Assembly (NCBI GenBank): GCA_963663955.1 | Contig: OY760694.1 | Coordinates: 3,215,251 to 3,279,250, forward strand | DNA from: Acidimicrobiia bacterium | Lineage (GTDB): Bacteria > Actinomycetota > Acidimicrobiia > Spongiisociales > Spongiisociaceae | Direction of reading: 5' to 3' | Length of the DNA: 64,000 nt | Part shown: piece by piece, positions 1-64,000 of the stretch | Layout of the letters: the number at the start of each line of letters is the position of its first letter | How positions within the stretch are numbered: the first letter of the stretch is position 1 | Translations under genes and position numbers: made by a program | Notes under the pieces: model-generated | What the model was told of the DNA's origin: nothing | Database searches by the model: none | Seen by the model: only the letters and a program-made list of their open reading frames with translations

Positions 1-1580
1 ATATCGGACGGGGTGAATACGACCGTTGCACCGTTGGGGAACCGCCATTCGACAGCGTCCAGCACACCCAGTTTCCTGGTATCCGCCGCTTCCGCCGGGT
101 CGGGAACCTGCATTAACGCATCGATCGGCTCCTCCACCGGTGGGGCCTCGCTACGCGGGGCAGCGGATGCAACCGCCGCTGCCAGGTCCGCCGTGGTGGG
201 GACACTTTCCGGGTTCTGTCCGACTGCAATGAAAATCGGCCCGGCCCGATTCATGAGCCACCGGTAGCGAGCGGTCAATTCTCCGACCGTCACCTCTTCA
301 GCCAGGGCCGTGAGCCGGTCATGGCGGTCCTGCGGAGCGCTGAGGTCACCCCCGGACAGGAAGTGCGATACATAACTATCGGCGAACCCGGGGTCGTTTG
401 TGCTAGGGGAGGTTTCCAGCTGGTGCTCCAGGCTGGTGGCTAGCTGTTCGACAGCCCGCGCCAGGTCAGCATCCGTGAATCCGTATTCGTCAACGGTTAG
501 CAAAACGGACATGTAGGCGGCAGAGGCCTTATCAAGATCCTCGCCCTGCCAATTCGTTCCGTAGTAACGCAAGGCGTTGCCATAGGTGAAGGACGAGAAG
601 GAGGGTCGGTCGACTTGGAGGAGTTCACCCCGGTAATAGGCGTCGTCGAGCCGATTAGACACCATGATCTCGATGAGCCATTCCATCAGGCCTAGCCTCT
701 CACCCTCGTCCGTACCGGGAACCGAGCGTGGGATGGGTATGTCGAGCGATATGTAGGAATACCCCAGATCCTCATGGGTGGCAACGTAATATGAGCCTTC
801 GGGATCCGGGACGACCTCCGGCAAGGAGAAGGACGGGGCCTCTCCGGGTGGTATAGGCCCGAAGTGCTCCTCTACCAGGGCGTAAAGGTCATCGAGCGGC
901 ACGTCTCCCACCGCAACAATGGCCATGTTGGACGGCACATACCACGTCTCGTAGAAGTCCCTCAGGTCCTCGGCCGTCGTCGCTTCGATAGCGGCTTCGG
1001 TCCCGCCCGCGTAGTAACCCTCGTAGGGCGTCCCTTCGGTGTATACGCGGTCAAACTCGGCGGAGATCTGGCCGCTGCCGGTGGCGGTCCTCAAACGTAA
1101 CTCGTCGATCACCACCCCCCTCTCAAGCACGGCCGCGTCGGGGTCGATAGTCGCCGCATGGGCTAGTTGTGACAGCACATGCAGGGCGGTACTCACCTTC
1201 TCGGGCGGGTCGGCGGCTACGGTCAACTCGTATACCGTCTCGTCGTACCACACGTATGCATTGGTATCAGGACCCAATTCGGCGCCCAGGTTCCGGATCG
1301 TCGAATTCAATTCTTCAGCCGAGTAGTCCTCGGTGCCCTTGAAAAGCATGTGTTCGAGGAAATGTGCGATCCCCAGACCGGGCTCGGGTTCGTTGACCGA
1401 CCCGGCTTTGACGGCAAGTCGCATTGTTATCGAGTCACCGGGCCTGTCGTTGCTTCGCAAGTAGTACGTGAACCCATTGTCAAGCGTGCCTATCCGAATC
1501 TCCGGATCGACGGAGAGCGCTTCCGGCTCGTGACCGGGACGGGGAACCAACCGGAGGGCCCTGGCTAGTAGAGCAGCCAT
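1..1580 (-). CDS. M16 (pitrilysin/insulinase) family zinc metallopeptidase, N-terminal ~526 codons; the 3' end lies beyond the window start
   Basis: Absent from the ORF track because it runs off the window. My reverse-strand translation starts at the ATG that is the complement of 1578-1580. It reads MAALLARALRLVPRPGHEPEALSVDPEIRIGTLDNGFTYYLRSNDRPGDSITMRLAVKAGSVNEPEPGLGIAHFLEHMLFKGTEDY... and carries the inverted zinc motif HxxEH (HFLEH). The frame stays open to position 1. Confidence 0.8.
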   Translation of the reverse strand, partial: MAALLARALRLVPRPGHEPEALSVDPEIRIGTLDNGFTYYLRSNDRPGDSITMRLAVKAGSVNEPEPGLGIAHFLEHMLFKGTEDYSAEELNSTIRNLGAELGPDTNAYVWYDETVYELTVAADPPEKVSTALHVLSQLAHAATIDPDAAVLERGVVIDELRLRTATGSGQISAEFDRVYTEGTPYEGYYAGGTEAAIEATTAEDLRDFYETWYVPSNMAIVAVGDVPLDDLYALVEEHFGPIPPGEAPSFSLPEVVPDPEGSYYVATHEDLGYSYISLDIPIPRSVPGTDEGERLGLMEWLIEIMVSNRLDDAYYRGELLQVDRPSFSSFTYGNALRYYGTNWQGEDLDKASAAYMSVLLTVDEYGFTDADLARAVEQLATSLEHQLETSPSTNDPGFADSYVSHFLSGGDLSAPQDRHDRLTALAEEVTVGELTARYRWLMNRAGPIFIAVGQNPESVPTTADLAAAVASAAPRSEAPPVEEPIDALMQVPDPAEAADTRKLGVLDAVEWRFPNGATVVFTPSD

Positions 1581-1591
1581 CTCGCCGCGTG

Positions 1592-2191
1592 TTATGTCCC
1601 GGGATGGCAGAACAGCAGAGGATCGGTGGAACACCCCGTCGCGATGCCCGCGCCCGCGAGGGCATCGACGTCAGAGGCGCTCTCCGAACCGGCTATATCC
1701 CCGAATCCGGAGGAGGAAGCTGATGGAAGGTCGAAGGCCTTCACGAGCATGGTGGCGGCCTCCGCCCGGGTGACAGGACCGAAGGGACAGAACACGGAGG
1801 GATCGCCGTTGCACTGCTCGATGACACCCAACTCGGCCAGACGTTCGATGTGGGCTACGCCCGGCCAGTCGGCTCGAACGTCGGCAAACCGCTCTGACGG
1901 CTCGCCGGTTGGATCTCCGCCGTCGATGGCGCGCACCAACCACACCGCCAGAACCTCGCGCGTCAACGGATCGTCGGGACAGAATTCACCTGCGGAACAT
2001 TCCGTTCCTTCAAGAACACCCGCCAAGGCGAGGGCTTCGATGGCCGAGGTAAAACCCCCACCTGTGTGCACATCGGCATAACTCGCCTCGTGAATACCGG
2101 CAACGGGAACAGCCGACAAGGTAGTTACCATTGCCAATGCACCGAAAATTGATATCAACTTGCGCAAACGTACAATCACTGACTCCTCCAA
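1592..2191 (-). CDS. secreted protein with SLH-like (S-layer homology) repeats
   Basis: There is a hydrophobic N-terminal signal (ISIFGALAMVTTLSAVPVAG). Three repeats follow of the type F-x-D-[VI]...H...I..LA..G...GC....FCP...VTR.E.A..LV.A. It ends 12 nt upstream of the M16 start, so the two are probably co-transcribed. Confidence 0.6.
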   Translation of the reverse strand: MEESVIVRLRKLISIFGALAMVTTLSAVPVAGIHEASYADVHTGGGFTSAIEALALAGVLEGTECSAGEFCPDDPLTREVLAVWLVRAIDGGDPTGEPSERFADVRADWPGVAHIERLAELGVIEQCNGDPSVFCPFGPVTRAEAATMLVKAFDLPSASSSGFGDIAGSESASDVDALAGAGIATGCSTDPLLFCHPGT

Positions 2192-2413
2192 GAACCAAGA
2201 CAGTTGTTGATAGAAGAGTAATACCGATACTCGGTTAGAACAACAGTCACGTTTGCGACCCTCTCACTGATCACGCACTCGTCATCATCTTGCGACACCG
2301 TACTACGGCTGGTCCGGGTACCGGTTTTCCCCAGCTACGGGAAGTACAGTCATAAGGGGCCTAATCCCGGTGAGGTCCGCTATTCAGCTACCGGATCGGA
2401 AAGGACCATTCTC

Positions 2414-3499
2414 GTGCCGGAGATCCGAAGGGATCAACTCGAAGACCTTTGTACAGACGTGCTGCAAGCAGCGGGGGCTTCGGAAGCGCACGCACGGTTG
2501 GTGGCCTGCCACTTGGTGGACAACGACACGATCGGGCGCTCCTCGCACGGAGTTCTGCGCCTTCGAGATTATGTGGAAGCCATCGATCAAGGGGAGCTGA
2601 TTCCCTCCGCCGGTCCCCGCATAGAATCGGAGTCCGCATCCACCGCACGCGTTGACGGCGCCTGGGCGTTCGGCCAGGTAGTCGCCGAGTTCGCCACCGA
2701 TCTGGCTATCCGTAAAGCTCGGAGCACCGGAATCGCCTCGGTCACGATGCGGCGCGCCAAACATATCGGTCGGCTGGGCCGCTATGCGGAAAAGGCCGCC
2801 GCGTGCAACATGGCGTCCATCATTTTCACCTGTGCGGGCGGCCATGGGATCAACCAGGCGCCTTTCGGAGGAGCGGAGCGCAAACTCAGCTCGAATCCGG
2901 TCGCCATGTCCTTTCCTTCCACTCTCGAAGGACCCTTCCTGTTGGATATGGCCACCTCGGTAGTGGCCGAGGGCAAGGTGCGGACTTACCGGTACCGGGG
3001 AGAGGAAACCCCGGCCGGGTGGATAATCGACTCGGCGGGAAACCCTACTACCGACCCCGACGACTACTACGCCGGTGGCGCCATCCTCCCGCTGGGCCGC
3101 GAGGAAGGGCACAAAGGTTATGCCCTCGCCTTCATGGTGGAACTGTTCGGCGGCATCCTGTCAGGGGGAGGAATACCTGGAGACCCGACGGATTCCTTCA
3201 GCAATGACTCGATGATCATCGTGCTCGATCCACAGCGCTTCGTGCCGATTGACGAAGCCAAGCGACGGGCATCACTGTTGACAGATCACCTAAAGTCCAC
3301 TCGGCGCGTCGATGACTCACAGCCCATCATGTATCCGGGGGAGATCGAGGCGACCGCCCGAATTGCCCACCGTGGCCGGCCGATCGACCTGCTTGATGCG
3401 ACCTGGCAAGGCATCCTGGACGTTCTCCGGAAGTACTCTCTACCCGAACCCTCGTTAGGTCGCATACCTACCCGAGGGACCCGAACAGAGACCAGCTAG
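2414..3499 (+). CDS. Ldh_2 family (malate/L-lactate/ureidoglycolate dehydrogenase type) oxidoreductase
   Basis: The 361-aa ORF has an N-terminal pattern (HLVDNDTIGRSSHGVLRLRDYVEAI ... HIGRLG ... GGAERKLSSNP) that matches my recollection of the Ldh_2 family. Confidence 0.75.
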   Translation: MPEIRRDQLEDLCTDVLQAAGASEAHARLVACHLVDNDTIGRSSHGVLRLRDYVEAIDQGELIPSAGPRIESESASTARVDGAWAFGQVVAEFATDLAIRKARSTGIASVTMRRAKHIGRLGRYAEKAAACNMASIIFTCAGGHGINQAPFGGAERKLSSNPVAMSFPSTLEGPFLLDMATSVVAEGKVRTYRYRGEETPAGWIIDSAGNPTTDPDDYYAGGAILPLGREEGHKGYALAFMVELFGGILSGGGIPGDPTDSFSNDSMIIVLDPQRFVPIDEAKRRASLLTDHLKSTRRVDDSQPIMYPGEIEATARIAHRGRPIDLLDATWQGILDVLRKYSLPEPSLGRIPTRGTRTETS

Positions 3500-3556
3500 C
3501 GCACCAACTGGTGGTCTCCCGATTCGGGCGACCACCCGAGCACATCACGGCGGATG

Positions 3557-3764
3557 CCCGGATCCCGAGAACGCGAAAATCGCCGACGCAGGCCACCCCC
3601 TCCGGGCCCACCCCCACCGCCACCTGTCCTGGGTTCGGAACGCGCCGACCTTGCCCTCACCGGGCTTGGCTGTATTGATCTCTGCCCGGTCGAAGCTCGG
3701 TACCGGAACCGACCGACGATGCTTACGGTTACCTATCAGTATGCAACACATCTGGGACAGATCC
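3557..3764 (+). repeat. conserved non-coding element, copy A (candidate structured sRNA or MITE-like repeat)
   Basis: Block-wise similarity to the reverse complement of 10200-10437. Shared blocks are cgcgaaaa, ccaccccc(a)accgcc and ggtacc.ga.ccgac...gcttacggttacc...cagtatgca...gacagatcc. It lies in a convergent intergenic region, and the reading frames are not conserved between the two copies. Confidence 0.4.
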
Positions 3765-3863
3765 AACCCCTTTAAGGCCCAAACACCCATGAATACAACC
3801 GAGGCACAACTCAGGACTGAGGTTCGTTCCAGCCCGGTCCTACTAAAGCGGGTAGCCGGACGG

Positions 3864-5471
3864 TCAGGTACCTAGCCTTCGCAGGACACGACCCGCGGTG
3901 GTCTCCATTAGTCGGCCGGCTTCGATGGCGACCCGTCCGTTGACGAACACGTAGTCCATGCCGACCGCCCTGGAACGGGGATTCTCGAAAGTGGCCCGAT
4001 CACGAACACGGTCCGGGTCGAAGACCACCACGTCAGCGGCGGCGCCTGCCCGGATGATTCCTCGATCTGCCAGTCCGTAGCGGGTCGCCGGCATCAAGGT
4101 CATCCGGCGGACGGCATCTGCTAGGCCGAGCCATCCCTTCTCCCGTACCAGGTGGGCCAAGACACGGGCATGGGCGCCGAAGCCTCTCGGGTGAGGGTAG
4201 GCGCCCCGGAACAACCCGTCGGAGCCGACCATCCCTAGGGGGTGGGTCATGGCGCGGCGTAGCTTGGCCTCGTCATCCCAGCGGTAAACCATCAGCACCC
4301 GCAGGCGGCACTCGACGAGCAGCGTGCATACCGCATCTGCCAGGGTGTCACCCGCCGCACCAAGGGCGTCGGTGAGCGGGCGGCCCTGGAGATGCTGGTA
4401 TGGACCGGGCGGTAGCGAGGAGAAGAAGGCGTTGTCCGCACCGGCCACATATGACTCGAAGAACTTCTTAATGTGCGGAGCGATTCGGGAACGCACACCG
4501 GGATCCTTAAGCAATTGGATGGTCCGCTTGGGTGGTCCCTGCTCCACCCACTTGGGAAGGCAGAATGCCAGATGGCTGCTGGCGGCCATGTAGGGATAGG
4601 CGTCGAAGGTAACATCCTGGCCCTCGTCCCGGGCGTCGCTGAGCAGTTGGTATAGCTGATCGGTTCCGAACAGATGGGAAATGTGGACCGCCACCCCCGA
4701 TTCACGGCCCACCCGGAGGGCCTCTCTGACACCACCGAATGTGTCGCCCCGGACGCCTCGTACATGGGAGGTGTACACCCCGCCGTAACCGGCCACCACT
4801 CGAGCCACCGCGATCAGCTCCTCGGTGGTGGCATGGCCCGACGGAAAGTAGTCAAGGCCAACCTGGATGCCGGGAGCGCCTTCCTCCATCCCTTGCCTTG
4901 TCAGGTCCTCCATTCGGGCGACCTCAGCAGGTGTCGCCGGGCGCGGCGCCCAACCGACCGCCTCGGCTCGGACGGCGTTGAAGCCCACCTGGGGAACCAC
5001 ATTTATACCGACTCGCCGGTCGAACATCCTCAGATACTCGGCGGAGGTGGACCACTCCCAGGAAGGATCGGGGGGGCCGTTGAACACCTCGAGGTAGGCC
5101 TCCATCTCGGCGCGACGTTCCCCCACCAGCGGTGCGTAGGCGAACCCGTCCGGAGAGAGAAGATCGGTAGTGATCCCTTGGCGGAGTCGGGCGTCAACGT
5201 CAGCCCCTCGGAGCAAAGAGAACTCAGAATGAGAATGGACATCTATGAAGCCGGGGCAGATAACAGCGCCGCCCATGTCCACGGTTCGGCGGGCTTCCCT
5301 ACCGGCTAGGTCACCTACCGCAGCTATGTCTTCTCCGACTAGGCCGACATCGGCCCGGAAACCGGGTTTGCCGGTCCCGTCTACCACGGTTCCGCCTGCC
5401 AGCAACCAGTCGAGCATGCCGCCTCCCGTTTGACTCCCGCAACTCCATCGAATGTTACCGGCCCCGTCCAC
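3864..5471 (-). CDS. D-aminoacylase / N-acyl-D-amino-acid deacylase family amidohydrolase
   Basis: The N-terminus reads LLAGGTVVDGTGKPGFRADVGLVGEDIAAVGDL...VICPGFIDVHSHSE, with an HxH metal motif, and later GGVYTSHVRG. The likely true start is the ATG at 5417, which is preceded by GGGAGG. Confidence 0.8.
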   Translation of the reverse strand: MDGAGNIRWSCGSQTGGGMLDWLLAGGTVVDGTGKPGFRADVGLVGEDIAAVGDLAGREARRTVDMGGAVICPGFIDVHSHSEFSLLRGADVDARLRQGITTDLLSPDGFAYAPLVGERRAEMEAYLEVFNGPPDPSWEWSTSAEYLRMFDRRVGINVVPQVGFNAVRAEAVGWAPRPATPAEVARMEDLTRQGMEEGAPGIQVGLDYFPSGHATTEELIAVARVVAGYGGVYTSHVRGVRGDTFGGVREALRVGRESGVAVHISHLFGTDQLYQLLSDARDEGQDVTFDAYPYMAASSHLAFCLPKWVEQGPPKRTIQLLKDPGVRSRIAPHIKKFFESYVAGADNAFFSSLPPGPYQHLQGRPLTDALGAAGDTLADAVCTLLVECRLRVLMVYRWDDEAKLRRAMTHPLGMVGSDGLFRGAYPHPRGFGAHARVLAHLVREKGWLGLADAVRRMTLMPATRYGLADRGIIRAGAAADVVVFDPDRVRDRATFENPRSRAVGMDYVFVNGRVAIEAGRLMETTAGRVLRRLGT

Positions 5472-5544
5472 GATTACTCATGAGCGGAGCGGGCCGGAGT
5501 TCTACTAGATTTGGACATAATCGGGATAGACAAGGAGCAGAGAG

Positions 5545-6870
5545 ATGGCTGCGAAGGCTCTGGTTGGCGGAAAGGTAATAGACGGTACCGGCAGGGAACC
5601 CATCGACGACGCGGTGGTGCTGATCGACGGGGAACGGATCGATGCGGTGTTCCGTAGTGGGGAAATGGAGGTTCCCGCCGATGCCGAGGTAGTTGATATC
5701 TCCGGCTCTACGGTGATCCCGGGCCTGATCGATTGCCATGTTCATGTCGGAGTGCTGGCCGACAACTCGTTCCTCCAGGTGGAGGATCCCGGTTCCTTGG
5801 CCGACCTGTTCATGACCACCCTGTTACGCCACGGGGTGACAACAGTCCGGGACACGGGGAACTTCGATCCGGGAGAGGTCTTCCATACCTTCAAGCAAGG
5901 GCGCGATACCTGGCCGCGCTTCTTCGGCGCCGGGACGATCCTGGACGGCCCGGCCGATCCTCCGGCGCCGTGGCGATGGCTGGCGATCATCGACGATGAA
6001 GCGACCGCCCGAACGGAAACCGCCCGGCTTGCCGACGCCGGGATGGACTTTATAAAGGTGTACGTGTGGGCACGCCTCCCGGTCCTGCGGGCGGTGGTCT
6101 CCGAAGCTCACAAGCGGGGAGTAAGGGTGGCTGCACACGTTGGCCATGTCGTGACCGTCGAGGAGGCGGTGAAGGTCGGGGTCGATGCCCTCGAACATGT
6201 GCGGATAGGCCGGGAACTGGTACCGGAGGAACGCCAAGCGGACCTCGAAGCCCTGGCGGGCCGTATCCTTGATCCTCTGGTCGGTTTCCAGCCGTGGCGC
6301 TTTATCGATCCCGGATCAGATCTGGCAAACGGCTTGATAGCTCTAATGGCCGAGCGTGGGACCTTCATCACCCCCACCCTCACCCTCTCGCAAAGCATCC
6401 TGGCCGGCAACACCCCGCAGGCCGCAAACCCACCCGGACTCGACGAAATGCCCGACGCCGTCAAGGAGCAGTGGAACCAGTACGCCTACCCGTTCGATTA
6501 CAGCGAGACGGACTGGGAGCAGGCGCCGGTCGAGCTTCGCAACCAGATGACCTTCATCGGTCGAGCCCAGCGAGGCGGGGTGAAAGTAACGGCCGGCACC
6601 GACCTGACCAACCCGTTTGTTGTTCCGGGCCACAGCATGCACGAAGAGCTACGCCTTTTGGTAGAGGGTTGCGGATTCCACCCGATGGAGGCCATCGTCG
6701 CCGCCACCAGTCGGGCCGCCGAACTGCTCGGGCAGAGCAACGACCTGGGCACCGTCGAGAAGCGCAAGCTGGCCGATCTGGTGGTTCTCGAGGCTGATCC
6801 TCTGGAGGACATCCGGAACACCCGCCGGATTTCAGCCGTTTACAAGGGAGGTCGGGCGACCGTCGCCTGA
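5545..6870 (+). CDS. amidohydrolase family protein (imidazolonepropionase / Xaa-Pro dipeptidase-like)
   Basis: Contains GGKVIDGTG...VIPGLIDCHVHVG (HxH), later AAHVGH, and a C-terminal LADLVVLEADPLEDI typical of the amidohydrolase superfamily. Confidence 0.75.
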   Translation: MAAKALVGGKVIDGTGREPIDDAVVLIDGERIDAVFRSGEMEVPADAEVVDISGSTVIPGLIDCHVHVGVLADNSFLQVEDPGSLADLFMTTLLRHGVTTVRDTGNFDPGEVFHTFKQGRDTWPRFFGAGTILDGPADPPAPWRWLAIIDDEATARTETARLADAGMDFIKVYVWARLPVLRAVVSEAHKRGVRVAAHVGHVVTVEEAVKVGVDALEHVRIGRELVPEERQADLEALAGRILDPLVGFQPWRFIDPGSDLANGLIALMAERGTFITPTLTLSQSILAGNTPQAANPPGLDEMPDAVKEQWNQYAYPFDYSETDWEQAPVELRNQMTFIGRAQRGGVKVTAGTDLTNPFVVPGHSMHEELRLLVEGCGFHPMEAIVAATSRAAELLGQSNDLGTVEKRKLADLVVLEADPLEDIRNTRRISAVYKGGRATVA

Positions 6871-6871
6871 T

Positions 6872-7726
6872 CTAGCCGGGGACGATCCGCAACCTGGCCC
6901 CGGCTGCCGCGTCCGGGTCGATATCGACTCCCGCGGGCGACTCCCGGTAACGGACCCGGCGGCGGGCCAGCACCCGGACCGTCCGGTCGACATCACCGGA
7001 TTGCAACACCAGCCGGAGCGGTCCGGGTCCGCGACGGTCCAACTCCTCGGCCACCCGGCCGGTTCCGGTCGGTTGGTGCAACCCCAATCGGAATCCGTCT
7101 ACGCGGTAGTAGAGGATTCGGGCCGCGGGTCGTTGTTGCCGTGACTCCGGTCGCAGGCCGAGCCCTTGCTCGTAGATCGCCGCCGCCGAGGCCAAGTCCT
7201 CCACCGCAAGGTCAATCCCGCCAACACCGGTGACCCCGCAGGCGTGATCGCCCGGCGGATCCCATTCGAGTAGTTCCGCCGGGGTGGTGATCCAGTCGAT
7301 CAAATAGGGCCAAGGTTTGCGCCATGGCGATGCGCCGGGAAGTACCAGTCGCCACGCCAGCCGCCCGCCAAGCGCATGGATGCGGTCCATCTCGAAGGGC
7401 CCTTCCACCTCGAGACCGAGCGTACGGAGCCCCTCCGCTTCCTGATGGAGTCCGGCACCCGCCAGAACGAACCCCACCAGACCCGAGTCCCGCTGCACGA
7501 AGGCCAGCAACTCGGCGCCGAAGGTGCCCCTGGCCCGGGCGGTGTCCGGATGTTCGACCGCCAGCAACTCCAGATAATCGAGACCGAAGCGGACTATGGC
7601 ATTGCGGGTCCCGAGCGACGGGTGACGGCCTCCTTCCGCCACCTCGAACCCGAGACGCCCGAAAGCCTCCATCGCCTCCTCGAGGTCGGGCACCCCTATC
7701 ACGGCATGGTCGAATCGTTCGATCAC
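6872..7726 (-). CDS. VOC / glyoxalase-like domain protein
   Basis: Starts MIERFDHAVIGVPDLEEAMEAFGRLGFEV..GGRHPSLGTRNAIV.F..DYLELL. The repeated beta-alpha-beta-beta-beta style halves are typical of the glyoxalase-like family. Confidence 0.6.
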   Translation of the reverse strand: MIERFDHAVIGVPDLEEAMEAFGRLGFEVAEGGRHPSLGTRNAIVRFGLDYLELLAVEHPDTARARGTFGAELLAFVQRDSGLVGFVLAGAGLHQEAEGLRTLGLEVEGPFEMDRIHALGGRLAWRLVLPGASPWRKPWPYLIDWITTPAELLEWDPPGDHACGVTGVGGIDLAVEDLASAAAIYEQGLGLRPESRQQRPAARILYYRVDGFRLGLHQPTGTGRVAEELDRRGPGPLRLVLQSGDVDRTVRVLARRRVRYRESPAGVDIDPDAAAGARLRIVPG

Positions 7727-7732
7727 GAGCTA

Positions 7733-8719
7733 TCACTCCACCAATGCCGGAAGCACCTGTCGGGTGACCCGCCGGAACTGTTCCGCTTCGTCGTAGCCCA
7801 CCAGCCTGAGCGTAATCGTGGTGGCCCCGGCCTCCACGAATCGGCGAATCAGACGGATGCATCGTTCGGGAGACCCTACCGCTACCCACCTTTCCAGGAA
7901 GTCGCGGTCGTAGTTGACCCCGTAATAGTCCTTCAAATAGGCACCCACCTCATCGAAACCTCGTTCCCGGTCATCATTGACGTGGATGTTGTAGTAGAGG
8001 CAGGCTTCGAACCCGTCCACCAAGGGCTTGCCTTCCTCGGCCCCGTACCTGCGGATCGCGGCCAGGTTGGCGGCGAAGCTGTCCGCGGTGTTGGCGGTGG
8101 TCATCCAACCGTCACCTAGCCTGGCCACCCTTCTCAGCGCCCGTTCGGCCAGCTTCGGGAAGGCGGGATTCGGATTGGCGGTCACCCAGATCGGAAGGGG
8201 CTGCTGGACGGGGCGGGGCAGCACGGTAACGTCCTGGAACCGGTTGTAGGTACCTTCATAGGATGCGTTCTCGGTTTGGGAGACCAGCCGGAGGATCTCG
8301 ATTCCCTCCTCCATGCGGCGGCTCCGGGTCCCCGGATCGATACCGAAGGCCGCGAACTCCTCCGCGAACTTGCCTCCTCCCGCCTCCCGCTGGCCCTGGC
8401 AAGCCACGAAAATGGATCGTCCAGCGGATACGGCGTCGAAACTCAGCCACTGGTAAGCCATCAGCAAGGCATCGCGCAGCGGCATGCTGGCCATGCACCC
8501 GACCCCGAGACGGACCCGTTCGGTGCAGGCGGCCAGCGCCCCCAGCGCCACCATGGCGTCGAGCCGCGGCTTGGCGAACACCGAATCCCCCACCCACACC
8601 GAATCCCAGACCTTCGCTCGGTCGGCCTCGGCGCCCAGGTCGAGCATCTCATTCACCGTGGACATGCCAAGCAACACGCTGCGGTTGGATAACGTGAGCC
8701 CATACTTGGCCGGGGCCAT
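7733..8719 (-). CDS. LLM-class (luciferase-like) flavin/F420-dependent oxidoreductase
   Basis: The 328-aa ORF has the pattern GLTLSNR....EMLDLGAEADRAKVWDSVWVGDS...RLGVGCMAS...FAEEFAAFGIDP..R.RRMEEGIEILR, characteristic of LLM oxidoreductases. Confidence 0.7.
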   Translation of the reverse strand: MAPAKYGLTLSNRSVLLGMSTVNEMLDLGAEADRAKVWDSVWVGDSVFAKPRLDAMVALGALAACTERVRLGVGCMASMPLRDALLMAYQWLSFDAVSAGRSIFVACQGQREAGGGKFAEEFAAFGIDPGTRSRRMEEGIEILRLVSQTENASYEGTYNRFQDVTVLPRPVQQPLPIWVTANPNPAFPKLAERALRRVARLGDGWMTTANTADSFAANLAAIRRYGAEEGKPLVDGFEACLYYNIHVNDDRERGFDEVGAYLKDYYGVNYDRDFLERWVAVGSPERCIRLIRRFVEAGATTITLRLVGYDEAEQFRRVTRQVLPALVE

Positions 8720-8841
8720 CGACCTCCCCTCTCCGATCCGATCAACCTAACAAGCCCGAAGCGTTCATCCCAAGACAGCGCCGAGACTGCGCTTCTCTCG
8801 GGATTTCCACCGTCGCTCCACGAATTACATGGATGTGGTGG

Positions 8842-8997
8842 TTGTTCGGTTCTTTTATTCTGCTTTGACCGAACAATTTCATCCCGGAACATGTCCTGGG
8901 AGTCCGATCCCATCAACTCATGTCGATCCAGTCGGAACTCCCCCTGTCGACCAGCAAAATTGTTCGGTATCATTATTAGTGCCATGAACGAACAATT
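8842..8997. promoter_or_regulatory. two perfect 9-bp inverted repeats sharing a TTGTTCG/CGAACAA core, upstream of and overlapping the Fic start
   Basis: The first is TTGTTCGGT-N17-ACCGAACAA (8842-8876). The second is AATTGTTCG-N22-CGAACAATT (8958-8997) and spans the ATG at 8984. Both sit in locally AT-rich sequence. Confidence 0.3.
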
Positions 8998-10000
8998 ATC
9001 TACACCACGGCGCGGCAGGCCTTCGCACCTCCAGATCTATGAGCGGCTGGCGGTTCAGGTACGAGAACTCCACGATCGAATGGGCGGACTGCCCACTCCT
9101 CTCGAGGCGGCCGGAATCTGGAAACGTATCTGGCATGGAGAGGTTCATCATTCCACCGCGATCGAAGGTAACACCCTGGTTCAACGCGAGGTGGAACGCC
9201 TGCTCGAAGAGGGACGCGCCGAAGGTAATCGACCGCTGAGCGAGTATCTGGAGGTCAAAGGGTACGCCGACGCCGCCGATTGGGTGTACCGGCAGGTAGC
9301 GCCTCTGAGGGAATCGTCCGCACCCGATCCTATCCTGACACTCGCCGATGTGAGGATGATCCATCACAAGGCAATGACACCGGTCTGGAACGTGAACCCA
9401 CATCCGGCTGCGAGTGACTCCGAAACGCCCGGTGCCTACCGAAAGCACGAAATCCGTCCTTTCCCCGGTGGAATGACCCCCGTGCCATGGCCCCTCATCC
9501 CCGCGGAGATGACGGCCTGGATCGATCAGGCCAACTCCCTCCAGCCGGATGATCCGACGTTTCCTGAACAGTTAGCGGTCCTGCACTGCCGGTTCGAGCA
9601 GATCCACCCGTTCCTGGACGGCAACGGCAGGTCCGGGCGATTGGTCCTCAACCTGATCCTTGTCCGGCTGGGCTTTCCACCGGCCATTATCTACAAACGG
9701 GATAGGGACCGTTACCTCCGCGCGCTCCGGCGGGCCGATGCGGGGGAACCGGGAACCTTGGCGGTGCTAATTGCCCGAGCGATCCTCGATACCATGTACC
9801 AGCATGTGATACCCGCCGTCGCCGGGCCCGCGCGTCTAGTCCCACTGGCGGCGCTCGCCACCTCCGACCTCAAGGCTCCTGCGCTGAGAACCGCCGCCGC
9901 TCGCGGTCGGTTACAGGCCACTCGCGGACCCGACGGTCAGTGGCGCAGCTCACGGCGCTGGGTCGAGGATTACAAGGCGAGTCGCTGGATCCGGAACTGA
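8984..10000 (+). CDS. Fic family protein (AMPylase-type Fido domain)
   Basis: The canonical Fic motif HPFLDGNGRSGR is present. The track ORF starts at 8891, but the ATG at 8984 (MNEQLSTPRRGRPS...) is the more plausible start. Confidence 0.85.
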   Translation: MNEQLSTPRRGRPSHLQIYERLAVQVRELHDRMGGLPTPLEAAGIWKRIWHGEVHHSTAIEGNTLVQREVERLLEEGRAEGNRPLSEYLEVKGYADAADWVYRQVAPLRESSAPDPILTLADVRMIHHKAMTPVWNVNPHPAASDSETPGAYRKHEIRPFPGGMTPVPWPLIPAEMTAWIDQANSLQPDDPTFPEQLAVLHCRFEQIHPFLDGNGRSGRLVLNLILVRLGFPPAIIYKRDRDRYLRALRRADAGEPGTLAVLIARAILDTMYQHVIPAVAGPARLVPLAALATSDLKAPALRTAAARGRLQATRGPDGQWRSSRRWVEDYKASRWIRN

Positions 10001-10199
10001 TCGACCCGACCACAGTCGATCTTCACCTCTTGCGCCAGCGGTCGGACTCCGTTACCCGGCAAGGCGACACACTATGACACCAGATTGTCTCCTGCGGAGC
10101 CGGATGATTAGTTCCTAGCCGCTAATGTATTGAATCGTTGTTTCGCTCTGGTTCGGACGCCCGCGAAATCTTTCTGACGGGCATGACCCGACCGCCGGA

Positions 10200-10437
10200 G
10201 GATCTGTCACACCTCCTGTGCATACTGGTGGGTAACCGTAAAGCACCGACGGTTCGGTCAGGTACCGACCGGACCGGGGTTGGGATTATTCTGTTCGTTC
10301 CCCGTGCCATAGCAACGGTTTAGCGGGACGCGTTTCGACGCTGAGGAGGCGGCGGTTGGGGGTGGGACCCACTGGAGGTGTCCAATCCGGGTAGTTTGGT
10401 TTTCGCGGTCTTGACTAGAGGCATCACCGGGAGGTGG
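10200..10437 (-). repeat. conserved non-coding element, copy B (inverted relative to copy A)
   Basis: Shares the blocks listed for 3557-3764. It contains a perfect 10-bp hairpin, cggttcggtc-aggtacc-gaccggaccg, at about 10251-10277. It lies downstream of nnr on the same strand. Confidence 0.4.
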
Positions 10438-10640
10438 GTGGTTACCTGCCATCTTCAGCGAACTTCCAACTCGGAAGGATGCGCCCACCAGGCCGGCATC
10501 GAAGAAGCGTCGCCGACTCATGCCGCCTTCGGATAGAGGGACCTCTCGAAGCGGATGGCCTCTTCGATATCGAGGAGCATCATTTATAACTAACTATCCG
10601 TTCGCGCCGGGGGCCGCTCCGGTTAACTTTCGGTGTCGGC

Positions 10641-12044
10641 TCAGCGTCGTGTGGTCACCCCGATGTGGTCCACCAACTGATCAGCAGTGACGGTACGGAC
10701 ACGTTGCAGGTCGGCTGCGGCCCGGCCATGCCAGTAGGCCCCTGATCGGGCGGCTGATTCGGTGTCCAGCCCGGCAGCCCGGAAAGCGCCGATCATTCCG
10801 GCCAACACGTCACCCGTGCCGATGGTGGATAGCTCGGGACCTCCAGAGTTGACCATCCAGCGCTGCTTACCCATCACAAAGGTGGGAGAACCTTTCAGGA
10901 GAACCGTCACTCCGGTACGGTCAGCTAGCCGGATGGCCTCGTCGTAGGAAGCGTTACGCCCGGTGAGCCGGAAAAACTCCCCGGAATGGGGGGTGATCAC
11001 CGTCTCCCCTTCTCTCTGTAAACCCTCCGGCCCGTCTAGAGCGTTCAGGGCGTCGGCGTCGGCCACTACCGGGTGGTTATACGACTGGAGAAAATCGGTC
11101 ACGAACCCACCCAGGTCTCGGTGGCTTCCTAATCCCGGCCCGATGATCACGACATCGAACCGGGAGGCCAGTTCGAGAACCTCTGCTAGGTCGGCTGACG
11201 ACAAGATACGGCAATTGCCGATCGCCCTGGTCATGATCTCCGGCGAACGTACCTTCTCCTCGACGGACGGTGGGCAGCCGATCATCACCGCCCCCGCCCC
11301 GGCCCGCAACGCAGCCCGAGCGGTCAGGGTGGCGGCGCCGTCAAGACCGTCGGAGCCTCCCAAGACCAGCACCGACCCGGCCGACCATTTGTGACCGGTG
11401 CGACATCGTAGGGGTAGCTGGGCATCCTCCTCTTCGCACAGCCACAACTCCGGCTCCACATCCGGTAGCCCGATATCCGCCACGGTGACCTTCCCGCACA
11501 CATCCGGCCCCGACCCGATCAGGTGACCTACCCGGTAACCGTGGAAAGTGACGGTTGCGTCAGCCGCCAGCAGACCGGGGGAGACATCTCCGGTGCTGGC
11601 ATCGAGTCCCGAAGGCACGTCCACCGCCAAGCGGGCCGGAACCCCTCGCCACGCCGACAGTTCGGGTAACCGGCCCCGGAACCCGGCCCCGAAGAGTGCG
11701 TCGATTACCAGATCGGCAGGCCGCGGATCGTCCCACGCTCGTACCGTCACACCTTCCCGCTCGGCTAGACGCAGCGCCCAAACAGCTGGATCGGTCCTCG
11801 GTTGTGCCAGCGGGTAGGTATCGACCGACACCCCTCGACCAGCCAGGTAGCGGGCGGCCACGTAACCGTCCCCGCCGTTGTTACCGGGACCGGCCAGGAC
11901 AGCCACCGTCTGCCCGTAACCCGCACCCAACGACACTGCTTGCAACGCCACGGCCAGGCCCGCCCGCTCCAGCAATACGCGGGGATGGTCGTCGGCAATA
12001 GCGTCTTGGTGGCGGGACTGTTCGGAGGTGAGTACGGGCCGCAT
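10641..12044 (-). CDS. nnr: bifunctional NAD(P)H-hydrate repair enzyme (epimerase + ADP-dependent dehydratase)
   Basis: The N-terminal YjeF-N pattern is VLAGPGNNGGDGYVAARYL. The C-terminal carbohydrate-kinase-like half contains GPGLG, ITPHSGEF and GTGDVLAG. Confidence 0.85.
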   Translation of the reverse strand: MRPVLTSEQSRHQDAIADDHPRVLLERAGLAVALQAVSLGAGYGQTVAVLAGPGNNGGDGYVAARYLAGRGVSVDTYPLAQPRTDPAVWALRLAEREGVTVRAWDDPRPADLVIDALFGAGFRGRLPELSAWRGVPARLAVDVPSGLDASTGDVSPGLLAADATVTFHGYRVGHLIGSGPDVCGKVTVADIGLPDVEPELWLCEEEDAQLPLRCRTGHKWSAGSVLVLGGSDGLDGAATLTARAALRAGAGAVMIGCPPSVEEKVRSPEIMTRAIGNCRILSSADLAEVLELASRFDVVIIGPGLGSHRDLGGFVTDFLQSYNHPVVADADALNALDGPEGLQREGETVITPHSGEFFRLTGRNASYDEAIRLADRTGVTVLLKGSPTFVMGKQRWMVNSGGPELSTIGTGDVLAGMIGAFRAAGLDTESAARSGAYWHGRAAADLQRVRTVTADQLVDHIGVTTRR

Positions 12045-12251
12045 GATGGCACCCTAATACCCACACGGGTCCGATAAGGAGAGCCATCCCGGCAAGGCAC
12101 CCTCCCGGAAGTCCATTATCCAGTAGCACGAGAGGAGCCGGAAACGCTAGTCGGACACAGTAGGCCGTATTCCCAGACAACCAGCAGAAGTCACGACACC
12201 AAGTCGCGAGCTCGTCGAGCGCGGCAGGGCTGGACGGTCTGCAACCCTTCC

Positions 12252-12782
12252 TCAGGTGGCTATTGCAGCGACTTTTTCAGGACGCACCGGATCGATGCCG
12301 AGATCTGCGTATGTGGCCATGGGTAGGTACGCGATGTCATGAACAGCGATTCTCGGACCAGCCGAGTCTCCTCGATCAACCAGTGCCACGACTCCAACGA
12401 TGGTGGCGCCTGTCACCACGTCGTCGACCAGCAGCACGCGCGTGCCCGATCCGACGGGTACTCCCTCGATGCGGCGGCCGGTTCCATGTCCCTTCGGTTG
12501 CTTGCAGATGAAGAACCACCGAGAGTGGTTGGCTGCGGTAATTCCGACAGCCAAGGCGTCAGCGCCCATAGTCGGGCCGCCCACCGCATCGAACTCAATG
12601 CCAGCCTCTTCTACAGCTTCCGTGATGGCCACCGACGCTGTGGAGAGATCGGTCCACTCAGCTAAAGCCTTCTTACCGTCGGACGAAGTAGCTGGACAAA
12701 GCCCCCGATACGGTCCCCGCGGATCCTCTGCGCTCGAACCGCGGATGCGCTCTTGCCGCCCGTTCACCGACCTAGCACCCAC
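12252..12782 (-). CDS. orotate-phosphoribosyltransferase-like PRTase with an abnormally short PRPP-binding region
   Basis: The motifs AVGGPTMGADALA and FFICKQPKGHGTGRRIEG resemble PyrE. The PRPP loop reads RVLLVDDVVTGATIVGVVALVDR, which lacks about 17-20 residues of the usual D-x-x-T-T-G-x-S...helix segment. Confidence 0.45.
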   Translation of the reverse strand: MGARSVNGRQERIRGSSAEDPRGPYRGLCPATSSDGKKALAEWTDLSTASVAITEAVEEAGIEFDAVGGPTMGADALAVGITAANHSRWFFICKQPKGHGTGRRIEGVPVGSGTRVLLVDDVVTGATIVGVVALVDRGDSAGPRIAVHDIAYLPMATYADLGIDPVRPEKVAAIAT

Positions 12783-12898
12783 GCTATACCAGCTGGTTCT
12801 TCACGGCTGGCTCGGAAGAACAATACCGGTAAAACATGGACATCTCAGATATCACTTGGGTCCTCTATCATGGACTGGCTCCAACCAACAGGTGAAGG

Positions 12899-13831
12899 AT
12901 GGTCGAACTGAAAGAGCCTGCTCGATCCCGCTATGTCCGCTCCGGCGGCGCCTCGACGCTTCGATCAGTAGTCGTAGGGGCTGCTGTCTGGTTGCTCGTA
13001 GCCGCTTGTAGCGGGAATGGTGACTCGACAAGCACCGGGCTTTCGGTAACACCTGCCCCGGGCACCTCCGGCGCTCCGGTAGCAGACGATACGACCACGG
13101 TGGTCACTACCACCACGCCCATCACTACTCGAACGACCGCCTCGACAACCTCAACCCCTACGGCAACCAGCGTAATCTCACCGTCGGATGACGAACCCTC
13201 CCCGGTCTCGACAACGACGCCGCCCCCGAGTGCTTCAACCACCGAAGTGGTAGAGCCACCTGCAACCACCACAGTCGAGATACCTACTCCGGACACCATG
13301 CCCGCCGACGCCACGGTTACCTCTGCGGTGGAGAATCCCTCCTCAACCATGCCTCCTCCATCTACAACAACCTCCGTCTCGGTGGTCGAAGAACCGCCGA
13401 CCGTCGCCTTCACCCCGGCAGATGACCTGCTCGACTACGACATGATCGACGTTCACACGGGCGCCACCGTCAACTTACGTTCGGTAGCCACGGGTGAGAA
13501 ACCGCTGCTGTTCTGGTTCTGGTCCCCGTTGTGAGAGACGTGCCGGACCGAAGGCCCGGCCTTCGAGCAGTTCGCTCGGAACAACGCCCATCGGCTCAAC
13601 GTCGTAGGAGTAGGTGGCTTGGGCACCTTCGAGGACGCTCAGAACTACATTACCCACACCGGGGTGACCTTCGCCTTGCTGTGGACCGACACCTGGGACG
13701 TGTGGGACCACTACGGCATGCAGAGTACGTCCGACTTCATCCTCCTCGACCCGTCCGGCAATCGAGTCACCAACGGCGCTCAACCTTATGACGAGGCCCG
13801 CATAGAGGCCCTGGTGGAGGGCTTGTTCTGA
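12899..13831 (+). CDS. TlpA/ResA-like thioredoxin-fold lipoprotein, candidate selenoprotein (in-frame UGA at 13532-13534 in a U-E-T-C motif)
   Basis: Track ORFs 12899-13534 and 13619-13831 are in the same frame, and the whole span 12899-13831 is open apart from a single TGA. There is a lipobox (LLVAAC) and a Thr/Pro-rich linker. The domain then reads ...PLLFWFWSPL-U-ETCRTEGPAFEQFAR...DFILLDPSGNRV. Confidence 0.65.
13542..13560 (+). promoter_or_regulatory. hairpin 7 nt downstream of the UGA (candidate bacterial SECIS)
   Basis: GCCGGACC-GAA-GGCCCGGC forms 8 bp with one A.C mismatch and a 3-nt loop. Confidence 0.4.
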
Positions 13832-13942
13832 ACCTCCCGCATCCGCATCGAAGCAGTCGGCGGATGGATGGCAGCTAAGCCTCGGGTCGAAAGGGGACTA
13901 GGCTAGGGAATCGGACTTAGGAAACCCAAGAAAGCACTCACA

Positions 13943-15049
13943 ATGACCGCATCCGATCCAGCAGGTTTAGCAGTACGACCCAAGCGTCTCCGCTCGCGTA
14001 CCTGGTCGGCGGTGCTGGTAATACTCGCACTGCTGTTTTCCATCATCGTGCCAATCCCTGCCGCAACCGCCGCCGAATTCTCCGATGTGGCCGGTAACAG
14101 CCACGAGACAGCCATCACCGCGCTCGCCGACTCGGGCGTGCTTGACGGCACCGAATGCGGAACGGGACGGTTCTGCCCGGACGATCCCATCGAACGGTGG
14201 GTAATGGCTGTGTGGTTGGTTCGCGTCCTCGGCGGTGACGTAACCTCGGGCGGTACTTCTCGATTCGCCGATGTCGACTCTTCCGCTTGGTGGTCGCCCT
14301 TCACCGAGCAACTCGCCATCCGCAACATTACAGCCGGGTGTAGAACCGGCCCTCTGCGCTACTGCCCCCAGGATGCGGTAACGAGAGGCCAGATGGCGAC
14401 CTTCTTGGTCCGGGCGTTCGATCTAGCCCCAGCCGCCCCGGCCGGATTCGTCGACACCGGCGGCAATACCCATGAGACGAACATCAACGCTCTGGCCGCA
14501 GCCGGCATTACCGCGGGGTGCAGGACGAGTCCGCTCAGCTACTGCCCTCAGAATGCGGTGACGAGAGGCCAGATGGCCTCCTTCCTGCACAGGGCCTCGC
14601 TCAAACAACAGGCCACCGCCGCAGAGATCAGCGACGACGTTCCCAACATCGAGTTGACCGATCTGGCAAGCGGCGCAACCGTCAATCTACGCTCCCTGAT
14701 CTCAGGTGACACCGCAATCCTTCTTTGGTTCTGGGCCGAATGGTGACCTGTCTGCCGGGGGCACGCCCCCGAAGTCGAGCAGTTCGCTCGGCAGAACGCA
14801 GATCGGCTAACCGTAATCGGGATCAACCCGGCTAGCTTGAACAATCAGGCAAGAGGGACGAGCTTCGTAAGCCGCTACAACTTGACGTTTGCAAACCTGT
14901 GGGACGGTTCCAACCGGGTATATCAACATTACGGCCGACCCTACAACTCCAACTTCTGGCTACTGGACCAGAACGGCAACCGGGTGGGCGACCGAGCGGT
15001 TAGCTTCTCCGTGCGTAGCGCACAAGAGAAACTCGACAGCTTGGAATAA
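13943..15049 (+). CDS. SLH-repeat protein fused to a TlpA-like thioredoxin domain, candidate selenoprotein (in-frame UGA at 14744-14746 in a U-P-V-C motif)
   Basis: Track ORFs 13943-14746 and 14837-15049 share a frame, and a single TGA separates ...AILLWFWAEW from PVCRGHAPEVEQFARQNADRLTVIGIN...FWLLDQNGNRV. The N-terminus has a signal peptide and three SLH-like repeats. Confidence 0.65.
14756..14771 (+). promoter_or_regulatory. hairpin 9 nt downstream of the UGA (candidate bacterial SECIS)
   Basis: CGGGGG-CACG-CCCCCG forms a 6-bp G/C stem with a 4-nt loop. Confidence 0.35.
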
Positions 15050-15466
15050 TAGGGTGCCGCAGCCCTACGGCCCTTATCCCGAGCGAACTTGCCTTCGGCG
15101 GTAAGCGCCGACGCCGACCACCACACCCACGTAGGCCAACCAAGGTATATCCGTCACGCCGGTTGAGCCCTGAGGGTTTCGTCAACCAACACCTCTAGGT
15201 CAACACTGGCTGTTGCAACAGTCTTGTCATCCCAACCGGTTAGGTCCTTCACTTCCTGGGGGGCTGATTCCCGGGCGCACCCTAATCAGAGCGTAGAGCA
15301 GGTACGCGCGCTTACCCCGGTCACTGCCATTCTCAGGTCGGTCGGAACTCATGCGCGATCTGCTGCTCTATGTGCCAAAAACCCCACCCAGACAGTTCGC
15401 TTTCAACACCGGAATCGGCATCCTCATCTTCATGCCTTTCCTATCCCTTTGTAGTAATAAGTCTAA

Positions 15467-16425
15467 GAGCGTCCGCGGGTAGGGGTTAGTTGAGGTTGTA
15501 GCGGTCTCGCCATTTGATGAGTTTGATGGTGATGATGAGGGTGATGGCTAGGTTGAGTTGGGCGTGTCGGTGGTGGGTGTTTCGGTCGGTGTTGCGGCGG
15601 AGTTGCCCGTAGTTGGTGAGCCATGAGTTGGTTCGTTCGACGGTCCAGCGCATACCGAGGGGTGCGGGTGTTTTGGTGTTGCCGGTTTGGCCTCGTGGTT
15701 TTTTCTTGGCGCATATGACGTCGGTTATGCCGGCGGCGTCGCAGAGGGCGCGCACGGTTTTGCTGTCGTAGCCTCGGTCTAGGTGGAGGGTTTCTATGTC
15801 GGGGAGCAATCCCCGCCGGTTGATCGCTTCGAGGGTGGGTTGGAATAGGATGCTGTCGTGGCGGTTGGCCCCGTTTGTGGCCCAACCGATCGGTATGCCG
15901 TTGCGGTCTGTGGCCAGGGACCATTTCGGGCCGGATTCGGCCCGGTCGCAGGGGTTTTTCCCGGTTCCTTCCCCCCCGGAGGGCGCTTTGTGTTGGCTAC
16001 CGTCGACCGAGACCTCGGATAGGTCCAACCCGATCACACGGTCGTAGGCGGCTACGGCTTCTGCTTCGAGGTTCTCGAAGACGCCTGCTTTCATCCATTC
16101 ATCGCGTCGGGCCCGCAGAGTCGTGTCCGACACCTCTTTGTTCAAGAGTTGTTCGGCTGTTTCCCACAAGCAGCCGGTCACCAACCGGATCAGTATCCCC
16201 TGGAAGCAGACACGGTCCGGTTTACGGGGATTGTGACAGCCCAGGGGATGGTTGTCCTCCCGGGCGGGCAACAGACCCTTTGTGGCTTTCCACACCGCGT
16301 TTGCTACTTCGGGGTCGAGTGCGCGCATAATGATACCTCCACCAGTTGGGGGATTTGTGTTGCACTCGGTATGAAACCCGAGACAACCCCTCAACTGGTG
16401 GATTTCCACCTACCCGCGGACGCTC
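15467..16425 (-). mobile_element. IS5-family insertion sequence, copy 1 (959 bp)
   Basis: It has 17-bp terminal inverted repeats GAGCGTCCGCGGGTAGG / CCTACCCGCGGACGCTC. It is flanked on both sides by TAA (a 3-bp duplication within CTAAG) and encloses one transposase ORF. Confidence 0.8.
15486..16409 (-). CDS. IS5-family DDE transposase (DUF4096-type N-terminus)
   Basis: Contains GILIRLVTGCLWE, HLDRGYDS and RWTVERTNSWL..YGQLRR. A probable internal ATG start gives MRALDPEV. It differs at 4 residues from the copy at 37745-38668. Confidence 0.85.
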   Translation of the reverse strand: MEIHQLRGCLGFHTECNTNPPTGGGIIMRALDPEVANAVWKATKGLLPAREDNHPLGCHNPRKPDRVCFQGILIRLVTGCLWETAEQLLNKEVSDTTLRARRDEWMKAGVFENLEAEAVAAYDRVIGLDLSEVSVDGSQHKAPSGGEGTGKNPCDRAESGPKWSLATDRNGIPIGWATNGANRHDSILFQPTLEAINRRGLLPDIETLHLDRGYDSKTVRALCDAAGITDVICAKKKPRGQTGNTKTPAPLGMRWTVERTNSWLTNYGQLRRNTDRNTHHRHAQLNLAITLIITIKLIKWRDRYNLN

Positions 16426-16888
16426 TAAGTGATCCTGCACGCCTCGGCTCGACATCGGATGTCCTCCGGCAGAAACAGATCGGTCAGATTAGCCATCGCA
16501 AGCGTTACCGGCCGAGGTCGTTCGGCACTGCCTGAGCGGTTGGAGGTTCACCCGGATTCACGGAGCCCTGCTTACGCAAACAGTTTGCGTATTTCTACAG
16601 CTTTGCGCAATCCGCTCAAAGTTTGCAATCTGCGCAAAGGCAAGGCGCATACACGCACGGGACTGCAATGTCTGCCCAAGCTGAAGCTCACAAGACCGGG
16701 CCGTTATCGGGACGAGGCACACCTAACGACTCGTAGAGGGAACTCGGATAATCCGGAGACGTCATGAGACGGTTGCCCGGTTTGGATGCACGCCGAGGTT
16801 ACTCCCCCCACGAAGATCCGTCGGGCAGTTGTGCTGCATCCTGCCTAAGCTACGGTTCATGGCCTTCCCGTCTGGAATACGGTGAGGA

Positions 16889-18688
16889 GTGTTAACCGTG
16901 GTAGAAGCCCCCCGCCTGAGTGCCGGTGTTCGTATAGAGGCCGTCTGGATCAGCGGTTTTCGCGTGTTGCGAGACGTATGTGTGACCCTTGATCCGGAAA
17001 CCACAGTTCTTGTTGGTGAGAACAACACCGGCAAGTCCGCCTTTCTGGAGGCGCTGGAGACTGCTCTGGGAACGCGATCCCCCGTACCAGACGACCTCCA
17101 CGTCGACGGGGCTGGTCAGCAGAGCCGCGAGTTCCTTGTAGACCTTCTCTTGGTGCCTGCGAGAGGAACCCGGTTCTCTCAGCATCTAGAAGCACTGTTC
17201 GGGGATGCAGTCCGCTCTGAGACCCCACAAGGCTCTGTCGGCGAAGGAGCGCGCAACTTCGTGGCGATACGTACCATCGGTACGATTGGCGTCGATCACA
17301 GCACCGTCGACCGTCGTCGCTGTTTCGTTGAAGGTTGGCCCGGTTGTGGCTCACCCACCGGGACCGGAGTTATGGAGGTGCCGGCACCGCGGGTGACTGA
17401 GCGCCACCTAACCGTACTCTCGTTCGCTCTCTTGCATGCAAATCGTGATCTCGTCGCCGACATGCGACGACAAACAAGCCGGTGGGGTCGACTGCTGGCT
17501 CAGCGCGACCTGGATCAGGACATAGAGAAGTCCGTCGAGGGCCAATTGCGGGAGTTGGGTGAACTTCTTCTCGGGAACAGTTCTCTGCTTGGTCGCCTTC
17601 GGGACCGCCTCGACGAGGCCCGGAAGGCTATGCCGACCGTCGACGAGGTAGAACTTGAACCTCTACCAAGCAGGGTCGCCGACCTCACAAGGGCGACGGA
17701 TATTGTTGTGAGCGCCCCTGCAGGAGCCCGTTTGCCGCTACGGATGCAGGGCCTGGGGAGCCGGAGCCTCGCCGAAGTGCTGGTCTATCGAGCGTTTGTC
17801 GGCGAAATCCCGGGAATGGAAGAGCCCTTCTCACCACACATTGTGGCTGCCTTAGAAGAACCCGAGGCCCACCTACATCCACATGCCCAGCTCGCCCTTA
17901 TGCGCATTATCGATCAAATACCCGGTCAGCGGATCGTCACCACGCACTCAGGCCAGATCGCAGGAACCACACCGATCCGACAAGTTCGAGTCTTCCGGCA
18001 CTCAGATCAAGGCATCGAGGTCAGACGCTCCGGGCACCTTGACGATGCGGACCAGATCAAGACGCACCGTCTCATCGCCCGTTCCTACGGCCAAGTACTT
18101 TTCGCTCGCCTGGCGATCATCGGAGATGGGACAACTGAGCACGACGCCTTACCTGTGTTCGCCCGTGCTCACTGGGGAGCGGAAGCCGAAAGTTTGGGCG
18201 TAACCTTTGTCGATCCGGGGTCCCTCGCCGCGGCGAAGGGGCTTGTCAAAGTGCTTGAAGGCCTTTCCATACCGTGGCTAGCGCTCGTTGACGCCGACCA
18301 GGGGGGCGATAACGCACTACGAGCTATAGGCAACTTGCTTGAACGAACCCTTAATAGGGAGTCGGAAGAAGTCGTGATGCTCCCGGACCGCACAGACTTC
18401 GAACGATATCTGATCGACGAAGGCCTTCAAGCGCCTATCAGGGATGGAATCCGCGCATTCTACGGACCCTACGCACTGGCCAGATTCTCGAAACAGACCA
18501 ATTATCGTGGACGGGGCGAGGATGATGTCCTTGAGGGGTTTCTCGACAAGAACAAGGGAACTTACGGGGCTGCCGTTGCCGAAGCGGTCGTCGCGCTCGA
18601 GGATGAGAACGGTAATCCGACGATTCCGGGGCGGGTCGCGGAGTTATTCAAGCGGGCTGACCATATACTCGGAATGCGTTCGCGATGA
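16889..18688 (+). CDS. gajA: OLD-family ATPase/TOPRIM nuclease (GajA-like)
   Basis: The N-terminal ABC-like ATPase reads VWISGFRVLRDVCVTLDPETTVLVGENNTGKSAFLEAL, with Walker B AALEEPEAHLHP and TTHS. The C-terminal TOPRIM signature is LAIIGDGTTEHD ... LVDADQGGD. It is followed directly by a UvrD-like helicase. The GTG at 16898 has the better SD spacing. Confidence 0.7.
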   Translation: MLTVVEAPRLSAGVRIEAVWISGFRVLRDVCVTLDPETTVLVGENNTGKSAFLEALETALGTRSPVPDDLHVDGAGQQSREFLVDLLLVPARGTRFSQHLEALFGDAVRSETPQGSVGEGARNFVAIRTIGTIGVDHSTVDRRRCFVEGWPGCGSPTGTGVMEVPAPRVTERHLTVLSFALLHANRDLVADMRRQTSRWGRLLAQRDLDQDIEKSVEGQLRELGELLLGNSSLLGRLRDRLDEARKAMPTVDEVELEPLPSRVADLTRATDIVVSAPAGARLPLRMQGLGSRSLAEVLVYRAFVGEIPGMEEPFSPHIVAALEEPEAHLHPHAQLALMRIIDQIPGQRIVTTHSGQIAGTTPIRQVRVFRHSDQGIEVRRSGHLDDADQIKTHRLIARSYGQVLFARLAIIGDGTTEHDALPVFARAHWGAEAESLGVTFVDPGSLAAAKGLVKVLEGLSIPWLALVDADQGGDNALRAIGNLLERTLNRESEEVVMLPDRTDFERYLIDEGLQAPIRDGIRAFYGPYALARFSKQTNYRGRGEDDVLEGFLDKNKGTYGAAVAEAVVALEDENGNPTIPGRVAELFKRADHILGMRSR

Positions 18689-20619
18689 GCGTCACCACTC
18701 TTACCGAACAGCAGATCGCGGCTATTGAACTGGGCGACGGAGCGCACTTGATCACCGCTCCTCCCGGCTCTGGCAAGACCGAGGTGCTGGTACGACGGGT
18801 GATAAGCCTCTTGGACGGATCGCCGCGTGATCTTTTCCGGATACTTGCCCTGACCTACACGGTAAGGGCCGCTCAAGAACTGGAGAAGCGTGCTCGGATG
18901 GTGGTTCCCGAAGACGACCTCTGGCGGGTCAACGCGACAACCTTCCACTCCTTCGCCCTTGGCATTCTGGAGAACTACGGAGGTCCGGTAGGTCTGAAGA
19001 GGCCCATAACCGTCATCTCGGACCTGGAAGACAAGCGCGCTCTCGTCATCCAAACTCTTGAGGAACGGTTCGAGCTGATCGGATCGATAGATCGTTCTGA
19101 ATGGCGGAAACTGTTCAATAGGATCGCCCTGATGAAAACCAGTCTCACCCACCCGACACCGGGCGGACGAGATCGGGTACTAAACGGCAGGATCCGGCTG
19201 TCCGAAGCCTACGAAGCTTACGAAACTGCGCTGACGAATACCGGAAGTGTTGACTATGAAGGGATGATCCGCCAAACGGTCAAGCTGATGGAGATACATC
19301 CATGGGTGGCCTCACACATCCGCCGACAGTACCGGCACATACTGGTCGATGAGGGCCAGGAGCTAACCGGAGGCCAGTACGAACTCTTAAAGATGATACG
19401 GAATGATAACCATCAGAGGTTCTTTGTCGTCGCCGACACCGACCAGTCCATCAACGCCTTCGCGGGGGGTGGTCCTACCTTCTTACGAGAGTTTGTCTCG
19501 GACTTCAATGCCGACGAACACAAGCTCACAACTAACTTCCGGAGCGCCCGGGCCATCGTCGACGCCTTGGGGGGGTTGCGCAAGAATATCGGGGAACGCG
19601 GTGCGCCGACAACGCTCGATAGTGGAACTCTTGCTAGGGGGTGGGTCGGGGCACGCTCCTATGTCAACGACGAGCACGAAGCAGAATCTACCGGTAAGTG
19701 GATCCGCTCCGTCCTGCAGACGGGGCTTGATCCGGAATGGGTGTACAAGGGAGAGGCCACCGCGGTAACACCCGAGGACATCTGCGTTCTCGGGCGAACC
19801 CGCTATGCGTTTGCCAACCTCTTGGATGATCTCCAAGAACACGAGGTTGCCTTCTCTCTGCGCGTCGAGGAAAAGGCCCTCTTCGAGTCATCTCCGGGCC
19901 GCCTAAGCCTCTACGCCCTCAAGCTGGCACAGAACCCGAGAGACCTACCGGCGCAGCGTCGCCTACTGGAAGAGTTGGGAGAACAATACAAAGAGGGCGA
20001 TGACGGTCATGAAGTCCTGTCGACTGAAGCCATCCTCCGAGACTCCGCAAAGCGAGGAAGCCTCCCCCAAGAGTTCATCGAAGCCCTCCTGGGCTCGGAC
20101 ACTGCGACCCCGAACGGCCTCCAAGCGGTTTCGGCATTGATAAGAATGGACGAGATCGGCATCGACCTAGACGATACCGAAAGAGAAGCGTGGTATCGCG
20201 ATCAAGAGCACCTTCAGCGACTGCTCACCGACTATCAAACAACCACCGCGGCGCCTTATCGATCTCTCGCCGGGTTCCTCCGCATGTTATCTCGGCTTGA
20301 GGGCGTCCCACCGTCCGAACCCGGCGTGAGGGTCCTGACACCGCACCGCGCCAGAGGGCTCGGCTTCAAGGTGGTGATTCTTCTAGGAATGAACGACGGC
20401 AACTTCCCTCACTACAAAGCCACATCCCCCGAAGAACTGGCCGAGGAACGTAGAGTGGTCTACGTCGCAGCAAGCCGAGCAGCCAGGGCATTGCTCCTCA
20501 CCCGACCACGTACTCGGCTGTCGAGATATGGCAACTGGTATCGATGCCGGGAGTCACGTTTCATCCGTGAGATGGGGCTGACGATGGAGGAAGTCGCCCC
20601 GGACGCCGACGCCTCCTAG
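18685..20619 (+). CDS. gajB: UvrD/PcrA/Rep-type superfamily-1 helicase (GajB-like)
   Basis: Contains LTEQQIAAIELGDGAHLITAPPGSGKTEVLVRR (motifs Q/I), ILVDEGQE, TNFRS and VLTPHRARGLGF. Its start overlaps the gajA stop (ATGA). Confidence 0.75.
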   Translation: MSVTTLTEQQIAAIELGDGAHLITAPPGSGKTEVLVRRVISLLDGSPRDLFRILALTYTVRAAQELEKRARMVVPEDDLWRVNATTFHSFALGILENYGGPVGLKRPITVISDLEDKRALVIQTLEERFELIGSIDRSEWRKLFNRIALMKTSLTHPTPGGRDRVLNGRIRLSEAYEAYETALTNTGSVDYEGMIRQTVKLMEIHPWVASHIRRQYRHILVDEGQELTGGQYELLKMIRNDNHQRFFVVADTDQSINAFAGGGPTFLREFVSDFNADEHKLTTNFRSARAIVDALGGLRKNIGERGAPTTLDSGTLARGWVGARSYVNDEHEAESTGKWIRSVLQTGLDPEWVYKGEATAVTPEDICVLGRTRYAFANLLDDLQEHEVAFSLRVEEKALFESSPGRLSLYALKLAQNPRDLPAQRRLLEELGEQYKEGDDGHEVLSTEAILRDSAKRGSLPQEFIEALLGSDTATPNGLQAVSALIRMDEIGIDLDDTEREAWYRDQEHLQRLLTDYQTTTAAPYRSLAGFLRMLSRLEGVPPSEPGVRVLTPHRARGLGFKVVILLGMNDGNFPHYKATSPEELAEERRVVYVAASRAARALLLTRPRTRLSRYGNWYRCRESRFIREMGLTMEEVAPDADAS

Positions 20620-20729
20620 GAGGGGTCGGCAAAACGAATCTTGCGGGATTCGGTAGTCGGCAAACCGCCTGGTCAGAGAGTTGCGGGTTAGCGGTCGAAC
20701 CCCTTTGTACGGTGTTTCTCAGCACCCTC
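20620..20729 (-). mobile_element. 110-bp MITE (type 1), copy A, flanked by a CTAG duplication
   Basis: The imperfect terminal inverted repeat is GAGGGTGCTGAGAAAC. CTAG occurs at 20616-20619 and 20730-20733. By eye it is about 80% similar to the reverse complement of the copy at 61108-61217. The left CTAG supplies the TAG stop of gajB. Confidence 0.6.
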
Positions 20730-20985
20730 CTAGACCATCCACCGACCCTCCGTCCGTCGGTAGAGTTCAGTGGAGAACGTTTGGGCATTCGTCGTAGAAT
20801 CACCCCCTATCAATGCACTGGACAAGGGCGTATCAGATCAGAGCATGATCGACCGGTAGCTTATGCGTTCCCGACGACCATGAGAACCCGAATCACGCAT
20901 CATGATCACTACAAGCTCCGCGAAGACTCGCCTATGCATCCGCAGGCCGCGTGTAGTCCCTTGAGGTGGCGGGCCGGTCTGATGG

Positions 20986-22413
20986 CTATCTACCTATAGC
21001 CTGGAGCAATTCTTCGGTTTCGCGGGCGAGACGTTCCGCAACTGCTACATGCTCTATTTCGGGTATACCCCACTCCGGATCGATCGACTCCGCCACTATA
21101 CGTATACCACCAGCCGCTTCGGTGTCCTCGAATCTGTATACGCCCAGGTCGTCCGGACTTATAGGGGAACCTCCCGATGCATGCTCGGCCCCCTGCGACC
21201 TGAGCATGCAATTGGAAACCTGATGTAGAAACTCAGAGCTATGAGTGGTACACAGAACCCTCACGCCTGCCCCGGCCAGGGCCACCAATGACTCGGCAAC
21301 AGCCAGGATCGCCTCGGGATGCATATGAGCCTCAGGCTCGTCAATCAGCAGCAAATCGCCTGGGCGCAAGATGTGCTTAACCCAACCGAGCAGCGGCACT
21401 ACCTCCGCCACCATCGAAGAAGCCCGCTGCACCGGAATCTCTTTACCATCCTGTGCATAGGTAAAGGAAGGAACCTTATCCCTCCCCCTTCCGAACTTGA
21501 TCTCACCGGCGATCAACCCATCCAAACGCTCGACAGCCGCAAACATCATCATGTCGGACTGGAGCGGTCGTCGAGGCTGTATGAGTGGAAGCAACTCGGA
21601 CAGGAAATCCAAGGCTATGCCTCCCAAGGCGGCAGGTTCCCGACCCTTGAGAGCGAGACGGTCACGCTCCCGTTCGAGCCTGAGACGCACCACATCCGTC
21701 CACGCCTCCAGTAACCCGGATCGCCCGGCCGGTAAGTAATAAGCCGATCCACCTAAGCCGGCCGACGGCAGGAAACCCTCAGCCCACACAAACCGGGCAA
21801 GCTGAAGAGATATCCGCCGTCTCGCATATCCAGCAAGGTCACCCTCTCGGGACCTTTCCCAATACCTTCGGGCACCCCTCAGGACGGGACCGCGCGTCGG
21901 TCGACCGGGTTGGTAAGCCATGGCCGGGAAGAAGTCCGCTACTTCAGCAGAAGGGCCTCCACCCAAACCGAACAGGAACCGATCCTCTCCGGCGATCCTG
22001 CAGGAAACCGCAACATCAAGATCGGAGTCGGCAGCCCACCTTTGTATCTCATCCAACCCCTTGACATCAAAATAGATCTTCAGTCGATCCTCTAGATGTT
22101 CGTCCGCTTGACCCATAAGGTCGCCCAACCACCGCTCGGCTTTCCCCCTCACGGACGACCCGAACACAGCCCAACCATCGTCAGCTACGGATCGACGATC
22201 GGCGGCAATCACCTGTTCGACTTCCTCGTCGGACAAAAGCGGCTCCGGCACGCCATTCACCTGATCCACAGCCTTGAACACCGAATACACCGCCTGAGCA
22301 GCGTACGTCTTCCCCGTATTGTTCTTACCGATCAGCACCGTGAGAGGATGAAGCTGGATCTCACCCTCTCGAATCGGGCCAAGATTCCGCAAACGGATCA
22401 TTGGATAAGCCAC
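20986..22413 (-). CDS. stand-alone ABC/SMC-like ATPase (AAA_15/21-like)
   Basis: Contains MIRLRNLGPIREGEIQLHPLTVLIGKNNTGKT (Walker A), YLPAGRSG (Q-loop-like), LLLIDEPEAHMHPEA (Walker B) and CTTHSSEF. Confidence 0.65.
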   Translation of the reverse strand: MAYPMIRLRNLGPIREGEIQLHPLTVLIGKNNTGKTYAAQAVYSVFKAVDQVNGVPEPLLSDEEVEQVIAADRRSVADDGWAVFGSSVRGKAERWLGDLMGQADEHLEDRLKIYFDVKGLDEIQRWAADSDLDVAVSCRIAGEDRFLFGLGGGPSAEVADFFPAMAYQPGRPTRGPVLRGARRYWERSREGDLAGYARRRISLQLARFVWAEGFLPSAGLGGSAYYLPAGRSGLLEAWTDVVRLRLERERDRLALKGREPAALGGIALDFLSELLPLIQPRRPLQSDMMMFAAVERLDGLIAGEIKFGRGRDKVPSFTYAQDGKEIPVQRASSMVAEVVPLLGWVKHILRPGDLLLIDEPEAHMHPEAILAVAESLVALAGAGVRVLCTTHSSEFLHQVSNCMLRSQGAEHASGGSPISPDDLGVYRFEDTEAAGGIRIVAESIDPEWGIPEIEHVAVAERLARETEELLQAIGR

Positions 22414-22499
22414 CTGAACCTGCCCCTCCGCTCAGCCCTAGCCAACCAGCACCCTACCAGCCGCCTACTCGTAGGTCTTTTGGGAAGCGTGGCGCCTGT

Positions 22500-22647
22500 A
22501 GCAGGTTATCCGGGGTGTTGCGGTCGGGAGTCCGTCATCAAGGCGCGCCAGAGAGGTGGCAAAAGAGGACCGGAACTTAAACTCACCAACCCACCCGGGG
22601 TGAGAAACTCAATGATCCACTCTGGGGATTCTCAGTGATCACCATCA
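22500..22647 (+). mobile_element. solo IS21-family right-end remnant
   Basis: The segment actcaccaacccacccggggtgagaaactcaatgatccactctggggattctcagtgatcaccatca aligns with the terminal repeat region of the IS21 remnant at 43144-43211 (reverse complement). No istA or istB is present. Confidence 0.4.
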
Positions 22648-22767
22648 GGCATGCAGCCAAGGATCCGGCACACTAGCGCAGCAACGTCTATAACGACTCG
22701 GGCGGGAGAGTCCTTGATCCAAAGATCGAGAATCAAAAACTTCCCCCGGCTAACGGACCGAAGCTCG

Positions 22768-24873
22768 TCAGGCCGCTTCGAAGTCCCGTGTGTTCGACAG
22801 GTCGAACGTGTTGGCGTGTGAGGGTTCGGGCGAGTACTCGGTGTAGCTGATCCGGGTATACGCTCCGGAATACAGTGCCTCTTCGAATGCTTCAAGACGT
22901 ACTGGCGCACCTCTCACTGTCAACCGATCGTTGTCATCGTATTGCACCAGCTTGGGGCTACGCGCGTCGTGGAGGATCAGATTCCTCGTCACGTCCTGTA
23001 CCAGGATGGGCACACCCAGAACAGATCGTCCTTCAGCCTGGGGCTTAGCCCAGTAGTGCGCCATGGGCTGGGCCGTAACCTCACCTGCCGTTTGGGCTGC
23101 GATGGTCTCTGTGTCAGGTTCGGCTCCGGTCCATATGTACCGGAGCGACGCCACACCCCGCTGGTCGGTGTTTCTAACGGTTGGGACGGTTCCGACTCCG
23201 TGGCCGTCATCAGATGTGAATGCGATGCTTTCCCCAACCACCGGGGCGCCGTACTGGTCGGTGAGGACCCCTGTCACCACGTTCACGGGACCCGGCCCGG
23301 ATCCGGTGAGTTCGTGGTAACGCATTACCTGCCTGAGCCGGAGGGTGGTAGCCCTAGGCGCTTGCTCGGACCATGTAACCGGGGCGTCTAGCGTCGAGCC
23401 ATCTCCGCCCGCCACTCCAAGGGTGCTCCGGTCGATCACAGTAAGACCCTGGACCGACACGTCGATGTCCATCGTGGTCTCATCACCACCCGTAGACGGG
23501 TCCGGATCGGACGCTTGGTAGGAAACAGTAACCCTGCCCCCGACATCTGTCCGGTAGGTTTTGACACTGGTCAGGTCTCTCACCCCGTTCCTTACATACG
23601 TGGTGGAGACTTGTACCCGGTGTCCCGCTTCGCCAACCGCTCGACCGTCTTCGTCGACCAACTGGAATACGAACCCGATTGGCACACCAAACATGAGTGC
23701 CTGGGCGGTGGACCGCATATCGTCGGCGACCAGGACCGACGAGGCTGGTTTCAGCACCTGGACGTCGGCCATAGCAGCTGTAGTAGTAGCCAACCGGAAG
23801 CGGCTCCCCTGAGAACCCGTCCAGGCCCACAACCTTATGTTGTCGACTGGTTGAAGGACCACCCGAACGTTACCGGACTCATCAAGCTGCTGATCGGACC
23901 CATCAATCGTGCACACCCGTGCTCCGACCGTGGCCTGCACTCCCTCCCGGCAGGCGCCATCTGCGCCGAACAACTCGTAGGGATCGTCGGCCGAGGTGGA
24001 AAACATGTCTATTCGCATCCCGGTCCGGGGCTGGAACCTGGCGTCACGAACGGAAACCTGCACCTCGAGCGTGTCGCCGGCGGAGATAACCGAGGAGGCG
24101 CTCTGGATCGATATGCCTTCCGGGCGTGAGTTCGTATGGGCTAAGGCCCGGGTCACGAATAGGGCCATCTGGCCCCTCGTTAGGAGGGTTCGGGGCGAGA
24201 AGGTCGTGGCAGTAACCCCCACCGTGATGCCCATCTCGTACATCACCCTCACCGCGGTGACCACCAGCTCGGACTGGTCGCCCAGATCCTGAAACACGTC
24301 ATCGTCCGGCGTGACCACAGATACGTCCGTCCCGCCGGGACCGGTAGGGGCCAAATTGAGGAAGCGGTACAGGAAAAGGGCCATCTGGCGGCGATCCATC
24401 GGGCTATCCGGGTGGAAGGTAGTAGGCGAGGTACCCCGAGTAATCCCCATGGTCGCCAGTTGATTGATGGCGACTTGGATGTGAGGAGCATGGTGGGCGA
24501 TATCCTGGAACCCTTGATCGATTGCCACAGGCACAGCGATTCCGGCCGGCCCGGAGGCCCGCACCAAGAACATCGCCATCTGCCAGCGAGTTATCGGATC
24601 GTCGGGTGCGTATCGGTTGGCCGTTTTTCCTACCGAAATGCCGTAGTAGGCAAGACAATTGATGCCCTGTTCGGCGAAATGGCCGGCTACATCCAGGAAT
24701 CCGGCTGAAGCATTAGCGGCTCCCGTACACGCCGAGTAGACAGCAAGATGGTCCGGTTGGCCGTCAACAGCTCGGACCGGTGACGGAGCCGCCACCACCG
24801 ACGCAGCGACCAAAGCGGCAAGCAAGACCACTGCCGTACGTTTTGAGGCCCATGTGCTCATACACTCTGTCAC
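22768..24873 (-). CDS. large secreted surface protein: signal peptide + 3 SLH-like repeats + Ig-like/beta-rich C-terminal region (paralogue 1)
   Basis: It has a signal peptide. The SLH block begins YSAC...AGFLDVAGHF..INCLAYYGI...ITRWQMAMFLVRA, with two further SLH repeats. It also has the HTNSRPEG motif shared with the other four paralogues. Confidence 0.7.
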   Translation of the reverse strand: MTECMSTWASKRTAVVLLAALVAASVVAAPSPVRAVDGQPDHLAVYSACTGAANASAGFLDVAGHFAEQGINCLAYYGISVGKTANRYAPDDPITRWQMAMFLVRASGPAGIAVPVAIDQGFQDIAHHAPHIQVAINQLATMGITRGTSPTTFHPDSPMDRRQMALFLYRFLNLAPTGPGGTDVSVVTPDDDVFQDLGDQSELVVTAVRVMYEMGITVGVTATTFSPRTLLTRGQMALFVTRALAHTNSRPEGISIQSASSVISAGDTLEVQVSVRDARFQPRTGMRIDMFSTSADDPYELFGADGACREGVQATVGARVCTIDGSDQQLDESGNVRVVLQPVDNIRLWAWTGSQGSRFRLATTTAAMADVQVLKPASSVLVADDMRSTAQALMFGVPIGFVFQLVDEDGRAVGEAGHRVQVSTTYVRNGVRDLTSVKTYRTDVGGRVTVSYQASDPDPSTGGDETTMDIDVSVQGLTVIDRSTLGVAGGDGSTLDAPVTWSEQAPRATTLRLRQVMRYHELTGSGPGPVNVVTGVLTDQYGAPVVGESIAFTSDDGHGVGTVPTVRNTDQRGVASLRYIWTGAEPDTETIAAQTAGEVTAQPMAHYWAKPQAEGRSVLGVPILVQDVTRNLILHDARSPKLVQYDDNDRLTVRGAPVRLEAFEEALYSGAYTRISYTEYSPEPSHANTFDLSNTRDFEAA

Positions 24874-25104
24874 GATTCGATATTCCTCATTCCCAGGCCC
24901 GGAAGCACCGCAATTCTAGAGTTACCCTCGAAGCGTAGTGCGCTAACCGATGATTGCAATTAGCACATTCCGGCCGAAGCCGCCGGGAACCGACGAGATA
25001 CGGGAAACCGAAACGGGAACACTGCCAACGCTCGACATCAAGGCGGTTCGCCCCCGGTTAGCGCAACCCGGTATTGGAGTATGGGTGCCGTCCCTCGTCA
25101 ACCG

Positions 25105-27177
25105 TCAGCGGTTCGTCAGTATGTAGCCGTTGACTATCCCGGAGCCGGCACCCATAATCCGGTATTCGAGGGTATCGCGGACAGTCAGGTCATCTTCGAA
25201 ATCCGAGTAGCTGACGGCCTTCTTGTTGATGGTGAACTGATCATTCGAATCGTACTCCACGAGGAGGATGTCGTTAGTGGCCACGATAATCGCGGTGTCC
25301 TCATCGGTGTCCACCACTCGAACGGTGCCCGAACCGTTTGCCGGGCCTTGTATGCGGGTGACCCAGAACTGGCGCGTAGTGGACGTAATCCGATCGAACG
25401 AACCGGTTACCCGCTCGGCGAAGCTTTCGTTCGAGTCCCTTTGGTAGTTGAGGGCGGCCACCCCGCTCGCATTGGTAGTACGTCGGATCCCGTTCGGAAC
25501 CCCTCTGCTGTCATTGGACGAGAAGACCACTTGCTCGCCTCTTACCGGCCCCCCATATTGGTCACTGAGGAGGGCTGTGACCGTGGCAGCTGCACCGCTT
25601 CCCGCGGATGAGGCCACTACGTATTCCTGCAATGCTGAAAGGGTCAGCGTGGTGGGCTCAGGTCGTTCATCGGACCATTGCAAGGTCGGATCGTCGCGGG
25701 TTCCGTCATCATCCACAATCCCGACCGCCGTCTCGTCGGTAACGCCGAGACCGCCTCCCGGCATCACATCAAGATCCAGAAACGCCACGTCACCCCGCTC
25801 CTCCGATGGGTCGATGTTGAGGAAGGTTGCCTGCGCGGACCCGTCGATTCCGGTCTGCTTGGTCAGGGTGGTCGTCTCGATCCTCTTTCCCCCGTCCCGT
25901 GACTCCTGAACTTCCACCACGAATGACGCCCCCTGCCAGGGAACCGGGTTCCCGTCGTCGTCGACCACCTGGAAGGTGAAGGTCACCGCTCTACCGAAAG
26001 GCACCCGCACCGCACTGTCCGGTAGGTCGTCGGTCACCAGCAGGGCGGCAGGTGTACTGCGAGTGGCTACGTCTACCGCCACGAAACGGGTGCGGTTCAG
26101 GTCGAACACAGCACTGAGATTTCCTGTCCACACCCAGATTCTTACAATCGCCGACTCACCGACTTCAACATCGGCAGTCAAGTTCCCGGAGATGTCGGTG
26201 GTTGGATCCCGACGATCAATGACACATTCGGTGGCACCCGCCGCGGGTATCGCCTCGGATGTGCACCGGCCCTCTTTGTCAAACGCCTTGTCCTGTGTCT
26301 CGGTGGTGAACAGGTCCACCCCCTGATTTGCAAAGGCTCCGTGGGTGCCGTCGCGGAGGGTTATCGAGATCTCAGCGCTTGACCCCTTGAACACCTTCTC
26401 GTCGGTGGTCTGAACAGACAAACCGGCGGGACGGGCGTTGGTGTGGGCCAGCATACGGGTTATGAATACCGCCATCTGGCCCCGGGTAACCCAGGCGTCC
26501 GGGGAGAACGCATTGGCGGTGGTCCCTTGGGTGACACCCAACTCGTAGAGCCGCCGTATGGCCCGGTTGGTAACGAAGGGCACTTGGTCTAGGTCCTTGA
26601 AGTTGCTGTCATCAGGCCGGACATCACGTATGGCTGTGCCTCCAGGCCCGATAGGAGCCGCCTCCAAGAACCGGGACAACAACATGGCCATCGACTGGCG
26701 TGTAACCGGTTCGGCAGGTCCATAGGTTTTATCTGCCAAACCCGGCATGATCCCCAATTGAGCCATCTGGTTGATTCCGGCCTGGATGTGAGTAGCGTAG
26801 GTGCCTAGGTCGGTAAACCCCTGGGCGGTGGGCTTGGGCAGCACGAGCCCGGCCGGATGGGTTGCTCGCTGTAGGAACAAGGCCATCTGCCAGCGGGGGA
26901 TTATGTCGCGAGGAGAAAACCTCCCGGCCCCCGTACCGAAAGTAATTCCGTAGTGAGCAAGGCAGTTAGCAGCTTCCTCGGCGAAGTTACCGGCCATGTC
27001 AACAAACCCGGCAGGGGTTACGGCGGCGTCGACACAGGCAGAATACCGGGCTGGATGATCCACCACCCCGTCCACCCCTGCCGCGGGAGGTAGGTGCCCG
27101 AATAGCAGAGATCCCACCAGCAACAGGGCGAGCGTCGGCAACGCCCAACGTTTGTGCGGTGCTGCCGCTTCGAACAT
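25105..27177 (-). CDS. SLH + Ig-like surface protein (paralogue 2)
   Basis: Same architecture: YSACVDAAVTPAGFVDMAGNFAEEAANCLAHYGI..., HTNARPAG, a C-terminal HYW/FWV motif and Y-D-x-N-D-x-F. Confidence 0.7.
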   Translation of the reverse strand: MFEAAAPHKRWALPTLALLLVGSLLFGHLPPAAGVDGVVDHPARYSACVDAAVTPAGFVDMAGNFAEEAANCLAHYGITFGTGAGRFSPRDIIPRWQMALFLQRATHPAGLVLPKPTAQGFTDLGTYATHIQAGINQMAQLGIMPGLADKTYGPAEPVTRQSMAMLLSRFLEAAPIGPGGTAIRDVRPDDSNFKDLDQVPFVTNRAIRRLYELGVTQGTTANAFSPDAWVTRGQMAVFITRMLAHTNARPAGLSVQTTDEKVFKGSSAEISITLRDGTHGAFANQGVDLFTTETQDKAFDKEGRCTSEAIPAAGATECVIDRRDPTTDISGNLTADVEVGESAIVRIWVWTGNLSAVFDLNRTRFVAVDVATRSTPAALLVTDDLPDSAVRVPFGRAVTFTFQVVDDDGNPVPWQGASFVVEVQESRDGGKRIETTTLTKQTGIDGSAQATFLNIDPSEERGDVAFLDLDVMPGGGLGVTDETAVGIVDDDGTRDDPTLQWSDERPEPTTLTLSALQEYVVASSAGSGAAATVTALLSDQYGGPVRGEQVVFSSNDSRGVPNGIRRTTNASGVAALNYQRDSNESFAERVTGSFDRITSTTRQFWVTRIQGPANGSGTVRVVDTDEDTAIIVATNDILLVEYDSNDQFTINKKAVSYSDFEDDLTVRDTLEYRIMGAGSGIVNGYILTNR

Positions 27178-27736
27178 CTAACGCTCCTTCGTCTGCTTGT
27201 AGCGACCGCCGAGCCGGTTTGCCGGAACTTAAGGGTCAGGTTCCAGTTCGCCCGATCACAGTGACATGTTACGTCCCGAACCGTTCTGCGTGGTTGATAT
27301 ATCCGACTTGCCATCGATTCGCGGCACCCTAGCCTCACGGCTCCCGTCACTCGGTAGAGGTGTTCGACCGTCGAGGACGCGGCCGGCCACATTGTGCGGG
27401 CGAACCCCGACGCTGGCGGCAGTGCGTTTCCCCCGGTACACGAGCAGAAACCGAGGCCGCCTACCATCGTGAACAGAACCAGCTGGGGCACACCCCAGCC
27501 GAGGCAACTGGACTCAATCAAACCACTCTCCGGCAAACTTCAACCCTCGCCATCAACCCGGTAGGGTTTATCTGGGGTTCTGACCGTGGTATCGTCTGTG
27601 CTTGTTCCGATGGTGCTAACACAGCGCAAGGTGCTACTCCTCTCCATATCTTCTACTCTTCGCCTAGCGGTAGCTGTGCCTTCGGTAACTGGCCTACCTA
27701 AGGATTGCTGTTAGGAAACGCTGCGGAGGTTGTCCC

Positions 27737-28819
27737 ATGAGAATCAAACGCTTCGAGATTAGTGCCTTTAGGACATTCGACCATCTCACGTTGGGCGGGT
27801 TACGTCGAGTTAACCTCATCGCAGGACAGAACAACGTTGGAAAGACGGCCCTGCTCGAAGCGTTGTGGCAGTTCTCGGGGCCCAATCAACCTGATATCGG
27901 TCTACGGCTTGATCAGTTCCGAGGAATCCATTGGATCGAGGAAGATTACCTGTTTGCCAATTTGTTTCATGGTCGTGATACATCCAAGCCTATAGAACTG
28001 AGAGCCCATGGAGATGCGTCCGTGACTCCGCGTGTTCTAAGGATCGAAACAAGGACTCGAACAACGTCTCGGACTCCCTTAAACGGAAACGGTGCCTCCG
28101 AGGCAATCATGCCAACCCTCGTAGATAGGCCGCATGAGTTAGTCCTTACGTACGAGGATGGATCGGCAGAATATGAATCCCGCGGATGGTTCGAACCCAG
28201 CCGTACACCTGCCGGGGTCCAGAACTCCTTTGAGACACAGAGACATCAGATTCCAGGTGGGCTGGTCGCCGCGTATTTCAGTCCGAGCCACCGCAATCCC
28301 TCGCAGGAAGATGCTGATCGGCTTGGGCGCCTTCAAGTAAGGGACGCCGATGCAATGGTCGTTGACGCCCTCAGGCCCTTCGAACCACAACTGCAACGGC
28401 TGGTGACCGTATCTGTCAGTGGAATACCCGTAATCCACGCGGATCTGGGACAGAACCGTCTCATTCCGATGGGTCTCCTGGGCGACGGTATGCAACGCTT
28501 GCTTTCCCTGACTCTCGCCTTTGACGTCGCGTCAGGGGGAATGATTCTGGTCGACGAGATCGAGAACGGGATCCACCACTCCAAACTAGACTACTTGTGG
28601 CGAGCCATATCGGTCTTTTCAATGAGGTTCGACGTTCAGGTATTCGCCACCACCCACAGCGCCGAATGTGTAAGTGCCGCGCATGAAGCTTTTGAGCATG
28701 AAGACCACTACGACTTTCGTCTCATCCGCCTGGATCGGCTCAACGGGGCAACCGTGGCCAAGTCATTCGACCGGTCTACTCTGGGCACCGCCATAGAGGC
28801 GGACTTCGAGGTGCGCTAG
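27737..28819 (+). CDS. ABC-like ATPase of a two-gene ATPase/TOPRIM module (copy a)
   Basis: Contains MRIKRFEISAFRTFDHLTLGGLRRVNLIAGQNNVGKTALLEAL (Walker A), ILVDEIENGIHHS (Walker B) and FATTHSAEC. GGAGG lies 7 nt upstream of the ATG. Confidence 0.75.
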   Translation: MRIKRFEISAFRTFDHLTLGGLRRVNLIAGQNNVGKTALLEALWQFSGPNQPDIGLRLDQFRGIHWIEEDYLFANLFHGRDTSKPIELRAHGDASVTPRVLRIETRTRTTSRTPLNGNGASEAIMPTLVDRPHELVLTYEDGSAEYESRGWFEPSRTPAGVQNSFETQRHQIPGGLVAAYFSPSHRNPSQEDADRLGRLQVRDADAMVVDALRPFEPQLQRLVTVSVSGIPVIHADLGQNRLIPMGLLGDGMQRLLSLTLAFDVASGGMILVDEIENGIHHSKLDYLWRAISVFSMRFDVQVFATTHSAECVSAAHEAFEHEDHYDFRLIRLDRLNGATVAKSFDRSTLGTAIEADFEVR

Positions 28820-29436
28820 TGGTCCGAACTAAACCGGTCAGCATCAAGGAGGCCGGCCTCGTATTGGTTGAGGGCAAGGATGACCAGAAGTTTCTCCACC
28901 GCCTGAGTGATCACATGGAACTCAGGGGACTCCAGATTCTCAGCTATGGAGGGAAGGACACACTTCGAGATTACCTAAGGACCATACGCCGGCTGCCCGG
29001 GTACGAAAGCGTGCAACATCTCGCAATCGTTCGCGACGCGGACGATAATGCTGAGAACGCCTTCCGCAGTGTCCGCAGCGCGCTGATCGACGCGGAATTA
29101 CCGGACCCGCCAAGACCGGATGAAATGGCATCGTTGCCAAAAGTTGGGCTAAAAGTCTCGGTGATGATCATCCCCCCTGGCTTTCAACGGGGCTGTTTGG
29201 AAACCTTGCTTTGGCAGATTATCAAGACCGCCTCATCCGCGAATTGTATAAGCGAGTATATTGATTGTGCTGAGATCCCTGCCAGAGGAACCCGGCGCGA
29301 TAGAGCGATGGTCCACGCTTACATAGCCGCCCAGCACAAGCCGGGCCTCAAGATCGGTGAGGCCTCCCAGGCTGGCTACTTTGACTTGGACCATGCTGCA
29401 CTCCGCCCTGTCAAGACCTTCTTAGCAGAGTGGTAG
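28819..29436 (+). CDS. small TOPRIM-like protein (copy a)
   Basis: The GTG start shares one nucleotide with the ATPase TAG stop (TAGTG). It has the conserved Glu motif LVLVEGKDD and the acidic D-x-D cluster AIVRDADDN, matching the TOPRIM pattern. Confidence 0.6.
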   Translation: MVRTKPVSIKEAGLVLVEGKDDQKFLHRLSDHMELRGLQILSYGGKDTLRDYLRTIRRLPGYESVQHLAIVRDADDNAENAFRSVRSALIDAELPDPPRPDEMASLPKVGLKVSVMIIPPGFQRGCLETLLWQIIKTASSANCISEYIDCAEIPARGTRRDRAMVHAYIAAQHKPGLKIGEASQAGYFDLDHAALRPVKTFLAEW

Positions 29437-29708
29437 CGAACTGACACGGAACATGAGTAGCCGACTTGTATGCAGGCGTTGCCCGGTACACAAATCAGTC
29501 CAGGCCACTCTCCAGTGGACTAGATAGGTGGCGGGAGGTCACTTTATCTCTTCCTCGCGGTCCATCATCCGTTTCGCTACAGGGTCCGCCGTCTCCTACC
29601 TACGATCAATGGCCATTACTCAAACACCCATAATCGCAGGTCAGACGGTGCATACCCACGTCAATCACCCACCCATCAAACTACCCATGAGTAATCGGGG
29701 TTAGTGGA

Positions 29709-31766
29709 TTGGCCGTCCGGGATCATCCCCCGACATGGTCCGCTATAGCGACCGCTTCGTTGGTACTCGGGTCGTTGCTAGTCGCGTTCGCGGTGTCCGC
29801 TATCTACGATATCGGCCCTCGGGAGCACGCGAACCCTTCTGTGGTCTCACCCACGACTGGAGATATCTCGACCACCTCCGCGACCGCGGTGGTGACCGTG
29901 ATGACAACTCTTGCTGGAGTTGAGCCCGGAGTTGGATCGGGAAACGAGCAAGACAGTGGCTGCTTCCTTGGGGACGAATGGTCAGATGGAATCGATTCGG
30001 CTGTCCCGGCTGACTTGTTCGGAGGTATTACGCCCCATCATTATGTATGGTCGCCGGATTGCGCCTTGCTGGCCGTGAGCATTGGGTCGAGAACCTATTT
30101 CGTGCGGGCCGGGTGGACGAGCGATCAGCAGGTCGTCGGCAGCCTCGATCGCGCCAGGGATATTGCTTGGGCACCTAACGGTGATCGCCTCGCCTACGTA
30201 AGGAACTCGGAGATCTTCACGGTTGATGTCGACAGCGACATCAGCAAGCAACTGACCCGGAGTAACGACGACCCTCTGTTTCGGGAGGAGTTCTGGTATC
30301 GAAGCGTCGATCCCGCCTGGTCGCCCGACGGCACCCGAATCGCCTTCACCAGCAACCGCGACGGCGATGACGAGATATACACCCTAAAGGTGGATGACGG
30401 GGGCGAACCGTCCCAGATGACATCCAACAGCAGGAGAGATCGGACGATCGAACCGGACTGGTCACCCGACGGAGTTACGAACCTCGTTTCGGATCGGGAT
30501 CCCGCCTGGTCACCCGACGGCACCCGAATCGCCTTCACCAGCAACCGCGACGGCGATGACGAGATATACACCATGAACCCCGACGGGACACTGGTCACCC
30601 GGATCACTCGCAACGAATTCTCGGACTGGGAGCCTTCCTGGTCACCCGACGGCACCCGAATCGCCTTCACCAGCAACCGCGACGGCAATCTCGAAGTTTA
30701 TACCACCAATGCCGAGGGCGGCGACCTGCGGCGGATTACACATAACGAGAACACCGACCGGAACTCCTCCTGGTCTCCGGATGGTTCTTATATCTTCTAT
30801 CACAGCCTTGCCGACGGGGAGGTCCGGTTTCGGGCCGCACGGGCGAATGCATCCTTGCCGGAGCTCGAATACCCGGCGACGAGGCCGTCAGGAGTGACTT
30901 CCCCGGATTCGGCGTGTGAGGCCTTGAATGACGGCTTGCGTCGGGATGGGGCTCTCGAGGCGCCGGTTCGATCGAATCGATTGCTGGCGGTTTACCGTTT
31001 CGGGTGGTCGCCCGACTGCCGGACTGTTCTCGGGATCGGTGACAATACGGACAGTTACGCCTTGGTGAAGATGGGGTTGGACGGAAGTCACTCCGAACAT
31101 CTCACCAACGACGGCTACTGGTATTCGAACCCGACCTGGTCACCGGACGGAAGCCGGATTGCGTTCGAGAGCGACCGTGACGGGAGTTACGAGATATACG
31201 TCATGGACAGCACCGGCGCCAATATCCGCCGGCTCACCCACCTGAACGATCGGCAACGGAACCCTGTCTGGTCACCGGACGGCTCGGCTATAGCCTTCCT
31301 GAGGGGGTCAGGTGAGTGGTCAGAGATATGGACTATCCGAGCCGATGGTAGGGACCTCCGGAAACTCACCGACAATAGGTTCTTCGACGGAGCCCCGAAC
31401 TGGTCACCGGACGGGACCCGCATCGCCTTCACCAGCAACCGCGACGGCGACAACGACATCTACACCATGAACCCCGACGGAACCAACCCCCACCAAATCA
31501 CCCACAACAACACAGACGACCGCAACCCCGTCTGGTCACCGGACGGGACCCGCATCGCCTTCACCAGCAACCGCGACGGCGACAACGACATCTACACCAT
31601 GAACCCCGACGGAACCAACCCCCACCAAATCACCCACAACAACACCGACGACCGCAACCCCGTCTGGTCACCGGACAGCACCTACATTTCGGTCACGAAC
31701 GGCGATTCTAACGACCCTGTTTACTTCGTATTGCGAGCCGACTCGACCAACCCGGCCCGTTCTTGA
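29709..31766 (+). CDS. membrane-anchored PD40/TolB-like beta-propeller repeat protein
   Basis: It has an N-terminal TM helix followed by at least 10 repeats of WSPDGTRIAFTSNRDGDxEIYTMNPDG. Confidence 0.75.
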   Translation: MAVRDHPPTWSAIATASLVLGSLLVAFAVSAIYDIGPREHANPSVVSPTTGDISTTSATAVVTVMTTLAGVEPGVGSGNEQDSGCFLGDEWSDGIDSAVPADLFGGITPHHYVWSPDCALLAVSIGSRTYFVRAGWTSDQQVVGSLDRARDIAWAPNGDRLAYVRNSEIFTVDVDSDISKQLTRSNDDPLFREEFWYRSVDPAWSPDGTRIAFTSNRDGDDEIYTLKVDDGGEPSQMTSNSRRDRTIEPDWSPDGVTNLVSDRDPAWSPDGTRIAFTSNRDGDDEIYTMNPDGTLVTRITRNEFSDWEPSWSPDGTRIAFTSNRDGNLEVYTTNAEGGDLRRITHNENTDRNSSWSPDGSYIFYHSLADGEVRFRAARANASLPELEYPATRPSGVTSPDSACEALNDGLRRDGALEAPVRSNRLLAVYRFGWSPDCRTVLGIGDNTDSYALVKMGLDGSHSEHLTNDGYWYSNPTWSPDGSRIAFESDRDGSYEIYVMDSTGANIRRLTHLNDRQRNPVWSPDGSAIAFLRGSGEWSEIWTIRADGRDLRKLTDNRFFDGAPNWSPDGTRIAFTSNRDGDNDIYTMNPDGTNPHQITHNNTDDRNPVWSPDGTRIAFTSNRDGDNDIYTMNPDGTNPHQITHNNTDDRNPVWSPDSTYISVTNGDSNDPVYFVLRADSTNPARS
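31401..31664 (+). repeat. 2 x 132-bp near-perfect tandem duplication inside the PD40 gene
   Basis: Units 31401-31532 and 31533-31664 differ at one base (aacacagac versus aacaccgac). Shorter near-identical blocks occur at about 30310, 30500 and 30640. Confidence 0.85.
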
Positions 31767-31815
31767 TCGTCGTCGCGCCGATCGGATCGCTTATGTCCAC
31801 CCGAGTAGGGAGAAG

Positions 31816-33984
31816 TTGAGCATGCCAACCGACGCGGGAGGCCGGGTTGATTCCACGGGACCGCTCCTTAAGAAGGTTCCTTTGGCAGGACCCAGCGGGA
31901 GCAGCATCTCCCGACCACCGGACGCTCCGGTCGTAGAACCAGGTACGGACCCTTCAGGCAGATCGAAACCTCGCTATCCAGGACTCGACGGCCTCCGAGG
32001 AGTGGCTGTCGCGCTAGTGGTGGGCTTCCACCTCTGGCCCGACGGTGTCCAGGGTGGCTGGCTAGGAGTGAGCCTGTTCTTCACGCTATCCGGTTACCTG
32101 ATCATCGGGCGGATCGACAGCGAAATCCTATCGACCGGTCGCCTACGCCTCGGGGCCTTCATGGAGCGCCGGGTGCGTCGCCTCATGCCCGCCGCGCTCC
32201 TCACAATCTCCATGACCGTCGCTCTCACGGCTCTGCTCACCGACCAGGCTCTAAGAGGAGTCGGCATCGATGCCATGGCGGCCGTTCTGAACTTCTTCAA
32301 CTGGCATGCCGCCACCGACCCGGGTGGCTATGCAGCCATCTTCGATGCAACCAGCAAACCGCTGGAACATTTCTGGTCGCTCGCCATTGAGGAGCAGTTC
32401 TACCTGATCGTGCCCGCCGCAGCCGGGGTTGTGCGACGAACAGGTCTGGTGGTTTTCGCCATGACCGTTATCGGCCTAGGCGGATTAGGCCTGTGGTGGG
32501 GATCCCCGGACGCCTACGTCGCTACGCCGGTCCGGTCCCTGGAAATCGCCGCAGGCGGTGGCCTAGCCATCATGATTGCTCGCTCGGCAGGCATAAGCCG
32601 CCTAGTGCGCTGGGAACCGGGGCTCCGCCGCTCCACACGCGTGGCAATGGTTATGGCGGTCCTGGTTGCTCTGGTGGTCTTCGAATTGGCCACCATCGGG
32701 CTCGGGCCGACCGCTGATCCGGTGTTCCGTGGTTTCCCACAGTTCATGAGCTTGTGCTGGGTGGTGCTGATAGCTGCATCACTACCCGGAGGCCCCCTGG
32801 AACGCCTACTCTCCTTAAGCCCCCTTCGCTGGTTGGGAACCCGCTCTTACGCGATCTATCTCTTCCACTGGCCGTTGATCGAATTGACCACACTCGGTCC
32901 GGGGCAGATCCTCCTCCTAACTCTCGGGCTGGCCGAACTGTCTTACCGGCTGGTGGAGATGCCGGTAAGGCAGAGCATGAACACTCGATCGCTGTTGGTG
33001 TTAGGGGGCTTGTCGATAGTCGTTGCCGTCGGGTCAGCCTTGGTTGTCCTAACATCTGAACCTGCTCGTGCCGTCGGCGATCGCCTGGATCTAACGGCCG
33101 AACTACCCGAATGGCTTGAAGAACCTCCACCCGCCGACCGGGCTCCGGCTGGGGAGCTACCTTCGTCAGCCTCGACGACCTCGGAACCTGAAACAACCCG
33201 GTCCGACGAGCCGACCTCGGCTGCCCTGTTGACCGGCTCATTATCCGTCCCCGACGCGGATCCGGAAGTCCCCATCAAGACCCTCCGCCCTCCGATCGTC
33301 ACGGTTCTGGGCGACTCTACAGCGGTACACATCGCCGACGGGCTCAGGCGGTGGGCTGACAGTTCCCGAGCGATGGCGGTGGTAGACCGGGCGTTGGCGG
33401 CCTGCTCTCCCGTGAGTACCGGTGACCTGCCCTGGAAAGTCATCAGGACAGGTGATGGCGGCAACCCACGAAATCTGGTACACCGTGACGAGCCCTGCCG
33501 TTTCCACGATATCGAACCCGGAACCGACCTTGTGTTGGTGGTGGACCACGCCATACCCTTGGTGGACCACCAGCGCCTAGACGGCTCCTGGGCGTCGATC
33601 CTGGACAACGACCTCTCTACCGACCTTGAGAAGGTCTATCGTGATCTGGCATCCGAAGTGCGGGGGATCGGCGCCCGCCTGGTGCTGACTACCACACCCC
33701 GCTGGATCCCACCGCCTGATGATCCCGCTCCGGCCCCGCCACACGCCGACCCGGCTCGAGCCGCTGCGTACAACCGATTGGTCAGCGACTTGATCTCGGA
33801 TCTTGCATCCGAATTCGGGGAACACACCGTCGGCCTGCTCAATACCGCCGCCCTGCTCGATGCGTCTGGGTACGACGGTCCCTACGGCCGATCCGATGGC
33901 GCTCACCTCGACTTCGGTCGGTCAATAGATTTCGCCGCTGAGTTTCTAGGTCCCGCCCTCCAGGAATTGGCTTCCGCCCGCTGA
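31816..33984 (+). CDS. OafA-type acyltransferase-3 with a C-terminal SGNH-like domain
   Basis: Contains YPGLDGLRGVAVALVVGFHLWP plus multiple TM segments, then a Pro/Ser linker, then VTVLGDSTA (the SGNH block I position). Confidence 0.75.
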   Translation: MSMPTDAGGRVDSTGPLLKKVPLAGPSGSSISRPPDAPVVEPGTDPSGRSKPRYPGLDGLRGVAVALVVGFHLWPDGVQGGWLGVSLFFTLSGYLIIGRIDSEILSTGRLRLGAFMERRVRRLMPAALLTISMTVALTALLTDQALRGVGIDAMAAVLNFFNWHAATDPGGYAAIFDATSKPLEHFWSLAIEEQFYLIVPAAAGVVRRTGLVVFAMTVIGLGGLGLWWGSPDAYVATPVRSLEIAAGGGLAIMIARSAGISRLVRWEPGLRRSTRVAMVMAVLVALVVFELATIGLGPTADPVFRGFPQFMSLCWVVLIAASLPGGPLERLLSLSPLRWLGTRSYAIYLFHWPLIELTTLGPGQILLLTLGLAELSYRLVEMPVRQSMNTRSLLVLGGLSIVVAVGSALVVLTSEPARAVGDRLDLTAELPEWLEEPPPADRAPAGELPSSASTTSEPETTRSDEPTSAALLTGSLSVPDADPEVPIKTLRPPIVTVLGDSTAVHIADGLRRWADSSRAMAVVDRALAACSPVSTGDLPWKVIRTGDGGNPRNLVHRDEPCRFHDIEPGTDLVLVVDHAIPLVDHQRLDGSWASILDNDLSTDLEKVYRDLASEVRGIGARLVLTTTPRWIPPPDDPAPAPPHADPARAAAYNRLVSDLISDLASEFGEHTVGLLNTAALLDASGYDGPYGRSDGAHLDFGRSIDFAAEFLGPALQELASAR

Positions 33985-34039
33985 GCGACCTCTCCTCACG
34001 CTCTCGGTAGTACCCCGACATCATCAGCCTCCACGACTC

Positions 34040-34215
34040 CTGACAAAAGGGACACCGCTTCCGGATTCTTCCGAGGTTGTCGAGTACCTCGTCAGTGGTC
34101 TTGTGCCAGACGAGGGGTTTGGGGTTGTGATTCCATTCTTCGATCCATTGGTTTGACGGTCGCTGAGAATTGGGTCTCGTTCGAGACGTCAGTAGGGCTG
34201 ACACATCCTGTGTTG
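34040..34215 (-). pseudogene. IS630-family transposase C-terminal remnant
   Basis: The translation ...WIEEWNHNPKPLVWHKTTDEVLDNLGRIRK matches the conserved IS630/Tc1 C-terminal signature W-N-x-x-P-K-P-F-x-W-x-K-T-A-D-E-I-L. No N-terminal portion is present. Confidence 0.55.
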
Positions 34216-34317
34216 AGTGGTATGGTCGAGTGATGGAAGCCCCAGTCGGACCAAGGTCACCCCAGGACCTCGCGAGAGCCATCTTCACCCAAGCCAACTG
34301 CAAGAAGCGGTAATAGG

Positions 34318-34815
34318 GTGCAGGTCAACGTTGACGCCCCGCTCGTCATCCTGCTGGTCTTCGTCCTGGGTGGCCTGGTCTGGCTCAGCAAATGGATCGG
34401 GTCGGTGAATGAGCACAAGAGTACGGTCGCGGAGTTCATGAAGGAGATCCGGGCTGATATCAAGAGGATCTTTCGACGGCTCCCCTCCAAGACTCTCGCA
34501 CAAGAGAGCCCTATACGGCTAACCCCATTGGGCGAAGAAATAGCTAAAGCGCTAGATGCTCCTACATGGGCAGAAAGGCAAGCCGGGTCCCTACGAGGTC
34601 GTGTGGCTGGCAAAGCACCCTACCGAGTCCAGGACGTCGCCTTTGAGTTCGCCCGCTACGAATACCGGCCGGACGAACAATTCGAGATCAAGCTAGAAGC
34701 TGTTGCCTACACGAATGGCGTAACCAAAGAAGAGGTTCTTGACGTGCTCGCAATTGCGTTGCGGGATGAACTAGCAGGACCGGAAGCCGCTTTCGATAAC
34801 CCGGAAACGTCCTAG
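34318..34815 (+). CDS. single-pass membrane protein of unknown function (paralogue of 46015-46566)
   Basis: It has an N-terminal TM helix (PLVILLVFVLGGLVWL). The C-terminal block F.FA...Y.PD..F......A...GV.K..VLDVLAIALRDEL is shared with the other copy. Confidence 0.55.
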   Translation: MQVNVDAPLVILLVFVLGGLVWLSKWIGSVNEHKSTVAEFMKEIRADIKRIFRRLPSKTLAQESPIRLTPLGEEIAKALDAPTWAERQAGSLRGRVAGKAPYRVQDVAFEFARYEYRPDEQFEIKLEAVAYTNGVTKEEVLDVLAIALRDELAGPEAAFDNPETS

Positions 34816-35266
34816 GCGTAGCGGATGTAGGCACCGGGTGGCGGACTGCACACCTGCTCGCCTGCGGTTAGGTCACGGTATATCAACTGCTTGTGCTCCA
34901 TCGCCTTGGCGAGTGCGGCCATCTGGTCAATGGTGGTCGAAGGATCTGCCGTATACCAGATACCAGTATCTCCCCGCGGCTTGTCAAGCTAAATACGTAA
35001 TTTCCACTCCGACAGCCTCGCATGGACCTCTGCCCGCCCCGCAGTGACCCCCATCCCGAATGGCCCCGCTCATAGGCACATTACGAGCACTTCAACCCTC
35101 CCACGCCAGCCTAAGCCGTCGGCAGTTCCTCCATGATGTGGTCGAAGCGCTCTCGGCACTCGACGCCGACGGCTCTTGGTAGCGTGTTATGGCTACAAGG
35201 GTTATGCGAAGTCATGCCGAGCAAAGTCTACCATCACCCCTTCGGAGTAAACCCGCCCCCGTCTAG

Positions 35267-37432
35267 CTAATAGCGGGTAAAGGAATTGGTGGCGCCGGGG
35301 TTGTGGGACTGGATAGTCATATCCATCCGGTCCCCCACGTCAAGGTTATCCCCGAAAGAGGCGTAACTCTCCGCATCATCGTCAACGTTGAAGTGGTCGC
35401 TACGGTCGTATTCGGCCACGAATGGTCCGTCGCTTTCGGATGCGATCACCAAGAGATTGCGGCCCCTATCGTGAATACGAACGGTCAGGGAAGTAAGGGC
35501 TCGATCCGTTGGCGCTTTCCTTACCCAGTAATGCAGCAATGGATCATCCGCGTCGGACAGCACCGACCGATCCTCGGTAAAGGCCGAGATGGACTCGATA
35601 CCCGGTTGGTCATGATCGCGGTAGTAGCGCAATACCGCTTCTCCTCGACGATTCGTGACCTTGCGGTAACTGGCCTGGGCCATTTGCGGGTCGTTGGGAT
35701 CCGTGTCCAAACCATTCTCGTCGTCAGACACGAAGTGGATCGTCTCCCCCCTAACCGGATCACCGTACTGGTTCAACAAGGTGGCGGTCACGGTATGGCG
35801 CCCGCCGCGACCGGAAGAGGACGCTTCGCGATAATTGACGGGCTGTTCCAGAACCAGAGCGGAAGGTTCCGCATCTTCGTCACTCCACACCAGCCGAATG
35901 CTGTCGTCGGCGAGGCTGTCCCCCTCCCCATCAACCACGTCCAACCCTGCCGTGTCCAAGACCGCCAAGACGAGAAGGCCCTCGTCCCCGTCATCTGCCG
36001 AAGAGGGGCGATTAACACGATAGAAAAGCTCGACACGGCCGGAGGGGTCGGTGACATAATCCCATGTGCGTCGACTTATCAGCCGACCTTCCACCGTTTC
36101 CTCTCTACGGATGGTGATCTCTACCCCTTCCTCAGTCACCCGATCACCATCCTCATCCACCAACTGGAAGGTAAAATCGACCCGACGACCGAAGGGCGCC
36201 TTCTCAGCCGCAGGATGCAAGCTGTGGGTAGCCTCTATGGCAGCCGCCGGTTTGGTGGCTATCCACTCCAGTTTCGCATAGCTGGTGGTGTCCTCGTCGA
36301 AGTCGTTGCGTAGCCTCCCGGTCCATACCCACAGTATCGTGTCACCGTCCACCGGAAGGTCGTAAACCAGGTTGCCGTCCTCGTCCGTCGTTTCATCGCC
36401 GTTGTCGATTTCGCACAGAACATCCCCGGCTAGCGCGGTCAGTTCATCCTCGTCACAATCGCCGTTGGACTCGAAAGCGTCCGCATCGGGCGGGGCATAG
36501 AACAGGTCAACGGAAGCATCCGTAACCGGTCGGTGCGAACGGTCACGTACCGATACTACGAACTCCTCTGTTGCTCCCTCGAAGCCGACATTGCTCTCTG
36601 CCTGAGCCGTGAGTCCAGCGGGCCGAGCATTGGTGTGCGCAAGCATCCGGGTAACAAACAGCGCCATCTGGGATCTGGTTACATCCCGATCAGGATGGAA
36701 TCGGTCGTCCGCAGCGCCTTTGGTGATCCCCATTTCGTACAGCGCACGCACATCTTGGTAATAGGACTGGGGCAAGTCGCCGATATCGTCAAAGACTTCA
36801 TCATCGGGATTCACGTCCTCGATGTCCACTCCACCCACACCTACCGGCGCCATGGTAAGGAACCGGGCCAGAAACTTGGCCATCTGACGCCTGGTTACCA
36901 ATCCATCCGGATCGTAGGTTGTCGGGGTCTTACCGTTGGTCACCCCAATCTCGGCAAGCTGGTTTATGGCCTCCTGAAAGGAGACCGCGTAGTTATCTAT
37001 GTCTTGGAAGCCCTGGTCCGAGGGTGCGGGTAATTCGATCCCGGCCGGTTCAGCCGCCCGGATCAGGAATAGCGCCATCTGACCTCGAGTGATCCCGTCC
37101 TTCGGTGAGAAGTACCCGGTGGATGTACCGATAGTGATCCTGTAGTGAGCGAGACAGTTGACGGCATCCACTGTGTCCTCGGAATAACCGCGCAGGTCTC
37201 TAAAACCAGCGGATTCCACGGCCGGACCCACACACGCCGAATAGCGGGGCAGTTCGTCCGCTTCGCCGTCCCTTGCCTGTACCGGCCCTGGGGGACCTGC
37301 CAGCAAAGCACCGAGCAACACCAAATAAAACAGCAACGCAACGCTGCCACGAAGCCCGACAACAGGAACCATGGACCTCCTCTTCAAGTCTTCCCTAGCT
37401 AGATAGTACGGTTGGATTCGGCGACTAACCAA
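35267..37432 (-). CDS. SLH + Ig-like surface protein (paralogue 3)
   Basis: Contains YSACVGPAVESAGFRDL...VNCLAHYRI..., HTNARPAG and a C-terminal YDRSDHF. The likely start is the ATG at 37372 (MVPVVGLRG...). Confidence 0.7.
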   Translation of the reverse strand: MVSRRIQPYYLAREDLKRRSMVPVVGLRGSVALLFYLVLLGALLAGPPGPVQARDGEADELPRYSACVGPAVESAGFRDLRGYSEDTVDAVNCLAHYRITIGTSTGYFSPKDGITRGQMALFLIRAAEPAGIELPAPSDQGFQDIDNYAVSFQEAINQLAEIGVTNGKTPTTYDPDGLVTRRQMAKFLARFLTMAPVGVGGVDIEDVNPDDEVFDDIGDLPQSYYQDVRALYEMGITKGAADDRFHPDRDVTRSQMALFVTRMLAHTNARPAGLTAQAESNVGFEGATEEFVVSVRDRSHRPVTDASVDLFYAPPDADAFESNGDCDEDELTALAGDVLCEIDNGDETTDEDGNLVYDLPVDGDTILWVWTGRLRNDFDEDTTSYAKLEWIATKPAAAIEATHSLHPAAEKAPFGRRVDFTFQLVDEDGDRVTEEGVEITIRREETVEGRLISRRTWDYVTDPSGRVELFYRVNRPSSADDGDEGLLVLAVLDTAGLDVVDGEGDSLADDSIRLVWSDEDAEPSALVLEQPVNYREASSSGRGGRHTVTATLLNQYGDPVRGETIHFVSDDENGLDTDPNDPQMAQASYRKVTNRRGEAVLRYYRDHDQPGIESISAFTEDRSVLSDADDPLLHYWVRKAPTDRALTSLTVRIHDRGRNLLVIASESDGPFVAEYDRSDHFNVDDDAESYASFGDNLDVGDRMDMTIQSHNPGATNSFTRY

Positions 37433-37728
37433 ATAATCCGCCGTAGCAGGTTCCCGAACTGCAACAGGTGATCCGGAAAGATATCACCAATGCCTGAAGG
37501 GGGTGGTACGCGTCCCATCCTTGCCGAATCCAAGATCGAGTGTTGCCAGGCCCACAAAACTGAAGCGTTCCGCCCAACCGTACCCATCGGAGTCATGCCA
37601 CAGATCCGACTTGTAAGTGCAATGTTCGAGTCAGCAGGCTTGTCGAGTCCGCCGTTGTCCCTGGTCAGGAGCTTACCCGTGGCTGCGCTTCGCTTCGACA
37701 GGCCTCACTCATGAGGAATCGGGGCTAA

Positions 37729-38687
37729 GAGCGTCCGCGGGTAGGTGGAAATCCACCAGTTGAGGGGTTGTCTCGGGTTTCATACCGAGTGCAACACAAA
37801 TCCCCCAACTGGTGGAGGTATCATTATGCGCGCACTCGACCCCGAAGTAGCAAACGCGGTGTGGAAAGCCACAAAGGGTCTGTTACCCGCCCGGGAGGAC
37901 AACCATCCCCTGGGCTGTCACAATCCCCGTAAACCGGACCGTGTCTGCTTCCAGGGGATACTGATCCGGTTGGTGACCGGCTGCTTGTGGGAAACAGCCG
38001 AACAACTCTTGAACAAAGAGGTGTCGGACACGACTCTGCGGGCCCGACGCGATGAATGGACGAAAGCAGGCGTCTTCGAGAACCTCGAAGCAGAAGCCCT
38101 AGCCGCCTACGACCGTGTGATCGGGTTGGACCTATCCGAGGTCTCGGTCGACGGTAGCCAACACAAAGCGCCCTCCGGGGGGGAAGGAACCGGGAAAAAC
38201 CCCTGCGACCGGGCCGAATCCGGCCCGAAATGGTCCCTGGCCACAGACCGCAACGGCATACCGATCGGTTGGGCCACAAACGGCGCCAACCGTCACGACA
38301 GCATCCTATTCCAGCCCACCCTCGAAGCTGTCGACCGGCGGGGATTGCTCCCCGACATAGAAACCCTCCACCTAGACCGAGGCTACGACAGCAAAACCGT
38401 GCGCGCCCTCTGCGACGCCGCCGGCATAACCGACGTCATATGCGCCAAGAAAAAACCACGAGGCCAAACCGGCAACACCAAAACACCCGCACCCCTCGGT
38501 ATGCGCTGGACCGTCGAACGAACCAACTCATGGCTCACCAACTACGGGCAACTCCGCCGCAACACCGACCGAAACACCCACCACCGACACGCCCAACTCA
38601 ACCTAGCCATCACCCTCATCATCACCATCAAACTCATCAAATGGCGAGACCGCTGGAACCTCAACTAACCCCTACCCGCGGACGCTC
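37729..38687 (+). mobile_element. IS5-family insertion sequence, copy 2 (959 bp), inverted relative to copy 1
   Basis: It has the same 17-bp terminal inverted repeats and is flanked by TAA on both sides. Confidence 0.8.
37745..38668 (+). CDS. IS5-family DDE transposase
   Basis: A 307-aa ORF that differs at 4 residues from 15486-16409. Confidence 0.85.
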   Translation: MEIHQLRGCLGFHTECNTNPPTGGGIIMRALDPEVANAVWKATKGLLPAREDNHPLGCHNPRKPDRVCFQGILIRLVTGCLWETAEQLLNKEVSDTTLRARRDEWTKAGVFENLEAEALAAYDRVIGLDLSEVSVDGSQHKAPSGGEGTGKNPCDRAESGPKWSLATDRNGIPIGWATNGANRHDSILFQPTLEAVDRRGLLPDIETLHLDRGYDSKTVRALCDAAGITDVICAKKKPRGQTGNTKTPAPLGMRWTVERTNSWLTNYGQLRRNTDRNTHHRHAQLNLAITLIITIKLIKWRDRWNLN

Positions 38688-38789
38688 TAAGTGAACCTAA
38701 ACTCGACGAATAATTACGCAAAGACGCAAAGATACGAATAGACAAATAAATACGCAACAAACTTCTCCGGCTGGCGGTATGGTGCTTCT

Positions 38790-39557
38790 ATGGTTTCTCC
38801 TGCGGGCAATCCGTTCTCGCCGACGTTCGGTACCACCCCTCCATTCTTGGCGGGACGGGAAGAGGTGTTATCAAGATTCGACGAAGCCGTAAACGCCGGC
38901 CCATTACATCCCGACTACACATTGCTCATCACCGGAGACCGCGGTACCGGCAAGACTGCCCTCCTGAACGTGCTCGAAGATAGGGTCGCCGATTACGGTT
39001 GGATGACAATAACGGCAAGCGCCTCATCGGAGCCCCTACCGACACGGATTGTCGGCGAGGCCGGGCGCTGCTTGGAACGTCTGGAAAGCGGTCGACGACG
39101 CCCCAAGATCAGATCAATAAGTGCGATGGGGGTCGGGATCCAACTCGGTCACGACCCTGAAGGCCCATTATCGGTGCCCAGCCTGCTTTCGACCCTGGAA
39201 CAGCTTGGAGCGGCGTTGTCCAAGGAGGGTACCGGCCTGCTCCTTACGGTCGATGAGTTACACGACGTTACCCGCCGCGACGTACGAGATGTTGCCGCTG
39301 CTATTCAGATCGTGACCCGTCGCCGCCTTAGGCCGATCGCGTTCGCTGCTGCAGCGCTGCCTCTCATTGAGCACACCCATCTCGCGGACGCCCAAATGAC
39401 CTTTCTGCAACGCTGCGCCCGAGCGTCCCTGGGCCCGCTGGACCCGGTGCATACACGCCAGGCACTCCACAAACCGATTGTTCGCTCCAGCGCTGCCATC
39501 GACGATTCAGGCGGTCATGAAAAGCTTCTCCCTCGCCAGACGAAGCGACTTGGGTGA
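38790..39557 (+). pseudogene. 3'-truncated P-loop ATPase (ORC/Cdc6-STAND-like ATP-binding protein)
   Basis: Contains NPFSPTFGTTPPFLAGREEVLSRFDEAV...LLITGDRGTGKTALL and LLTVDELHD. The family-like sequence ends near 39505, after which the frame reads into antisense of a dGTPase fragment. Confidence 0.5.
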
Positions 39558-39672
39558 CACCTGTCAGCCGCCGGAACTCCGGTGAATACAACACCCGATC
39601 ACGATCCCGCTGGAACGGACTCCGTGGATCGCCTACGCTTGCGGGGCGGCGTCGAGCTTCTCGCTCGCTCAC
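39505..39672 (-). pseudogene. dGTPase (HD-domain dNTP triphosphohydrolase) N-terminal fragment
   Basis: DPRSPFQRDRDRVLYSPEFRRLTGVTQV matches the conserved N-terminus of Dgt-like proteins. The HD domain itself is missing. Confidence 0.5.
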
Positions 39673-39899
39673 TGATGGACTACACGAATACCGTCAAGCG
39701 CATATCGCAGCCTGCCTTCCCGGACGAGGCGACCGATCGCTACCGCTAGGCCCACATCGTCGATATCGGAACCCTCATCTTTCATGTCATAAAAGAGCGC
39801 GAGTACATCGTCGATCGGTGGCTCTCCCTCCTTTTCATGTCTCCGAAAGAACTCCAACACCTCTTCCTTTCTGGACCGGACACTCATGGCTCCTGGCAT
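39669..39899 (-). CDS. small hypothetical protein upstream of and overlapping the dGTPase fragment
   Basis: A 76-aa ORF whose stop overlaps the GTG of the next ORF (GTGA). No motif was recognised. Confidence 0.3.
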   Translation of the reverse strand: MPGAMSVRSRKEEVLEFFRRHEKEGEPPIDDVLALFYDMKDEGSDIDDVGLAVAIGRLVREGRLRYALDGIRVVHQ

Positions 39900-40615
39900 G
39901 TCAGCTCCCTTCTTGGAATTACCCTAGTGAAACTATCAGCAGGGTGGGACACCCGCTTCGCCACGAAGGAAAGGGTGCAGAACTTTCTCGTCTGCCGAGC
40001 GTCTCTCAGCCGGTGTCGTATTCGTTGGTAGAGCGGGTGGTCAGGATTATCGACCTTTCTGGTAGCGGCGGGAGCCCAACTTAGAAGAGGCCTCCGCAGC
40101 TCCCGTCCTTAGGCCAGGAGAATCAGTGTCCTGAAGCATGTGACACACCGAGCTAGGAAGGTCCCTGATGGGCGAGCGCCACCAAGCTACGCTTCCTCGG
40201 GTTCCAGATCAACAAGGCAAAGGTGATGCGACCAGAGAAAATGTAGATGAGGGGGGCTATCACCGTCACACCCGAACGTCCAACCCGAGGAGAATTACTA
40301 CGTCTACTTCTCGGGGTTACCACCGATCAAATCTTCAGCACCCTCCCCAACTACCGCGAAATCACGGATCAGAAGACACTCGAGGCAGGGAACCCAGAAC
40401 CCCGTCCTTCGCTCTATAGTACAAGGACGAGGATGGGAGCGACCGATCTGGTTAGTGAGTCACGGGACGCCAGAAGCTCTGCCAAGACGCCGCGAACACA
40501 TCCGACGCAGAACCACCACCTCGCACACTGAGCGAACGACGGAATAGGACCACTCAAGCCTCATGAGTTGAAGACGTACCCAAACGGCTTCGCTCAGCGC
40601 AACGGAGGTTGCCTG

Positions 40616-41698
40616 ATGAAGATCATAGACTTCGAGATCAAGAACTTCAGGACGTTTAAGAGAATACGTTTGGACGGTCTTCGAAGCGTGAACCTCGTCG
40701 CCGGACAGAACAATGTAGGCAAGACTGCCCTACTTGAAGCATTGTGGCAGTTCTCGGGTGCCGATCAGCCGGACGTCGGTCTACGAATCGATCAGTTCAG
40801 GGGGATCCAGTGGATAGACATGGATCATGTGTTCCGCGATATGTTCCACGGCCATGACGCTTCCCAACCCATCGAACTCAGAGCTACATCAGGTCACGAC
40901 TCGACTCAGTACGTTCTGCGAATCGAAACGCTAGTCCGAGAAACAGTGCGCACCCCCGTGGGTGGAAACGGCTCGGCCGGTGGAGGGCTACCGCCTATCG
41001 TGGATAGCCCCCATGAGATCGTTCTGACGTACACCGACAGCAGCGATCGCTACGTATCCCGTGGATGGTTCGTGTCCCGTATGGCAGGACCCGGGGTGGT
41101 TCAGAACGATTTCGAAACCAGCCGGGAGCGGGTCCCTGGTCGACCCTCCGGCGTCTACTTCAGTCCGAGTCACCGCAGCGCCCCGCCCGAAGACGCAGAC
41201 AAGCTGGGACGAGTCCAGGTTAAGGGAATCGAGACGATGGTAGTTGATGCCCTTAGGAGTTTCGAGCCTCGTTTGACGCGACTCGTAACCGTATCCATCA
41301 ACGGATTACCCGTTATTCATGCCGATCTGGGGCTGGGCCGTCTCATGCCGATGGGCTTGCTTGGCGACGGTATGAACCGCGTACTCTCCTTAACGTTAGC
41401 CTTCGAGACCGCGTCCGGAGGAATGCTTCTCATTGACGAGATCGAGAACGGAATCCACCACTCCAAGCTGAAGGACTTTTGGCGCGCAATCTCAGACTTC
41501 TCGGAAAGGTTTAACGTCCAGGTGTTTGCCACCACCCACAGTGCCGAATGCGTCCGTGCCGCGCATGATGCGTTCGAGGCCGACCGCCACAATTTCCGCT
41601 TCATCCGACTCGATCGTGTCAACGGCAAAACCGTAGCGAAGTCGTTCGAAAGAAACACCCTATCTACTGCCATCGAAGCAGACTTCGAAATCCGGTAG
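40616..41698 (+). CDS. ABC-like ATPase of the ATPase/TOPRIM module (copy b)
   Basis: Starts MKIIDFEIKNFRTFKRIRLDGLRSVNLVAGQNNVGKTALLEAL and is collinear with copy a throughout. GGAGG lies 7 nt upstream of the ATG at 40616. The track ORF begins at the TTG at 40568. Confidence 0.75.
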   Translation: MKIIDFEIKNFRTFKRIRLDGLRSVNLVAGQNNVGKTALLEALWQFSGADQPDVGLRIDQFRGIQWIDMDHVFRDMFHGHDASQPIELRATSGHDSTQYVLRIETLVRETVRTPVGGNGSAGGGLPPIVDSPHEIVLTYTDSSDRYVSRGWFVSRMAGPGVVQNDFETSRERVPGRPSGVYFSPSHRSAPPEDADKLGRVQVKGIETMVVDALRSFEPRLTRLVTVSINGLPVIHADLGLGRLMPMGLLGDGMNRVLSLTLAFETASGGMLLIDEIENGIHHSKLKDFWRAISDFSERFNVQVFATTHSAECVRAAHDAFEADRHNFRFIRLDRVNGKTVAKSFERNTLSTAIEADFEIR

Positions 41699-42030
41699 TG
41701 TCCCGACACCAGCCCATTCGGATAGCCGAAACCGTACTATTGCTGGTTGAAGGCAAGGATGATGAAGGGTTCCTTAGATGCCTCTGTGAGCATATCGGCC
41801 TAAATGGGGTAGATATCCTCATATACGAAGGTAAAACCCACCTGCGAAGCTACCTTGAAGTCCTCCCTCTCCTACCAGGCTACGAGAGGGTAGAGCGGAT
41901 CGGCATCATTCGCGATGCCGACGAGGACGCTACCGGTGCCTTCATGAGTGTCCGCAGTTCGCTGATTAACGCAGGACTAACGGCACCTCTACAACTGAAC
42001 CGTACCACGGCAGCGCAACAACACTGCTAG
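41698..42030 (+). pseudogene. TOPRIM-like partner (copy b), truncated to 110 aa
   Basis: It shows the same TAGTG coupling. LLLVEGKDD and IIRDADEDA are present, but the C-terminal half seen in copy a is replaced by a toxin-antitoxin cassette. Confidence 0.5.
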
Positions 42031-42041
42031 GGTCGACGCAT

Positions 42042-42257
42042 GTGAGGTATACAGGCCACGCACGTATCCAATGGCAAAGAGGGATGTCACAACAGAGGAC
42101 GTTGAAACAGCCCTACAACGTCAGGCAGGCACCGACGCTGGTCAACCGGGAACCATCTGGATCAACGGAATAACCGAAGGAGGCCGCCGGTTGCGAGTGT
42201 GTAGCTGCCAATGACAAAAAGCTCGTTATTACTGTTGGATGGCCAGATGGAGAATGA
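42042..42257 (+). pseudogene. DUF4258-like toxin gene with at least 2 frameshifts
   Basis: Pieces in three frames read YTGHARIQ / MAKRDVTTEDVETALQ...GTIWINGITEGGRRLRV / AANDKKLVITVGWP. Confidence 0.4.
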
Positions 42258-42263
42258 TCTCGA

Positions 42264-42638
42264 ATGTACTTCTCATACGATCTTGAAGCAAACGCCCTCT
42301 ACATTGGGATGACCCCCACACCGAGAGCGGCAAAAACCCGCTTCGTCGACAGCGGCACCCTCGTAGACCTCGACACCGACGGAACTGTTATCGGTATCGA
42401 GATCATCAACCCGCTGCGGCAATGGCCCCTTGATGAGATTTGCAACCAATACGGGCTGGCCCCGGAGCAGCGGAAACTGGCCGAAATGTTTGTGTCTCCC
42501 AAGGACGAGACTGCGGACTCCGCAGCCTTGGCCGTCGCCTTCGAGATGCTGGCGACCGTAACACCCACAGTCGCTTGGCACGGGGACCTCCCGGTATGTG
42601 ATGCTCTCGCCGCCCGGCACGCTACGGCGGCGGGCTAA
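42264..42638 (+). CDS. DUF2283-like protein (putative antitoxin partner)
   Basis: MYFSYDLEANALYIGMT.....VDLDTDGTVIGIEIIN matches the DUF2283 pattern. It has a longer C-terminal tail than usual. Confidence 0.5.
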   Translation: MYFSYDLEANALYIGMTPTPRAAKTRFVDSGTLVDLDTDGTVIGIEIINPLRQWPLDEICNQYGLAPEQRKLAEMFVSPKDETADSAALAVAFEMLATVTPTVAWHGDLPVCDALAARHATAAG

Positions 42639-43143
42639 CCCCCACCACCCAAGTCAAGTTAACCATTGTTTGTCCCTTTGCTACGGCCACTCCAGGTTCG
42701 GGTGCTCTCGTGCCGGAGTGTGGTACTAGACGTGGGACGCCACCACTCGGCTGCCGCCTGCCACCGCTGGTTACCTGGTTGTTTGCCGGCTCTTCGGATT
42801 TCAGTGGGGAGTGACCGCGGGGAGTAGGTCCCAGTTGGGTTTCCCCGCATACAGGTGAGCCGTAGGCAGCTATTCGCGACGGGGACCTCAAACCCCAAGA
42901 AGCCCGCCAGGAGTACATATCCTCCTATGCCTTGGCCTTGTGGTCACTCGGTGCCGCAGGCAAAGAGGTCGTCAAGTCCGGCCCACGCTGGCAGCGCATC
43001 CTCGATGGCGGTCTCGCAAGTATCAACTGGCTGAAAACCAACCCGGACTGGCAGGGAATCTGCATGGCCGAGAATGAAGTGGGCACGCGCATGCCAACAC
43101 GGCGCGCCACAGCTGACTACATCAAATGGAATATCGGCCTAAC

Positions 43144-43650
43144 TGTTGGCGATCAGCGAAATTCCCCAGAGTCGATCATTGAAATTCCCCACCCTGGGTG
43201 TGTTGGTGAGTCTAGCTGGCGCCTCCTTTCGGTCGGTGTTTTCTGGCTTGGGCGTGGTAGACGCGTAGCCAGTAGCTGTCTCCCGAAATGGTGAACACGA
43301 CGCTTCGGTGGAGTAACCGGTCCAACATGGCAGCAGCGATGGTGCTGTCGGAGAAGATGTCTCCCCAGGCGGCGACGCTACGGTTGCGGTCAGGATTGTC
43401 GATCCTTTCTGGTAGCGGCGGGAGATGACCTGGAACAGGGAGGCGGCGTCCTCGGCGGGTATTGGCAGATATCCCAATTCATCGACTATAAGCACTTCGT
43501 GACCGGAGAAGAGGTGCATGGTTGGGACCCGGCGTCCTTCGAGGGCGGCTGTTGGGGCCGCGGACTGGGAGGTCAGCGGCGGTAGTGTAGTAGACCCTGT
43601 GACCGCCATCGACCGCAGCGGCGACCCAGGATGTAGTCGGTCGGTACGGC
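43144..43650 (-). mobile_element. istB: IS21-family remnant: 5'-truncated, frameshifted istB plus terminal repeats
   Basis: Three frames give AAAVDGGHRVYYTTAADL / HEVLIVDELGYLPIPAEDAASLFQVISRRYQKGSTILTA / NRSVAAWGDIFSDSTIAAAMLDRLLHRSVVFTISGDSYWLR. The terminal direct repeats GGGGAATTTC x2 lie at 43160-43200. Confidence 0.6.
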
Positions 43651-43652
43651 CG

Positions 43653-44282
43653 TCATTCGAACAGTCGCTGTATCCAGTCTACAAGGGTCCGCGCAGGCAC
43701 CGACATGGTGCTGAGCTGGGAGTGCTGCGTTGCAGCGCTTAGCAGCCCACCCGGAGACCGTAGGGCTGCTGTCCATGCATAAACCTGCGCTTTGACCGTG
43801 TGTGAATCGCTGAACTTCTTGTGTTCTGCCGGAATCGCCTGGATATACTCTCTCGCTAGTGGCCAGATCGGATCATCATCCGGAATCAATGTGGCTACGA
43901 AGTCTTCCAATTCGCCGGAGGACTGATTGTCCGGCATGAGCCACACACCTACTTTGGGGGCGCCATCAAGAACGGTGCCTCCATGTTCAGGTTCGGACGG
44001 TATGGGAGAACCCAACACCGGAGCCTTACTGACCTCCTGCGCGATATCACCCCACTTCTCGAACCGGTCACTATTCGCATCGGCCATGATCCCGAGTGCC
44101 ATCCGCCCTTCGACGACCAACTGTTGTCGAATCTCTACTCTCAGCCCTGACCACCCGCCACAGGCGCGTATATCGAAGCTGGGCAGACCGGGGTAGGCCT
44201 TGCAGATATGTCGGACAATTCGCTCGTCACTTGACCCTTCGACCAAGAGAAGCCTTGCCAACTGTGTCCCCGTCCTTCGCAT
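43653..44282 (-). CDS. small TOPRIM-like protein (copy c, divergent)
   Basis: Has LLLVEGSSDERIV and GIMADANSD. At 209 aa it is similar in length to copy a. Confidence 0.5.
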   Translation of the reverse strand: MRRTGTQLARLLLVEGSSDERIVRHICKAYPGLPSFDIRACGGWSGLRVEIRQQLVVEGRMALGIMADANSDRFEKWGDIAQEVSKAPVLGSPIPSEPEHGGTVLDGAPKVGVWLMPDNQSSGELEDFVATLIPDDDPIWPLAREYIQAIPAEHKKFSDSHTVKAQVYAWTAALRSPGGLLSAATQHSQLSTMSVPARTLVDWIQRLFE

Positions 44283-44431
44283 TCAGCCGCGCCTGACGGG
44301 AGGGAGAGACCGGGAAGTATCTGCCAGCCTGGACAGGTCTATCCCCAACCGGGTGCATCCGGCACGCTCTACAGTTGCGGTCCTGACCCGGGTGTTAAGA
44401 AATCGATACAGTGCCATGGGAGGGCTCAGGG

Positions 44432-45553
44432 TTAGCGGACTTCGATCAGTCGCTCGGTTGCAACGGTTAGATCTCGCTCGGAATACTCGACCGCCATTAG
44501 ATGCCCGTCCCGTTGGGACAGCCGTACCAGGTGACCTTCGACCTCGGCTGATTCGGCAGCTGCATTCGCGAAACCACTTATGCAATCGAAGCTGTGGGTG
44601 GTAGCGACCACCTGAACGTTATTCTTGTGAGCAACGCGGAGTACCATCCGCCAGAAATCCTGCTGGATTGCATGGTGGAGTCCATTCTCGGCTTCGTCGA
44701 TAAGCAAGAACCCATCCGTACAATTAGCGAGAGCAGCCGCGACGCCGAACATGCGAAGGGCACCATCTCCTAGGCTTCTTAGCGGAACCCGTTCGTCATG
44801 ATCGAACTTCAAGAGCGGCCGTACCCCATCCCTAACATGCTGACGTCCAGGCAGCCTCCATCTGGCGCTATTGTCGCCGACCATAGCTATACGTGACACG
44901 GGTTTTCCCGCTACCAGGCTGAGAGCTTCGGAGACGTAAGGTTCATCAGGGGTTAGGGCGACGTTGTCCCACAAGCGCGCTATCTCGGAATTGGTCAGGA
45001 CACCTGGCCCGATTGATTCGCACTTATGTCGCGCCGGCAAGTCACTACCGTGTCGCGCGGATCTCTTCGATACCCCAGGTACCTGTGGAAACACAGCTAC
45101 CACGTTTCCTCTGTCGGCGACCTCCACCTCAATTAGCCGGACCGGTTCCTCTACGAATGGATCAGGGTCAAAAAGCTCAAAACCGTCCGCGGAGAAAGCA
45201 GGGGCTCGAATAGTAACTGCATTCGAACCGTCGACCGGTCCAATAAAGATGGTTGCCTCGTCTGACACTATCCTGTTGTAGAAGAGGGCTGACCAATCCT
45301 CCACGACCCTCCGAGGTGTGTCAGGATCACCATCTTGAGTAACGATCTCATCCGAGTGGCTCAGCACAGACTGGAGCGAAGCTCGCCGTCCGCGCGACGC
45401 GAACACCCGAATCGCATCCAACACTGTGGTCTTCCCGATGCTGTTCCGCCCGGCCAACAGCGTCACCCGTCCCAGACGAGGAATAGTCAAGTCGCGCAGC
45501 CCGCGGAACCCGCGAATCGTAAGGTCGGGTAGAATTAGGCGACCATCAGACAT
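44432..45553 (-). CDS. ABC-like ATPase of the ATPase/TOPRIM module (copy c, divergent)
   Basis: Contains MSDGRLILPDLTIRGFRGLRDLTIPRLGRVTLLAGRNSIGKTTVLDAI, LLIDEAENGLHH and ATTHSFDC, with a C-terminal ..IEVR like copies a and b. The ATG at 45553 is preceded by GAAGGGAG. The 92-aa upstream extension in the track ORF is implausible. Confidence 0.7.
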   Translation of the reverse strand: MSDGRLILPDLTIRGFRGLRDLTIPRLGRVTLLAGRNSIGKTTVLDAIRVFASRGRRASLQSVLSHSDEIVTQDGDPDTPRRVVEDWSALFYNRIVSDEATIFIGPVDGSNAVTIRAPAFSADGFELFDPDPFVEEPVRLIEVEVADRGNVVAVFPQVPGVSKRSARHGSDLPARHKCESIGPGVLTNSEIARLWDNVALTPDEPYVSEALSLVAGKPVSRIAMVGDNSARWRLPGRQHVRDGVRPLLKFDHDERVPLRSLGDGALRMFGVAAALANCTDGFLLIDEAENGLHHAIQQDFWRMVLRVAHKNNVQVVATTHSFDCISGFANAAAESAEVEGHLVRLSQRDGHLMAVEYSERDLTVATERLIEVR

Positions 45554-46014
45554 CGACTGGGCTCCCTTCTCCAGTAGCTCTAGTGGCGCTGCCGACCTTA
45601 TCTCCCCGGTAAGCCCTGTGACCATAGCTACTGATACGAGGATAGCGTGGCGCGAATCCCGACAGTACTCGGCAACACCGGATAATCTCAACGGGAGTCG
45701 CCGACACATCAACCTGCTCTGATTTGGAACTCTTGGGTGAAACTTCACCGCCCCTGGCCTCGGGTCCTTCGGCAGTTTCGCCATCGCAACCCTCTTATCT
45801 GCCGTGTATCCGCTTCTCTTCGATACCAAACTTCGTCTTGCGCCGAGCCAGGCCGACGAGTCGGTCCGGAAATAGATGCTTCCAAGCGCGTGGGTTCTGT
45901 CTATCCCGCTTACCAGTCGTAGCCACGGCCATCCCCACGCTCAAAGCTTCACACGACAACAGCGTCCTCGGGGAGAAGCACTGCGAGGACGGAGCGCTAC
46001 AGCCTCCAGACCTG

Positions 46015-46566
46015 TTATGTCAGCGAGTTGACTGGATTGGGTTCGGATTGACGGATCAGCTCGTCTCGGAGGGCGATGGCAAGCACGTCGAGAACCTTGC
46101 TTCGGTGCACCCCGTGCTCGTAAGCGGAGCGGTTGATCCTTGCCAGAAACTCGCGGTCCGGCTTGAAGTCGCGGTTGGCGAACTCGAAGCAGAACTCTTG
46201 AAGATCATAGAGATCACTGCCCTCAACTCGATCTTTGAGTTCACGAGACGCGACCCTCGCCCACCCGTCAGCGCCCATTTCTACCGCGATCCGCTCGCCT
46301 AGTTCGGAAAGTCGAAGCGGCCTATATTCTTGAACGGTAACCGGCTGTAGCTGACGCAGTATGTGCCCAATGTCTGCGCGGATGTCTCGAATGTCCTGCT
46401 GTATCTCTCCCAGCACAAGCCGAAGACCATCCCGGTCGGCATCAACTTCACCCGTCCACCGGATGAACTTGACCAAGTACCTGCCTCCGAGGAGTAGCGC
46501 CGTCACGACGCCGGCAATGGCTGCGTAAGTGGAGGGGTTCTCCCACATGACAATCTCTCCTCCCAA
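46015..46566 (-). CDS. single-pass membrane protein, paralogue of 34318-34815
   Basis: It has a TM helix (YAAIAGVVTALLLGG) and ends with a block that includes the identical VLDVLAIALRDEL. Confidence 0.55.
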   Translation of the reverse strand: MGGEIVMWENPSTYAAIAGVVTALLLGGRYLVKFIRWTGEVDADRDGLRLVLGEIQQDIRDIRADIGHILRQLQPVTVQEYRPLRLSELGERIAVEMGADGWARVASRELKDRVEGSDLYDLQEFCFEFANRDFKPDREFLARINRSAYEHGVHRSKVLDVLAIALRDELIRQSEPNPVNSLT

Positions 46567-46602
46567 CCACCAAGGTACTTCTCATAGAGCTTTACTTCCA
46601 GG

Positions 46603-46835
46603 TGCCACTACCCCACAGCGCTGAATGCGTCCCGGGCCGCGCGTGATCACTTCGAGGCCGACCGCTACAACTTCCGCTTCATCCGGCTCGATCGTGTCAA
46701 CGGCACAACCGTAGCGAAGCCGTTCGGCAGAACCACGCTAGCTACTGCCATCGAAGCAGGCTTCAAAATCCGGTAGTGTCCCTACACCAGCCCTTTCGGA
46801 TAGCCGAAACCGTACTTTGCTGGTTAACACGCAAG
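46603..46835 (+). pseudogene. decayed 3' end of an a/b-type ATPase plus the first ~60 nt of its TOPRIM partner
   Basis: It aligns at DNA level with 41535-41760. A 1-nt insertion creates an in-frame TGA. The junction ATCCGGTAGTG is retained. Confidence 0.6.
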
Positions 46836-46882
46836 GGTGGAATTGCCCCGCTTCGGTGGTCATTCACCAATTGCGGAGTGAG

Positions 46883-47053
46883 TTACCGCTCCCTTCGCAC
46901 GCCCTTAAACGGCCCGCCCGACTTCTTCGTTGCCATGAACCGCCCTGTCGAGGCGTCGCGCTTCGTCCACTGACCGGTCTTCGGGTTCCGAACTTGGCTT
47001 CGACCCGAGACTGCCCCATATCGACCACCGCCCCTCGCTCCATTCTTAGCCAT
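46883..47053 (-). CDS. 56-aa basic hypothetical protein
   Basis: Below the track cut-off. It reads MAKNGARGGGRYGAVSGRSQVRNPKTGQWTKRDASTGRFMATKKSGGPFKGVRRER. I recall similar small proteins in other bacteria but cannot name a family. Confidence 0.4.
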   Translation of the reverse strand: MAKNGARGGGRYGAVSGRSQVRNPKTGQWTKRDASTGRFMATKKSGGPFKGVRRER

Positions 47054-47298
47054 GGTGATACACCCTGTTATCGGCTCGCTGTCGACACCACTCTAAACGA
47101 ATTGTTCCCCCATTCTTGGTTCTGGTGACATCGCGTATTCATACGGATCACAATCTAGAACACTCGATTCCCTGGCCCCAGGCGCTGGACTCAAAGCTAC
47201 GTTGCGTCCGCTGAAGACGTGACAGACTATGTGACAAGGCGAGTCAAAGTGATAGCCCAGAGGCTGCCGATGGCCAGCAGAAGGCTGATCCTCCAGGG

Positions 47299-47386
47299 AC
47301 GAAATCGGTAGTGTCCCCTACACCAGCCTGTTCGAATCCCCGAAACCGCACTCCTGCTGGTTTAGGCAAGGATGACGAAGGGTTGG
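47299..47386 (+). pseudogene. second decayed ATPase/TOPRIM junction fragment
   Basis: The segment ...gaaatcggtagtgtcccctacaccagcc...ctgctggtttaggcaaggatgacgaaggg aligns with 41688-41775. The catalytic GAA (Glu) codon context is destroyed. Confidence 0.5.
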
Positions 47387-47526
47387 TGGTAAGGGTCGAG
47401 GTTAGACCCATCAATGGTCTACTGACCTGTGTGTGACTGCACGAATCTACACCCTGATAGTTAGTCTTGAAGGTTCTTCACCTAGAATGAGTTGAAACGG
47501 TCCACCTAAAGCACTCGGAGGCTGTA

Positions 47527-48793
47527 GTGCTCCTTGGATTTCAGGTCACTAATCACCGCTCGTTTCTTGATCGGGTGGATTTCTCCATGATAGCGGTGGA
47601 CGAAGATCGGGAAGCCGCGCGCAGTTACGAGCGGCTCTCCGAGCAAGTGTTGACGGTCGCAGGGATCTACGGTCCCAACGCTTCGGGAAAGTCCAACCTG
47701 CTCGATGGGATTGCTTGGCTGTCTACCGCCGTCCGAACATCCTTCCGCGGTTGGGACGAGTTCATCCCGCGAGACCCTCACCTGATGGGTGACGGCCCTT
47801 CGAAACCGTCCGTCTTCGACATGTCTCTGGTGGTCGGCGGCGTCGAGTACGAGTACCGGCTTGTGGTTGACGACTCAGCCGTGCTGTACGAGAGACTCCA
47901 CGGCTATCCAGAGGGCCGGCGGAGACGGTTCTACGAGCGCGACGGGGACGACTTGCGGTTTGCCCGCGGCCTGGGTGGAGCCCGCGGGGTGCTAAGTCTC
48001 CTGACACCAACCGTACTCGTGCTTTCCGCCGCCACGCGTTTGCGCGTACCCGTTGTACACGACGTTGGACGTGCCATCTCGGGAATCGGCATGCTCGGGG
48101 TTCGTTCATGGATGCCGTCCTTCTTCAGCACAACGCGACGCTTGTTCACAGGTCAGGGCACGCATCCTCAGGTGGCGCTGTTCGCAGATAAGGCCACGGA
48201 CCGGGATGTTGCTTTGGAGCTACTGCGATGGGCCGATCCCGGAATCGTGGATGTGGACTTTGTCGAACAAGACACGAGCGAAGGCCAACCTGGTAAACCT
48301 CACGCTCGGACAGCCCGCCCTTACTGGCAGTTCGTTCGCCGAATAGCCGATGAAGACTACTTCATCGGCTTCGGTGACGAATCAGCCGGAACGCGGGACC
48401 TGGTTCCGCCTGCTAGGACCGGCGCTCAGCGCTCTTCGGAGGGGCCAGGTTCTGTTGTTCGATGAGATCGACGCGAGTCTTCACCCGCGGCTCTCCAGCC
48501 AACTGATCCAACTCTTCCAGGATCCGGAGGCGAATCCCCATAATGCTCAGCTCGTATTCACAACTCACGATACGTCTCTTCTGAACGTTTTGAACCGCGA
48601 CGAGGTTTGGTTGACGGAAAAGAGCTTGGACGGGGTCTCGCAGTTGATCGCTCTTGCAGAGTACGGGGGTGAGAGGGTCAGGAAGTCGCTGAATCTCGAG
48701 AGGGCGTATCTTCAGGGTAGGTTCGGAGCTATCCCGGAAGCCGACCAGATCACGATCCGCAACGCTCTCGGTCTTGCCCTTGGCGGATCGTGA
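47527..48793 (+). pseudogene. AAA_21-like ATPase (Abi/RloA-type) with one frameshift
   Basis: The N-terminal part reads MLLGFQVTNHRSF...IYGPNASGKSNLLDGI. The C-terminal part, in another frame, reads WFRLLGPALSALRRGQVLLFDEIDASLHPRL...FTTHDTSLL...DEVWLTEK. The shift maps to the GGG run at 48395-48397. Confidence 0.6.
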
Positions 48794-49185
48794 TTGCAAA
48801 GTCGCGACAACGTGGGCGAAGGAGGCGAAGACCACGGATAAGGGCGTAGATGGAGAGACTTACATGCCTTTGCGGGAGACAGCGACCCGACGGGCTCGGC
48901 GACTCGCTAGGAAGCACGCGCAGCTAGGAACCGGTTCCCGCATGACAACCCATCCTCGGAAATGTATCTCCTTCTCGAGACAATTGATCCTGGGGACTAG
49001 GCGTAAGCACAGCCTTCGACACGCCTGCGGCAATCGACCGATGGGCCGCCGAGCCGCCCACGAATCTCAGAGCCGGTCCTGTGGACCCGATTCTGGACCG
49101 GTGCCGGCCCACCGCTGAAAGGCCCAAACGAACAGCGTCTTGGGAAGAAGCACTGTGATGACGAGCGCCGGGATTCGATGTGAGC

Positions 49186-49221
49186 GCTCGGGCCCCTGGG
49201 TTGTACCCCAGGGGCCCGAGC
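49186..49221 (-). terminator. 15-bp perfect hairpin downstream of paralogue 4
   Basis: GCTCGGGCCCCTGGG-ttgtac-CCCAGGGGCCCGAGC lies 40 nt past the stop at 49261. There is no clear U-tract. Confidence 0.5.
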
Positions 49222-49260
49222 TTCGTCGTGGGTTGGCTGATGCTTCGCGAACCCGGTGGA

Positions 49261-51366
49261 TCAGGTAAGCACGAACCGGTTCACATCCCCAGTGTTGGAA
49301 CCCGTAAAGACCACCGTGATGTCGAACGGGACGGTCTTATCATCCAAGGCGTCCTGGAACGCCTCGTAGCTGATCGCGCCTGTCGAGTCGGTGAACTGGT
49401 CGTTGCCGTCGTAGGTGACGCCGTACAGGTTCTCCGACGCGTCTTCGATCACCAAGGTGTTGCGGTCCTCGTCGTGATGGACCACCTGGCCCGCCGTCGA
49501 ACTGCTCGGTAGTTCCTGCACCCAGTAATGCTGCAGGGTCTCCGCAGAGACCGACTCGCCAGCGACAAATGCGTCGATTTGCTCAATGCCGGTGGCAGAA
49601 GAGTCCCGGTTGTAGCTGACTGAAGCAACCCCGGACCTGCTGGTAGTCTTGCGGTGGGCGTTCTGGGCCTCCTCCGGGTCTAGCGGTGTCCCCTGATCAT
49701 CCTCCCTCTTCCATAGGCCGGCCTCGTCGTCGGACTTAAAGTGGATGCGTTCGTTCCGCACCGGACTCCCGTACTGGTCAAGCAGCGTCGCCGTCACCCG
49801 GTTGCGAGCGCCGTTCCCGGAGGAGCTTGCGGTGCTGTAAACGGACTGTTGTTCCAGCAGTAGCGTGCTGGGATCCGGGTCGGCGTCCGACCAAGTCACC
49901 ACATTACTCCCCGAGGTGATACGGACCGTGGTGCGATCCAGCGAGTCTATGTCCGACCTAAGTACCTCGAGCTTGAGAGTGCCCTGGTCACCGTCGTCCG
50001 AATCAGGGTCGGAGAGGCGGAAGCTGATCTCGAACCGGCCGGACGAGTCGGTTTCGTAGGTCCGGGCTCGGGTGATCGGCTGACGACCTTCATTGTCCTC
50101 GATCGTCTCGATTCGTACCTCTACGTCCTCTTCCTGGACCGGCTTCTCGTCCTCGTCCACCACCTGAAAGGTAAAGGTAACGGTGGTGCCGTAGCGAACC
50201 GCCTCGGCCCCCTCCCGCATGTCGTCCGTTATCAGGAGATTTGCCGAGCCCTTGGTGGTGAAGAAATCCAGATGTGCGTATTCCGTGCTGTCAAGATCGA
50301 AGTGCTCGTTCCGCTCTCCCGTCCATGCATATACGGTCCGGTCTTCGTCGATAGGCATCGTATGGAACACATTGCCATCGCCGTCGGTGATCTCATCACT
50401 GAGGTCGATCCGGCAACGAGCGTCACCGGTACCGACGCTAACCACTTTGCTGCCACATCGCCCCGTCGACGCAAAGCCCGTATCACTCGCACGTATATAG
50501 AACATGTCGACCAAGGTGTCGATCGTCGGCATGTGGTCGGAGTCCCTGACCGAGATAACCAGATCCACCGTGTCCTCAGCCGTAACCGATGTTCGCTCCA
50601 CCTGCATGGTAACACCGGCGGGGCGGGCGTTGGTGTGTGCCAGCATCCGGCTGACAAACACGGCCATCTGAGCCCGCGTCACCGGCTGATGCGGTCCATA
50701 TGTGGTAGCCGTGGTGCCTCTGGTAACCCCTAGCTCGTAAAGCGCACGGATGGCGCTGTACGGATCGAAGGGAAGCTCGCGGATGTCGGTAAATACGTTG
50801 TCATCCGGCGCAACCGAGTCGATCGACGCTCCCCCCTCACCGACCGGCGCCAACGTCAGGAATCGGGTAAAGAACTGGGCCATTTGCCTGCGGTTGACCA
50901 CCGTGCCGGGAACGTACGTGCTGGGAGTTGTTCCACGGGTGATCTCCAGCTCAGCCAACTGGTTGATCGAATCCCTGATCTCCCTGGAAAGGTGGCCGAT
51001 ATCGCGGAACCCTTGATCGCGGGCGGTCGGCACGTCAATGCCGGCAGGACCTGCCGCCCGGATCAGGATCAACGCCATCTGATCACGGGTGACGTCCTGT
51101 CCGGGCTTGAACATTCCTGAACTGAGACCTGGCATTATCCCGTAGTTCGCCATACAGTTGATCGCATCCTCAAACAAGTCGGGGTAGCCCCCCAAGTCCT
51201 GGAATCCAACCGACTCCACGATGCTGCTATCGGATGGGCATGACGAATACAAAGCTGGGTCGTCCTGCTCTCCGTCCTTAGCGGCGGACGGTCCGACGGC
51301 CAGCGCCATAAGCGAACCCACCAAGGACAGCACGACCAGCACGGCCAACGGTGAACGCCGTAACAT
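49261..51366 (-). CDS. SLH + Ig-like surface protein (paralogue 4)
   Basis: It has a signal peptide, YSSCPSDSSIVESVGFQDL...INCMANYGI, HTNARPAG and a C-terminal YDGNDQF. Confidence 0.7.
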   Translation of the reverse strand: MLRRSPLAVLVVLSLVGSLMALAVGPSAAKDGEQDDPALYSSCPSDSSIVESVGFQDLGGYPDLFEDAINCMANYGIMPGLSSGMFKPGQDVTRDQMALILIRAAGPAGIDVPTARDQGFRDIGHLSREIRDSINQLAELEITRGTTPSTYVPGTVVNRRQMAQFFTRFLTLAPVGEGGASIDSVAPDDNVFTDIRELPFDPYSAIRALYELGVTRGTTATTYGPHQPVTRAQMAVFVSRMLAHTNARPAGVTMQVERTSVTAEDTVDLVISVRDSDHMPTIDTLVDMFYIRASDTGFASTGRCGSKVVSVGTGDARCRIDLSDEITDGDGNVFHTMPIDEDRTVYAWTGERNEHFDLDSTEYAHLDFFTTKGSANLLITDDMREGAEAVRYGTTVTFTFQVVDEDEKPVQEEDVEVRIETIEDNEGRQPITRARTYETDSSGRFEISFRLSDPDSDDGDQGTLKLEVLRSDIDSLDRTTVRITSGSNVVTWSDADPDPSTLLLEQQSVYSTASSSGNGARNRVTATLLDQYGSPVRNERIHFKSDDEAGLWKREDDQGTPLDPEEAQNAHRKTTSRSGVASVSYNRDSSATGIEQIDAFVAGESVSAETLQHYWVQELPSSSTAGQVVHHDEDRNTLVIEDASENLYGVTYDGNDQFTDSTGAISYEAFQDALDDKTVPFDITVVFTGSNTGDVNRFVLT

Positions 51367-51467
51367 AGTTCTCCTTTCGATCTCCGTCTGAGCCTAATAG
51401 CACACAATCGATAATTGATGGACCTCTCGTACATTCCCACCTTGCTCCCGGTCATCGCCGAGAACGT

Positions 51468-51507
51468 AAAAAGGGAACCCGGCCACAAACGGCCGGGTTC
51501 CCTTTTT
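51468..51507 (-). terminator. rho-independent terminator of paralogue 5
   Basis: AAAAAGGGAACCCGGCC-acaaac-GGCCGGGTTCCCTTTTT lies 21 nt past the stop. A T-run follows on the transcribed strand. Confidence 0.7.
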
Positions 51508-51527
51508 CTCAGGTCGTAGAAGATCGA

Positions 51528-53828
51528 CTAGTTGTTGGTAGTGATGGTGAAGCTATTGATATCATCATCGTCGTCACCCATCACAACGGTAATTGAGTCG
51601 GCTTCGTTATCACTGGTATCGGGATCGTCAGCGCTAAGTCGGTCTTCAAAGACGTCCAACGTAATCGGATCAGTCCCATCCCTAAACTGATCTCCAGCCT
51701 TGTAGGTAACCAACCTCGGTGTTCCAGCGTCCCCGATAATAATCGTGTTGTTGTCCGTGTCTACTACCAGAACGGTCTGTGTTGTAAACGTTTCACCAGC
51801 AGACACAGGCCCAGTAGCCCAGTAATGGGTGATGGCATCGGCCTCAACCTTAATGGTATCATCCGACTCTGTGCAGTCGCTACGACTGTCAAGACACTCT
51901 CCTGCCACCGTCACGGTGTATACCGCATCAAGACTTTCATTACCGGCAGCGGTAGCTCCGCGTGTGTATGACTTCGTCGCAACACCACTACGACTTGTTG
52001 TTCGATGGTCTGCCGCGTTCGTACCAGTACCCGCTTCAGGACCATTATCATCGTCGTCGTCGGTCTCGCCGCCACCTAGGCCTAGGGAGCCTCCTGTACC
52101 TGGATTGTCAACGTCTGACCAGAACGCAACCTTCTCGTTACGCACAGGATCGCCGTACTGATCAACCAACGTCGCCCGGACCGTATTCCGAACTCCATCA
52201 TCATTGGCCAGGTGATAAGACATCGCCTGACTCAGGTGCAACGACGTAGGTTCCGGGTCCGCGTCGGACCAGCTGATCACAATGGTGACACTCGTAGCCA
52301 AATCGTCCTCGCTATCCTCACCTGGATCGTTGGCCATCAGCTTGAAGTCCGACTGCCCAGTAATGGTCAACGTCAAGGTGATCATGTCGCCGTCGTCGTC
52401 CGAGGGATCGTCTGAGGTATAGGATACCGTGAATCGACCATTTGCGTCCGTGGTCTTAGTGTCCACGCTAGTCCGCGTATCGTCTCTCTTTGCTCCATCA
52501 CCTGGGGAATCCCCATCGGTCGTATCCGCAATAACGGATCTTATGGTGACCTCTTCGCCATCACTCGCTACTGGATCGTCGTTCTTGTCGGCTATCTGGA
52601 CGGTATAGGTGACCTTATCACCGAACTTCAAGTTGCTCGCGTGTGTCTTGGTGTCGTCGCTAATTAGCGTAGATTCGCGACCCAGCATGACATCAATAAC
52701 CGCAGAAACGGAGTCATCTTCGTCAATATTGAACTCGTCGCCGGATTCTCCGGTCCATGCCCACACCGTAAGGTTCCCGGGATCCGCTGGGAGCGTGACG
52801 GACGCCGTAGCATTACCGTCTGGCTCGGTCGCAGGGTCATCATTGCCGATAACACAACCACCTGCTCCTTCTCGGATGTTTTGGTTTTCAAAGCATGTTC
52901 CGTCGTCGTTCCACGCCTCATCCGGCATAGTGGAACTGAAGACCTCAACGATTGCATCTGCAACCGGTTGATGGTCTCCGTCGCGCACCGACACTTGGAA
53001 GTCGTGTTCCTCACCAACAGTCGTTAACGAATCAGGCATGGACTGCATCGAGATACCGGCTGGACGGGCGTTGGTATGATCCAGCGCTCTGGTCACGAAT
53101 ACTGCCATCTGCGCGCGGCTCACAAGAGCACTCGGCGTGAAGGTGGAACCGTCACCGGTACCGGATGCCACACCAAGTTCGTACAGGTTGTTGATGGCGT
53201 CGTATGCCTCGAACGGAACCATTGCGAGGTCGTCGAATGGGGTATCGACGGTCACCTCATCGCCTTCCCCATCAAGAACATTGCCGTCGTCATTAAGGCT
53301 GTCGATTTCAGCAACGTTCAGGAGGTTGTCAAGGATGACAGCCATGTCTTGGCGACTCACCGCACCTGACGGGTTGAAAGCGTTGTCGTGACCGGACATT
53401 ATTCCGGCGGCGACCGCCTGGTTGATACCATCCTGAATGGCGTCGGTCCAGTTGCCGATATCGCCCAACCCTTGATCCTCAGGATCGTCCAATTCAACTC
53501 CGGCGACCGTGGCGGCCCTGACCATGAACAGAGCCATCTGAGCGCGAGAAATCGAATCGTTGGGCGAGAAGACACCCGCCGACGTTCCTACCGTGATCCC
53601 GTAATGGGCTAAACAATTCGCTTCATCCGCTGCGAAGTTGCCGGCCATGTCGGTGAATCCGGCATCTTCGGTTGCAGCAGCTACACAAGCCGAGTAGTCG
53701 GCCGGTGAGGTTACCTTCTCATCCCCTGCGGCGACCGCAGGCACCGCGGAAACGGCAAGAAGTGAACCCACCAAAGCCAGCACGGCGAGCACAGCCAACC
53801 GCGAACGCTGCCTTGCTTTCAGGGGCAT
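51528..53828 (-). CDS. SLH + Ig-like surface protein (paralogue 5, Asp-rich)
   Basis: It has a signal peptide, YSACVAAATEDAGFTDMAGNF..ANCLAHYGI, HTNARPAG, a very acidic C-terminal half and YKAGDQF. Confidence 0.7.
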   Translation of the reverse strand: MPLKARQRSRLAVLAVLALVGSLLAVSAVPAVAAGDEKVTSPADYSACVAAATEDAGFTDMAGNFAADEANCLAHYGITVGTSAGVFSPNDSISRAQMALFMVRAATVAGVELDDPEDQGLGDIGNWTDAIQDGINQAVAAGIMSGHDNAFNPSGAVSRQDMAVILDNLLNVAEIDSLNDDGNVLDGEGDEVTVDTPFDDLAMVPFEAYDAINNLYELGVASGTGDGSTFTPSALVSRAQMAVFVTRALDHTNARPAGISMQSMPDSLTTVGEEHDFQVSVRDGDHQPVADAIVEVFSSTMPDEAWNDDGTCFENQNIREGAGGCVIGNDDPATEPDGNATASVTLPADPGNLTVWAWTGESGDEFNIDEDDSVSAVIDVMLGRESTLISDDTKTHASNLKFGDKVTYTVQIADKNDDPVASDGEEVTIRSVIADTTDGDSPGDGAKRDDTRTSVDTKTTDANGRFTVSYTSDDPSDDDGDMITLTLTITGQSDFKLMANDPGEDSEDDLATSVTIVISWSDADPEPTSLHLSQAMSYHLANDDGVRNTVRATLVDQYGDPVRNEKVAFWSDVDNPGTGGSLGLGGGETDDDDDNGPEAGTGTNAADHRTTSRSGVATKSYTRGATAAGNESLDAVYTVTVAGECLDSRSDCTESDDTIKVEADAITHYWATGPVSAGETFTTQTVLVVDTDNNTIIIGDAGTPRLVTYKAGDQFRDGTDPITLDVFEDRLSADDPDTSDNEADSITVVMGDDDDDINSFTITTNN

Positions 53829-54493
53829 TTGCCCTCCCTTCCTTCCTTCGTATGCTTAATACGGCCACCGAGAAGGGTCCGTGTATCCCAAGTCTCGGCT
53901 AGCCATGCAATATAACACGCCGCCCACCCACGCGCATGTTATTCGAAGCGTACTTTACGCAACTCTCGCGGCGGGCTTGATCAGCCATGTGCGGGTAACG
54001 GTACCTACGCCAGGCCGGTAACGCAAGCCACATCCAGCTTCTATCCGATTTGAATCGGACCGGATGGATGGATTGAGGTCTCATCACTTCAAGACCCTCA
54101 GCAGCGCCGAAGCCGTCGGAGAGGTCCGACTTTGCGCGGATTCGGGTGGGAAGTCCTCCATCGGGCGGTGACCAGACGGGGGCCGGCGATAGCAGGAGTG
54201 GCGAAGAAGGCCCGAAGTTCGGCCTTTATAAGATTTCTGTGAGTGGACGACCCGGTGAGGAGATTCCTACTCACTCCCGAGACGTTCCGTCCTACGTCTA
54301 CTACGGAGTGGATACCCGAGAGGTTGTGGCGTTTCGCCTCGTCGGCGATCCGAGAGCAGCTGCGCTCGCACTTGCTCGGAGTTTTGGAGAGGGCTAGGTG
54401 AGCGATGGTCGTATGCCGGTCGATCGTCAGCGACGTGGCGTGCCTCTCGTCGTGTAATCCAGGTCCTGGTCGCCGAACCGCCCCCAGCGCTGT

Positions 54494-56694
54494 TTGACGC
54501 AATGGCCGCTACCCTCGCCGGGGTCTTCCGGGAGTGCGATCGTGAGGTATGAACGGCCTATCGGCCAGTCGACTTTTAGGGTGAGGGTGCTTCCGGCGCG
54601 TGCCGGGTACCTGGTAAGACCGGACGATGTGTGTGGGGTGGTCGAGGCGATTCGGGAGGCTTCGACGCGTTGGGCGGGTTATTCCGAGCCGATCATCCTT
54701 GTCCCGGCGGCCGGTGTAGTTGACGATTGGTGGATTCAGACGTTGCAAACCGCTGAAGTGGACGGGTTGGTGAATGTCAACATCGACGCTGACGCAGCCG
54801 AAAGGGTCGCCGAGACGCTCGGTCTACAGGTTGTCGACCTGGTGGACATCGACAAATCCGGTCCGACGCAGTTCAGTACCCACCCCGCCAACCTGCAGCA
54901 AACACGACCACGGTCCGCAGACCAGACAGCCATCCTGGCTAGAGACGATGGTGCCTTGTGGGAAAAGACCGCCGTCGGTGACCTCACCGCTGAGCGAGAA
55001 GCAGACTGTGAGGGCACCTCGTTATCAGTGTGGCGACCGAGAACCGCAGACTTGATCGGTCGTGCGCAACTCGAAGAGACGTGTTGGCTCGATGTCGGCG
55101 CGGCTCATTTCGCCGAACACCGAATCGTGGGTGGTCCATTCGTTGCACCGACGATCATCTGGGTGACCGAACCTGACAGTGTCGAGGACTGTGTGTACTT
55201 CTGGAACCTCCGCGCATTGCGTTACCGCACTCTCAGGCCCCGCGCCGATGCTGCTCGTACCCGCAGAGCAGATCTTCCACTGGACCGGCTTCGCCGATGC
55301 CGTCGCTCATCGCCTCGCAAGGCCCGAGGACATCGAACCCGATGTGGTGCTGAGCTCTTTGTCTGTCGAGCCGGATCAGATCGACGAGATCGCCGGCCTG
55401 CTTGGTCTCATCGAGTCGACAGAAGCGCTGAGGGCCAACATACAGTTCCCCCCGCTGCCCCTAGCGTGCACCGTTCACCTGTCGACGGGATATAGACCCT
55501 CGAAGCTATTTCAATTTCCCAAGGAGATACGGCGAGACGACCCATACTCTCGTGCAGGCCTACCGCGACAGCACCGTGGTCGAAGTCGACTCACCTGTAC
55601 GGTTCACAGGTGGTGGCCGCATCCTGGTTCGTGTTTCTTCCTCCACTTTCGACGGCCTGCCGAAACGGCCCACCACCGCTTCTTTGATCATGAAGGACGC
55701 CTCCTGGTCCGAGGACGAACTCGAATACGCTACCTATGCGCAGAACAGGTACCGCATCGAGTTGCGCGTACCCACACTGCCGGAGGCGACCTGGGCGCTC
55801 CTGAAGAACCGGAACGCCCAAGCCCGACTCTCAGACAAGGGACAGATGGCCTCCCGGCTACACGAACTCGGCGCTGTCGAGGTGCTATTACAGGACAGCG
55901 CGATCCAAGTGATCGAGTCCCTCCGTACACGCCGTTCACAAGACTTGGAGCGTGCCCTGCAGCGGGCCATCAAGCACGTCTCGCCGACCGACGGACTCAG
56001 GGACCGTCTTGAGGAACTGGCGTCGGAATGGGGACAGCGATCCAAACGTCGCTTCCTACCGATCTCCCATATCAAGGGTCTCGGAGAGAACGCGGGGAGC
56101 GCCGTGGAACTGCTGTGCTTCCGTTCATGGGCGGAACGAGGATTAAAGATCAGATGCGGCCAGTGCAGTATCCGAAGCTTCGTTCCTCTTCCAGAGACCA
56201 CACCAGAACCCCAATGTCCCGCCTGTGGAGCAACAAACACACGTTTCGAACCAGCCGACGGCAACCCGGACAGCGGCCCGGAGGTGCACTACCGCCTCAG
56301 CGCCCTAGTGGACCGGGCAGCCGACCAAGGTGTGATCCCGCACCTGTTCGCCGCCGCCGTCCTCGCCAACCAAGACCCGCATACCTTCCTGCTGCCCGGG
56401 ATAGATCTGCTCTTCGACAATAAACGGAAAGAGGTGGACCTCTACGGAATCACAGGAGAAAAAATAGTCGCCGGCGAAGCCAAAACTAACCCAGCACGGT
56501 TCGACCCGGAGCAGCTAGAACGAGACATCGAACTGTCGGCACTCCTCGCGGCCGACACACATCTCGTCGTGTCCACCGGACGGGTATCCGAAGCCACGGA
56601 AGAACAAGCGCGACAACTCGCAGTAGCGAAAGGCCTCGACCTTCTCATTCTGGACAGCCGTCAGCTTGACACCCCAAGCCGAGGCCCTGGGTGA
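54494..56694 (+). pseudogene. ~730-aa gene split over three frames; C-terminal Zn-ribbon + PD-(D/E)xK-like nuclease domain
   Basis: ORFs 54494-, 55179- and 55552-56694 overlap in frames 2, 0 and 1. Third-position GC is high in only one frame at a time. The switches map near the CCCC run at 55238-55241 and between about 55465 and 55550. The C-terminus has CGQC...CPAC and VDLYG...IVAGEAKT. Confidence 0.5.
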
Positions 56695-57008
56695 CGGTTC
56701 CAACCCACCCACATGCAGGCCCTACCTGAAAACCCCTTCCACGTTCATCGGTTCTGTACTGGCCTCTACGCGGCTCAGGGTGTTCGGGTAGGTCGTCGAA
56801 ACGGGTCTATTGGATCAGCGAAGGTTGCCTTGACAAGGTCGCTGGAACCCGCTCGTTGCACGAAGCCTCGAAATGAAGCGTCCCGGGGTCCGCTAGCGGT
56901 GTCAATACCCGGCCAGAGTCCGGCCAGAGTGTTGTCAACCACACAGCGCGCCCCATTGCATAGGCTTGTTCAGCACACTCCAAGGCAGAACCCGGCCCAT
57001 GGGAGACG

Positions 57009-57056
57009 GACAGTCAAGCACCGTCCCGATATGACAGTCAAGCACCGTCCCGATAT
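57009..57056. repeat. 2 x 24-bp perfect tandem repeat
   Basis: The unit is GACAGTCAAGCACCGTCCCGATAT, repeated twice. A separate 2 x 11-bp repeat, CCGGCCAGAGT, lies at 56909-56930. Confidence 0.9.
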
Positions 57057-57062
57057 GTACGA

Positions 57063-57303
57063 GACCCACAGTCACAGTTACTGACGGCTGTGGTAAGTAG
57101 ACCGTTTGGGGGTCATCCACCGAACGATCGTATTCGAAGGCAGACAACGCGGCTTGCGGCGAGAGCCGAGACGCTATACGGATGGGGCCTTCGCGACCAC
57201 CCCTGACCAGGGACTTTGCTAAGGGCACTAGCGACCACGTCACCTCCCGAACCTGGACTACGCCACCTCGGCCATCCTTGACAACCGGCCCTAACGGTGG
57301 CAA
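57063..57303 (-). pseudogene. fragment homologous to the N-terminal half of 63446-63991
   Basis: Shares AFEY....SVDD.Q.VYLP.PSV. DNA-level similarity is visible (ggtaagtagaccgtttgggggtcatccaccgaacgatcgtattcg versus 63750-63810). The fragment ends at the 24-bp tandem repeat. Confidence 0.45.
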
Positions 57304-57314
57304 GGTGAGCAGCG

Positions 57315-57494
57315 ATGGTTACCCGCACTGAGACCCGCGAAGAGCGCGACGCTCGGCTGATCCGCGAGTCCGACGCAGCCGCATACGACCACATTTTCCA
57401 GAGGTCCCGCGACTACCTGATCAGCCAGCTACCGGACGGTTATATACTCGAAGACAGCTACATCGTCCGTACCGACCCGGACTTGCCTGACTGA
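57315..57494 (+). CDS. 59-aa hypothetical protein
   Basis: Below the track cut-off. AAGGTGAG lies 6 nt upstream of the ATG. It reads MVTRTETREERDARLIRESDAAAYDHIFQRSRDYLISQLPDGYILEDSYIVRTDPDLPD. Confidence 0.3.
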   Translation: MVTRTETREERDARLIRESDAAAYDHIFQRSRDYLISQLPDGYILEDSYIVRTDPDLPD

Positions 57495-57597
57495 TCATTT
57501 CTGGATCGCGGCGGTATCCGACGGGAAGCCTACAGGCCGAATGGTGAAGGTCACAGCTCTCTAGAAGCCGGTTTCCGACCAACAACCGCTGATTCCT

Positions 57598-57830
57598 TAC
57601 ACCCGCTGGGCGTGGTACACCACCAGATCGCCTGTCCCCGGGTCATACTCCCCGAGTACTTCGATCGACAGCCCCAACGACGCGGATAGTCCCTCCCACG
57701 TGCAGTCCAGGGTTCCCCTGTCGGGTAGTTATAGGCTCGTCATAGATCGAGGCGTCGAGCGCACGCTGGATGTCTCTCTCAGACAGACCATGCTTGAACG
57801 CAGACCATTCGTACGTAACCACAGATGATC
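57598..57830 (-). pseudogene. small toxin-like ORF (BrnT/DUF4258-like guess) with a frameshift
   Basis: YEWSAFKHGLSERDIQRALDASIYDEP...GTIRVVG continues in another frame as LSIEVLGEYDPGTGDLVVYHAQRV. The shift is at the CCCC run at 57672-57675. Confidence 0.3.
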
Positions 57831-58335
57831 TGATGGTCCAGCATCCCGAGTTGGCGTCCGAGCATCCCGCAGTGGGGGATCGTTCCTCGCTTGTCGGGTG
57901 CCGAGTTGGTTGACTTTGGCTGTCACACAGGCCCTGTTGGGATACACATCCGAAGTCCGTTTCCAACATATGCTCATCTGAGGCCCTGGTTCCCCTACCT
58001 GCCCGCCCGGACGGCCTATAACAAGCGTCAACGACGCGGTGGCTTGATGATGCAACACATCATCAAGTGGCTCAGCCGGATCGCGAGCGCTCTACGTCGG
58101 GGAACTGAAGGGCCGCCGCTATCCATCGGAAGTTCGTGAACCCACTCGTCGATAGAGGATCCTTCTGCCAGGCAGTGGCGATAAAGAGGGTAGCAATGAA
58201 GGACCTTCTATAATATGGTATAGAATACTGCTGCTAAGTATTATAGAATGCTATTAGTTGCTTCGGACGGTCGGCGGTTCTGACACGGATCAAGTCACAG
58301 GCCGGTCCCGCTAGCAAGCTGGTACGATTGAGAGG

Positions 58336-58881
58336 GTGTTGATGGAGCAGATAATCATCGGCCTAGTCGGGCTCATCCTTGGCCTAGTCGGGCTCATCCT
58401 TACCGTGATACTGTTCCTGGAACGATCCCGGCGCGCCGACAACAAGGCGATACGGCACGAAATCGCCGCGGCGCGAGACGAACTCAAAGCCGAAATCGCC
58501 GCGGCGCGAAAAGACGCGAAGGCAGACAACGCAACGTTACGGCGAGAACTGAAGGAAGAAATGGCCCTCAGGTCCGCCCACACCGACCAACGCATCGACA
58601 ATTTCACCGCCGCCATACAAGAAGAAATGGCCCTCAGATCCGCCCACACCGACCGGCAAATCGAAACCCTCACCGCCGCCATACAAGAAGAAATGGCCCT
58701 CAGATCCGCCCACACCGACCAACGCATCGACAATTTCACCGCCGCCATACAAGAAGAGATGGCCCTCAGATCCGCCTCCACCGACCAACAAATCAAAAAC
58801 CTCACTGACGCCGTGTCCAAACTCGTCGAAACCGTCGGACAGGTAAAGGGCCGAACCGAAGTCCTCACCGCCGCCAACTAA
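58336..58881 (+). CDS. membrane-anchored coiled-coil repeat protein
   Basis: The N-terminal TM region contains a duplicated GLVGLIL. Four 22-aa repeats EEMALRSAHTDQRIDNFTAAIQ follow. Confidence 0.6.
   Translation: MLMEQIIIGLVGLILGLVGLILTVILFLERSRRADNKAIRHEIAAARDELKAEIAAARKDAKADNATLRRELKEEMALRSAHTDQRIDNFTAAIQEEMALRSAHTDRQIETLTAAIQEEMALRSAHTDQRIDNFTAAIQEEMALRSASTDQQIKNLTDAVSKLVETVGQVKGRTEVLTAAN
58555..58818 (+). repeat. 4 x 66-bp in-frame tandem repeat
   Basis: The units start at 58555, 58621, 58687 and 58753. Units 1 and 3 encode identical peptides. Confidence 0.85.
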
Positions 58882-59325
58882 ACCCGGCGTCGGCCGGCGA
58901 CCCAGAGAAGAACTCCGAAGGGTTCGAGCCGAACTCGTCGCGGTCGAACTGGAGTTGGCTAGTGACCAGAAAGCCACTGTCGATGCTCCCGTCGGCCACG
59001 TCGGCGAGTTCCTCCTCGTCCTCTTACAACTCGCTTGGGGGCCTTGTCGATCTCTGTAGCAGGTGGCGATGATCGTATGCGGTCGACCGCCAGCAATGTG
59101 GCGTGCTTTTCAATGGTGTGCTCACCGGTACCGAGGCACCCTTACAGCCTGCTCCTAGCCCCGCCACGATGCGGGAGCCGTGACTTGATCTGGACATGGC
59201 GGGTATCCGGACCTTCCAATGACATGTCCTCGAAACCCTCGGGTACCAGCGAATCAACAACAAAACGGCTTGTCGCGACATGCGCAGCCAGACAAGCCCC
59301 ACCGAGAACCCTCGGCAAGTCGTTA

Positions 59326-59528
59326 GCCCGATTATTCATGGATGGAGGCTTGGAGGATGAGCGGAGTAGACCATATTCGCGCCCTTACCAGGCAATACAG
59401 CTATCGATGTTTCCCTCCCTCTCCGGTGTGGAGATTCACCTGCAAGGGTGAACGATAGGTTTCTCCTGATACTCGTGTTGAACTGGCGTTACATGGCGCG
59501 GTGTGTGGGAAACCTGAATAATCAGGGC
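59326..59528 (+). mobile_element. ~203-bp MITE (type 2), copy 1, TA-flanked
   Basis: The terminal inverted repeats are GCCCGATTATTCATGG ... CCTGAATAATCAGGGC, with TA on both sides. Similarity to 63225-63428 is high along the full length. Confidence 0.6.
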
Positions 59529-59576
59529 TAGGACAAGGTCTCCGACCCGCGCGCCGACACGGCTAGGGTACGCGGC

Positions 59577-60632
59577 ATGGCGGCTGCTTCCGAAACTTGC
59601 TATCCGGCCGTAGTTGATCTCTTCTGTGGTGCAGGGGGGCTTTCTTACGGGTTGCAGAAAGCCGGCATGAACGTCGTAGCTGGAATCGACATCGACCCGG
59701 TCTGCCGTCATCCCTTCGAAGCGAACGTCGAAGCGCCGTTCCACGGACGGGACATCACTGAGGCGTCGGCGGAGTTTGTTGCGTCACTTTATCCCGATAC
59801 CGGCCCTCGGGTGCTTGCCGGCTGCGCGCCCTGTCAACCGTTCTCGTCCTACACCAGAGGTGGGGGCGCCGGCCTGGAGCGGTGGGGCCTGCTTGACAAG
59901 TTCGGCGCACTCGTCGCTGAACTCAAGCCGGAAGTGGTCACGATGGAAAATGTCCCTCGTCTGACCGGCCGCTCCGTGTTCCAGCGTTTCCTGTCGGTTC
60001 TGGGGGAGGCCGGTTACCAGTACACACACAGCGTCGTTCGATGCGCGGCGTACGGAGTCCCCCAGACGAGGTCGCGCTTGGTGCTCCTGGCTTCACAACT
60101 GGGGCGTATCGATCTGGCTGCTCCGACCCACCCGGATAGCGGATGGGTGACTGTGCGGGACACTATCGGTCATTTGGTTTCGTTACCGGCTGGCGGCGCC
60201 GACAAGTCTGATCCTCTGCACAAAGCGAGCGGACTCTCCGAGAAGAACCTCCGACGGATACGCGCGGCGAAGGCCGGCGGAACCTGGCGGGACTGGGACG
60301 AGGCGCTGCGGGCACCCTGCCATACCAGGACCAGCGGTCGCACCTACCCGGGTGTCTATGGGCGGATGGAGTGGGACCGTCCCGCTCCGACCATCACCAC
60401 CCAGTTCCATGGCTTTGGGAACGGACGTTTCGGCCATCCCGACCAGGATCGCGCTATTTCCCTTCGGGAGGGGGCACTGCTTCAGACCTTCCCGGCGGAT
60501 TACTCTTTCGTTCCTGAAGGGACAATCGTGAAGATAGGTCCTGTTGCCCGCCTTATCGGGAACGCTGTGCCGGCGAAGCTGGGCGAGGCGATCGGTAAGT
60601 CGATCGTGGATCACCTGAAGGAGAAGTCGTGA
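59577..60632 (+). CDS. dcm: DNA (cytosine-5)-methyltransferase
   Basis: Contains motif I DLFCGAGGLSYG, motif IV GCAPCQPFS, motif VI TMENV and motif VIII QTRSR. Confidence 0.9.
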   Translation: MAAASETCYPAVVDLFCGAGGLSYGLQKAGMNVVAGIDIDPVCRHPFEANVEAPFHGRDITEASAEFVASLYPDTGPRVLAGCAPCQPFSSYTRGGGAGLERWGLLDKFGALVAELKPEVVTMENVPRLTGRSVFQRFLSVLGEAGYQYTHSVVRCAAYGVPQTRSRLVLLASQLGRIDLAAPTHPDSGWVTVRDTIGHLVSLPAGGADKSDPLHKASGLSEKNLRRIRAAKAGGTWRDWDEALRAPCHTRTSGRTYPGVYGRMEWDRPAPTITTQFHGFGNGRFGHPDQDRAISLREGALLQTFPADYSFVPEGTIVKIGPVARLIGNAVPAKLGEAIGKSIVDHLKEKS

Positions 60633-62740
60633 GCGGAGACCACACATATCAGATGACCGTGAGCCTGAACGTGCTCCGGCATCTGGGTCTTGGGCTGTAC
60701 TCGAATGTGGCTGCCGTTCTTTCGGAGGTGGTTGCCAATTCATGGGACGCGGACGCGGAGCACGTTCGGATCTCCATTGATGCGTCTAGCGGCCGGGTCG
60801 TGATTGAGGACGACGGGCACGGAATGACGATTGCGGATGCCAATCAGAAGTACTTGCACGTCGGATACGAGCGGAGGAAGGTCGCACCCCGAACGCCGCG
60901 GTTCGACCGACCGGTCATGGGACGGAAGGGAATCGGGAAGTTGTCCCTCTTCTCAATTGCCCGAACGGTCCGCGTCGAGAGCGTTGCCGGTGGCGAGAAG
61001 CACGGTTTCGTCATGGACGCGGAGGATATTGAAACCGAGATACGGGACGGCGGGGAAGGGCGATACGAGCCTGATCCTGTTGCGAGCGCGGAGATTGACC
61101 TTGCTAGGAGGGTGCTGAGAAACCCCGTACAAAGGGGTTCACCCGCTAACCCATAACTCTCTGACCAGGCGCTTTACCAATCACCGAACCCCGAAAGGCT
61201 CGTTTTTCAGGACCCTCCTAGGGGCACTCGTATCACCCTCACGAACATGAAGCGGAAACTTCAGTGGACGGGTAAGGCGTTGAGGAGGCGCCTCGCCCGG
61301 CGGTTCAGCATCATAGGGGCAGAGCATCGCTTCGCGATCACCCTGGACGGAGAACCCATATCGGCGACCGACCGCTATTACCAGGACAAAGTCCAGTACA
61401 TCTGGACCTTCGGTGACATAGGCAACAGCGTGGCCGGCACGGCCGGCAACCTCGAGAGCCGGGAGGAACGCTCAGGAGCGTTGGAAGGGCATCCCGAGTG
61501 GGTGATCGACGGTTGGATCGGAACAGCTTCCATGGCGGGGCAACTCAAGGATACGGACACATTCGAGAGCATCAACAAGCTGGTAGTCCTCGTGCGCGGC
61601 AAGCTGGCCCAAGAGGATATTCTGGAAGAGTTTGGCGAGGGCGGTCTCTACACCAAGTACATGCTCGGCGAGATCCATGCCGACTTCCTTGATTTGGACG
61701 ACGCTGAGGATATCGCCACCACAAGTCGGCAGAAGCTTATTGAAGAGGACCCCCGCTACCAGGCCCTCAAGGCCAAGCTGAGGGATGAGTTGAAGCATGT
61801 GCAGGGTCGATGGACCAAGCTGCGCCGATCACAGGGGACGGAGCAGGCCGTCGTCTACCCCGGGATCCAGGAGTGGTTCACAGAACTGGACCCCGACCAG
61901 AAGGTCGCAGCCCGGCGGCTGTTCGGTCGAATCAACGAGTTGCCGATTGAAGACGAGTCCAACAAGCGGCAACTCGTCGTGAGCGGCGTCCTCGCTTTCG
62001 AGAGCCTCAAGCTGAGGAACATGCTCTACAGGCTTGATGAGATTTCCACGGAGAACCTTGACGTTCTGCAACAGGTGTTCGTCCAACTGGATGACCTGGA
62101 GGCCAGCGCCTACTACCAGATAGCGAAGGAACGCCTACGGATTATCCACAAGCTGACGGGCCTCGTGGACGAGAACGCTAAGGAGCGGGCGATGCAGGAG
62201 CATCTGTACAAGCACCTCTGGCTACTAGACCCTTCCTGGGAAAGAGCGACTCACACCGAGCACATGGAGAGAAAAATCACGACCGCACTCGACGAGGTGT
62301 GCCATACGCTGACCGAAGAGCAGAAACGGGCCCGGGTGGATGTCAAGTACAGCACCACGGGGAACAAACACGTCATCATCGAACTCAAACGCGCGCAGAA
62401 ACGCATCAGTACCACTGCCCTGAACGAGCAACTATCGAAATACTACACAGCTGCTGAGAAGATACTCGCAGCCGCCGGCCGCGGCAGCGAACCGGTGGAG
62501 ATAGTCGTTGTCGTCGGGCGACGGCTGAGTGATTGGGACGAGACCGATACGAGCGAGCAAAGGTCCCGAGAAATGCTTGCCGCGTCCCGAGCGAGGGTCG
62601 TAATGTACGACCAACTGATCGACAACGCCCTGCAGGCCTACCAAGACTACGTAGATAGCGCCGAGAAGGCAGGCCGGGTGTACAGGCTGGTTCAGAGGAT
62701 CTCGGAACAGGATGTAGACGCGCTCAGCCCGACCGCCTGA
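60629..62740 (+). pseudogene. GHKL (HATPase_c_3/MORC-like) ATPase with a C-terminal PD-(D/E)xK-like domain, interrupted by a MITE
   Basis: The GHKL motifs are EVVANSWDA, IEDDGHGM and GRKGIGKLS. ORFs 60629-61156 and 61247-62740 are in the same frame. Removing the 114 bp (MITE plus one CTAG) restores ...EIDLARGTRITLTNM.... The C-terminus has VDVKY...HVIIELKR. The GTGA start/stop overlaps dcm. Confidence 0.65.
61108..61217 (+). mobile_element. 110-bp MITE (type 1), copy B, flanked by a CTAG duplication
   Basis: CTAG occurs at 61104-61107 and 61218-61221. The terminal inverted repeats are GAGGGTGCTGAGAAAC / GTTTTTCAGGACCCTC. It carries an in-frame TAA at 61154-61156. Confidence 0.65.
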
Positions 62741-62782
62741 CGCCCCAACGGACGGGTGGTCGCACGCGAGACCGGCCCATTA

Positions 62783-62933
62783 GCCCCGATTATTCATGGA
62801 TGGGGGTTTGACAGATGAGTCGATTACGCCGTAATCACGCTCCTGACCAGGTAATACAGCTATCGGTGTTTCCCATCCCGGGCCGGTGTTGGAGGGTCAC
62901 CCGCGGGTGAAAGGTCGGTTTCACGCAATACCC
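62783..62933 (+). mobile_element. MITE type 2, copy 2, 3'-truncated
   Basis: It starts TA-GCCCCGATTATTCATGG and aligns with roughly the first 150 nt of the other copies. It then abuts a nuclease-gene fragment. Confidence 0.5.
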
Positions 62934-62935
62934 GG

Positions 62936-63190
62936 GTTCTGGACCTCTACGGAATCACGGGAGGAAAAACGGTCGCCGGCGAAGCCGGAACTAACCCGGC
63001 ATGGTTTCGACCGGGAGCAGCTAGAACGAGACCTTGAGCTGTCGGCTCTCCTCGCAGCAGACACCCATCTCGTAGTGTCCACCGGACGCGTATCCGAATC
63101 CACAGAAGAACAAGCGCGACAACTCGCAGCAGCCAGGGGCCTCGACCTTCTCGTTCTGGATGACGGTCAACCCGCCCGCTACAGGCTCAC
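62936..63190 (+). pseudogene. duplicated 3' fragment of the 54494-56694 gene
   Basis: DNA and peptide similarity to 56435-56690 (LDLYGITGG..VAGEA ... EQLERDLELSALLAADTHLVVSTGRVSESTEEQARQLAAARGLDLLVLD), with an internal frameshift. Confidence 0.6.
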
Positions 63191-63224
63191 CATCTCTTCG
63201 GCTAGCAGCGGTCGCCATTCACTA

Positions 63225-63428
63225 GCCCCGATTATTCATGGATGGGGGTTTGGAGGATGAGTGGAGAAGACCAGATTCGCGCCCTGACCAGGCAGTACAG
63301 CTATCGGCGTTTCCCGTTTCGGTCCGGTGTAGAGATTCACCTGTCGGGTGAACGGCGGGTTTCTCCTGATACTCGGATTGAACAGGCGTTACATGCCTCG
63401 GTGTGTGGGAAACCTGAATAATCAGGGC
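63225..63428 (+). mobile_element. MITE type 2, copy 3, TA-flanked
   Basis: It has the same terminal inverted repeats as copy 1, with TA at 63223-63224 and 63429-63430. Confidence 0.6.
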
Positions 63429-63445
63429 TAGCGTCGGGGGCTGGA

Positions 63446-64000
63446 CTACAAGGTACTCGTCCTGCGGTGTATTTGTCCTTCGATGCCTCGCCCCGTGTAT
63501 TGGCATGAGCCAGTCCAACTGGGTGCGTGGTATTGTTCGCGGGCGTTTATGATCCTCTTCTGGCCCGTCATTGCCCAGACAAGACCCAGGCCGTCGCGGT
63601 CTAGATAATCAGTCAGCACGTCCTCCCGGATGAGAAGTGCCGATGGCCCCGGCTCATGTGCGGTTGGATCAAACGCCGCCGGCCTTCCTTGATCATCAAC
63701 GAAATCGGCGCCATGACCAGACCATTTCAAACCCATTGCTTCGATAACTGACGGATGTGGTAGGTAGACATTTTGGAGATCATCCACCGAGCAATCGTAT
63801 TCGCCCCCGCTCGTGCTGTACTCGAAGGCTGCAACTTGGACCGGTGTGGAACATGTGACGTCATCGGAGGGGATAATGAAGTCGAGTTCAGTTCCGTGTG
63901 AGTCAGTGAAGGCTGGTCCCCACCCGTGTTCACCTACGTATAGAGCTTCGCCACTGGGCGGTTCCGGCATCCACCGATTCCAGAAGTCCACGCCATTGGA
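63446..64000 (-). CDS. hypothetical protein, possibly continuing beyond the window end
   Basis: The track ORF is 63446-63991, but the frame is still open upstream to position 64000. No motif was recognised. A decayed homologue lies at 57063-57303. Confidence 0.45.
   Translation of the reverse strand, partial: SNGVDFWNRWMPEPPSGEALYVGEHGWGPAFTDSHGTELDFIIPSDDVTCSTPVQVAAFEYSTSGGEYDCSVDDLQNVYLPHPSVIEAMGLKWSGHGADFVDDQGRPAAFDPTAHEPGPSALLIREDVLTDYLDRDGLGLVWAMTGQKRIINAREQYHAPSWTGSCQYTGRGIEGQIHRRTSTL

Follow-up and report, generated by a model that had tools for sequence, protein, structure and literature searches.

Two adjacent genes in the window (the whole 64,000-nucleotide stretch of DNA that was analysed), termed gene A and gene B, very probably encode exported UxxC selenoproteins of the DsbE/DsbF (MPT53)/TlpA-ResA type, in which a predicted selenocysteine (Sec, U), specified by an in-frame TGA, forms the first residue of the CxxC motif. 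The initial annotation had put forward gene A as a candidate selenoprotein, and this reading is now backed by several features taken together: the conservation of the TGA, the coding character of the frame downstream of it, the alignment of U with Cys, a SECIS-like structure and an export signal.

Two adjacent genes with an in-frame TGA

The features of gene A are as follows:

12899..13831 (+): full read-through coding sequence, 310 codons including Sec211, predicted lipoprotein-type DsbE/DsbF-like UxxC redoxin
12899..13009 (+): lipoprotein signal peptide with lipobox L-V-A-A-C, Cys37 at 13007-13009, read off the sequence
13010..13393 (+): low-complexity linker rich in Thr, Pro and Ser, joining the lipid anchor to the redoxin domain
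13532..13534 (+): in-frame TGA, predicted Sec codon, context WFWSPL-U-ETC
13829-13831 (+): terminator TGA

When called as an ordinary ORF, the first part of gene A (12899-13534) has the C-terminal residues ...PLLFWFWSPL followed by TGA, and the same frame goes on as ETCRTEGPAFEQFARNN... until the TGA at 13829-13831. It had been stated that the first of these TGAs lies where the first Cys of a CxxC motif belongs and that the frame stays open past it to 13831, and both statements agree with the sequence. The read-through product (310 residues, with U written as C) matches the AhpC-TSA, Thioredoxin_8 and Redoxin profiles, with a score of 30.6 bits for PF00578 (AhpC-TSA; cutoff 26), which confirms the thioredoxin-fold redoxin domain proposed for it. 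Linkers equivalent to that of gene A are present in the homologues P0006-P0014.

Gene B, an SLH-anchored paralogue of gene A, is located downstream and comprises the following features:

13943..15049 (+): full read-through coding sequence, 368 codons including Sec268
13943..14071 (+): N-terminal signal peptide with basic n-region, hydrophobic core and ATA-A site, the cleavage site being predicted
14072..14416 (+): SLH (S-layer homology) cell-wall anchor repeats, identified by profile matches
14744..14746 (+): in-frame TGA, predicted Sec codon, context WFWAEW-U-PVC
15047-15049 (+): terminator TAA

Here, the residues ...AILLWFWAEW are followed by the TGA at 14744-14746 and then, in frame, by PVCRGHAPEVEQFARQN... 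down to the TAA. The profile scores of gene B are stronger than those of gene A (50.5 bits for PF00578, AhpC-TSA, against the cutoff of 26, and 41.1 bits for PF08534, Redoxin), and the redoxin domains of the two genes share 37% amino-acid identity. When the whole window was scanned for TGAs with long frames open on both sides, a redox motif was found at the gene A and gene B sites only. The TGA-for-Cys arrangement of gene B, directly after gene A, is absent from the initial annotation.

Protein type and closest relatives

DsbF and DsbE/MPT53 are secreted actinobacterial oxidoreductases of Mycobacterium tuberculosis, and among solved structures they are the closest to gene A (DsbF, 3IOS, E = 1.5e-12, 34/99 identical; DsbE/MPT53, 1LU4, E = 2.4e-07), with thioredoxins and ResA as the next matches. 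Where gene A was originally labelled as TlpA-like, its nearest characterised relatives prove to be the secreted DsbE/DsbF (MPT53) proteins of actinobacteria and not the rhizobial TlpA. In the alignment, KPAVLWFWAPWCPTCQGEAP of DsbF lies over KPLLFWFWSPL-U-ETCRTEGP of gene A, which places U on the first, nucleophilic Cys; U falls on the Cys that opens CPTC within the WFWAPWCPTC of DsbF, and on the one that opens CPFC in DsbE, the correspondence that had been anticipated for Cys-containing homologues.

When compared with NCBIfam, neither gene A nor gene B reached the cutoff of any model. Membership in NF041054, which describes a ResA-like WAxxUGC selenoprotein, was considered and rejected, since the 19.5 bits of gene B fall far below the cutoff of 300, gene A gives no match and the motif differs.

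A family conserved across the Acidimicrobiia

A scan covering one genome per bacterial or archaeal species returned 79 loci, nearly all of them in metagenome-assembled genomes (MAGs) of Acidimicrobiia, many of which are derived from sponges. Carriers, which are uncultured, include Ca. Poriferisocius, Spongiisociaceae and Aldehydirespirator, and many of the loci lie on complete chromosomes. The family comprises 124 sites, both window sites included, which correspond to 112 unique sequences; 111 genes were aligned. The active-site codon homologous to that of gene A is TGA at 124 of the 124 sites, and there are usually two tandem paralogues per genome, far beyond what chance would produce. The family motif, WFW-x-P-x-U-x-x-C-R-x-E-A-P-x-x-E-Q-F-A-R, is of the W-x-x-W-C-x-x-C type with U replacing the first Cys. 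All 124 sites read x-x-C-R-x-E-A-P-x-x-E-Q-F-A-R after the TGA and keep the second active-site Cys, counts that have to be read with the selection of sites on the U-x-x-C motif in mind, one of the two search patterns having also contained EQFAR. Second copies in the flanks, which were chosen by no pattern, display the same features as the pattern-selected sites. The synteny YjeF-geneA-geneB is maintained in three loci (L001, L002 and L006). One Cys-containing paralogue, L077:1563, with the sequence WFWAPWCVTC, adjoins a Sec form.

In the 111 aligned genes, 94-218 codons (median 98) pass downstream of the TGA before the frame closes, the true terminators of these genes being TGA in 72 cases, TAG in 25 and TAA in 14. 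Substitutions in this region are most frequent at the third codon position, followed by the first and then the second, a pattern which indicates that the region after the TGA evolves as coding sequence. Loss of this frame in homologues had been named as an observation that would speak against the selenoprotein; instead, it stays open for at least 94 codons with coding-type substitutions.

The same split is mirrored in the databases. A profile search against protein databases recovered 15 relatives, all of them fragments, of which 10 stop exactly at ...LLFWFW(S/A/V)P(L/W/F/H), while the other 5 start just past the site. Thus, members of the family are cut in two at the TGA by gene callers, just as had been foreseen in the form of a two-ORF report.

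As for cellular location, a lipobox is found at the N-terminus of 87 of the 111 members, and another 21 have a different hydrophobic signal without lipobox; judged from these N-terminal sequences, the members of the family are predicted to be extracytoplasmic enzymes. The tethered, extracytoplasmic product initially proposed for gene A on account of its lipobox (LLVAAC, with Cys37) fits this picture, its architecture being that of the 87 lipobox-bearing members. Clustering of neighbouring genes across the loci revealed no conserved CcdA/DsbD, VKOR or cytochrome-maturation partner beside the family, but only lineage-specific synteny and antisense-ORF artefacts. When 1.5 Mb of flanks were scanned for further in-frame TGAs recurring in redox contexts, only artefacts emerged.

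Two hairpins downstream of the UGA

Two consecutive hairpins follow the UGA in both genes:

13540..13561 (+): gene A hairpin 1, with a GAA loop 15 nt downstream of the UGA; structure conserved, register varying between subfamilies
13562..13580 (+): gene A hairpin 2, best bacterial SECIS (bSECIS) candidate, 7 bp, with an AGUUC loop (13569-13573) 34 nt downstream of the UGA, -9.4 kcal/mol
14756..14771 (+): gene B hairpin 1, CGGGGG/CCCCCG, loop CACG
14774..14792 (+): gene B hairpin 2, likewise the best bSECIS candidate, 7 bp, with an AGUUC loop (14781-14785) 34 nt downstream of the UGA, -11.6 kcal/mol

The initial annotation had described an 8-bp hairpin at 13542-13560 in gene A and had seen in it the likely SECIS element. 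This hairpin does exist, starts 7 nt after the UGA and has a GAA loop, but it is made up of seven Watson-Crick pairs around an A-C mismatch. Hairpin 1 is found at 112 of the 112 unique sites, with many different stem sequences and shifts of register, so that its structure is indeed conserved. As a SECIS, it was nevertheless dropped in favour of the next hairpin, since it agrees with the bSECIS consensus at only 16 of the 112 sites. According to this consensus (PMC13188914), the loop has 3-9 nt with G in its first two positions, the stem has 4-16 bp, the spacing is 16-37 nt and the MFE is at most -7.5 kcal/mol. Hairpin 2 lies within all of these limits at 100 of the 112 unique sites, both window sites included; the search for a bacterial SECIS downstream of the UGA, which had been suggested for gene A, thus yields a candidate in both genes.

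Hairpin 2 of gene A overlaps the codons for F-E-Q-F-A-R, and its core, TCGAGCAGTTCGCTCGG (17 nt), is the longest DNA run identical between genes A and B. Pairing within hairpin 2 is kept in 96.5% of cells, compared with 35-43% in controls with the partners slid, although the conservation of the hairpins is partly confounded with that of the encoded peptide E-Q-F-A-R. Compensatory changes are seen from C-G to U-A in 12 sequences and from A-U to G-C in 7, and the overall covariation score exceeds those of 500 out of 500 shuffles. Synonymous codon usage within hairpin 2 is skewed as well, with GCU accounting for 90% of Ala codons (10% elsewhere in the same genes) and CGA for 69% of Arg codons (14% elsewhere). 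Across the 111 genes, the segment from +7 to +50 after the UGA folds with a mean of -22.0 kcal/mol, as opposed to about -11.5 elsewhere, and in 68% of genes no other window folds more stably. The Cys-containing paralogue in L077 is without hairpins and without EQFAR, its folding energy being at background level (-10.2 kcal/mol) versus -30.4 kcal/mol in the adjoining Sec form.

From these comparisons, hairpin 2 appears to be a better candidate for SelB binding than hairpin 1, which probably serves as a spacer or stabiliser. When the whole 64-kb window was searched with Rfam at gathering thresholds, no family was matched, as is expected for bacterial SECIS elements.

Selenocysteine machinery in the carrier lineages

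The genes required for Sec decoding were searched for in the window and in about 1.5 Mb of flanks around the family sites. Within the 64-kb window and the 79 loci, ARAGORN reported no tRNA-Sec, and tblastn with SelA/B/D of E. coli and SelA/B/D/FdnG of Tsukamurella as probes detected no selA, selB or selD. The two weak matches of E. coli SelB, one in L011 and one in L032, proved to be BipA/TypA GTPases.

Published gene tables cover the same lineages. Slaby et al. 2017 (PMC5649159) found SelA together with SelB in most bins of sponge symbionts; in their COG table, the acidimicrobial bin76 has two copies of SelA, one of SelB and one of SelD, and bin134 (90% complete) has one SelD and neither SelA nor SelB. 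The latter is the MAG holding locus L042, with two UxxC genes. In the available part of the KEGG matrix of Robbins et al. 2021 (PMC8163846), K01042 (selA) and K01008 (selD) are both present in four of the four Acidimicrobiia sponge MAGs listed. One of these, APA_bin_74 (species GCA_002239105.1, g__Bin134, 96.6% complete), has one copy of each in that part of the matrix, and its species is taken to be that of bin134 and thus of L042. According to the same entries, both genes are also present in APA_bin_18 (family Bin134), in APA_bin_10 (species GCA_002238785.1, g__bin76), which is taken to be bin76, and in APA_bin_17 (order bin76). As far as the available part of that study goes, three more loci (L039, L053 and L055) belong to genus Bin134 and surround APA_bin_74 in the tree, and APA_bin_98 is placed in order bin76. 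APA_bin_98 is the source of L002 and L033 and the second-closest relative of the window, the redoxin domain of L002 being 79% identical to that of the window. This evidence for selA and selD, and for SelB in bin76, comes from published MAG tables for the same lineages; K01042 can also match paralogues (25 copies in one MAG), so that a selA count of 1 is not airtight.

Beyond the sponge symbionts, a 2026 preprint found the complete selA/B/C/D set in 84 of 84 complete Actinomarina genomes, with a divergent SelB. Actinobacteria with an orphan SelD have also been described (Peng et al. 2016), and the presence of SelD alone therefore proves little.

Alternative explanations of the TGA

A lone nonsense codon in an intact ORF, when only one sequence is viewed, looks like the mark of a pseudogene or like a sequencing or assembly error that turned TGC or TGT into TGA. 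Such an origin is effectively refuted by the comparative data, in that the TGA recurs at the two window paralogues and across the 124 sites, in about 75 independently assembled genomes and at 35-90% amino-acid identity, while the genes carry no other disruption and are under purifying selection. Moreover, a 5-kb contig from a separate run (ERR3887494) contains the same called ORFs of 267 and 70 codons beside an identical YjeF gene. A genome-wide reassignment of TGA to sense, as in genetic codes 4 or 25, has nothing in its favour beyond the in-frame TGA itself and is refuted: the window has 60% GC, and most of its long ORFs, Pfam-matching genes among them, terminate at TGA, as do gene A and 72 of the 111 family genes, with only two TGAs in the window combining open, conserved flanking frames and a redox motif. 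Since TGA is the commonest true terminator of the family genes, the codon has not been reassigned.

Sec decoding is generally inefficient, and some truncated product is hence likely to be made in any case. It is a further step, and a very improbable one, to regard the TGA as a genuine stop that yields a truncated anchor with half a domain, the downstream part being either untranslated or made separately through a split gene or programmed termination. Although gene callers report exactly such fragments, both parts lie in one frame without a spacer in 111 of 111 aligned genes, neither a start codon nor a ribosome-binding site is conserved for the downstream part, which changes in the manner of coding sequence, and the cut would fall in the middle of the thioredoxin fold and of the U-x-x-C motif, leaving two halves of which neither could fold alone. 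Read-through being granted, the stability of the hairpins, the codon skew and the covariation show selection for the process and not the identity of the residue inserted. UGA could accordingly be recoded to a residue other than Sec, such as Cys or Trp, by a tRNA with a UCA anticodon or a SelB-like factor, with SelD kept for another purpose; the original annotation of bin134, with SelD but without SelA or SelB (PMC5649159), and the orphan-SelD Actinobacteria would fit this idea. It is nonetheless improbable, as the site is the classic Sec position (UxxC) in a fold with many predicted Sec forms, and hairpin 2, with G then U in its loop and a spacing of 34 nt, fits a consensus derived from canonical bacterial SECIS elements. 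In addition, the available entries for the re-annotated, more complete MAG of the bin134 species include selA and selD (PMC8163846), bin76 has SelA, SelB and SelD, and no unusual tRNA is present in any flank.

Proposed mechanism and significance

For the preferred reading, in which genes A and B encode selenoproteins, the following course of events can be proposed. The stem-loop located about 30-48 nt past the UGA (hairpin 2, with loop A-G-U-U-C) would serve as the bacterial SECIS and recruit SelB-GTP-Sec-tRNA(Sec), so that UGA would be read as Sec and not as a stop. The product of gene A would then be exported and lipid-anchored through the lipobox Cys37, and that of gene B exported and held to the cell wall by its SLH repeats. 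At the surface, the U-x-x-C selenolate/selenenylsulfide couple may catalyse thiol-disulfide exchange on envelope or secreted proteins. We infer Sec insertion and the hairpin bound by SelB, as well as the direction of the reaction (oxidase or reductase) and its substrates. A more speculative, and doubtful, extension is that the two-hairpin arrangement, with a register-shifting hairpin of variable sequence right at the ribosome entry side and a nearly invariant G-U-loop hairpin 34 nt past the UGA, represents a distinct lineage-specific bSECIS class. It might have co-evolved with the divergent SelB reported for marine Acidimicrobiia and would serve a family of sponge-symbiont disulfide oxidoreductases, exported and anchored at the surface, whose Cys has been all but replaced by Sec. 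That some carrier lineages decode UGA without canonical SelA/SelB is much less likely.

The mechanism of known selenoproteins is left unchanged by these findings, and the general type, namely UxxC selenoproteins with a thioredoxin fold, is already known, but the acidimicrobial family is well defined and currently unannotated. In all database entries and loci examined, it is annotated as two fragments or as a truncated hypothetical protein. This split annotation, together with the lack of any NCBIfam model above cutoff, means that well over a hundred genes have been mis-called in marine and sponge-associated Acidimicrobiia, complete chromosomes included. What seems distinctive, judging from the predicted proteins and RNA, is the use of Sec by nearly every member of a DsbE/DsbF-like family that spans the Acidimicrobiia, the tandem arrangement of lipoprotein and SLH-anchored paralogues, and the two-hairpin element whose second hairpin doubles as the codons for E-Q-F-A-R. 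The family adds an apparently obligate Sec-using redox pair of the cell surface to a lineage in which selenium biology came to attention only recently, and it offers a concrete candidate reason for the retention of SelA/SelB in sponge symbionts. Furthermore, roughly 110 natural SECIS variants, aligned and clearly covarying, would provide training material for predictors of bacterial SECIS elements and selenoproteins.

Comparison with known systems

DsbF (Rv1677) and DsbE/MPT53 (Rv2878c) of M. tuberculosis resemble the family in the W-F-W-x-P-W-C-P-x-C-x-x-E-A-P context, but they use Cys where the window proteins have UGA and predicted Sec, and the window proteins also differ from them by their long Thr/Pro linkers or SLH repeats. 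Another difference concerns the cis-Pro of DsbF, which aligns with Ser in both window proteins; by sequence alignment, Pro occupies this position in 51 family members, Ser in 44 and His in 15.

With regard to the RNA, the bSECIS system of E. coli fdhF/fdnG likewise relies on a stem-loop that closely follows the UGA inside the reading frame, and hairpin 2 stays within the bSECIS limits with its 5-nt loop, G then U at loop positions 2-3, 7-bp stem, distance of 34 nt and MFE below -7.5 kcal/mol. Unlike the E. coli elements, to which there is no sequence resemblance, the family has an extra, register-shifting hairpin between the UGA and the consensus-like hairpin.

Predictions of UxxC selenoproteins with a thioredoxin fold in marine bacteria (Prx-like, Trx-like, redoxin and TlpA-type) go back to 2005-2008, and a 2026 review (PMC13188914) lists them. 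Proteins of NF041054 are likewise exported redoxins of the TlpA/ResA type already recognised as selenoproteins, though both motif and family differ from those described here. The marine UxxC selenoproteins, which include the Prx-like thiol:disulfide oxidoreductases (PF00578; "Prx-like 1" and "Prx-like 3" of GOS) and the Redoxin family (PF08534), share the thioredoxin fold with genes A and B. As in the window, predicted Sec replaces the first Cys of the CxxC motif in the marine Prx-like/Trx-like UxxC proteins, a stem-loop comes straight after the UGA and the origin is marine, and weak to moderate matches to PF00578/PF08534 are a further common feature. The marine Prx-like and Redoxin UxxC groups are broad bins defined by Pfam match plus motif, which may or may not take in the DsbE/DsbF-like lineage of Acidimicrobiia; the acidimicrobial family, in contrast, combines a precise motif with tandem paralogues, anchoring by a lipobox or SLH repeats, and an element of two hairpins.

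Annotation and distribution of the UxxC redoxins

All of the protein-database entries examined for the UxxC redoxin family (P0001–P0015) are fragments that either end at the TGA or start just after it. None of the NCBIfam models scores above its own cutoff for the family. Carriers, among the 79 genome loci (L001–L079), include RefSeq records (NZ_OZ..., Ca. Poriferisocius). A single family contig is labelled as something other than Actinomycetota or unclassified bacterium, namely the 2-kb JBDHFS010000404.1 (L067), which is binned as Gemmatimonadota and carries a family member; it is probably a mis-binned fragment of an acidimicrobiial genome.

Active-site loop and RNA structure

When the lipoprotein-type redoxin (gene A) and its SLH-anchored paralogue (gene B) are aligned with the secreted oxidoreductase DsbF, both have Ser in the column of the DsbF cis-proline (QQPAY):

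13727-13741, (+), gene A, STSDF
14951-14965, (+), gene B, YNSNF

In the family alignment this column holds Pro in 51 members, Ser in 44 and His in 15. If the cis-proline has indeed been lost, as this sequence alignment suggests, these proteins would be atypical thioredoxin-fold oxidoreductases.

At the RNA level, the two hairpins downstream of the gene B UGA are surrounded by an outer helix, GUCUGC/GCAGAU (14750-14755 with 14798-14803), together giving a predicted three-way structure (-29.8 kcal/mol, z = -3.8). Conservation of this helix among gene B orthologues looks partial, and folding did not predict an outer helix around the gene A hairpins.

Genomic surroundings

Upstream of the redoxin pair lies a gene for a Fic/DOC-family protein (8891-10000, +), flanked by luciferase-like monooxygenase and YjeF NAD(P)HX repair genes. 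Further along, an IS4/IS5-family DDE transposase element occurs twice, in opposite orientations and with 98.8% identity across 964 bp between the copies; the roughly 21 kb that they enclose contains defence genes and genes for surface proteins:

15466-16429, (-), copy 1, directly 3' of gene B
37725-38688, (+), copy 2

Copy 1 looks like a recent insertion, because it has no counterpart in the syntenic locus L001.

Surface proteins with SLH repeats are encoded at six further positions:

1592-2191, (-), small SLH protein
22768-24873, (-), large paralogue 1
25105-27177, (-), large paralogue 2
35267-37432, (-), large paralogue 3
49261-51366, (-), large paralogue 4
51528-53828, (-), large paralogue 5

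The five large paralogues, of about 700 residues each, all carry SLH repeats, and four of them show a weak Big_1 Ig-like match; together with the small protein and gene B, they suggest that the source organism has a system for displaying proteins on its cell wall by means of SLH repeats.

Candidate defence genes

16889-20619, (+), OLD-family AAA_15 + TOPRIM nuclease, then UvrD-type helicase
20986-22413, (-), stand-alone AAA_15/AAA_21 ATPase
27737-29436, (+), AAA_21/AAA_15 ATPase and DUF3226 (TOPRIM-like) pair
40568-41698, (+), stand-alone AAA_15/AAA_21 ATPase
43653-45829, (-), AAA_21/AAA_15 ATPase and DUF3226 (TOPRIM-like) pair
47527-48465, (+), stand-alone AAA_15/AAA_21 ATPase
59577-60632, (+), C-5 cytosine DNA methylase
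61247-62740, (+), protein weakly matching Shedu SduA (C-terminal), 3' of the methylase

The two ATPase/DUF3226 pairs and the three lone ATPases are densely clustered candidates for anti-phage systems, and the methylase and the protein with the weak SduA match, near the window end, may constitute a further defence module. The helicase start overlaps the end of the OLD-family nuclease gene by 4 nt, and this nuclease/helicase pair resembles Gabija, cf. the GajA/GajB defence pair.

Follow-up and report, generated by a model that had tools for sequence, protein, structure and literature searches.

Two adjacent genes in a 64-kb stretch of Acidimicrobiia DNA (64 000 nucleotides, hereafter the window) are both interrupted by a UGA at the position of the catalytic cysteine of a thioredoxin-like domain, and each of these codons is followed by a conserved hairpin. 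Since an in-frame UGA at this very position coincides with a conserved hairpin, the two are almost certainly selenoprotein genes and not decayed ones; equally, gene callers almost certainly cut both of them short, and the genes belong to a known type of selenoprotein. We consider it very probable that both genes are functional, that their UGA is read as selenocysteine (Sec) by way of a SECIS element within the open reading frame, and that the pair was duplicated from a gene that already encoded Sec. The features of both genes are collected in Table 1.

Table 1. Features of the two genes (window positions)
Feature	Position	Strand	Remarks
Gene 1	12899..13831	+	TlpA/DsbE/DsbF-like thiol-disulfide oxidoreductase, lipoprotein type
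Gene 1 lipoprotein signal peptide (predicted)	12899..13009	+	lipobox L-V-A-A-C (Cys37), motif read from the translation
Gene 1 low-complexity linker	13010..13405	+	Thr/Pro/Ser-rich, from the translation; comparable linkers in relatives
Gene 1 thioredoxin-fold domain	13406..13828	+	PF00578; UxxC = U-E-T-C
Gene 1 Sec-UGA codon (residue 212)	13532..13534	+	aligned with the first Cys of CxxC
Gene 1 proximal hairpin HP1	13543..13559	+	CCGGACC-GAA-GGCCCGG, one A.C mismatch, 8 nt past the UGA
Gene 1 distal hairpin HP2, proposed SECIS core	13562..13580	+	5-bp core 13564–13578 plus two outer pairs
Gene 2	13943..15049	+	SLH-anchored TlpA/ResA/DsbE-like thiol-disulfide oxidoreductase
Gene 2 N-terminal signal peptide (predicted)	13943..14074	+	basic stretch, hydrophobic core, A-T-A-A; read from the translation
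Gene 2 SLH (S-layer homology) repeat region	14075..14587	+	PF00395, E 6e-11
Gene 2 thioredoxin-fold domain	14615..15046	+	PF00578, PF08534, PF13905; UxxC = U-P-V-C
Gene 2 Sec-UGA codon (residue 268)	14744..14746	+	U in the column of the first CxxC cysteine
Gene 2 proximal hairpin HP1	14756..14771	+	CGGGGG-CACG-CCCCCG, 9 nt past the UGA
Gene 2 distal hairpin HP2, proposed SECIS core	14774..14792	+	7 bp, core 14776–14790

Architecture and fold of the gene products

Read through the UGA, gene 1 encodes 310 residues and ends with a TGA (13829–13831), and gene 2 encodes 368 residues and ends with a TAA. The translations run LLFWFWSPL-U-ETCR in gene 1 and LLWFWAEW-U-PVCR in gene 2; the flanking residues thus differ (SPL-U-ETC versus AEW-U-PVC), as a sequence-only reading of this DNA had pointed out, and it was also right that each frame holds a single in-frame stop, the TGA at the catalytic position. 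Both C-terminal domains match the AhpC-TSA, Redoxin and Thioredoxin_8 families. In gene 2 PF00578 scores 50.5 bits (cut-off 26), PF08534 41.1 bits and PF13905 28.4 bits; in gene 1 PF00578 is above threshold (30.6 bits, cut-off 26), and Thioredoxin_8 (PF13905), with 25.0 bits, stays slightly under its cut-off of 27. For the ResA, DsbE and TlpA equivalog or subfamily models, both genes are far under the cut-offs. As the superfamily models pass and the equivalogs fail, we assign the two genes to the superfamily and to no named orthologue.

The gene 1 product is presumably exported as a lipoprotein on its long Thr/Pro-rich tether; comparable lipoboxes of the form (A/G)AC are present in the gene 1-type relatives P0122–P0133. 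The SLH region of gene 2 consists of three repeats, their TRAE motif varied to TRAQ/TRGQ, and these repeats would hold the product, presumably exported as well, on the cell wall.

An AlphaFold model of a Cys homologue, P0002 (pLDDT 87), matches the folds of DsbE (1LU4), DsbF (3IOS), ResA and Etrx with TM-scores of 0.75–0.86, and the SLH domains of Bacillus anthracis Sap (3PYW, TM 0.84) and Paenibacillus alvei SpaA (SpaA-SLH; range 0.84–0.87). In this model a strand (residues 237–242) precedes the first Cys (residue 247), and a helix (248–263) follows directly, which places the C/U-x-x-C position at the N-terminus of helix 1, past the LWFW strand. By sequence, the closest solved structures are Mycobacterium tuberculosis DsbE (MPT53, 1LU4; E 1.8e-14 with gene 2) and DsbF (3IOS; E 8e-12), and the U of gene 2 stands in the column of the first Cys of WCPFC in 1LU4.

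Conservation of the UGA and of the downstream frame

Aligned with each other, the two domains share 38% identity over 138 residues and have their stops in one column, which bears out the earlier proposal that two diverged paralogues share the recoding position. In 83 homologues this column holds Cys, as it does in DsbE and DsbF of M. tuberculosis. Among the best 120 protein relatives in the database, about 108 terminate exactly at the Sec codon and only 3 are Cys forms; the gene 1-type relatives P0122–P0133 all terminate at WFW(S/V)P(L/F/H), i.e. at the Sec site. At the DNA level, 51 related loci, retrieved by searches blind to the Sec/Cys codon, represent 49 distinct sites; all of these have TGA there, then xxC and an open frame. 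TGA is also found in the gene 1 orthologues L082_5585, L083_5585 and L084_5624. A metagenome scan, for which the query consisted only of the 42 residues preceding the Sec site, returned 50 loci with no Cys form among them; the site was readable in 48 and was TGA in all of these, again followed by xxC and an open frame. A genome-collection scan with a peptide pattern containing the Cys retrieved only Cys homologues, which served as the negative control.

Downstream of the UGA, 92–112 in-frame codons follow in 57 of 58 sites, and not one of the 49 distinct sites breaks the frame at the UGA, although the sequences are no more than 35–80% identical. Most of the downstream differences fall on third codon positions (3208, versus 2040 and 1570), and the sequence 3' of the UGA is evidently under purifying selection. 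In three other genomes the gene pair is retained in identical order.

A neighbour-joining tree of the domains, with Cys homologues included, places gene 1 and gene 2 in different orthologue groups, each of them Sec, and the Sec clade around them contains just three nested Cys forms. Because both groups are Sec, the pair would have arisen by duplication of a gene already encoding Sec; the tree shows the pattern predicted for such a copying and so lends support to the duplicated Sec gene pair proposed earlier. Reversions at the Sec site lead to Cys codons only. In one case (P0002, loci L135/L136) a TGC form branches as the sister of a Sec form and retains HP2 as a fossil.

Two hairpins downstream of the UGA

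HP2 was not singled out in the sequence-only reading and is better conserved than HP1. Its 15-nt core, CGAGC-AGUUC-GCUCG, is the same in gene 1 and gene 2, with the loop AGUUC at a distance of 34 nt from the UGA in both. Across the relatives all but one of the 240 cells of the 5-bp core are paired, and the helix covaries: pair 42:56 occurs as CG (36), UA (8) and GC (1), pair 44:54 as AU (42) and GC (5). The loop bases G-U-U are invariant (family loop AGUUY), and RNAalifold independently predicts the HP2 helix. A covariance model built from distant metagenome relatives only gives the two sites of the window 55.6 and 51.1 bits, against 11 bits for the strongest match elsewhere in the 64 kb. HP2 encodes V-E-Q-F-A-R and lies within the conserved peptide EQFAR; part of its sequence conservation is therefore protein-driven. 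The Ala codon in its stem is GCT in 43 of the 49 sites, while elsewhere in these genes GCT is the rarest Ala codon (30 of 312), and it is used here because it keeps a base pair. Randomising synonymous codons in the Sec forms gave mean z-scores of −2.1 for HP2 and −1.5 for HP1, compared to about −0.2 in the 83 Cys forms; HP2 is absent from Cys forms, with P0002 as the sole exception. In dinucleotide shuffles of a 75-nt segment gene 2 stands out (z −3.8; 0 of 200 shuffles) and gene 1 does not (z −1.4). Taken alone as 19 nt, HP2 reaches −7.5 kcal/mol in only 35 of 49 hairpins. Rfam contains no matching family at the gathering score, and a relaxed search of positions 13480–14860, with E values up to 10, was likewise negative.

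The consensus of bacterial SECIS elements (bSECIS) comprises a small loop with G-U, a stem of 5–7 bp and a spacing of 16–37 nt (PMC13188914). HP2 agrees with it throughout, in its 5-nt loop (G at position 2, then U), its stem, its minimum free energy (−9.4 and −11.6 kcal/mol in the two window genes) and its spacing, although 34 nt is close to the upper limit. HP1, with a spacing of 15 nt, falls outside, and in gene 2 it also breaks the loop-G rule. Single relatives do preserve its pairing: in the gene 1 orthologue L082 the mismatch is restored to A-U, and in L084_8088 (gene 2 type) a G-C pair is replaced by a compensatory A-U. As its register shifts among relatives (61% of cells paired) and its spacing is too short, HP1 is the less likely SECIS. 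The hairpin that had been noted within 10 nt of each UGA is present, but it is less conserved and lies just outside the bSECIS consensus, and it is probably not the element that SelB binds; a covarying hairpin that fits the consensus lies 27–29 nt further downstream. We regard HP2 as the likeliest candidate for the SelB-binding part. HP1 stands at roughly the distance of the Escherichia coli fdhF SECIS from its UGA, and the loop G-U of HP2 is ~16 nt further away than in fdhF, which keeps HP1 as a second candidate.

Decoding of the UGA and alternative explanations

In the mechanism that we favour, Sec-tRNA(Sec) delivered by SelB would decode the in-frame UGA, and SelB would be recruited by a SECIS within the coding sequence, shortly downstream; HP2, with its 5–7 bp stem and A-G-U-U-Y loop, would probably be the part bound, and the GC-rich HP1 in the spacer may aid pausing or positioning. 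The products would be extracytoplasmic TlpA/ResA/DsbE-like oxidoreductases with a U-x-x-C redox centre, in which Sec acts as the attacking nucleophile and the downstream Cys resolves the selenenylsulfide. The data show where the UGA lies, that the frame past it is conserved, that the hairpin covaries and goes with the UGA, and which fold and domains the proteins have; we infer that Sec, and not another residue, is inserted, and the same holds for the binding of HP2 by SelB, for export and for the redox role and its direction.

Neither selA, selB, selD nor tRNA-Sec was found within the 64-kb window or any fetched locus: ARAGORN gave no tRNA-Sec in the window and all 138 loci, Pfam no sel genes on 30 window ORFs, and tblastn with an approximate E. 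coli SelD query no selD. This result would fit a read-through of the UGA without Sec machinery, by a near-cognate Trp or Cys tRNA or a lineage-specific suppressor, with the hairpins merely stimulating. Stable hairpins right after a stop codon can promote read-through, and HP1 begins 8–9 nt past the UGA. Still, we consider such read-through improbable: the site is the catalytic nucleophile of CxxC, where Trp would inactivate the enzyme and where Cys would be better specified by TGC or TGT than by a misread UGA, the loop G-U, which is conserved, and its spacing match the SelB-type bSECIS consensus, and reversions lead exclusively to Cys codons. Furthermore, UGA terminates about half of the long ORFs in the window (28 of 56, gene 1 included), among them ORFs that close just past full-length domain matches (YjeF, two amidohydrolases, a luciferase-like gene and GajA). 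UGA is thus an ordinary stop here, and its genome-wide reassignment to a sense codon, which would have undone the sequence-only reading, is ruled out.

The ordinary use of UGA as a stop could also mean that both codons are true terminators, giving a shortened protein of SLH repeats only and a lipoprotein reduced to its linker, with the downstream pieces untranslated or separate; indeed, public annotations call ORFs of 74–78 residues after the stop (e.g. P0121). Yet these begin 60–120 nt past the UGA and would miss xxC and helix 1, and the truncated products would stop in the middle of the beta-strand/active-site turn of the thioredoxin fold. Together with the continuity of the frame in 49 of 49 diverged sites and a covarying hairpin that, the fossil in P0002 aside, is restricted to UGA forms, this makes termination very unlikely. 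A further reading, that both are pseudogenes with independent nonsense mutations or that the TGAs are assembly errors, has in its favour the stops themselves and the IS element next to gene 2. It is refuted by the comparative data and in our view has a negligible probability: the TGA is shared by ~108 protein clusters and by 49 distinct sites in the DNA of many different samples and assemblies, the downstream sequence is under purifying selection, and the orthologous pair keeps its order in three other genomes. With the TGA recurring in relatives, chance is excluded, and with it the two independent nonsense mutations that had been called unlikely from the start, and an open frame with differences biased to third positions does not fit untranslated relics. 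Decoding as Sec thus remains the reading that we prefer.

The remaining genes of the first 15 kb had been described as intact; full-length Pfam matches agree with this, but a pyrE-like ORF (12252–12782) looks shortened. An IS element adjoins gene 2. Scanning positions 12600–15500 for promoters and terminators gave nothing above chance.

Relation to known systems

UxxC TlpA-like selenoproteins are a known kind, and the mechanism, recoding of UGA through a SECIS in a thioredoxin fold with UxxC, is textbook knowledge. Known UxxC Sec families share with the window genes a domain of the TlpA/AhpC-TSA type, a UxxC that begins with Sec, a hairpin after the UGA within the ORF, and Cys homologues at the site (PMC1088965, PMC13188914). 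Both the stated domain (cd02966/PF13905 or PF00578) and the UxxC of the 'Thiol-disulfide isomerase-like protein' and 'Prx-like thiol:disulfide oxidoreductase' families are found here, the match being one of described domain and motif (reference accessions of the families: MGB1650493.1 and WP_010940744.1). Unlike these families, the present one is greatly expanded, almost wholly Sec, and found in an Acidimicrobiia lineage. Gene 2 moreover adds three SLH repeats, whereas the family tables of the 2022 and 2026 reviews give only the thioredoxin-type domain and the motif for these families. A full-text search for 'S-layer homology' with 'selenocysteine' and literature searches for Spongiisocius and for sponge with selenoprotein returned nothing relevant; the SLH fusion and the Acidimicrobiia expansion appear to be unreported.

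M. tuberculosis DsbE/DsbF, Bacillus subtilis ResA and Streptococcus pneumoniae Etrx1/Etrx2, exported or lipoprotein oxidoreductases of monoderm bacteria, share the WFW-x-x-W-C-P-x-C context with the window genes, but all of them are Cys enzymes that lack an SLH anchor, and beside the window genes no counterpart of their partners (cytochrome c maturation, MsrAB, oxidative folding) could be identified. The 'ResA-like WAxxUGC motif-containing protein' family (NCBIfam NF041054) has a ResA-like fold and Sec in the active-site turn; with 19.5 bits (cut-off 300) and UPVC/UETC instead of U-G-C, the window genes are non-members. SLH wall proteins such as B. anthracis Sap and P. alvei SpaA have three SLH repeats alike, but they carry S-layer or usual enzyme modules as passengers, and gene 2 a predicted selenoenzyme. 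HP2 resembles the bSECIS and the E. coli fdhF SECIS in its small G-U apical loop, upper stem and in-ORF location; it differs in that a separate GC-rich hairpin fills the spacer and no equivalent of the bulged U is present.

Wider occurrence and significance

A broader reading, which we put forward tentatively and hold to be possible rather than probable, is that the two genes belong to a large, apparently undescribed expansion of cell-surface selenoproteins in Acidimicrobiia (sponge symbionts, e.g. Candidatus Spongiisocius), with selenium-based redox chemistry as a trait of the lineage. On this reading a single TlpA-like domain would occur in wall-anchored (SLH), lipoprotein and RCC1+SLH forms, Sec would be ancestral and Cys forms rare reversions, a family-specific two-hairpin SECIS would be common to all, and nearly all members would be annotated as truncated 'S-layer homology' or hypothetical proteins. 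If true, the redox chemistry based on selenium would take place outside the cell, possibly linked to life in oxidising host tissue. For the biology of the symbionts, the finding points to a need for selenium and to a redox function outside the cell. Through the SLH anchors of gene 2, the data further suggest that a monoderm actinobacterium can carry selenoenzymes on its wall.

In addition, the family contributes a well-supported SECIS with clear covariation, and P0002 offers a live example of a Sec-to-Cys reversion that still bears a fossil SECIS. More than 100 public protein clusters, named SLH or hypothetical, are apparently cut at the Sec codon, and the covariance model together with the signature WFW-x-x-x-U-x-x-C would allow these annotations to be corrected. 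RCC1-like repeats combined with SLH also occur among the related proteins.

Two neighbouring genes each carry one in-frame UGA

Taken together, the evidence gives good support to the view that gene 1 and gene 2, two neighbouring thioredoxin-like oxidoreductase genes (see table), are a real selenoprotein gene pair, as the sequence-only reading had proposed. Gene 2 lies 111 nt downstream of gene 1. If the stop is read through, AhpC-TSA, Redoxin and Thioredoxin_8 match the C-terminal half of both genes, and SLH matches the N-terminal half of gene 2. In a pairwise alignment the redox domains share 38% identity across 138 residues, with both stops in the same column. All factual parts of that reading, i.e. 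two adjacent paralogues with their sole in-frame stop at the same position, were thus borne out by the TGA positions, the domain matches and the domain alignment.

Features of the window discussed in the text
Feature	Position	Strand	Remarks
pyrE-like ORF	12252-12782	-	176 aa
Gene 1	12899-13831	+	Lone in-frame stop TGA 13532-13534, ..LLFWFWSPL-stop-ETCR..
Gene 2	13943-15049	+	Lone in-frame stop TGA 14744-14746, ..LLWFWAEW-stop-PVCR..
IS4/IS5-family element, copy 1	15463-16429		967 nt
IS4/IS5-family element, copy 2	37725-38691		967 nt, inverted relative to copy 1
Gabija anti-phage pair	16889-20619		GajA overlaps GajB
Further defence-type genes	20986-22413, 27737-29436, 40568-41698, 43653-45829, 47527-48465
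SLH surface proteins	22768-24873, 25105-27177, 35267-37432, 49261-51366, 51528-53828	-	690-766 aa

The pyrE-like ORF, which lies immediately before gene 1 and in the opposite orientation, scores 50 bits, far below the orotate phosphoribosyltransferase cut-off of 106.8 bits; it looks internally shortened, and the gene may have decayed or diverged.

The same codon in relatives

About 108 of the best 120 protein matches to gene 2 end exactly one residue before the site (..WFWAEW, ..WFWSPY, ..WFFSPG, ..WFLSPF, ..WLYSPY); full-length proteins with Cys among these 120 are only P0002, P0011 and P0023. Searching with the gene 1 domain returned fragments only: N-terminal pieces that stop at ..WFW(S/V)P(L/F/H), all of those read having lipoprotein-type N-termini and Thr/Pro-rich linkers, and one C-terminal piece. 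At the DNA level, the site in loci on four related genome-scale contigs reads TGA, followed by xxC and a frame that stays open for 98-112 codons more. L082 and L083 carry a gene 1-type gene followed directly by a gene 2-type gene, the order found in the window, and in L084 a run of three genes of these types follows a YjeF gene, which is likewise upstream in the window. One named source among the relatives is Candidatus Spongiisocius (order Ca. Spongiisociales). Since its seed was confined to the 42 residues before the site, a scan of metagenomes could not discriminate between Sec and Cys; it yielded 50 loci, and in all 48 with a readable site the codon was TGA, with no Cys form. Five proteins of 570-596 residues (P0107, P0110, P0112, P0114, P0117) combine RCC1-like repeats with SLH and end at the same pre-Sec position (..W(L/R)YSPY), a third domain architecture bearing the Sec thioredoxin module.

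Two other accounts of the shared stop would undo the selenoprotein reading, namely that UGA is a sense codon genome-wide or that both genes are untranslated relics. Genome-wide reassignment was ruled out: TGA closes 28 of 56 long non-overlapping window ORFs (TAG 19, TAA 9), among them ORFs ending just past full-length domain matches (YjeF, two amidohydrolases, a luciferase-like monooxygenase, GajA), and it is also the terminal stop of gene 1. As for decay, differences among relatives downstream of the hairpin region are distributed over codon positions 1:2:3 as 2040 : 1570 : 3208, and 39% of the differing codons are synonymous; this third-position bias and the synonymous share indicate that the stretch 3' of the UGA is translated and under selection, contrary to what relics would show.

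Two hairpins follow the UGA

A gap-free alignment of 48 distinct 75-nt segments contains a proximal (HP1) and a distal (HP2) hairpin after the UGA. HP1, the hairpin noticed in the sequence-only reading, occurs in most aligned relatives with register shifts, such that 61% of cells pair in one register; one pair still alternates between G-C (16), C-G (13) and U-G (6). The HP2 core (columns 42-46 x 52-56) pairs in 239 of 240 cells, with two covarying pairs (C-G 36, U-A 8, G-C 1; A-U 42, G-C 5) and a loop A-G-U-U-Y in which G-U-U is invariant, and unguided RNAalifold recovered this helix. Where a pair is compensated, one of the two substitutions changes the amino acid (R to Q, E to G) and its partner is synonymous. 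Of 49 sites, 43 use GCT for the Ala residue in the stem; elsewhere in these genes GCT is the rarest Ala codon (30/312). Upon synonymous-codon recoding, Sec forms proved stabler than expected (mean z -1.5 for HP1, -2.1 for HP2), while 83 Cys forms showed no excess stability (z about -0.2). HP2 is missing in the Cys homologues except P0002 (L135/L136).

A covariance model built from distant metagenome relatives only gave 55.6 and 51.1 bits for the window sites and nothing else above 11 bits in the 64 kb, which demonstrates the specificity of the sites rather than the reality of the RNA structure, since the model responds to conservation of the encoded peptide as well. HP2 agrees with all terms of the bacterial SECIS consensus (PMC13188914; loop AGUUC, 34 nt, -9.4 and -11.6 kcal/mol); the HP1 spacing lies one nucleotide outside it. 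No Rfam family matched. We regard HP2 as a putative SelB site, and the residue inserted at the UGA is presumably Sec. Neither selA, selB, selD nor tRNA-Sec was found in the 64-kb window or any fetched locus.

In two Ilumatobacteraceae-labelled and two Actinomycetota-labelled MAGs (L030 1707/2449, L036 1646/2400, L053 2329/3079, L055 3079/3800) a Cys TlpA-like lipoprotein gene precedes a Sec paralogue (..WFWAPF-U-S(T/V/I)CNREAP..). Its post-UGA hairpin (GCC-CCUC-GGUC-GAGG-GGC, the GGUC loop lying 26 nt beyond the UGA) differs from HP2 and represents an independently evolved second SECIS within this superfamily and class; the loop resembles that of E. coli fdhF.

Ancestry and Sec-to-Cys changes

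Neighbour-joining analysis of 138 domains places the Sec forms of the family in a single clade, with the three close Cys forms nested inside it. Gene 1 clusters with L082_5585, L083_5585 and L084_5624, gene 2 with L137_905, L082_6799, L085, L081 and L084_8088; these separate groupings imply that the duplication predates these genomes. This agrees with the proposed duplicated Sec gene pair, and both copies would have inherited UGA and SECIS from the duplicated Sec gene. P0002 (L135 5739, L136 4477) has the codon TGC, a fully intact HP2 and a Sec form, L087, as sister and nearest relative, a combination pointing to a recent Sec-to-Cys conversion that apparently still carries a fossil SECIS. On the single 2.6-kb contig of L137, a Sec form (95-1210; P0006 plus a downstream piece) and a Cys form (1428-2531; P0023) of the SLH-thioredoxin protein are adjacent; in the Cys copy HP2 is lost, with 1 of 5 pairs left.

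Fold, location and novelty

Among solved structures, the nearest in sequence are M. tuberculosis MPT53/DsbE (1LU4, E 1.8e-14, WFWTPW-C-PFC) and DsbF (3IOS). An AlphaFold model (pLDDT 87) for P0002, a Cys homologue with 57% identity to gene 2, comprises three SLH repeats, then a thioredoxin fold, with the first Cys (residue 247) immediately before helix 248-263. Its SLH half superimposes on the B. anthracis Sap and P. alvei SpaA SLH domains (TM 0.84-0.87), its thioredoxin half on DsbE, DsbF, ResA, CcmG and pneumococcal Etrx1/2 (TM 0.75-0.86). The gene 1 product carries a lipobox (LVAAC) and an extended Thr/Pro/Ser linker; judged by these motifs and the SLH repeats of gene 2, both products are most likely displayed on the outer side of the membrane. 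The proteins may work either as reductants, in the manner of ResA/TlpA, or as oxidants, as Mtb DsbE does; no redox partner genes such as ccdA or msrAB are adjacent to the pair.

Thioredoxin-fold selenoproteins with a UxxC motif of this type have been on record since 2004-2005, and by published definitions the window genes are members of known UxxC families (PMC1088965, PMC13188914), but not of the WAxxUGC ResA-like family. The literature searched holds no description of an SLH-anchored selenoprotein architecture, of near-exclusive Sec across a very large Acidimicrobiia paralogue set or of an HP2-type SECIS, which is weak evidence of absence. Mechanistically the pair is unremarkable by the standards of the field; its family context is moderately interesting and of practical use for annotation.

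Genomic neighbourhood

The two IS copies (99% identical; 307-aa transposase with DDE_Tnp_1 and DUF4096) flank 21.3 kb beginning right after gene 2, a composite-transposon-like arrangement. The Gabija pair consists of GajA (OLD-type ATPase and TOPRIM, PADLOC E 3e-102) and GajB (UvrD helicase, E 4e-107); the further defence-type genes encode AbiLi/PDC-M38A-like ATPases, two of them paired with DUF3226/PDC-M38B proteins, and a PD-T4-4_A-like ATPase, and much of the stretch from 16 to 48 kb has the appearance of a defence island. Three of the five large SLH surface proteins contain Big_1 Ig-like domains, and anchoring through SLH appears to be a prominent feature of the organism's envelope.

Follow-up and report, generated by a model that had tools for sequence, protein, structure and literature searches.

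Does the TGA at 14744-14746 end a short S-layer homology (SLH) protein, or does it encode selenocysteine (Sec) inside a longer, wall-anchored redox enzyme? In the window (the whole 64-kb stretch of DNA that was analysed), the ORF at 13943-14746 starts with ATG 13943, runs for 267 codons and is closed by this TGA, and public annotation describes it as a 267-aa “S-layer homology domain-containing protein” ending at the UGA. Past the TGA, the frame goes on with P-V-C-R-G-H-A-P-E-V-E-Q-F-A-R for 100 codons in total, up to TAA 15047-15049. A sequence-only reading of this locus had proposed one continuous frame through the TGA with a U-P-V-C motif; reading the ORF through to the TAA confirmed the frame, and the Cys codon at 14753-14755 bore out the motif. 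We consider it highly probable that 13943-15049 encodes one SLH-fused selenoprotein, in which an SLH module is joined to a Sec redoxin domain.

Gene structure and domain layout

The complete selenoprotein gene is predicted to span 13943-15049 on the forward strand, like all features described here, with 368 codons, Sec at codon 268 and then the TAA; orthologues have the same layout. The translation begins with a signal peptide (residues 1-44; 13943-14074), recognised by a basic n-region (RPKRLRSR), a hydrophobic core and A-T-A-A before E45. This stretch has low confidence in the structure model, and the SLH fold begins at about residue 45. Pfam, AlphaFold and Foldseek place an SLH module of three repeats at 14078-14602 (residues 46-98, 108-161 and 169-220), followed by a DsbE/DsbF (TlpA/ResA)-like redoxin domain (residues 229-368; 14627-15046), assigned by PF00578 and PDB matches, which has the UGA inside. 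The active-site motif is W-[TGA]-P-V-C, where U-P-V-C corresponds to residues 268-271. The UGA (14744-14746) is predicted to be Sec268, at the first position of UxxC, from Sec/Cys pairing and conservation, while the TGC codon at 14753-14755 encodes the resolving Cys271, which is Cys in all orthologues listed. A separate gene 3' of the TGA was considered and rejected, as the first start there is TTG 14837 and such a gene would be without the active site. A scan for promoters and terminators gave nothing useful.

The SLH module, a predicted wall anchor

The three SLH-like repeats of the sequence-only reading passed both a profile search and a structural comparison. Pfam SLH (PF00395) matches with 42.5 bits, where 20.8 is the cut-off (E 6.1e-11), and the match of the protein to NF033190 rests on its SLH tail only. 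An AlphaFold model of the module built from a 12-sequence alignment had a pLDDT below 50; a 114-sequence alignment remedied that and gave a pLDDT of 90-98 over residues 45-225. With Foldseek, this model matches 7SV3, 3PYW and 6BT4, among them the SLH domains of SpaA and Sap, at E of about 3e-8 (TM 0.82-0.88), and SLH domains make up all of the first 15 PDB matches (TM 0.79-0.88). The SLH fusion, whose conservation had been left to check, is retained across Spongiisociales-type genomes.

In every repeat a pair of Cys and one Arg are conserved (the Arg in IERW, TRGQ and TRGQ), so the module has six conserved Cys in three pairs. C78, C133, C141, C193, R85 and R148 are invariant in the 114 sequences, and C72, C201 and R208 are kept in at least 90% of them. 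Such Cys pairs are absent from the five large SLH proteins of the window.

The redoxin domain

With U replaced by C, PF00578 (AhpC-TSA) matches residues 229-333 across the TGA with 50.5 bits against a cut-off of 26 (E 2.4e-13), and the Redoxin and Thioredoxin_8 models of Pfam likewise span the TGA. The best PDB sequence matches of the domain are 1LU4 (E 1.9e-14) and 3IOS (E 8.7e-12), and the model of a Cys orthologue (P0002) superimposes on both with TM 0.81-0.86. The NCBIfam scores for ResA (37.3 vs 170), dsbE (25.9 vs 123) and TlpA (20.7 vs 230) are far under their cut-offs, so the gene is not a member of these named subfamilies. NF041054, the ResA-like WAxxUGC selenoprotein, reaches 19.5 bits where 300 are needed, and its UGC motif is replaced by UPVC in the window protein.

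Conservation of the UGA and of the frame behind it

Three full-length relatives (P0002, P0011 and P0023) have an aligned Cys at the UGA column, showing WFW..xC..C where the window protein has WFWAEW-UGA-PVC, and the CxxC of M. tuberculosis DsbE and DsbF aligns at the same site. For the species-level genomic orthologues (Acidimicrobiia/Spongiisociales), it turned out that 13 of 13 have TGA here, followed by 100-102 open and conserved in-frame codons, and about 109 of the best 120 database homologues stop at the UGA residue. The question of whether orthologues carry Cys or Sec is therefore answered in favour of Sec as the dominant form, with the three relatives above as the Cys forms.

The 100 codons 3' of the TGA are stop-free in 12 genomes, where substitutions are distributed as 1832/1513/2866 over the three codon positions; for the nearest orthologue the distribution is 10/8/32. 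Sequence comparison supports that these 100 codons are probably translated. A six-frame search of the 64 kb with the regular expression W-F-W-x-x-x-*-x-x-C found two sites only, TGA 14744 and its neighbour at 13532, which together with the TGA and frame kept in 13 orthologues lies far above chance. TGA is also the commonest ordinary stop of the window, ending 24 of 48 ordinary ORFs; hence the genome is not recoded, and global UGA reassignment was rejected.

Hairpins downstream of the UGA

Bacterial SECIS (bSECIS) elements have been modelled with a loop of 3-9 nt, a stem of 4-16 bp, a G in the first two loop positions, a spacing of 16-37 nt and an MFE of -7.5 kcal/mol or lower (PMC13188914). 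The 6-bp G/C hairpin pointed out by the sequence-only reading at 14756-14771 (hairpin A, CGGGGG-CACG-CCCCCG) does exist, with -12.6 kcal/mol when folded alone, but it departs from two of the four bSECIS criteria through its loop CACG (loop-G) and its 15-nt spacing. The adjacent hairpin B (14774-14792) agrees with all four, having a 7-bp stem, the loop AGUUC (14781-14785), 34-nt spacing and -11.6 kcal/mol; its loop begins 34 nt past the UGA, at the far end of the 16-37 range.

Conservation and covariation add to the agreement of hairpin B with the bacterial SECIS model. Its core of 6 bp is paired in nearly all of 46 sequences, with compensatory changes from CG to UA (3) and from AU to GC or CG (3), while the loop-closing pair is AU (8) or GC (6). 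The covariation score was reached by none of 500 shuffles, and G-U-U in the loop is invariant. Synonymous variation drops to 0-0.15 over codons +10 to +14, from about 0.4 elsewhere. Besides, the hairpin-B 17-mer is identical in the neighbouring gene at 12899-13831, at the same offset. Hairpin A is present in 46 family members with stem sequences and registers that vary; its pair G15:C23 is replaced by A:U in L082 and L085 and by C:G in L089, and its mean MFE z-score is -1.87. From folding and covariation we propose hairpin B as the SelB-binding SECIS, and hairpin A as an accessory structure upstream of it.

In 50 of 55 other family members, an invariant GGUC tetraloop is located on a covarying stem. 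The family is thus a natural SECIS series, with a GGUC tetraloop 26 nt past the UGA in one form and two hairpins, with the loop 34 nt past the UGA, in the other. Searches of Rfam at gathering and permissive thresholds returned chance matches only and no match to a SECIS model.

Tandem partner, neighbourhood and Sec machinery

The gene at 12899-13831 is a tandem partner, a predicted lipoprotein-type Sec redoxin with its UGA at 13532-13534 and a SECIS hairpin at 13562-13580. It contains a lipobox (LVAAC), a Thr/Pro-rich linker of about 150 residues and the motif L-U-E-T-C, and the redoxin domains of the two genes are 38% identical. The pair is kept in seven orthologue loci (L082, L085, L089, L090, L091, L092 and L167). 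About 95 other family members, like this paralogue, show a stop followed by an open frame. Among relatives, three CWB2 units are fused to the Sec redoxin in Ca. Poriferisodalis, and RCC1+SLH forms also occur.

When neighbouring genes were clustered over 88 loci, most clusters proved to be shadow ORFs; the genuine neighbours were lipoate or pyruvate-dehydrogenase genes at Ilumatobacteraceae-type loci and LRR+SLH proteins at SLH-type loci. CcdA/DsbD, VKOR and Msr were not found among the conserved neighbour clusters checked (88 loci, with 20-kb context in Ca. Spongiisocius).

For the Sec machinery, no tRNA or sel genes were found in the 64-kb window; ARAGORN found no tRNA in the window and 18 orthologue loci, and tblastn with E. 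coli SelA, SelB and SelD against 221 loci gave no match near redoxin genes. A SelA-motif scan found selA and selB adjacent in five Acidimicrobiia loci, of which L236 adds tRNA-Sec and L309 adds selD and tRNA-Sec. Named SelA proteins are known from Acidimicrobiales, among them Actinospongicola halichondriae; SelA, SelB and SelD occur in the sponge Acidimicrobiia bin76, and selABCD in all Actinomarina genomes. A SelA profile search showed no redoxin-bearing contig among the matches listed (best 120 of more than 8000).

Proposed mechanism and role

At UGA 14744, SelB with Sec-tRNA(Sec) would bind the apical-loop G-U of hairpin B and insert Sec, while hairpin A (14756-14771) may act as an accessory structure at the mRNA entrance. 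The protein would then be exported and lose its signal peptide, and the SLH module would presumably dock on pyruvylated secondary cell-wall polymer, so that the selenol/thiol centre would end up in the wall or S-layer zone. There the selenolate may attack disulfides, sulfenic acids or peroxides on envelope proteins, after which an Se-S bond with Cys271 would close. This chemistry of Sec268 and Cys271 is the least certain step, and we are far less sure of the direction of catalysis than of the identity of the gene. Sec in place of the attacking Cys makes centres faster and more reducing, with a lower redox potential in model redoxins; for this reason we favour a reductive or repair role, like that of the surface thioredoxins Etrx1/2 and of TlpA.

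The neighbouring lipoprotein-type Sec redoxin, with its long flexible linker, would be a likely shuttle from the membrane to the wall-bound enzyme. We suggest, tentatively and as a rather improbable extension, that the tandem pair forms a selenium-based redox relay across the monoderm envelope and that wall selenoenzymes are an adaptation of sponge-associated Acidimicrobiia. In such a relay the lipoprotein-type protein would take up redox equivalents from a partner in the membrane and pass them on to the Sec redoxin docked through SLH. The latter would mend or reshape proteins of the surface, or else remove oxidants that come from the host or from seawater, and Sec could have been selected because fast Se-S exchange offsets the lack of a diffusible partner. 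If this is true, wall-anchored selenoenzymes (SLH and CWB2) would be a specific adaptation of sponge-associated Acidimicrobiia.

Alternative readings

The locus could be a pseudogene or simply encode a truncated SLH protein; translation would then end at TGA 14744, and the redoxin half would be a decaying, untranslated remnant. All public annotation gives the 267-aa SLH protein, and TGA is the usual stop codon of the window. However, the stop would then fall within the thioredoxin fold, precisely at the catalytic Cys position; the 100 codons behind it remain open and conserved in 12 diverged genomes with coding-type substitutions; a covarying hairpin lies 3' of the TGA; and the neighbouring paralogue and about 95 other family members repeat the pattern, so we regard truncation as very improbable. 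It is equally hard to believe that selenium plays no part and that this lineage decodes UGA by read-through or by reassignment, for instance to Trp, Gly or Cys via a suppressor tRNA. Half of the ordinary ORFs of the window end at TGA, an in-frame TGA occurs in the regular-expression search solely at the redox Cys position, the apical loops have the GGUC or N-G-U-N-N sequence of SECIS elements that SelB binds, and related Acidimicrobiia carry selA, selB, selC and selD. What speaks for read-through is that hairpins could in principle promote it and that Sec machinery was not seen in the 64-kb window.

As to the SECIS assignment, hairpin A might be the SelB-binding element, with hairpin B conserved for another purpose, or both might form one composite element. 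The structure of hairpin A is conserved over many stem sequences with compensatory changes, many members have the loops GAG or GAAG with G first, and the distance of about 15-19 nt between its loop and the UGA resembles the geometry of the E. coli fdhF SECIS. Its loop CACG and its 15-nt spacing, on the other hand, are outside the bSECIS model, its register shifts between members, and L082 and L085 (gene-1-type orthologues) are almost without it, whereas hairpin B has the invariant G-U-U loop and frozen synonymous sites; we therefore find this assignment unlikely. As to function, the enzyme might instead form or shuffle the disulfides of exported wall proteins, as an oxidase or isomerase that O2, peroxide or a VKOR/DsbB-type partner returns to its oxidised state. 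This has some appeal, since the relatives of known structure that come nearest, M. tuberculosis DsbE (MPT53) and DsbF, have been described as oxidants, the SLH module itself has the six conserved Cys in three pairs, and no CcdA occurs in the conserved neighbour clusters checked. But model redoxins acquire a lower redox potential when Sec takes the attacking position, the fold family of TlpA, ResA, CcmG and Etrx is mostly reductive, and the five large SLH proteins of the window are without such Cys pairs. An oxidative role thus has a reasonable chance, though a smaller one than the reductive or repair role that we favour.

Novelty and comparison with known systems

Two related families are already listed as predicted selenoproteins (PMC9312934, PMC13188914), namely the “Prx-like thiol:disulfide oxidoreductase” (PF00578, UxxC/UxxU; e.g. 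Geobacter WP_010940744.1) and the “thiol-disulfide isomerase-like” protein (PF13905, UxxC). The word “SLH” is not mentioned in either review, nor are Actinobacteria, Actinomycetota or sponge in the 2026 selenoprotein review. The catalytic family is therefore a known predicted selenoprotein type, while the SLH and the parallel CWB2 fusions were not found in the searched literature. The sequence-only reading knew of no described SLH-anchored, Sec-dependent oxidoreductase: this stands for the SLH fusion, but not for the extracytoplasmic UxxC selenol, whose family is already listed. A predicted selenol centre on a monoderm cell-wall polymer is a location that we did not find in the searched literature, and since the unrelated anchors SLH and CWB2 are joined to the same Sec redoxin in different genera, the location itself may have been selected. 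More than 100 database entries from related sponge-associated bacteria, filed as short “S-layer homology domain-containing proteins”, apparently cover no more than the N-terminal part of a selenoenzyme, so that selenoproteome counts for sponge symbionts and Acidimicrobiia would be underestimates. The wider family includes the cultured Ilumatobacter nonamiensis YM16-303, with its member at locus L157, in which Sec insertion and enzyme chemistry are directly testable.

With the listed Prx-like and isomerase-like selenoproteins, the window protein shares the Pfam families above threshold, Sec first in UxxC, an in-coding bacterial SECIS just past the UGA, and prediction by Sec/Cys pairing. Those families are catalogued by the catalytic domain only, whereas in the window protein this domain is joined to an SLH anchor of three repeats (CWB2 or RCC1+SLH in relatives), and the gene stands in tandem with a lipoprotein-type paralogue in an Acidimicrobiia-wide clade. 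M. tuberculosis DsbE (MPT53, 1LU4) and DsbF (3IOS) are the best sequence and fold matches; they are exported actinobacterial proteins with the active-site context LWFW-x-P-W-C-P-x-C, but they have Cys and no SLH module and are soluble or lipid-anchored; the comparison with them covers fold and motif. S. pneumoniae Etrx1/Etrx2 (4HQS, 4HQZ) and TlpA/ResA/CcmG share the fold (fold-match ranks 3-42) and are likewise envelope-tethered CxxC redoxins outside the cytoplasm, as the lipoprotein-tethered partner at 12899-13831 would also be; they differ in having Cys instead of Sec and in a tether to the membrane, not to a wall polymer. The SLH domains of SpaA (Paenibacillus alvei) and Sap (Bacillus anthracis) resemble the module in the predicted three-repeat fold (2.1-2.5 Angstrom over about 170 residues) and in the Arg-containing TRAE/TRAQ-type motif, which is retained here twice as TRGQ (consensus TRAQ). 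The passenger here, however, is a predicted selenoenzyme of 140 residues, not an S-layer lattice domain, and each repeat has an extra conserved Cys pair.

Reading frame and domains of the SLH gene

To begin at ATG 13943, translation gave an ORF of 267 codons ended by the TGA at 14744-14746, and the same frame continues past it (PVCRGHAPEVEQFARQ...) for 100 further codons to the TAA at 15047-15049. The sequence-only reading had proposed one continuous frame across this TGA in the SLH gene (13943-15049, forward strand), and it turned out to be open as described. With the TGA position set to Cys, we ran the product against Pfam: AhpC-TSA spans the TGA (residues 229-333, E 2.4e-13), Redoxin (1.9e-10) and Thioredoxin_8 likewise cross it, and the SLH assignment of the same reading holds in the profile search, scoring 42.5 bits where the cut-off is 20.8. 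The domain architecture of the SLH-fused redoxin is established.

A six-frame regular expression search of the 64-kb window for W-F-W-x-x-x-stop-x-x-C found two sites only, the SLH gene and its neighbour at 13532. Global UGA recoding is ruled out: among the 48 longest ORFs of the window that do not overlap one another, 24 end in TGA, and ordinary Pfam domains are found in this set.

Selenocysteine and cysteine in orthologues

When the protein database was searched with the SLH-gene product, more than 100 SLH-only proteins of about 245-290 residues were obtained and few full-length forms. About 109 of the best 120 matches stop exactly one residue before the TGA position (WFWAEW, WFWSPY, WFLSPF and similar). 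The sequence-only reading had asked whether orthologues carry Cys or Sec, and both occur. Three full-length relatives have Cys, namely P0002 (WFWSPY-C-PTC), P0011 (WFWAPW-C-PQC) and P0023 (WFWAPW-C-PDC). A DNA pattern of WFWAEW followed by TGA picked out 13 orthologues of the SLH type from genomes of Acidimicrobiia, several of which bear the name Candidatus Spongiisociaceae or Spongiisocius (the latter name has no mention in the literature searched). In all 13 the TGA precedes P-x-C, and the conserved frame runs on from there for 100-102 codons.

Downstream of the TGA, differences at the three codon positions are 1832/1513/2866 summed over all orthologue pairs and 10/8/32 between the window gene and its nearest orthologue, and both alternative frames hold stops. 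At the sequence level, the SLH-gene family shows Sec/Cys pairing, a conserved UGA and a conserved downstream frame. A broader pattern matched at least 120 loci, about 95 of which are true UxxC redoxin genes, distributed across Acidimicrobiia; among the matches listed they occur in Ilumatobacteraceae (including the cultured Ilumatobacter nonamiensis YM16-303), Aldehydirespiratoraceae, Poriferisodalis and Microthrix.

SECIS-type hairpins

Both window genes, like 44 related members of the family, have two hairpins 3' of the UGA. Hairpin A (14756-14771, positions 12-27 from the U of UGA), which had been noticed before, is present in the sequence; its structure is conserved, with many stem sequences and shifting registers. 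In the SLH orthologues its pair G15:C23, the 3' partner of which is a synonymous third codon position, is replaced by A:U (L082, L085) or by C:G (L089). The window copy has the loop CACG, just 15 nt from the UGA.

Hairpin B (14774-14792, GUCGAGC-AGUUC-GCUCGGC) contains a 17-mer, TCGAGCAGTTCGCTCGG, that has an exact copy at equal offset in the neighbour gene and occurs nowhere else in the window. Across 46 sequences its six core pairs are almost always formed, and three pairs vary in a compensatory way: at one, CG is replaced by UA (three cases); at another, AU is replaced by GC or CG (three cases), coupling base 2 of the Glu codon to base 3 of the Ala codon; and the loop-closing position is AU in eight and GC in six. 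The covariation score was reached by none of 500 shuffles, and the paired fraction of 81% fell to 24-41% in slid controls. Synonymous variation is 0-0.15 at codons +10 to +14, against about 0.4 on both flanks. The published bacterial SECIS model has a loop of 3-9 nt with G within the first two positions and then G or U, a stem of 4-16 bp, a spacing of 16-37 nt from the UGA and an MFE of at most -7.5 kcal/mol (PMC13188914); hairpin B fits it in full (loop A-G-U-U-C of 5 nt, 7-bp stem, 34-nt spacing, -11.6 kcal/mol). The comparison of sequences shows a covarying hairpin of SECIS type downstream of the UGA in the SLH gene.

In 50 of 55 other family members there is one hairpin with an invariant GGUC tetraloop, which starts 26 nt after the UGA (positions 29-32), over a stem rich in GC/UA/AU covariation. 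The same motif forms the apex of the SECIS in E. coli fdhF. This geometry was seen in about 50 loci among L086-L219 (e.g. L157, from I. nonamiensis YM16-303), all without the EQFAR motif: members lacking EQFAR have one hairpin with its tetraloop 26 nt past the UGA, whereas the window genes have two hairpins and a loop at 34 nt. No Rfam model matched any of these SECIS-type hairpins.

Selenocysteine machinery

The case for Sec is weakest here: the 64-kb window has neither a tRNA nor any sel gene. When SelA motifs were scanned for, selA and selB turned up side by side at five loci of Acidimicrobiia, in genomes other than the window's. One of them, L236 (Ilumatobacteraceae), also has tRNA-Sec (2845-2940, minus strand), and L309 has both selD and tRNA-Sec (5701-5795, plus strand); the two tRNA genes, from Acidimicrobiia-type genomes, adjoin selA-selB and have long identical stretches in common. 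A SelA profile search gave more than 8000 matches, the named ones including Acidimicrobiales, Ilumatobacter and the sponge isolate Actinospongicola halichondriae. Besides, SelA and SelB are enriched in sponge symbionts, and Acidimicrobiia bin76 has two SelA, one SelB and one SelD (Slaby et al. 2017, Table S4 for the bin), while selA, selB, selC and selD are present in 84 of 84 complete Actinomarina genomes (2026 preprint). The sel genes of related Acidimicrobiia and sponge symbionts, all from other genomes than the window's, are indirect support for Sec decoding.

Wall-anchor modules and tandem partner

The model of the SLH module, built on a 114-sequence alignment, has a pLDDT of 90-98 over residues 45-225, and its best 15 PDB matches are all three-repeat SLH domains, from P. 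alvei SpaA and B. anthracis Sap (E about 3e-8, TM 0.79-0.88, rmsd 2.0-3.0 Angstrom). One Arg is kept per repeat (IERW, TRGQ, TRGQ; family consensus TRAQ), as is a Cys pair in each repeat of the redoxin fusion. The paired Cys are absent from the repeats of five large SLH paralogues of about 700 residues in the window (22768-24873, 25105-27177, 35267-37432, 49261-51366 and 51528-53828, all on the minus strand), three of which contain Big_1. These five paralogues suggest that the organism has a surface layer built on SLH proteins.

The commonest family layout is a lipoprotein, with a lipobox, a Thr/Pro/Ala/Glu-rich linker and the redoxin. Like most of the family, the neighbour gene (12899-13831, plus strand) is a second selenoprotein of this type, in which the lipobox is LVAAC, the Thr/Pro-rich linker has about 150 residues and the UGA 13532-13534 lies in L-U-E-T-C; the redoxin domains of this gene and the SLH gene share 38% identity. 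As for conservation of the fusion, also raised by the earlier reading, the SLH form was found at fourteen loci, and a lipoprotein-type gene followed by an SLH-type gene recurs as a tandem in 7 related loci and is missing from others. In Ca. Poriferisodalis the same Sec redoxin is preceded by three CWB2 wall-binding repeats (PF04122, E 8.4e-24). The locus concerned, L209 (Ca. Poriferisodalis sp. CBDDDL010000002.1), has three tandem Sec redoxin genes on the minus strand (TGA at 1244, 3673 and 5631); two have three N-terminal CWB2-type repeats, confirmed by Pfam for one, and C-terminal extensions of about 400 residues. In the CWB2 form, a wall anchor has been joined to the same selenoenzyme independently. 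RCC1 repeats stand ahead of SLH in some database proteins. P0107, P0110, P0112, P0114 and P0117 (571-596 residues, RCC1-type repeats plus SLH, ending ...LLWLYSPY) look like larger SLH-Sec-redoxin forms shortened at the Sec codon. Neighbouring genes gave no functional clue in the loci of family members examined.

Genomic surroundings

A complete Gabija anti-phage system lies at 16889-20619 (plus strand; PADLOC, GajA E 3e-102, GajB E 4e-107), in which stop and start of the two genes overlap. Defence ATPase genes are located at 27737-29436 (+), 43653-45829 (-), 40568-41698 (+), 47527-48465 (+) and 20986-22413 (-), comprising two AbiLi/PDC-M38 ATPase and DUF3226 pairs and further AbiLi-like and PD-T4-4_A-like ATPases, which together make the window a dense defence island. 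Two IS copies of 967 nt (15463-16429 and 37725-38691, inverted orientation, DDE_Tnp_1 and DUF4096 transposase), 99% identical and 21.3 kb apart, flank a stretch that holds the Gabija system and several genes for SLH proteins; the first copy begins 414 nt past the stop of the SLH selenoprotein gene. A 176-residue ORF (12252-12782, minus strand) with a phosphoribosyltransferase-like motif, VLLVDDVVTG, and no Pfam match at 1e-5 lies between yjeF and the two selenoprotein genes and may be what is left of a decayed gene.

Proposed function and comparison with known systems

In the mechanism we propose, Sec would be inserted at the UGA in a SelB-dependent manner via hairpin B, and the protein would be exported and dock on a wall polymer. 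The selenolate would attack, followed by Se-S closure on Cys271, and the lipoprotein paralogue might act as shuttle. We favour a role in reduction or repair that involves this shuttle. By analogy, a role as oxidase or isomerase is a serious alternative: DsbE and DsbF of M. tuberculosis are described as oxidants, and MPT53/DsbE (1LU4, E 1.9e-14) and DsbF (3IOS, E 8.7e-12) are the best solved relatives of the redoxin domain. The model of the Cys orthologue P0002 (pLDDT 77-91 across this domain) superposes on both and also on ResA, CcmG and pneumococcal Etrx1/2.

The NCBIfam models of ResA, DsbE, TlpA and WAxxUGC selenoproteins all scored far under their own cut-offs, and full-text literature searches for SLH joined to a selenoprotein or a disulfide oxidoreductase returned only unrelated papers. 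In the nomenclature of the field, the catalytic domain belongs with the 'Prx-like thiol:disulfide oxidoreductase' proteins (PF00578, UxxC), a family of predicted selenoproteins that has been recognised since 2004 (PMC9312934; PMC13188914). In conclusion, both this catalytic family and UxxC selenoproteins outside the cytoplasm are already known, but no earlier account was found, in the literature searched, of fusions to a wall anchor, of how large the unannotated clade is or of the lineage it belongs to.

Follow-up and report, generated by a model that had tools for sequence, protein, structure and literature searches.

The window analysed here, 64,000 nucleotides of DNA from a sponge-symbiont Acidimicrobiia bacterium (Ca. 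Spongiisociaceae), holds five paralogous surface-protein genes (P1 to P5, Table 1) which, we think it probable, form a conserved, anciently duplicated chromosomal cluster whose spacers receive the insertions of a defence island in constant turnover. Each product would be secreted through Sec and anchored to the cell wall by its three SLH repeats at the N-terminus, with four beta-sandwich (Ig/MG-like) domains projecting as a stalk. The paralogues would be functionally differentiated and under purifying selection, rather than interchangeable, rapidly varying cassettes. Both long gaps, as well as the flank of P1, would be recent strain-specific insertions or replacements, bringing in an IS5-family element, AbiL-like/PDC-M38 pairs in varied decay, Gabija, other P-loop ATPases and also the pair formed by a PD40 propeller and an acyltransferase. 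Because the insertions or replacements in the gaps are strain-specific, the spacers of the array would act as permissive landing sites, that is, as a defence hotspot with conserved genes as its frame.

Table 1. Features of the paralogue array and its surroundings (window positions, or residues of P4 where aa is given)
Feature	Position	Strand	Evidence and remarks
P1, surface protein, SLH x3 + beta-sandwiches	22768..24873	-	701 aa; ORF; Pfam SLH 1.2e-19
P2, paralogue	25105..27177	-	690 aa; ORF; Pfam SLH; Big_1 36.1 bits, above cut-off
P3, paralogue	35267..37432	-	721 aa from TTG; ORF; Pfam SLH
P4, paralogue	49261..51366	-	701 aa; ORF; Pfam SLH; AF2 model
P5, paralogue	51528..53828	-	766 aa; ORF; Pfam SLH; most acidic, fastest evolving
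P4 signal peptide	aa 1-29		AF2 model
P4 SLH region	~aa 40-250		AF2 model
P4 HTNARPAG	aa 244-251		AF2 model
P4 ectodomain	aa 251-700		AF2 model; four beta-sandwich domains
Perfect 17-bp hairpin	51468..51507	-	flanked by A and T runs; between P5 stop and P4 start
Terminator-like hairpin	22744-22763		after P1
PD40 (TolB-like) beta-propeller protein	29709..31766	+	Pfam PD40 1.9e-82; not a defence gene
Acyl_transf_3 membrane acyltransferase	31816..33984	+	722 aa; weak SucT-like match to wall-polysaccharide acyltransferase
IS5-family insertion sequence	37725..38691	+	967 nt; transposase 37745-38668; Pfam DDE_Tnp_1/DUF4096
Second IS copy	15463-16429		inverted; about 99% identical (98.7% by blastn)
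AAA_16 ATPase gene	38790..39557	+	truncated ~codon 239 by inserted block; Pfam, L075 comparison
9.6-kb block	39505..49087	.	replaced by 0.83 kb in L075; blastn of L075/L076 vs window
AbiL-like/PDC-M38 pair no. 1	27737..29436	+	adjoins P2; AAA_21/AAA_15 ATPase 27737-28819, DUF3226 protein 28819-29436; PADLOC AbiLi 1.2e-54, PDC-M38A 2.9e-47, PDC-M38B 3.9e-15
AbiL-like/PDC-M38 pair no. 2	40568..42030	+	ATPase intact; DUF3226 gene truncated to 110 aa
IstB (IS21 helper ATPase) fragment	43139..43609	-	Pfam IstB_IS21, profile positions 138-193 only
AbiL-like/PDC-M38 pair no. 3	43653..45829	-	DUF3226 protein 43653-44282, ATPase 44432-45829; PADLOC PDC-M38B 2.5e-34, PDC-M38A 4.5e-73
Decayed modules	46577..48793	+	Pfam and alignment; remnant of fourth AbiL-like junction 46577-46839; split AAA_21 ATPase gene 47527-48465 and 48350-48793
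Gabija	16889..20619	+	GajA 16889-18688 (PADLOC 3.2e-102), GajB 18685-20619 (4.3e-107), both full length
Solitary AAA_15/AAA_21 ATPase, PD-T4-4_A-like	20986..22413	-	Pfam; PADLOC 1e-32
Small SLH protein	13943..14746	+	267 aa; conserved flank, outside 22768-53828
Second small SLH gene	1592-2191	-	outside 22768-53828

The five open reading frames lie exactly where a first-pass annotation of the window had placed them, all on the minus strand. A Sec-type N-terminus, the YS[AS]C...GF.D block and the HTN[AS]RP[AE]G motif, all of which it had described, occur in each of the five, and its SLH assignment holds in profile searches, with three repeats and a strong Pfam match in every paralogue (E 1e-19 to 2e-24). 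The proposed C-terminal signature Y-[DK]-x-x-D-x-F is present in four of the five, L replacing F in P1. Translation of P3 probably begins at the ATG at 37372, which gives 701 aa as in the orthologue of the relative L075, rather than at the TTG at 37432. All five proteins are acidic (pI 4.05-4.94), and P5, singled out as extremely so, is the most acidic member (pI 4.05, net charge -104).

The Ig-like character ascribed to the exposed part is weak by profile, Big_1 passing the Pfam cut-off in P2 only and not being reported for P5, but it is clear by fold, as the AF2 model of P4 (pLDDT 89.9) has a helical SLH region followed by four beta-sandwich domains. Foldseek matches to this model are strings of MG domains with low TM-scores of 0.14-0.19, so the fold match tells no more than 'string of beta-sandwiches'. 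A profile search against the PDB matched the SLH regions of SbsB (4aq1, 1.5e-15) and of Sap. With 241 clusters out of 1.84 billion, the family of the ectodomain is small and, since the match begins at about residue 250 in nearly all 241 clusters, the architecture is fixed. Attachment to the wall would be via a pyruvylated polymer and may depend on CsaB, the proteins may form a lattice or S-layer, and they might conceivably serve as phage receptors or as a surface for host contact. The paralogues align over their full length with pairwise identities of 33-46%. By region, they share 50% identity over SLH, 43% over the Big_1-like domain, 31-32% over the central part and 29% over the C-terminal domain, the most diverged of all; the central region, previously called strongly diverged, is indeed more so than SLH, but moderately, and the C-terminal domain lies lower still.

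Such an architecture would also suit host-interaction adhesins which bind sponge extracellular matrix or help to evade phagocytosis, the symbiotic lifestyle having driven their expansion, a reading that we regard as rather unlikely. Judged by record titles, the family is almost confined to Acidimicrobiia MAGs of Ca. Spongiisociaceae, Ca. Aldehydirespirator and the APA, RHO, CAR and SB06xx bins, prefixes which we take to denote sponge- or coral-associated MAGs; its Big_1 and invasin_D3-type matches are typical of adhesins, and the loci of relatives also hold further SLH proteins that carry RCC1 or fn3 domains, together with an LRR fragment. However, no domain that could bind a ligand at the tip, for instance a lectin domain, can be recognised in the surface proteins, S-layer proteins fit the architecture equally well, and a few homologues (L060, L065) come from MAGs whose titles give no hint of a sponge source. 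The adhesin reading does not conflict with the structural side of the explanation that we favour.

The first-pass annotation had taken the locus for one of envelope variation, with alternative S-layer or receptor proteins, and had named conservation and synteny in relatives as evidence to the contrary; this is largely what relatives display. Each of P1-P5 has an orthologue in APA_bin_98 at 53-69% identity, with lower identity in other genomes; orthologues are closer than any paralogue within the genome, and every window paralogue falls into a separate orthogroup in a simple neighbour-joining tree drawn without support values. The same-strand order P5-P4-(X,Y)-P3-P2-P1 is found in APA_bin_98, OZ253564.1 and CBDCOH010000002.1, and parts of it in OZ219922.1 (P5-P4-X) and L078 (P3-P2-P1), the order being conserved across several genomes of Ca. 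Spongiisociaceae, which are sponge-symbiont Acidimicrobiia. Among related loci, 42 of 74 carry at least two full-length copies, and 38 of 78 neighbouring pairs are less than 600 bp apart.

P1 is 69% identical to its orthologue in APA_bin_98, 63% in L006 and 99.7% in L077, and P2 is 68% identical in APA_bin_98, 70% in L078 and 99.4% in L077. Compared with L075, P3 is 91% identical (dN/dS 0.11), P4 92.6% (0.29) and P5 85% (0.42 overall, 0.86 in the C-terminal domain). Close strains keep the genes at 85-99.7% identity, that is, with protein differences of 0.3-15% and dN/dS of 0.1-0.4, and the values against L075 (0.11-0.42) point to purifying selection rather than rapid variation. Variation between strains lies in the DNA separating the paralogues, not in the conserved and ordered paralogues themselves. 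Judged by these sequence comparisons, P1-P5 are not a fast-varying set but old, separate orthogroups under purifying selection overall, with possibly some diversifying pressure on the outermost part of P5, where the C-terminal value is raised.

Defence genes and an IS element do lie between the paralogue groups, but not in every gap as had been claimed: foreign DNA occupies two of the four, and the P1-P2 (231 bp) and P4-P5 (161 bp) spacers are plain intergenic DNA. The MITEs said to fill gaps are absent from 22768-53828, a MITE-like family lying instead at 59.3, 62.8 and 63.2 kb. The hairpin following P5 is likely to be an intrinsic terminator, and the upstream regions of the five paralogues are unrelated to one another; each paralogue would thus be its own transcription unit, the hairpins after P5 and P1 and these unrelated upstream regions being the evidence for it.

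In L075, a relative about 92% identical, P4 and P3 are 2.2 kb apart and enclose one AAA_16 gene. In the window an IS lies some 350 bp upstream of where P3 starts, and L075 has the empty site with its CTAAG target, so that this is a clean insertion. The AAA_16 stub is 99.6% identical to aa 1-239 of the 397-aa L075 protein, where homology ends, the breakpoint of the 9.6-kb block lying inside this gene. Within the block lie two AbiL-like/PDC-M38 pairs, the IstB fragment and remnants; the ATPases of pairs no. 1 and no. 2 share 67% identity, and homologues of pair no. 3 (64-69%) adjoin the P1 orthologue in L006. The P3-P2 gap is 8.1 kb long, of which about 1.7 kb is a defence module, pair no. 1; in L077, a strain 99% identical, this pair is missing and 942 bp stand in its place. 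The remainder of the gap holds the PD40 gene, the Acyl_transf_3 gene and an unknown ORF. The PD40 gene has internal 132-nt repeats and a TIGR02800 score slightly under the cut-off, and its start is 88% identical in L077. The acyltransferase has no homologue near the arrays of relatives; beyond the SLH genes, this inserted gene is the sole envelope-related one in the window.

Gabija lies just outside the span of the five genes, between P1 and a conserved flank, which consists of P1, small SLH genes and then YjeF, likewise in L007, L008 and L078. The solitary PD-T4-4_A-like ATPase has a 78% homologue near the array in L006. Cargo in or beside the arrays of relatives differs, comprising IS110, an AAA_21 ATPase, Schlafen/HATPase_c_4, transposase fragments and a molybdopterin oxidoreductase. 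At least five other genomes (L003, L006, L017, L029, L078) have genes for AAA_15/21-type ATPases close to their arrays, which could reflect more than the permissiveness of a hotspot.

The array is thus physically interleaved with an anti-phage island of Gabija, three AbiL-like/PDC-M38 pairs with remnants, the PD-T4-4_A-like ATPase and the truncated AAA_16 gene, as first proposed, and this recurs in relatives; the functional coupling of receptor variation and defence that was read into it is not supported. Such coupling would make the paralogues alternative S-layer or receptor variants which, with the defence genes, constitute one selected, co-inherited or co-transferred phage-resistance unit. 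We consider this improbable, even though defence genes lie in or adjoin the arrays of the window and several relatives, P5, the most exposed-looking and most acidic paralogue, has a raised dN/dS, and the DNA of the paralogues is more diverged from L075 (91-92% identity) than the AAA_16 segment (97.8%) or a flank segment (94%). Against it stand the ancient orthogroups with their conserved order, the purifying selection overall and the close strains that are near-identical in paralogues yet different in intervening cassettes; most cassettes, moreover, run opposite to the paralogues, truncated or split modules are frequent among them, their type changes from genome to genome, and some gap cargo is non-defence. 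Since sponge-symbiont Actinobacteriota are generally rich in defence genes (PMC11706023, PMC5649159), adjacency by chance or through a hotspot is expected.

The tandem, co-oriented paralogues, and the inverted, ~99% identical IS copies which bracket 16429-37725 and so P1-P3, might suggest antigenic or phase variation of the Campylobacter fetus sap type, in which one expression site is served by silent cassettes via inversion or gene conversion, perhaps driven by the IS. We hold this to be very unlikely. Comparison of repeats and upstream regions in the window revealed no shared 5' recombination boxes, invertible switch or sign of gene conversion among P1-P5; the upstream regions are unrelated, a search for invertible-promoter repeats found none, and inter-paralogue DNA similarity is confined to stretches of 85-91 nt in the SLH part, which are 64-74% identical. 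Each gene also has its own start, with terminator-like hairpins after P5 and P1, and as both flanks of the IS near P3 are colinear with the L075 empty site, no IS-mediated inversion has occurred. The absent 5' boxes and invertible-promoter repeats and the colinear IS flanks largely refute recombinational variation of this type.

In C. fetus, S-layer antigenic variation proceeds through inversion and recombination at sap; the likeness is that S-layer-type paralogues cluster at one locus, but the present locus is without a conserved 5' recombination region, a single invertible promoter or a sign of rearrangement. Closer in architecture are the tandem sap-eag genes of Bacillus anthracis, encoding Sap and EA1, and SbsB, another S-layer protein, of Geobacillus stearothermophilus. 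These share with P1-P5 a signal peptide and three N-terminal SLH repeats followed by a string of beta-sandwiches in acidic proteins, and tandem paralogous genes each likely to be its own transcription unit; sequence similarity is not detectable beyond the SLH region, and Sap/EA1 are two paralogues against five to seven here. In the literature we found no described S-layer for this actinobacterial class. The slpA/cwp paralogues of Clostridioides difficile, clustered on the chromosome, likewise combine a common triple-repeat wall anchor with diverged exposed domains in one locus of conserved order that is yet a site of strain variation. Their anchor, however, is CWB2 rather than SLH, their variation lies in slpA itself (S-layer cassettes) rather than in the DNA between genes, and the 64-kb window shows neither genes for wall-polymer synthesis nor secA2.

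The two-gene modules resemble AbiL and PDC-M38, their AAA_21/AAA_15 ATPases matching AbiLi (1e-54 to 1e-55) and PDC-M38A (up to 4.5e-73) and their small partners PDC-M38B (4e-15, 2.5e-34), but the partner is a DUF3226 protein with a marginal AbiLii match (1e-4) and several copies are truncated; to our knowledge PDC-M38 is a PADLOC candidate system, not a tested one. Defence islands and core-genome defence hotspots are described for the pangenomes of E. coli and Pseudomonas aeruginosa, and the present locus shares with them conserved framing genes, variable and often decayed, strain-specific defence cargo with empty sites in close relatives, associated transposase fragments and IS elements, and the grouping of systems of the same ATPase class. 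It differs in that the framing genes are one surface-protein paralogue family and that several adjacent spacers of one array are occupied. The locus illustrates a defence hotspot nicely rather than representing a novel type of system, and overall it most resembles a cell-wall protein cluster of the cwp or sap-eag kind whose spacers have been taken by defence DNA.

The five SLH surface-protein genes P1 to P5 have orthologues that are conserved and syntenic in related genomes, and it is the inserted DNA that varies rather than the paralogues, so that the envelope-variation locus proposed in the first-pass annotation is not borne out. An ORF check recovered the five reading frames exactly where that annotation had placed them (see table), and the proteins can be aligned end to end with pairwise identities of 33-46%, P3 and P4 being the closest pair. 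P3 probably starts at an ATG at 37372, giving 701 aa, the same as the orthologue length. All five give strong Pfam matches to the SLH domain (PF00395; E from 1e-19 to 2e-24, each protein having 2-3 stretches that score separately), in the form of three tandem repeats near one terminus. The repeats each carry [TSNPD]R-x-[QS]-MA, for example TRAQMA or TRRQMA, i.e. TRxQ instead of TRAE. The TRAE-type motif of SLH repeats binds pyruvylated wall polymer; no PS_pyruv_trans (CsaB-type) gene was found among the scanned ORFs of the 64-kb window.

In agreement with the first-pass annotation, all five proteins are predicted to begin with a Sec-type signal: each N-terminus is basic, then hydrophobic, and has an A-x-A-type site. 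Of the motifs it listed as shared, YS[AS]C...GF.D and HTN[AS]RP[AE]G are common to all five, but Y-[DK]-x-x-D-x-F near the C-terminus is found in only four, the F being replaced by L in P1. All of the proteins are acidic and P5 is, as described, extreme (pI 4.05, net charge -104). The suggested domain-wise alignment gave identities among P1-P5 from 29 to 69%: 69% in the linker motif, 50% in the SLH region, 43% in the Big_1-like domain, 31-32% in the two central domains and 29% in the C-terminal domain. The centre, which had been thought strongly diverged, thus exceeds the remainder in divergence only moderately. At the DNA level, similarity between paralogues is restricted to short SLH segments of 64-74% identity.

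Positions of the features discussed (window coordinates)
Feature	Position	Strand	Remark
Fic/DOC family gene	8891-10000		left flank
ORF	12252-12782		176 aa
IS5-family copies	15463-16429; 37725-38691		about 99% identical, inverted, 21 kb apart
GajA/GajB overlap	18685-18688		4 nt
119-nt sequence, two copies	20615-20733; 61104-61222		inverted, 85% identity; right after the GajB stop and after the HATPase_c_3 ORF
~150-nt segment	20948-21092		3' end of solitary ATPase gene
P1	22768-24873	minus	701 aa
P2	25105-27177	minus	690 aa
AbiL-like/PDC-M38 pair no. 1	27737-29436	plus	intact
PD40 beta-propeller gene	29709-31766		132-nt repeat units at 30309-31694
ORF	34318-34815	plus	
P3	35267-37432	minus	721 aa
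9.6-kb block	39505-49087		0.83 kb in L075 instead
AbiL-like/PDC-M38 pair no. 2	40568-42030	plus	with truncated DUF3226 gene
AbiL-like/PDC-M38 pair no. 3	43653-45829	minus	intact
ORF	46015-46566	minus	
P4	49261-51366	minus	701 aa
P5	51528-53828	minus	766 aa
Flanking gene	55552-56694		L075 orthologue frameshifted or split
220-nt direct repeat	56435-56654; 62940-63160		88% identity, 6.5 kb apart
ORF with tandem 66-nt units	58336-58881		181 aa; units at 58489-58812, 4-5 copies, 87-92% identical
MITE-like copies	59327-59531; 63227-63431		full, 87% identical
MITE-like copy	62780-62938		partial
C5 cytosine methylase gene	59577-60632		
HATPase_c_3 ORF	60629-61156		short
Shedu SduA-like ORF	61247-62740		497 aa; weak match to C-terminal domain
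ORF	62886-63260		contains one copy of the 220-nt repeat

An Ig-like centre had also been proposed, and this is supported in part. An AlphaFold2 model of P4 (input alignment of 67 sequences, mean pLDDT 89.9) contains four predicted beta-sandwich domains, at about 251-372, 376-477, 489-605 and 611-700, but among the Pfam matches Big_1 exceeds its gathering score in P2 only (36.1 vs 34.9, residues ~520-600), being sub-threshold in P1, P3 and P4 and unreported for P5. The signal peptide is disordered in the model, with pLDDT <50 at residues 1-5 and 17-30, and the SLH region (residues ~63-242) is helical and consists of three helix-pair units. As modelled, an SLH anchor followed by several beta-sandwich domains would be an architecture of the S-layer type (SbsB/Sap/EA1), and by sequence the nearest solved structures are those of the S-layer proteins SbsB (4aq1, 1.5e-15) and Sap, matched in their SLH regions. 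A Foldseek search of the PDB with the P4 model matched solely macroglobulin-type strings (C3, alpha-2-macroglobulin and ECAM; E down to 5e-12, TM 0.14-0.19), which, judged from the model, is a generic tandem-sandwich resemblance. Membership of the alpha-2-macroglobulin/complement C3 family was rejected because the C[GLA]EQ thioester motif is absent, and ~700 aa is too short for a thioester domain. An invasin/intimin-type Big_1 adhesin was likewise set aside, with Big_1 over threshold in a single paralogue and no barrel or lectin domain found by Pfam.

A search with the P4 ectodomain (residues 251-701) retrieved 241 related clusters (50% identity) out of 1.84 billion, and in nearly all of these the match starts near residue 250; as far as these clusters indicate, the family is small and has a fixed SLH-plus-ectodomain architecture. 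The source databases label its proteins just 'S-layer homology domain-containing protein', and in the literature we found no published account of this family or array, no published S-layers in Acidimicrobiia and no SLH work relevant to the family.

The five proteins were compared by tblastn with 74 related loci, by title Acidimicrobiia MAGs, many of them Ca. Spongiisociaceae or Ca. Aldehydirespirator and including sponge bins such as APA_bin_98; a 75% homologue (P0002) lies on a 4.08-Mb contig. Tandem arrays are the rule: 42 of the 74 loci hold at least two full-length copies, and neighbouring copies lie <600 bp apart in 38 of 78 pairs and at least 5 kb apart in only 4. In a NJ tree each window paralogue falls in a separate clade together with copies from other genomes. 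APA_bin_98 has seven copies on one contig and one strand, in the order P5 (53% identity), P4 (56%), two extra family copies X and Y, a ~9.6-kb gap, P3 (61%), P2 (68%) and P1 (69%). OZ253564.1 and CBDCOH010000002.1 repeat this order; OZ219922.1 (P5-P4-X) and L078, another related locus (P3-P2-P1), show part of it. Conservation and synteny in related genomes, the observation named beforehand as counting against envelope variation, is thus largely what was found. The synteny extends beyond P1 to small SLH genes and a YjeF-type gene (window 13943-14746 and 10641-12044), likewise in L007 and L078. The APA_bin_98 gap contains small ORFs of no assigned function, an LRR fragment and a PRTase-like gene, and no recognisable defence genes were found in it. 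In one further locus (L006, 9962-22083) the P1 orthologue is convergent with that of P2 and lies on the strand opposite to the four family copies that follow, which means that at least one lineage has had its array rearranged.

Close strains separate the array from its cargo. L075 and L076, from other runs of the same ERR38874xx series, are ~92% identical to the window in DNA and have the order P5, P4, a single 397-aa AAA_16 gene and P3; P4 and P3 are separated by 2.2 kb in L075 vs 11.8 kb in the window. The breakpoint of the 9.6-kb block present in the window lies within AAA_16: up to codon 239 this gene is 99.6% identical to that of L075, and beyond it is unrelated. A second strain, L077, is 99.2% identical to the window across P2 and P1 and is without AbiL-like pair no. 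1, having 942 bp with two small ORFs in its place; the start of the PD40 gene is kept, yet is just 88% identical. The proposed dN/dS check gave overall values of 0.10-0.42 against these strains: 0.42 for P5 vs L075 (85% protein identity; C-terminal domain 0.86), 0.29 for P4 vs L075 (92.6%), 0.11 for P3 vs L075 (91%) and 0.10 for P2 vs L077 (99.4%), with too few changes for P1 vs L077 (99.7%). P5 is the fastest-evolving paralogue; the controls for paralogue divergence are nucleotide identities only (94-98%).

That the paralogues are physically interleaved with defence genes holds, with cassettes in the two wide gaps, but not every gap is filled: P1 and P2 (231 bp), and P4 and P5 (161 bp), are separated by plain short spacers. 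The 8.1-kb gap between P3 and P2 contains, in order, AbiL-like pair no. 1, the PD40 gene, an Acyl_transf_3 acyltransferase gene (weakly SucT-like) and an ORF without assigned function. The gap between P4 and P3 holds an IS, the truncated AAA_16 gene, AbiL-like pair no. 2, a DUF2283 ORF, an IstB fragment, pair no. 3 (opposite strand), what is left of a fourth pair and a split AAA_21 gene. The three candidate pairs, one with a truncated B gene, are predicted AbiL/PDC-M38 two-gene modules of an AAA_21-type ATPase and a small downstream partner: the A genes match AbiLi/PDC-M38A, and PDC-M38B and Pfam DUF3226 are the matches of the B genes. Outside the span 22768-53828, on the stretch from P1 to the conserved flank, lie a solitary PD-T4-4_A-like ATPase gene, a second IS copy and a complete predicted Gabija system, its adjacent genes being full-length PADLOC matches to GajA (ATPase plus TOPRIM; 3.2e-102) and to GajB (UvrD-like helicase, with UvrD domains per Pfam; 4.3e-107). 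With the same framing genes and different or no cargo in close relatives, the locus is a defence hotspot framed by conserved genes.

Some near-identical repeat units in the PD40 gene (31400-31550 vs 31532-31682, 98%; 30309-30383 vs 30498-30572, 98.7%) suggest recent blade duplication or conversion. The ORFs at 34318 and 46015, for which no match was found in Pfam or NCBIfam, match the same places near SLH arrays (L002 5656-6062, L017 17445-17888); the former has ~70% protein identity to L002, where the match spans two frames.

An IS5-family element of 967 nt is cleanly inserted at a CTAAG site that is empty in L075. The two inverted copies enclose Gabija and P1-P3, an arrangement that could give rise to an inversion, and the copy at 37725, about 350 bp upstream of the P3 start, might affect the P3 promoter. 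An IS-mediated inversion of 16.4-37.7 kb was rejected because both IS flanks are colinear with L075. Recombinational antigenic variation of the C. fetus sap type was rejected on the same colinearity and because shared 5' boxes and switch repeats are absent: the upstream regions of P1-P5 are unrelated when compared, and a search for invertible-switch repeats found none. A perfect 17-bp hairpin with A and T runs on its sides lies between P5 and P4, and a promoter/terminator consensus scan of 22-38 kb gave counts no higher than shuffled controls, the exception being a hairpin after P1.

The MITEs that had been reported in the gaps were not found anywhere within the span; a MITE-like family (~205 nt, terminal inverted repeats CCCGATTATTCA...TGAATAATCAGGG) occurs only at 59-63 kb. 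A copy immediately downstream of P3 in L075 (16376-16583) has no counterpart at that place in the window, and the element has therefore moved recently in this population. The 119-nt sequence and the ~150-nt segment, the latter 81% identical to L075 12422-12571 between P4 and AAA_16, may be small mobile or terminator-type elements. The 220-nt repeat lies at the 3' end of the 55552 ORF and again inside the 62886 ORF.

Beyond P5, the methylase, HATPase_c_3 and weak Shedu-like ORFs at 59577-62740 show that the defence-rich region reaches well past the array there. In Pfam, the 66-nt-repeat ORF gives no more than a weak hit to the N-terminal domain of the phage decoration protein pb10. The left flank is, apart from the Fic/DOC gene, metabolic. 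Homologues of the 176-aa ORF (52-69%) lie near the arrays of many relatives (L006, L011, L018, L062), and the homologous place in APA_bin_98 falls within an ORF with a phosphoribosyltransferase domain.

In or next to their arrays, L015 carries an IS110 transposase, L017 an AAA_21 ATPase, L005 a Schlafen/HATPase_c_4 protein and L020 a molybdopterin oxidoreductase; L078 has Schlafen, an AAA_21 fragment and pieces of transposases, and L006 has close homologues of the PD-T4-4_A-like ATPase and AbiL-like pair no. 3 of the window. This recurrence of ATPase-type defence genes near arrays in several genomes, together with the rapid evolution of P5, would be compatible with a functional link between surface and defence genes, which would be interesting; at present the link amounts to co-location, in a lineage generally rich in defence genes, sponge-symbiont Actinobacteriota being enriched in defence systems (PMC11706023; PMC5649159). 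We consider it improbable that defence cassettes integrate preferentially in the array spacers throughout the sponge-symbiont Acidimicrobiia, that receptor and immunity genes form a co-inherited phage-resistance supergene and that P5, the outermost paralogue, is under diversifying pressure from phage or host. We propose instead that differentiated surface proteins with SLH anchors are encoded in a conserved cluster, whose intergenic spacers and flanks would have turned into a defence hotspot, with cassettes rapidly gained, replaced and decayed. The first-pass annotation was correct on domain content and on the interleaving; its observation is partly confirmed and its interpretation partly supported.

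For a sponge-symbiont lineage that is uncultured and ecologically important, the locus sketches for the first time what the cell surface is likely to be coated with, apparently five to seven conserved SLH-anchored proteins. It is also a clean natural example of defence-cassette turnover, with empty sites in 92%- and 99%-identical strains. It does not set up a new principle: the array is undescribed, yet of known kinds (SLH-anchored wall proteins; a defence hotspot). It differs from C. fetus sap, where there are shared conserved 5' regions and an invertible promoter segment, neither of which was found in the window array; in architecture P1-P5 are like SbsB and Sap/EA1, and in organisation the array is like the C. 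difficile cwp cluster.
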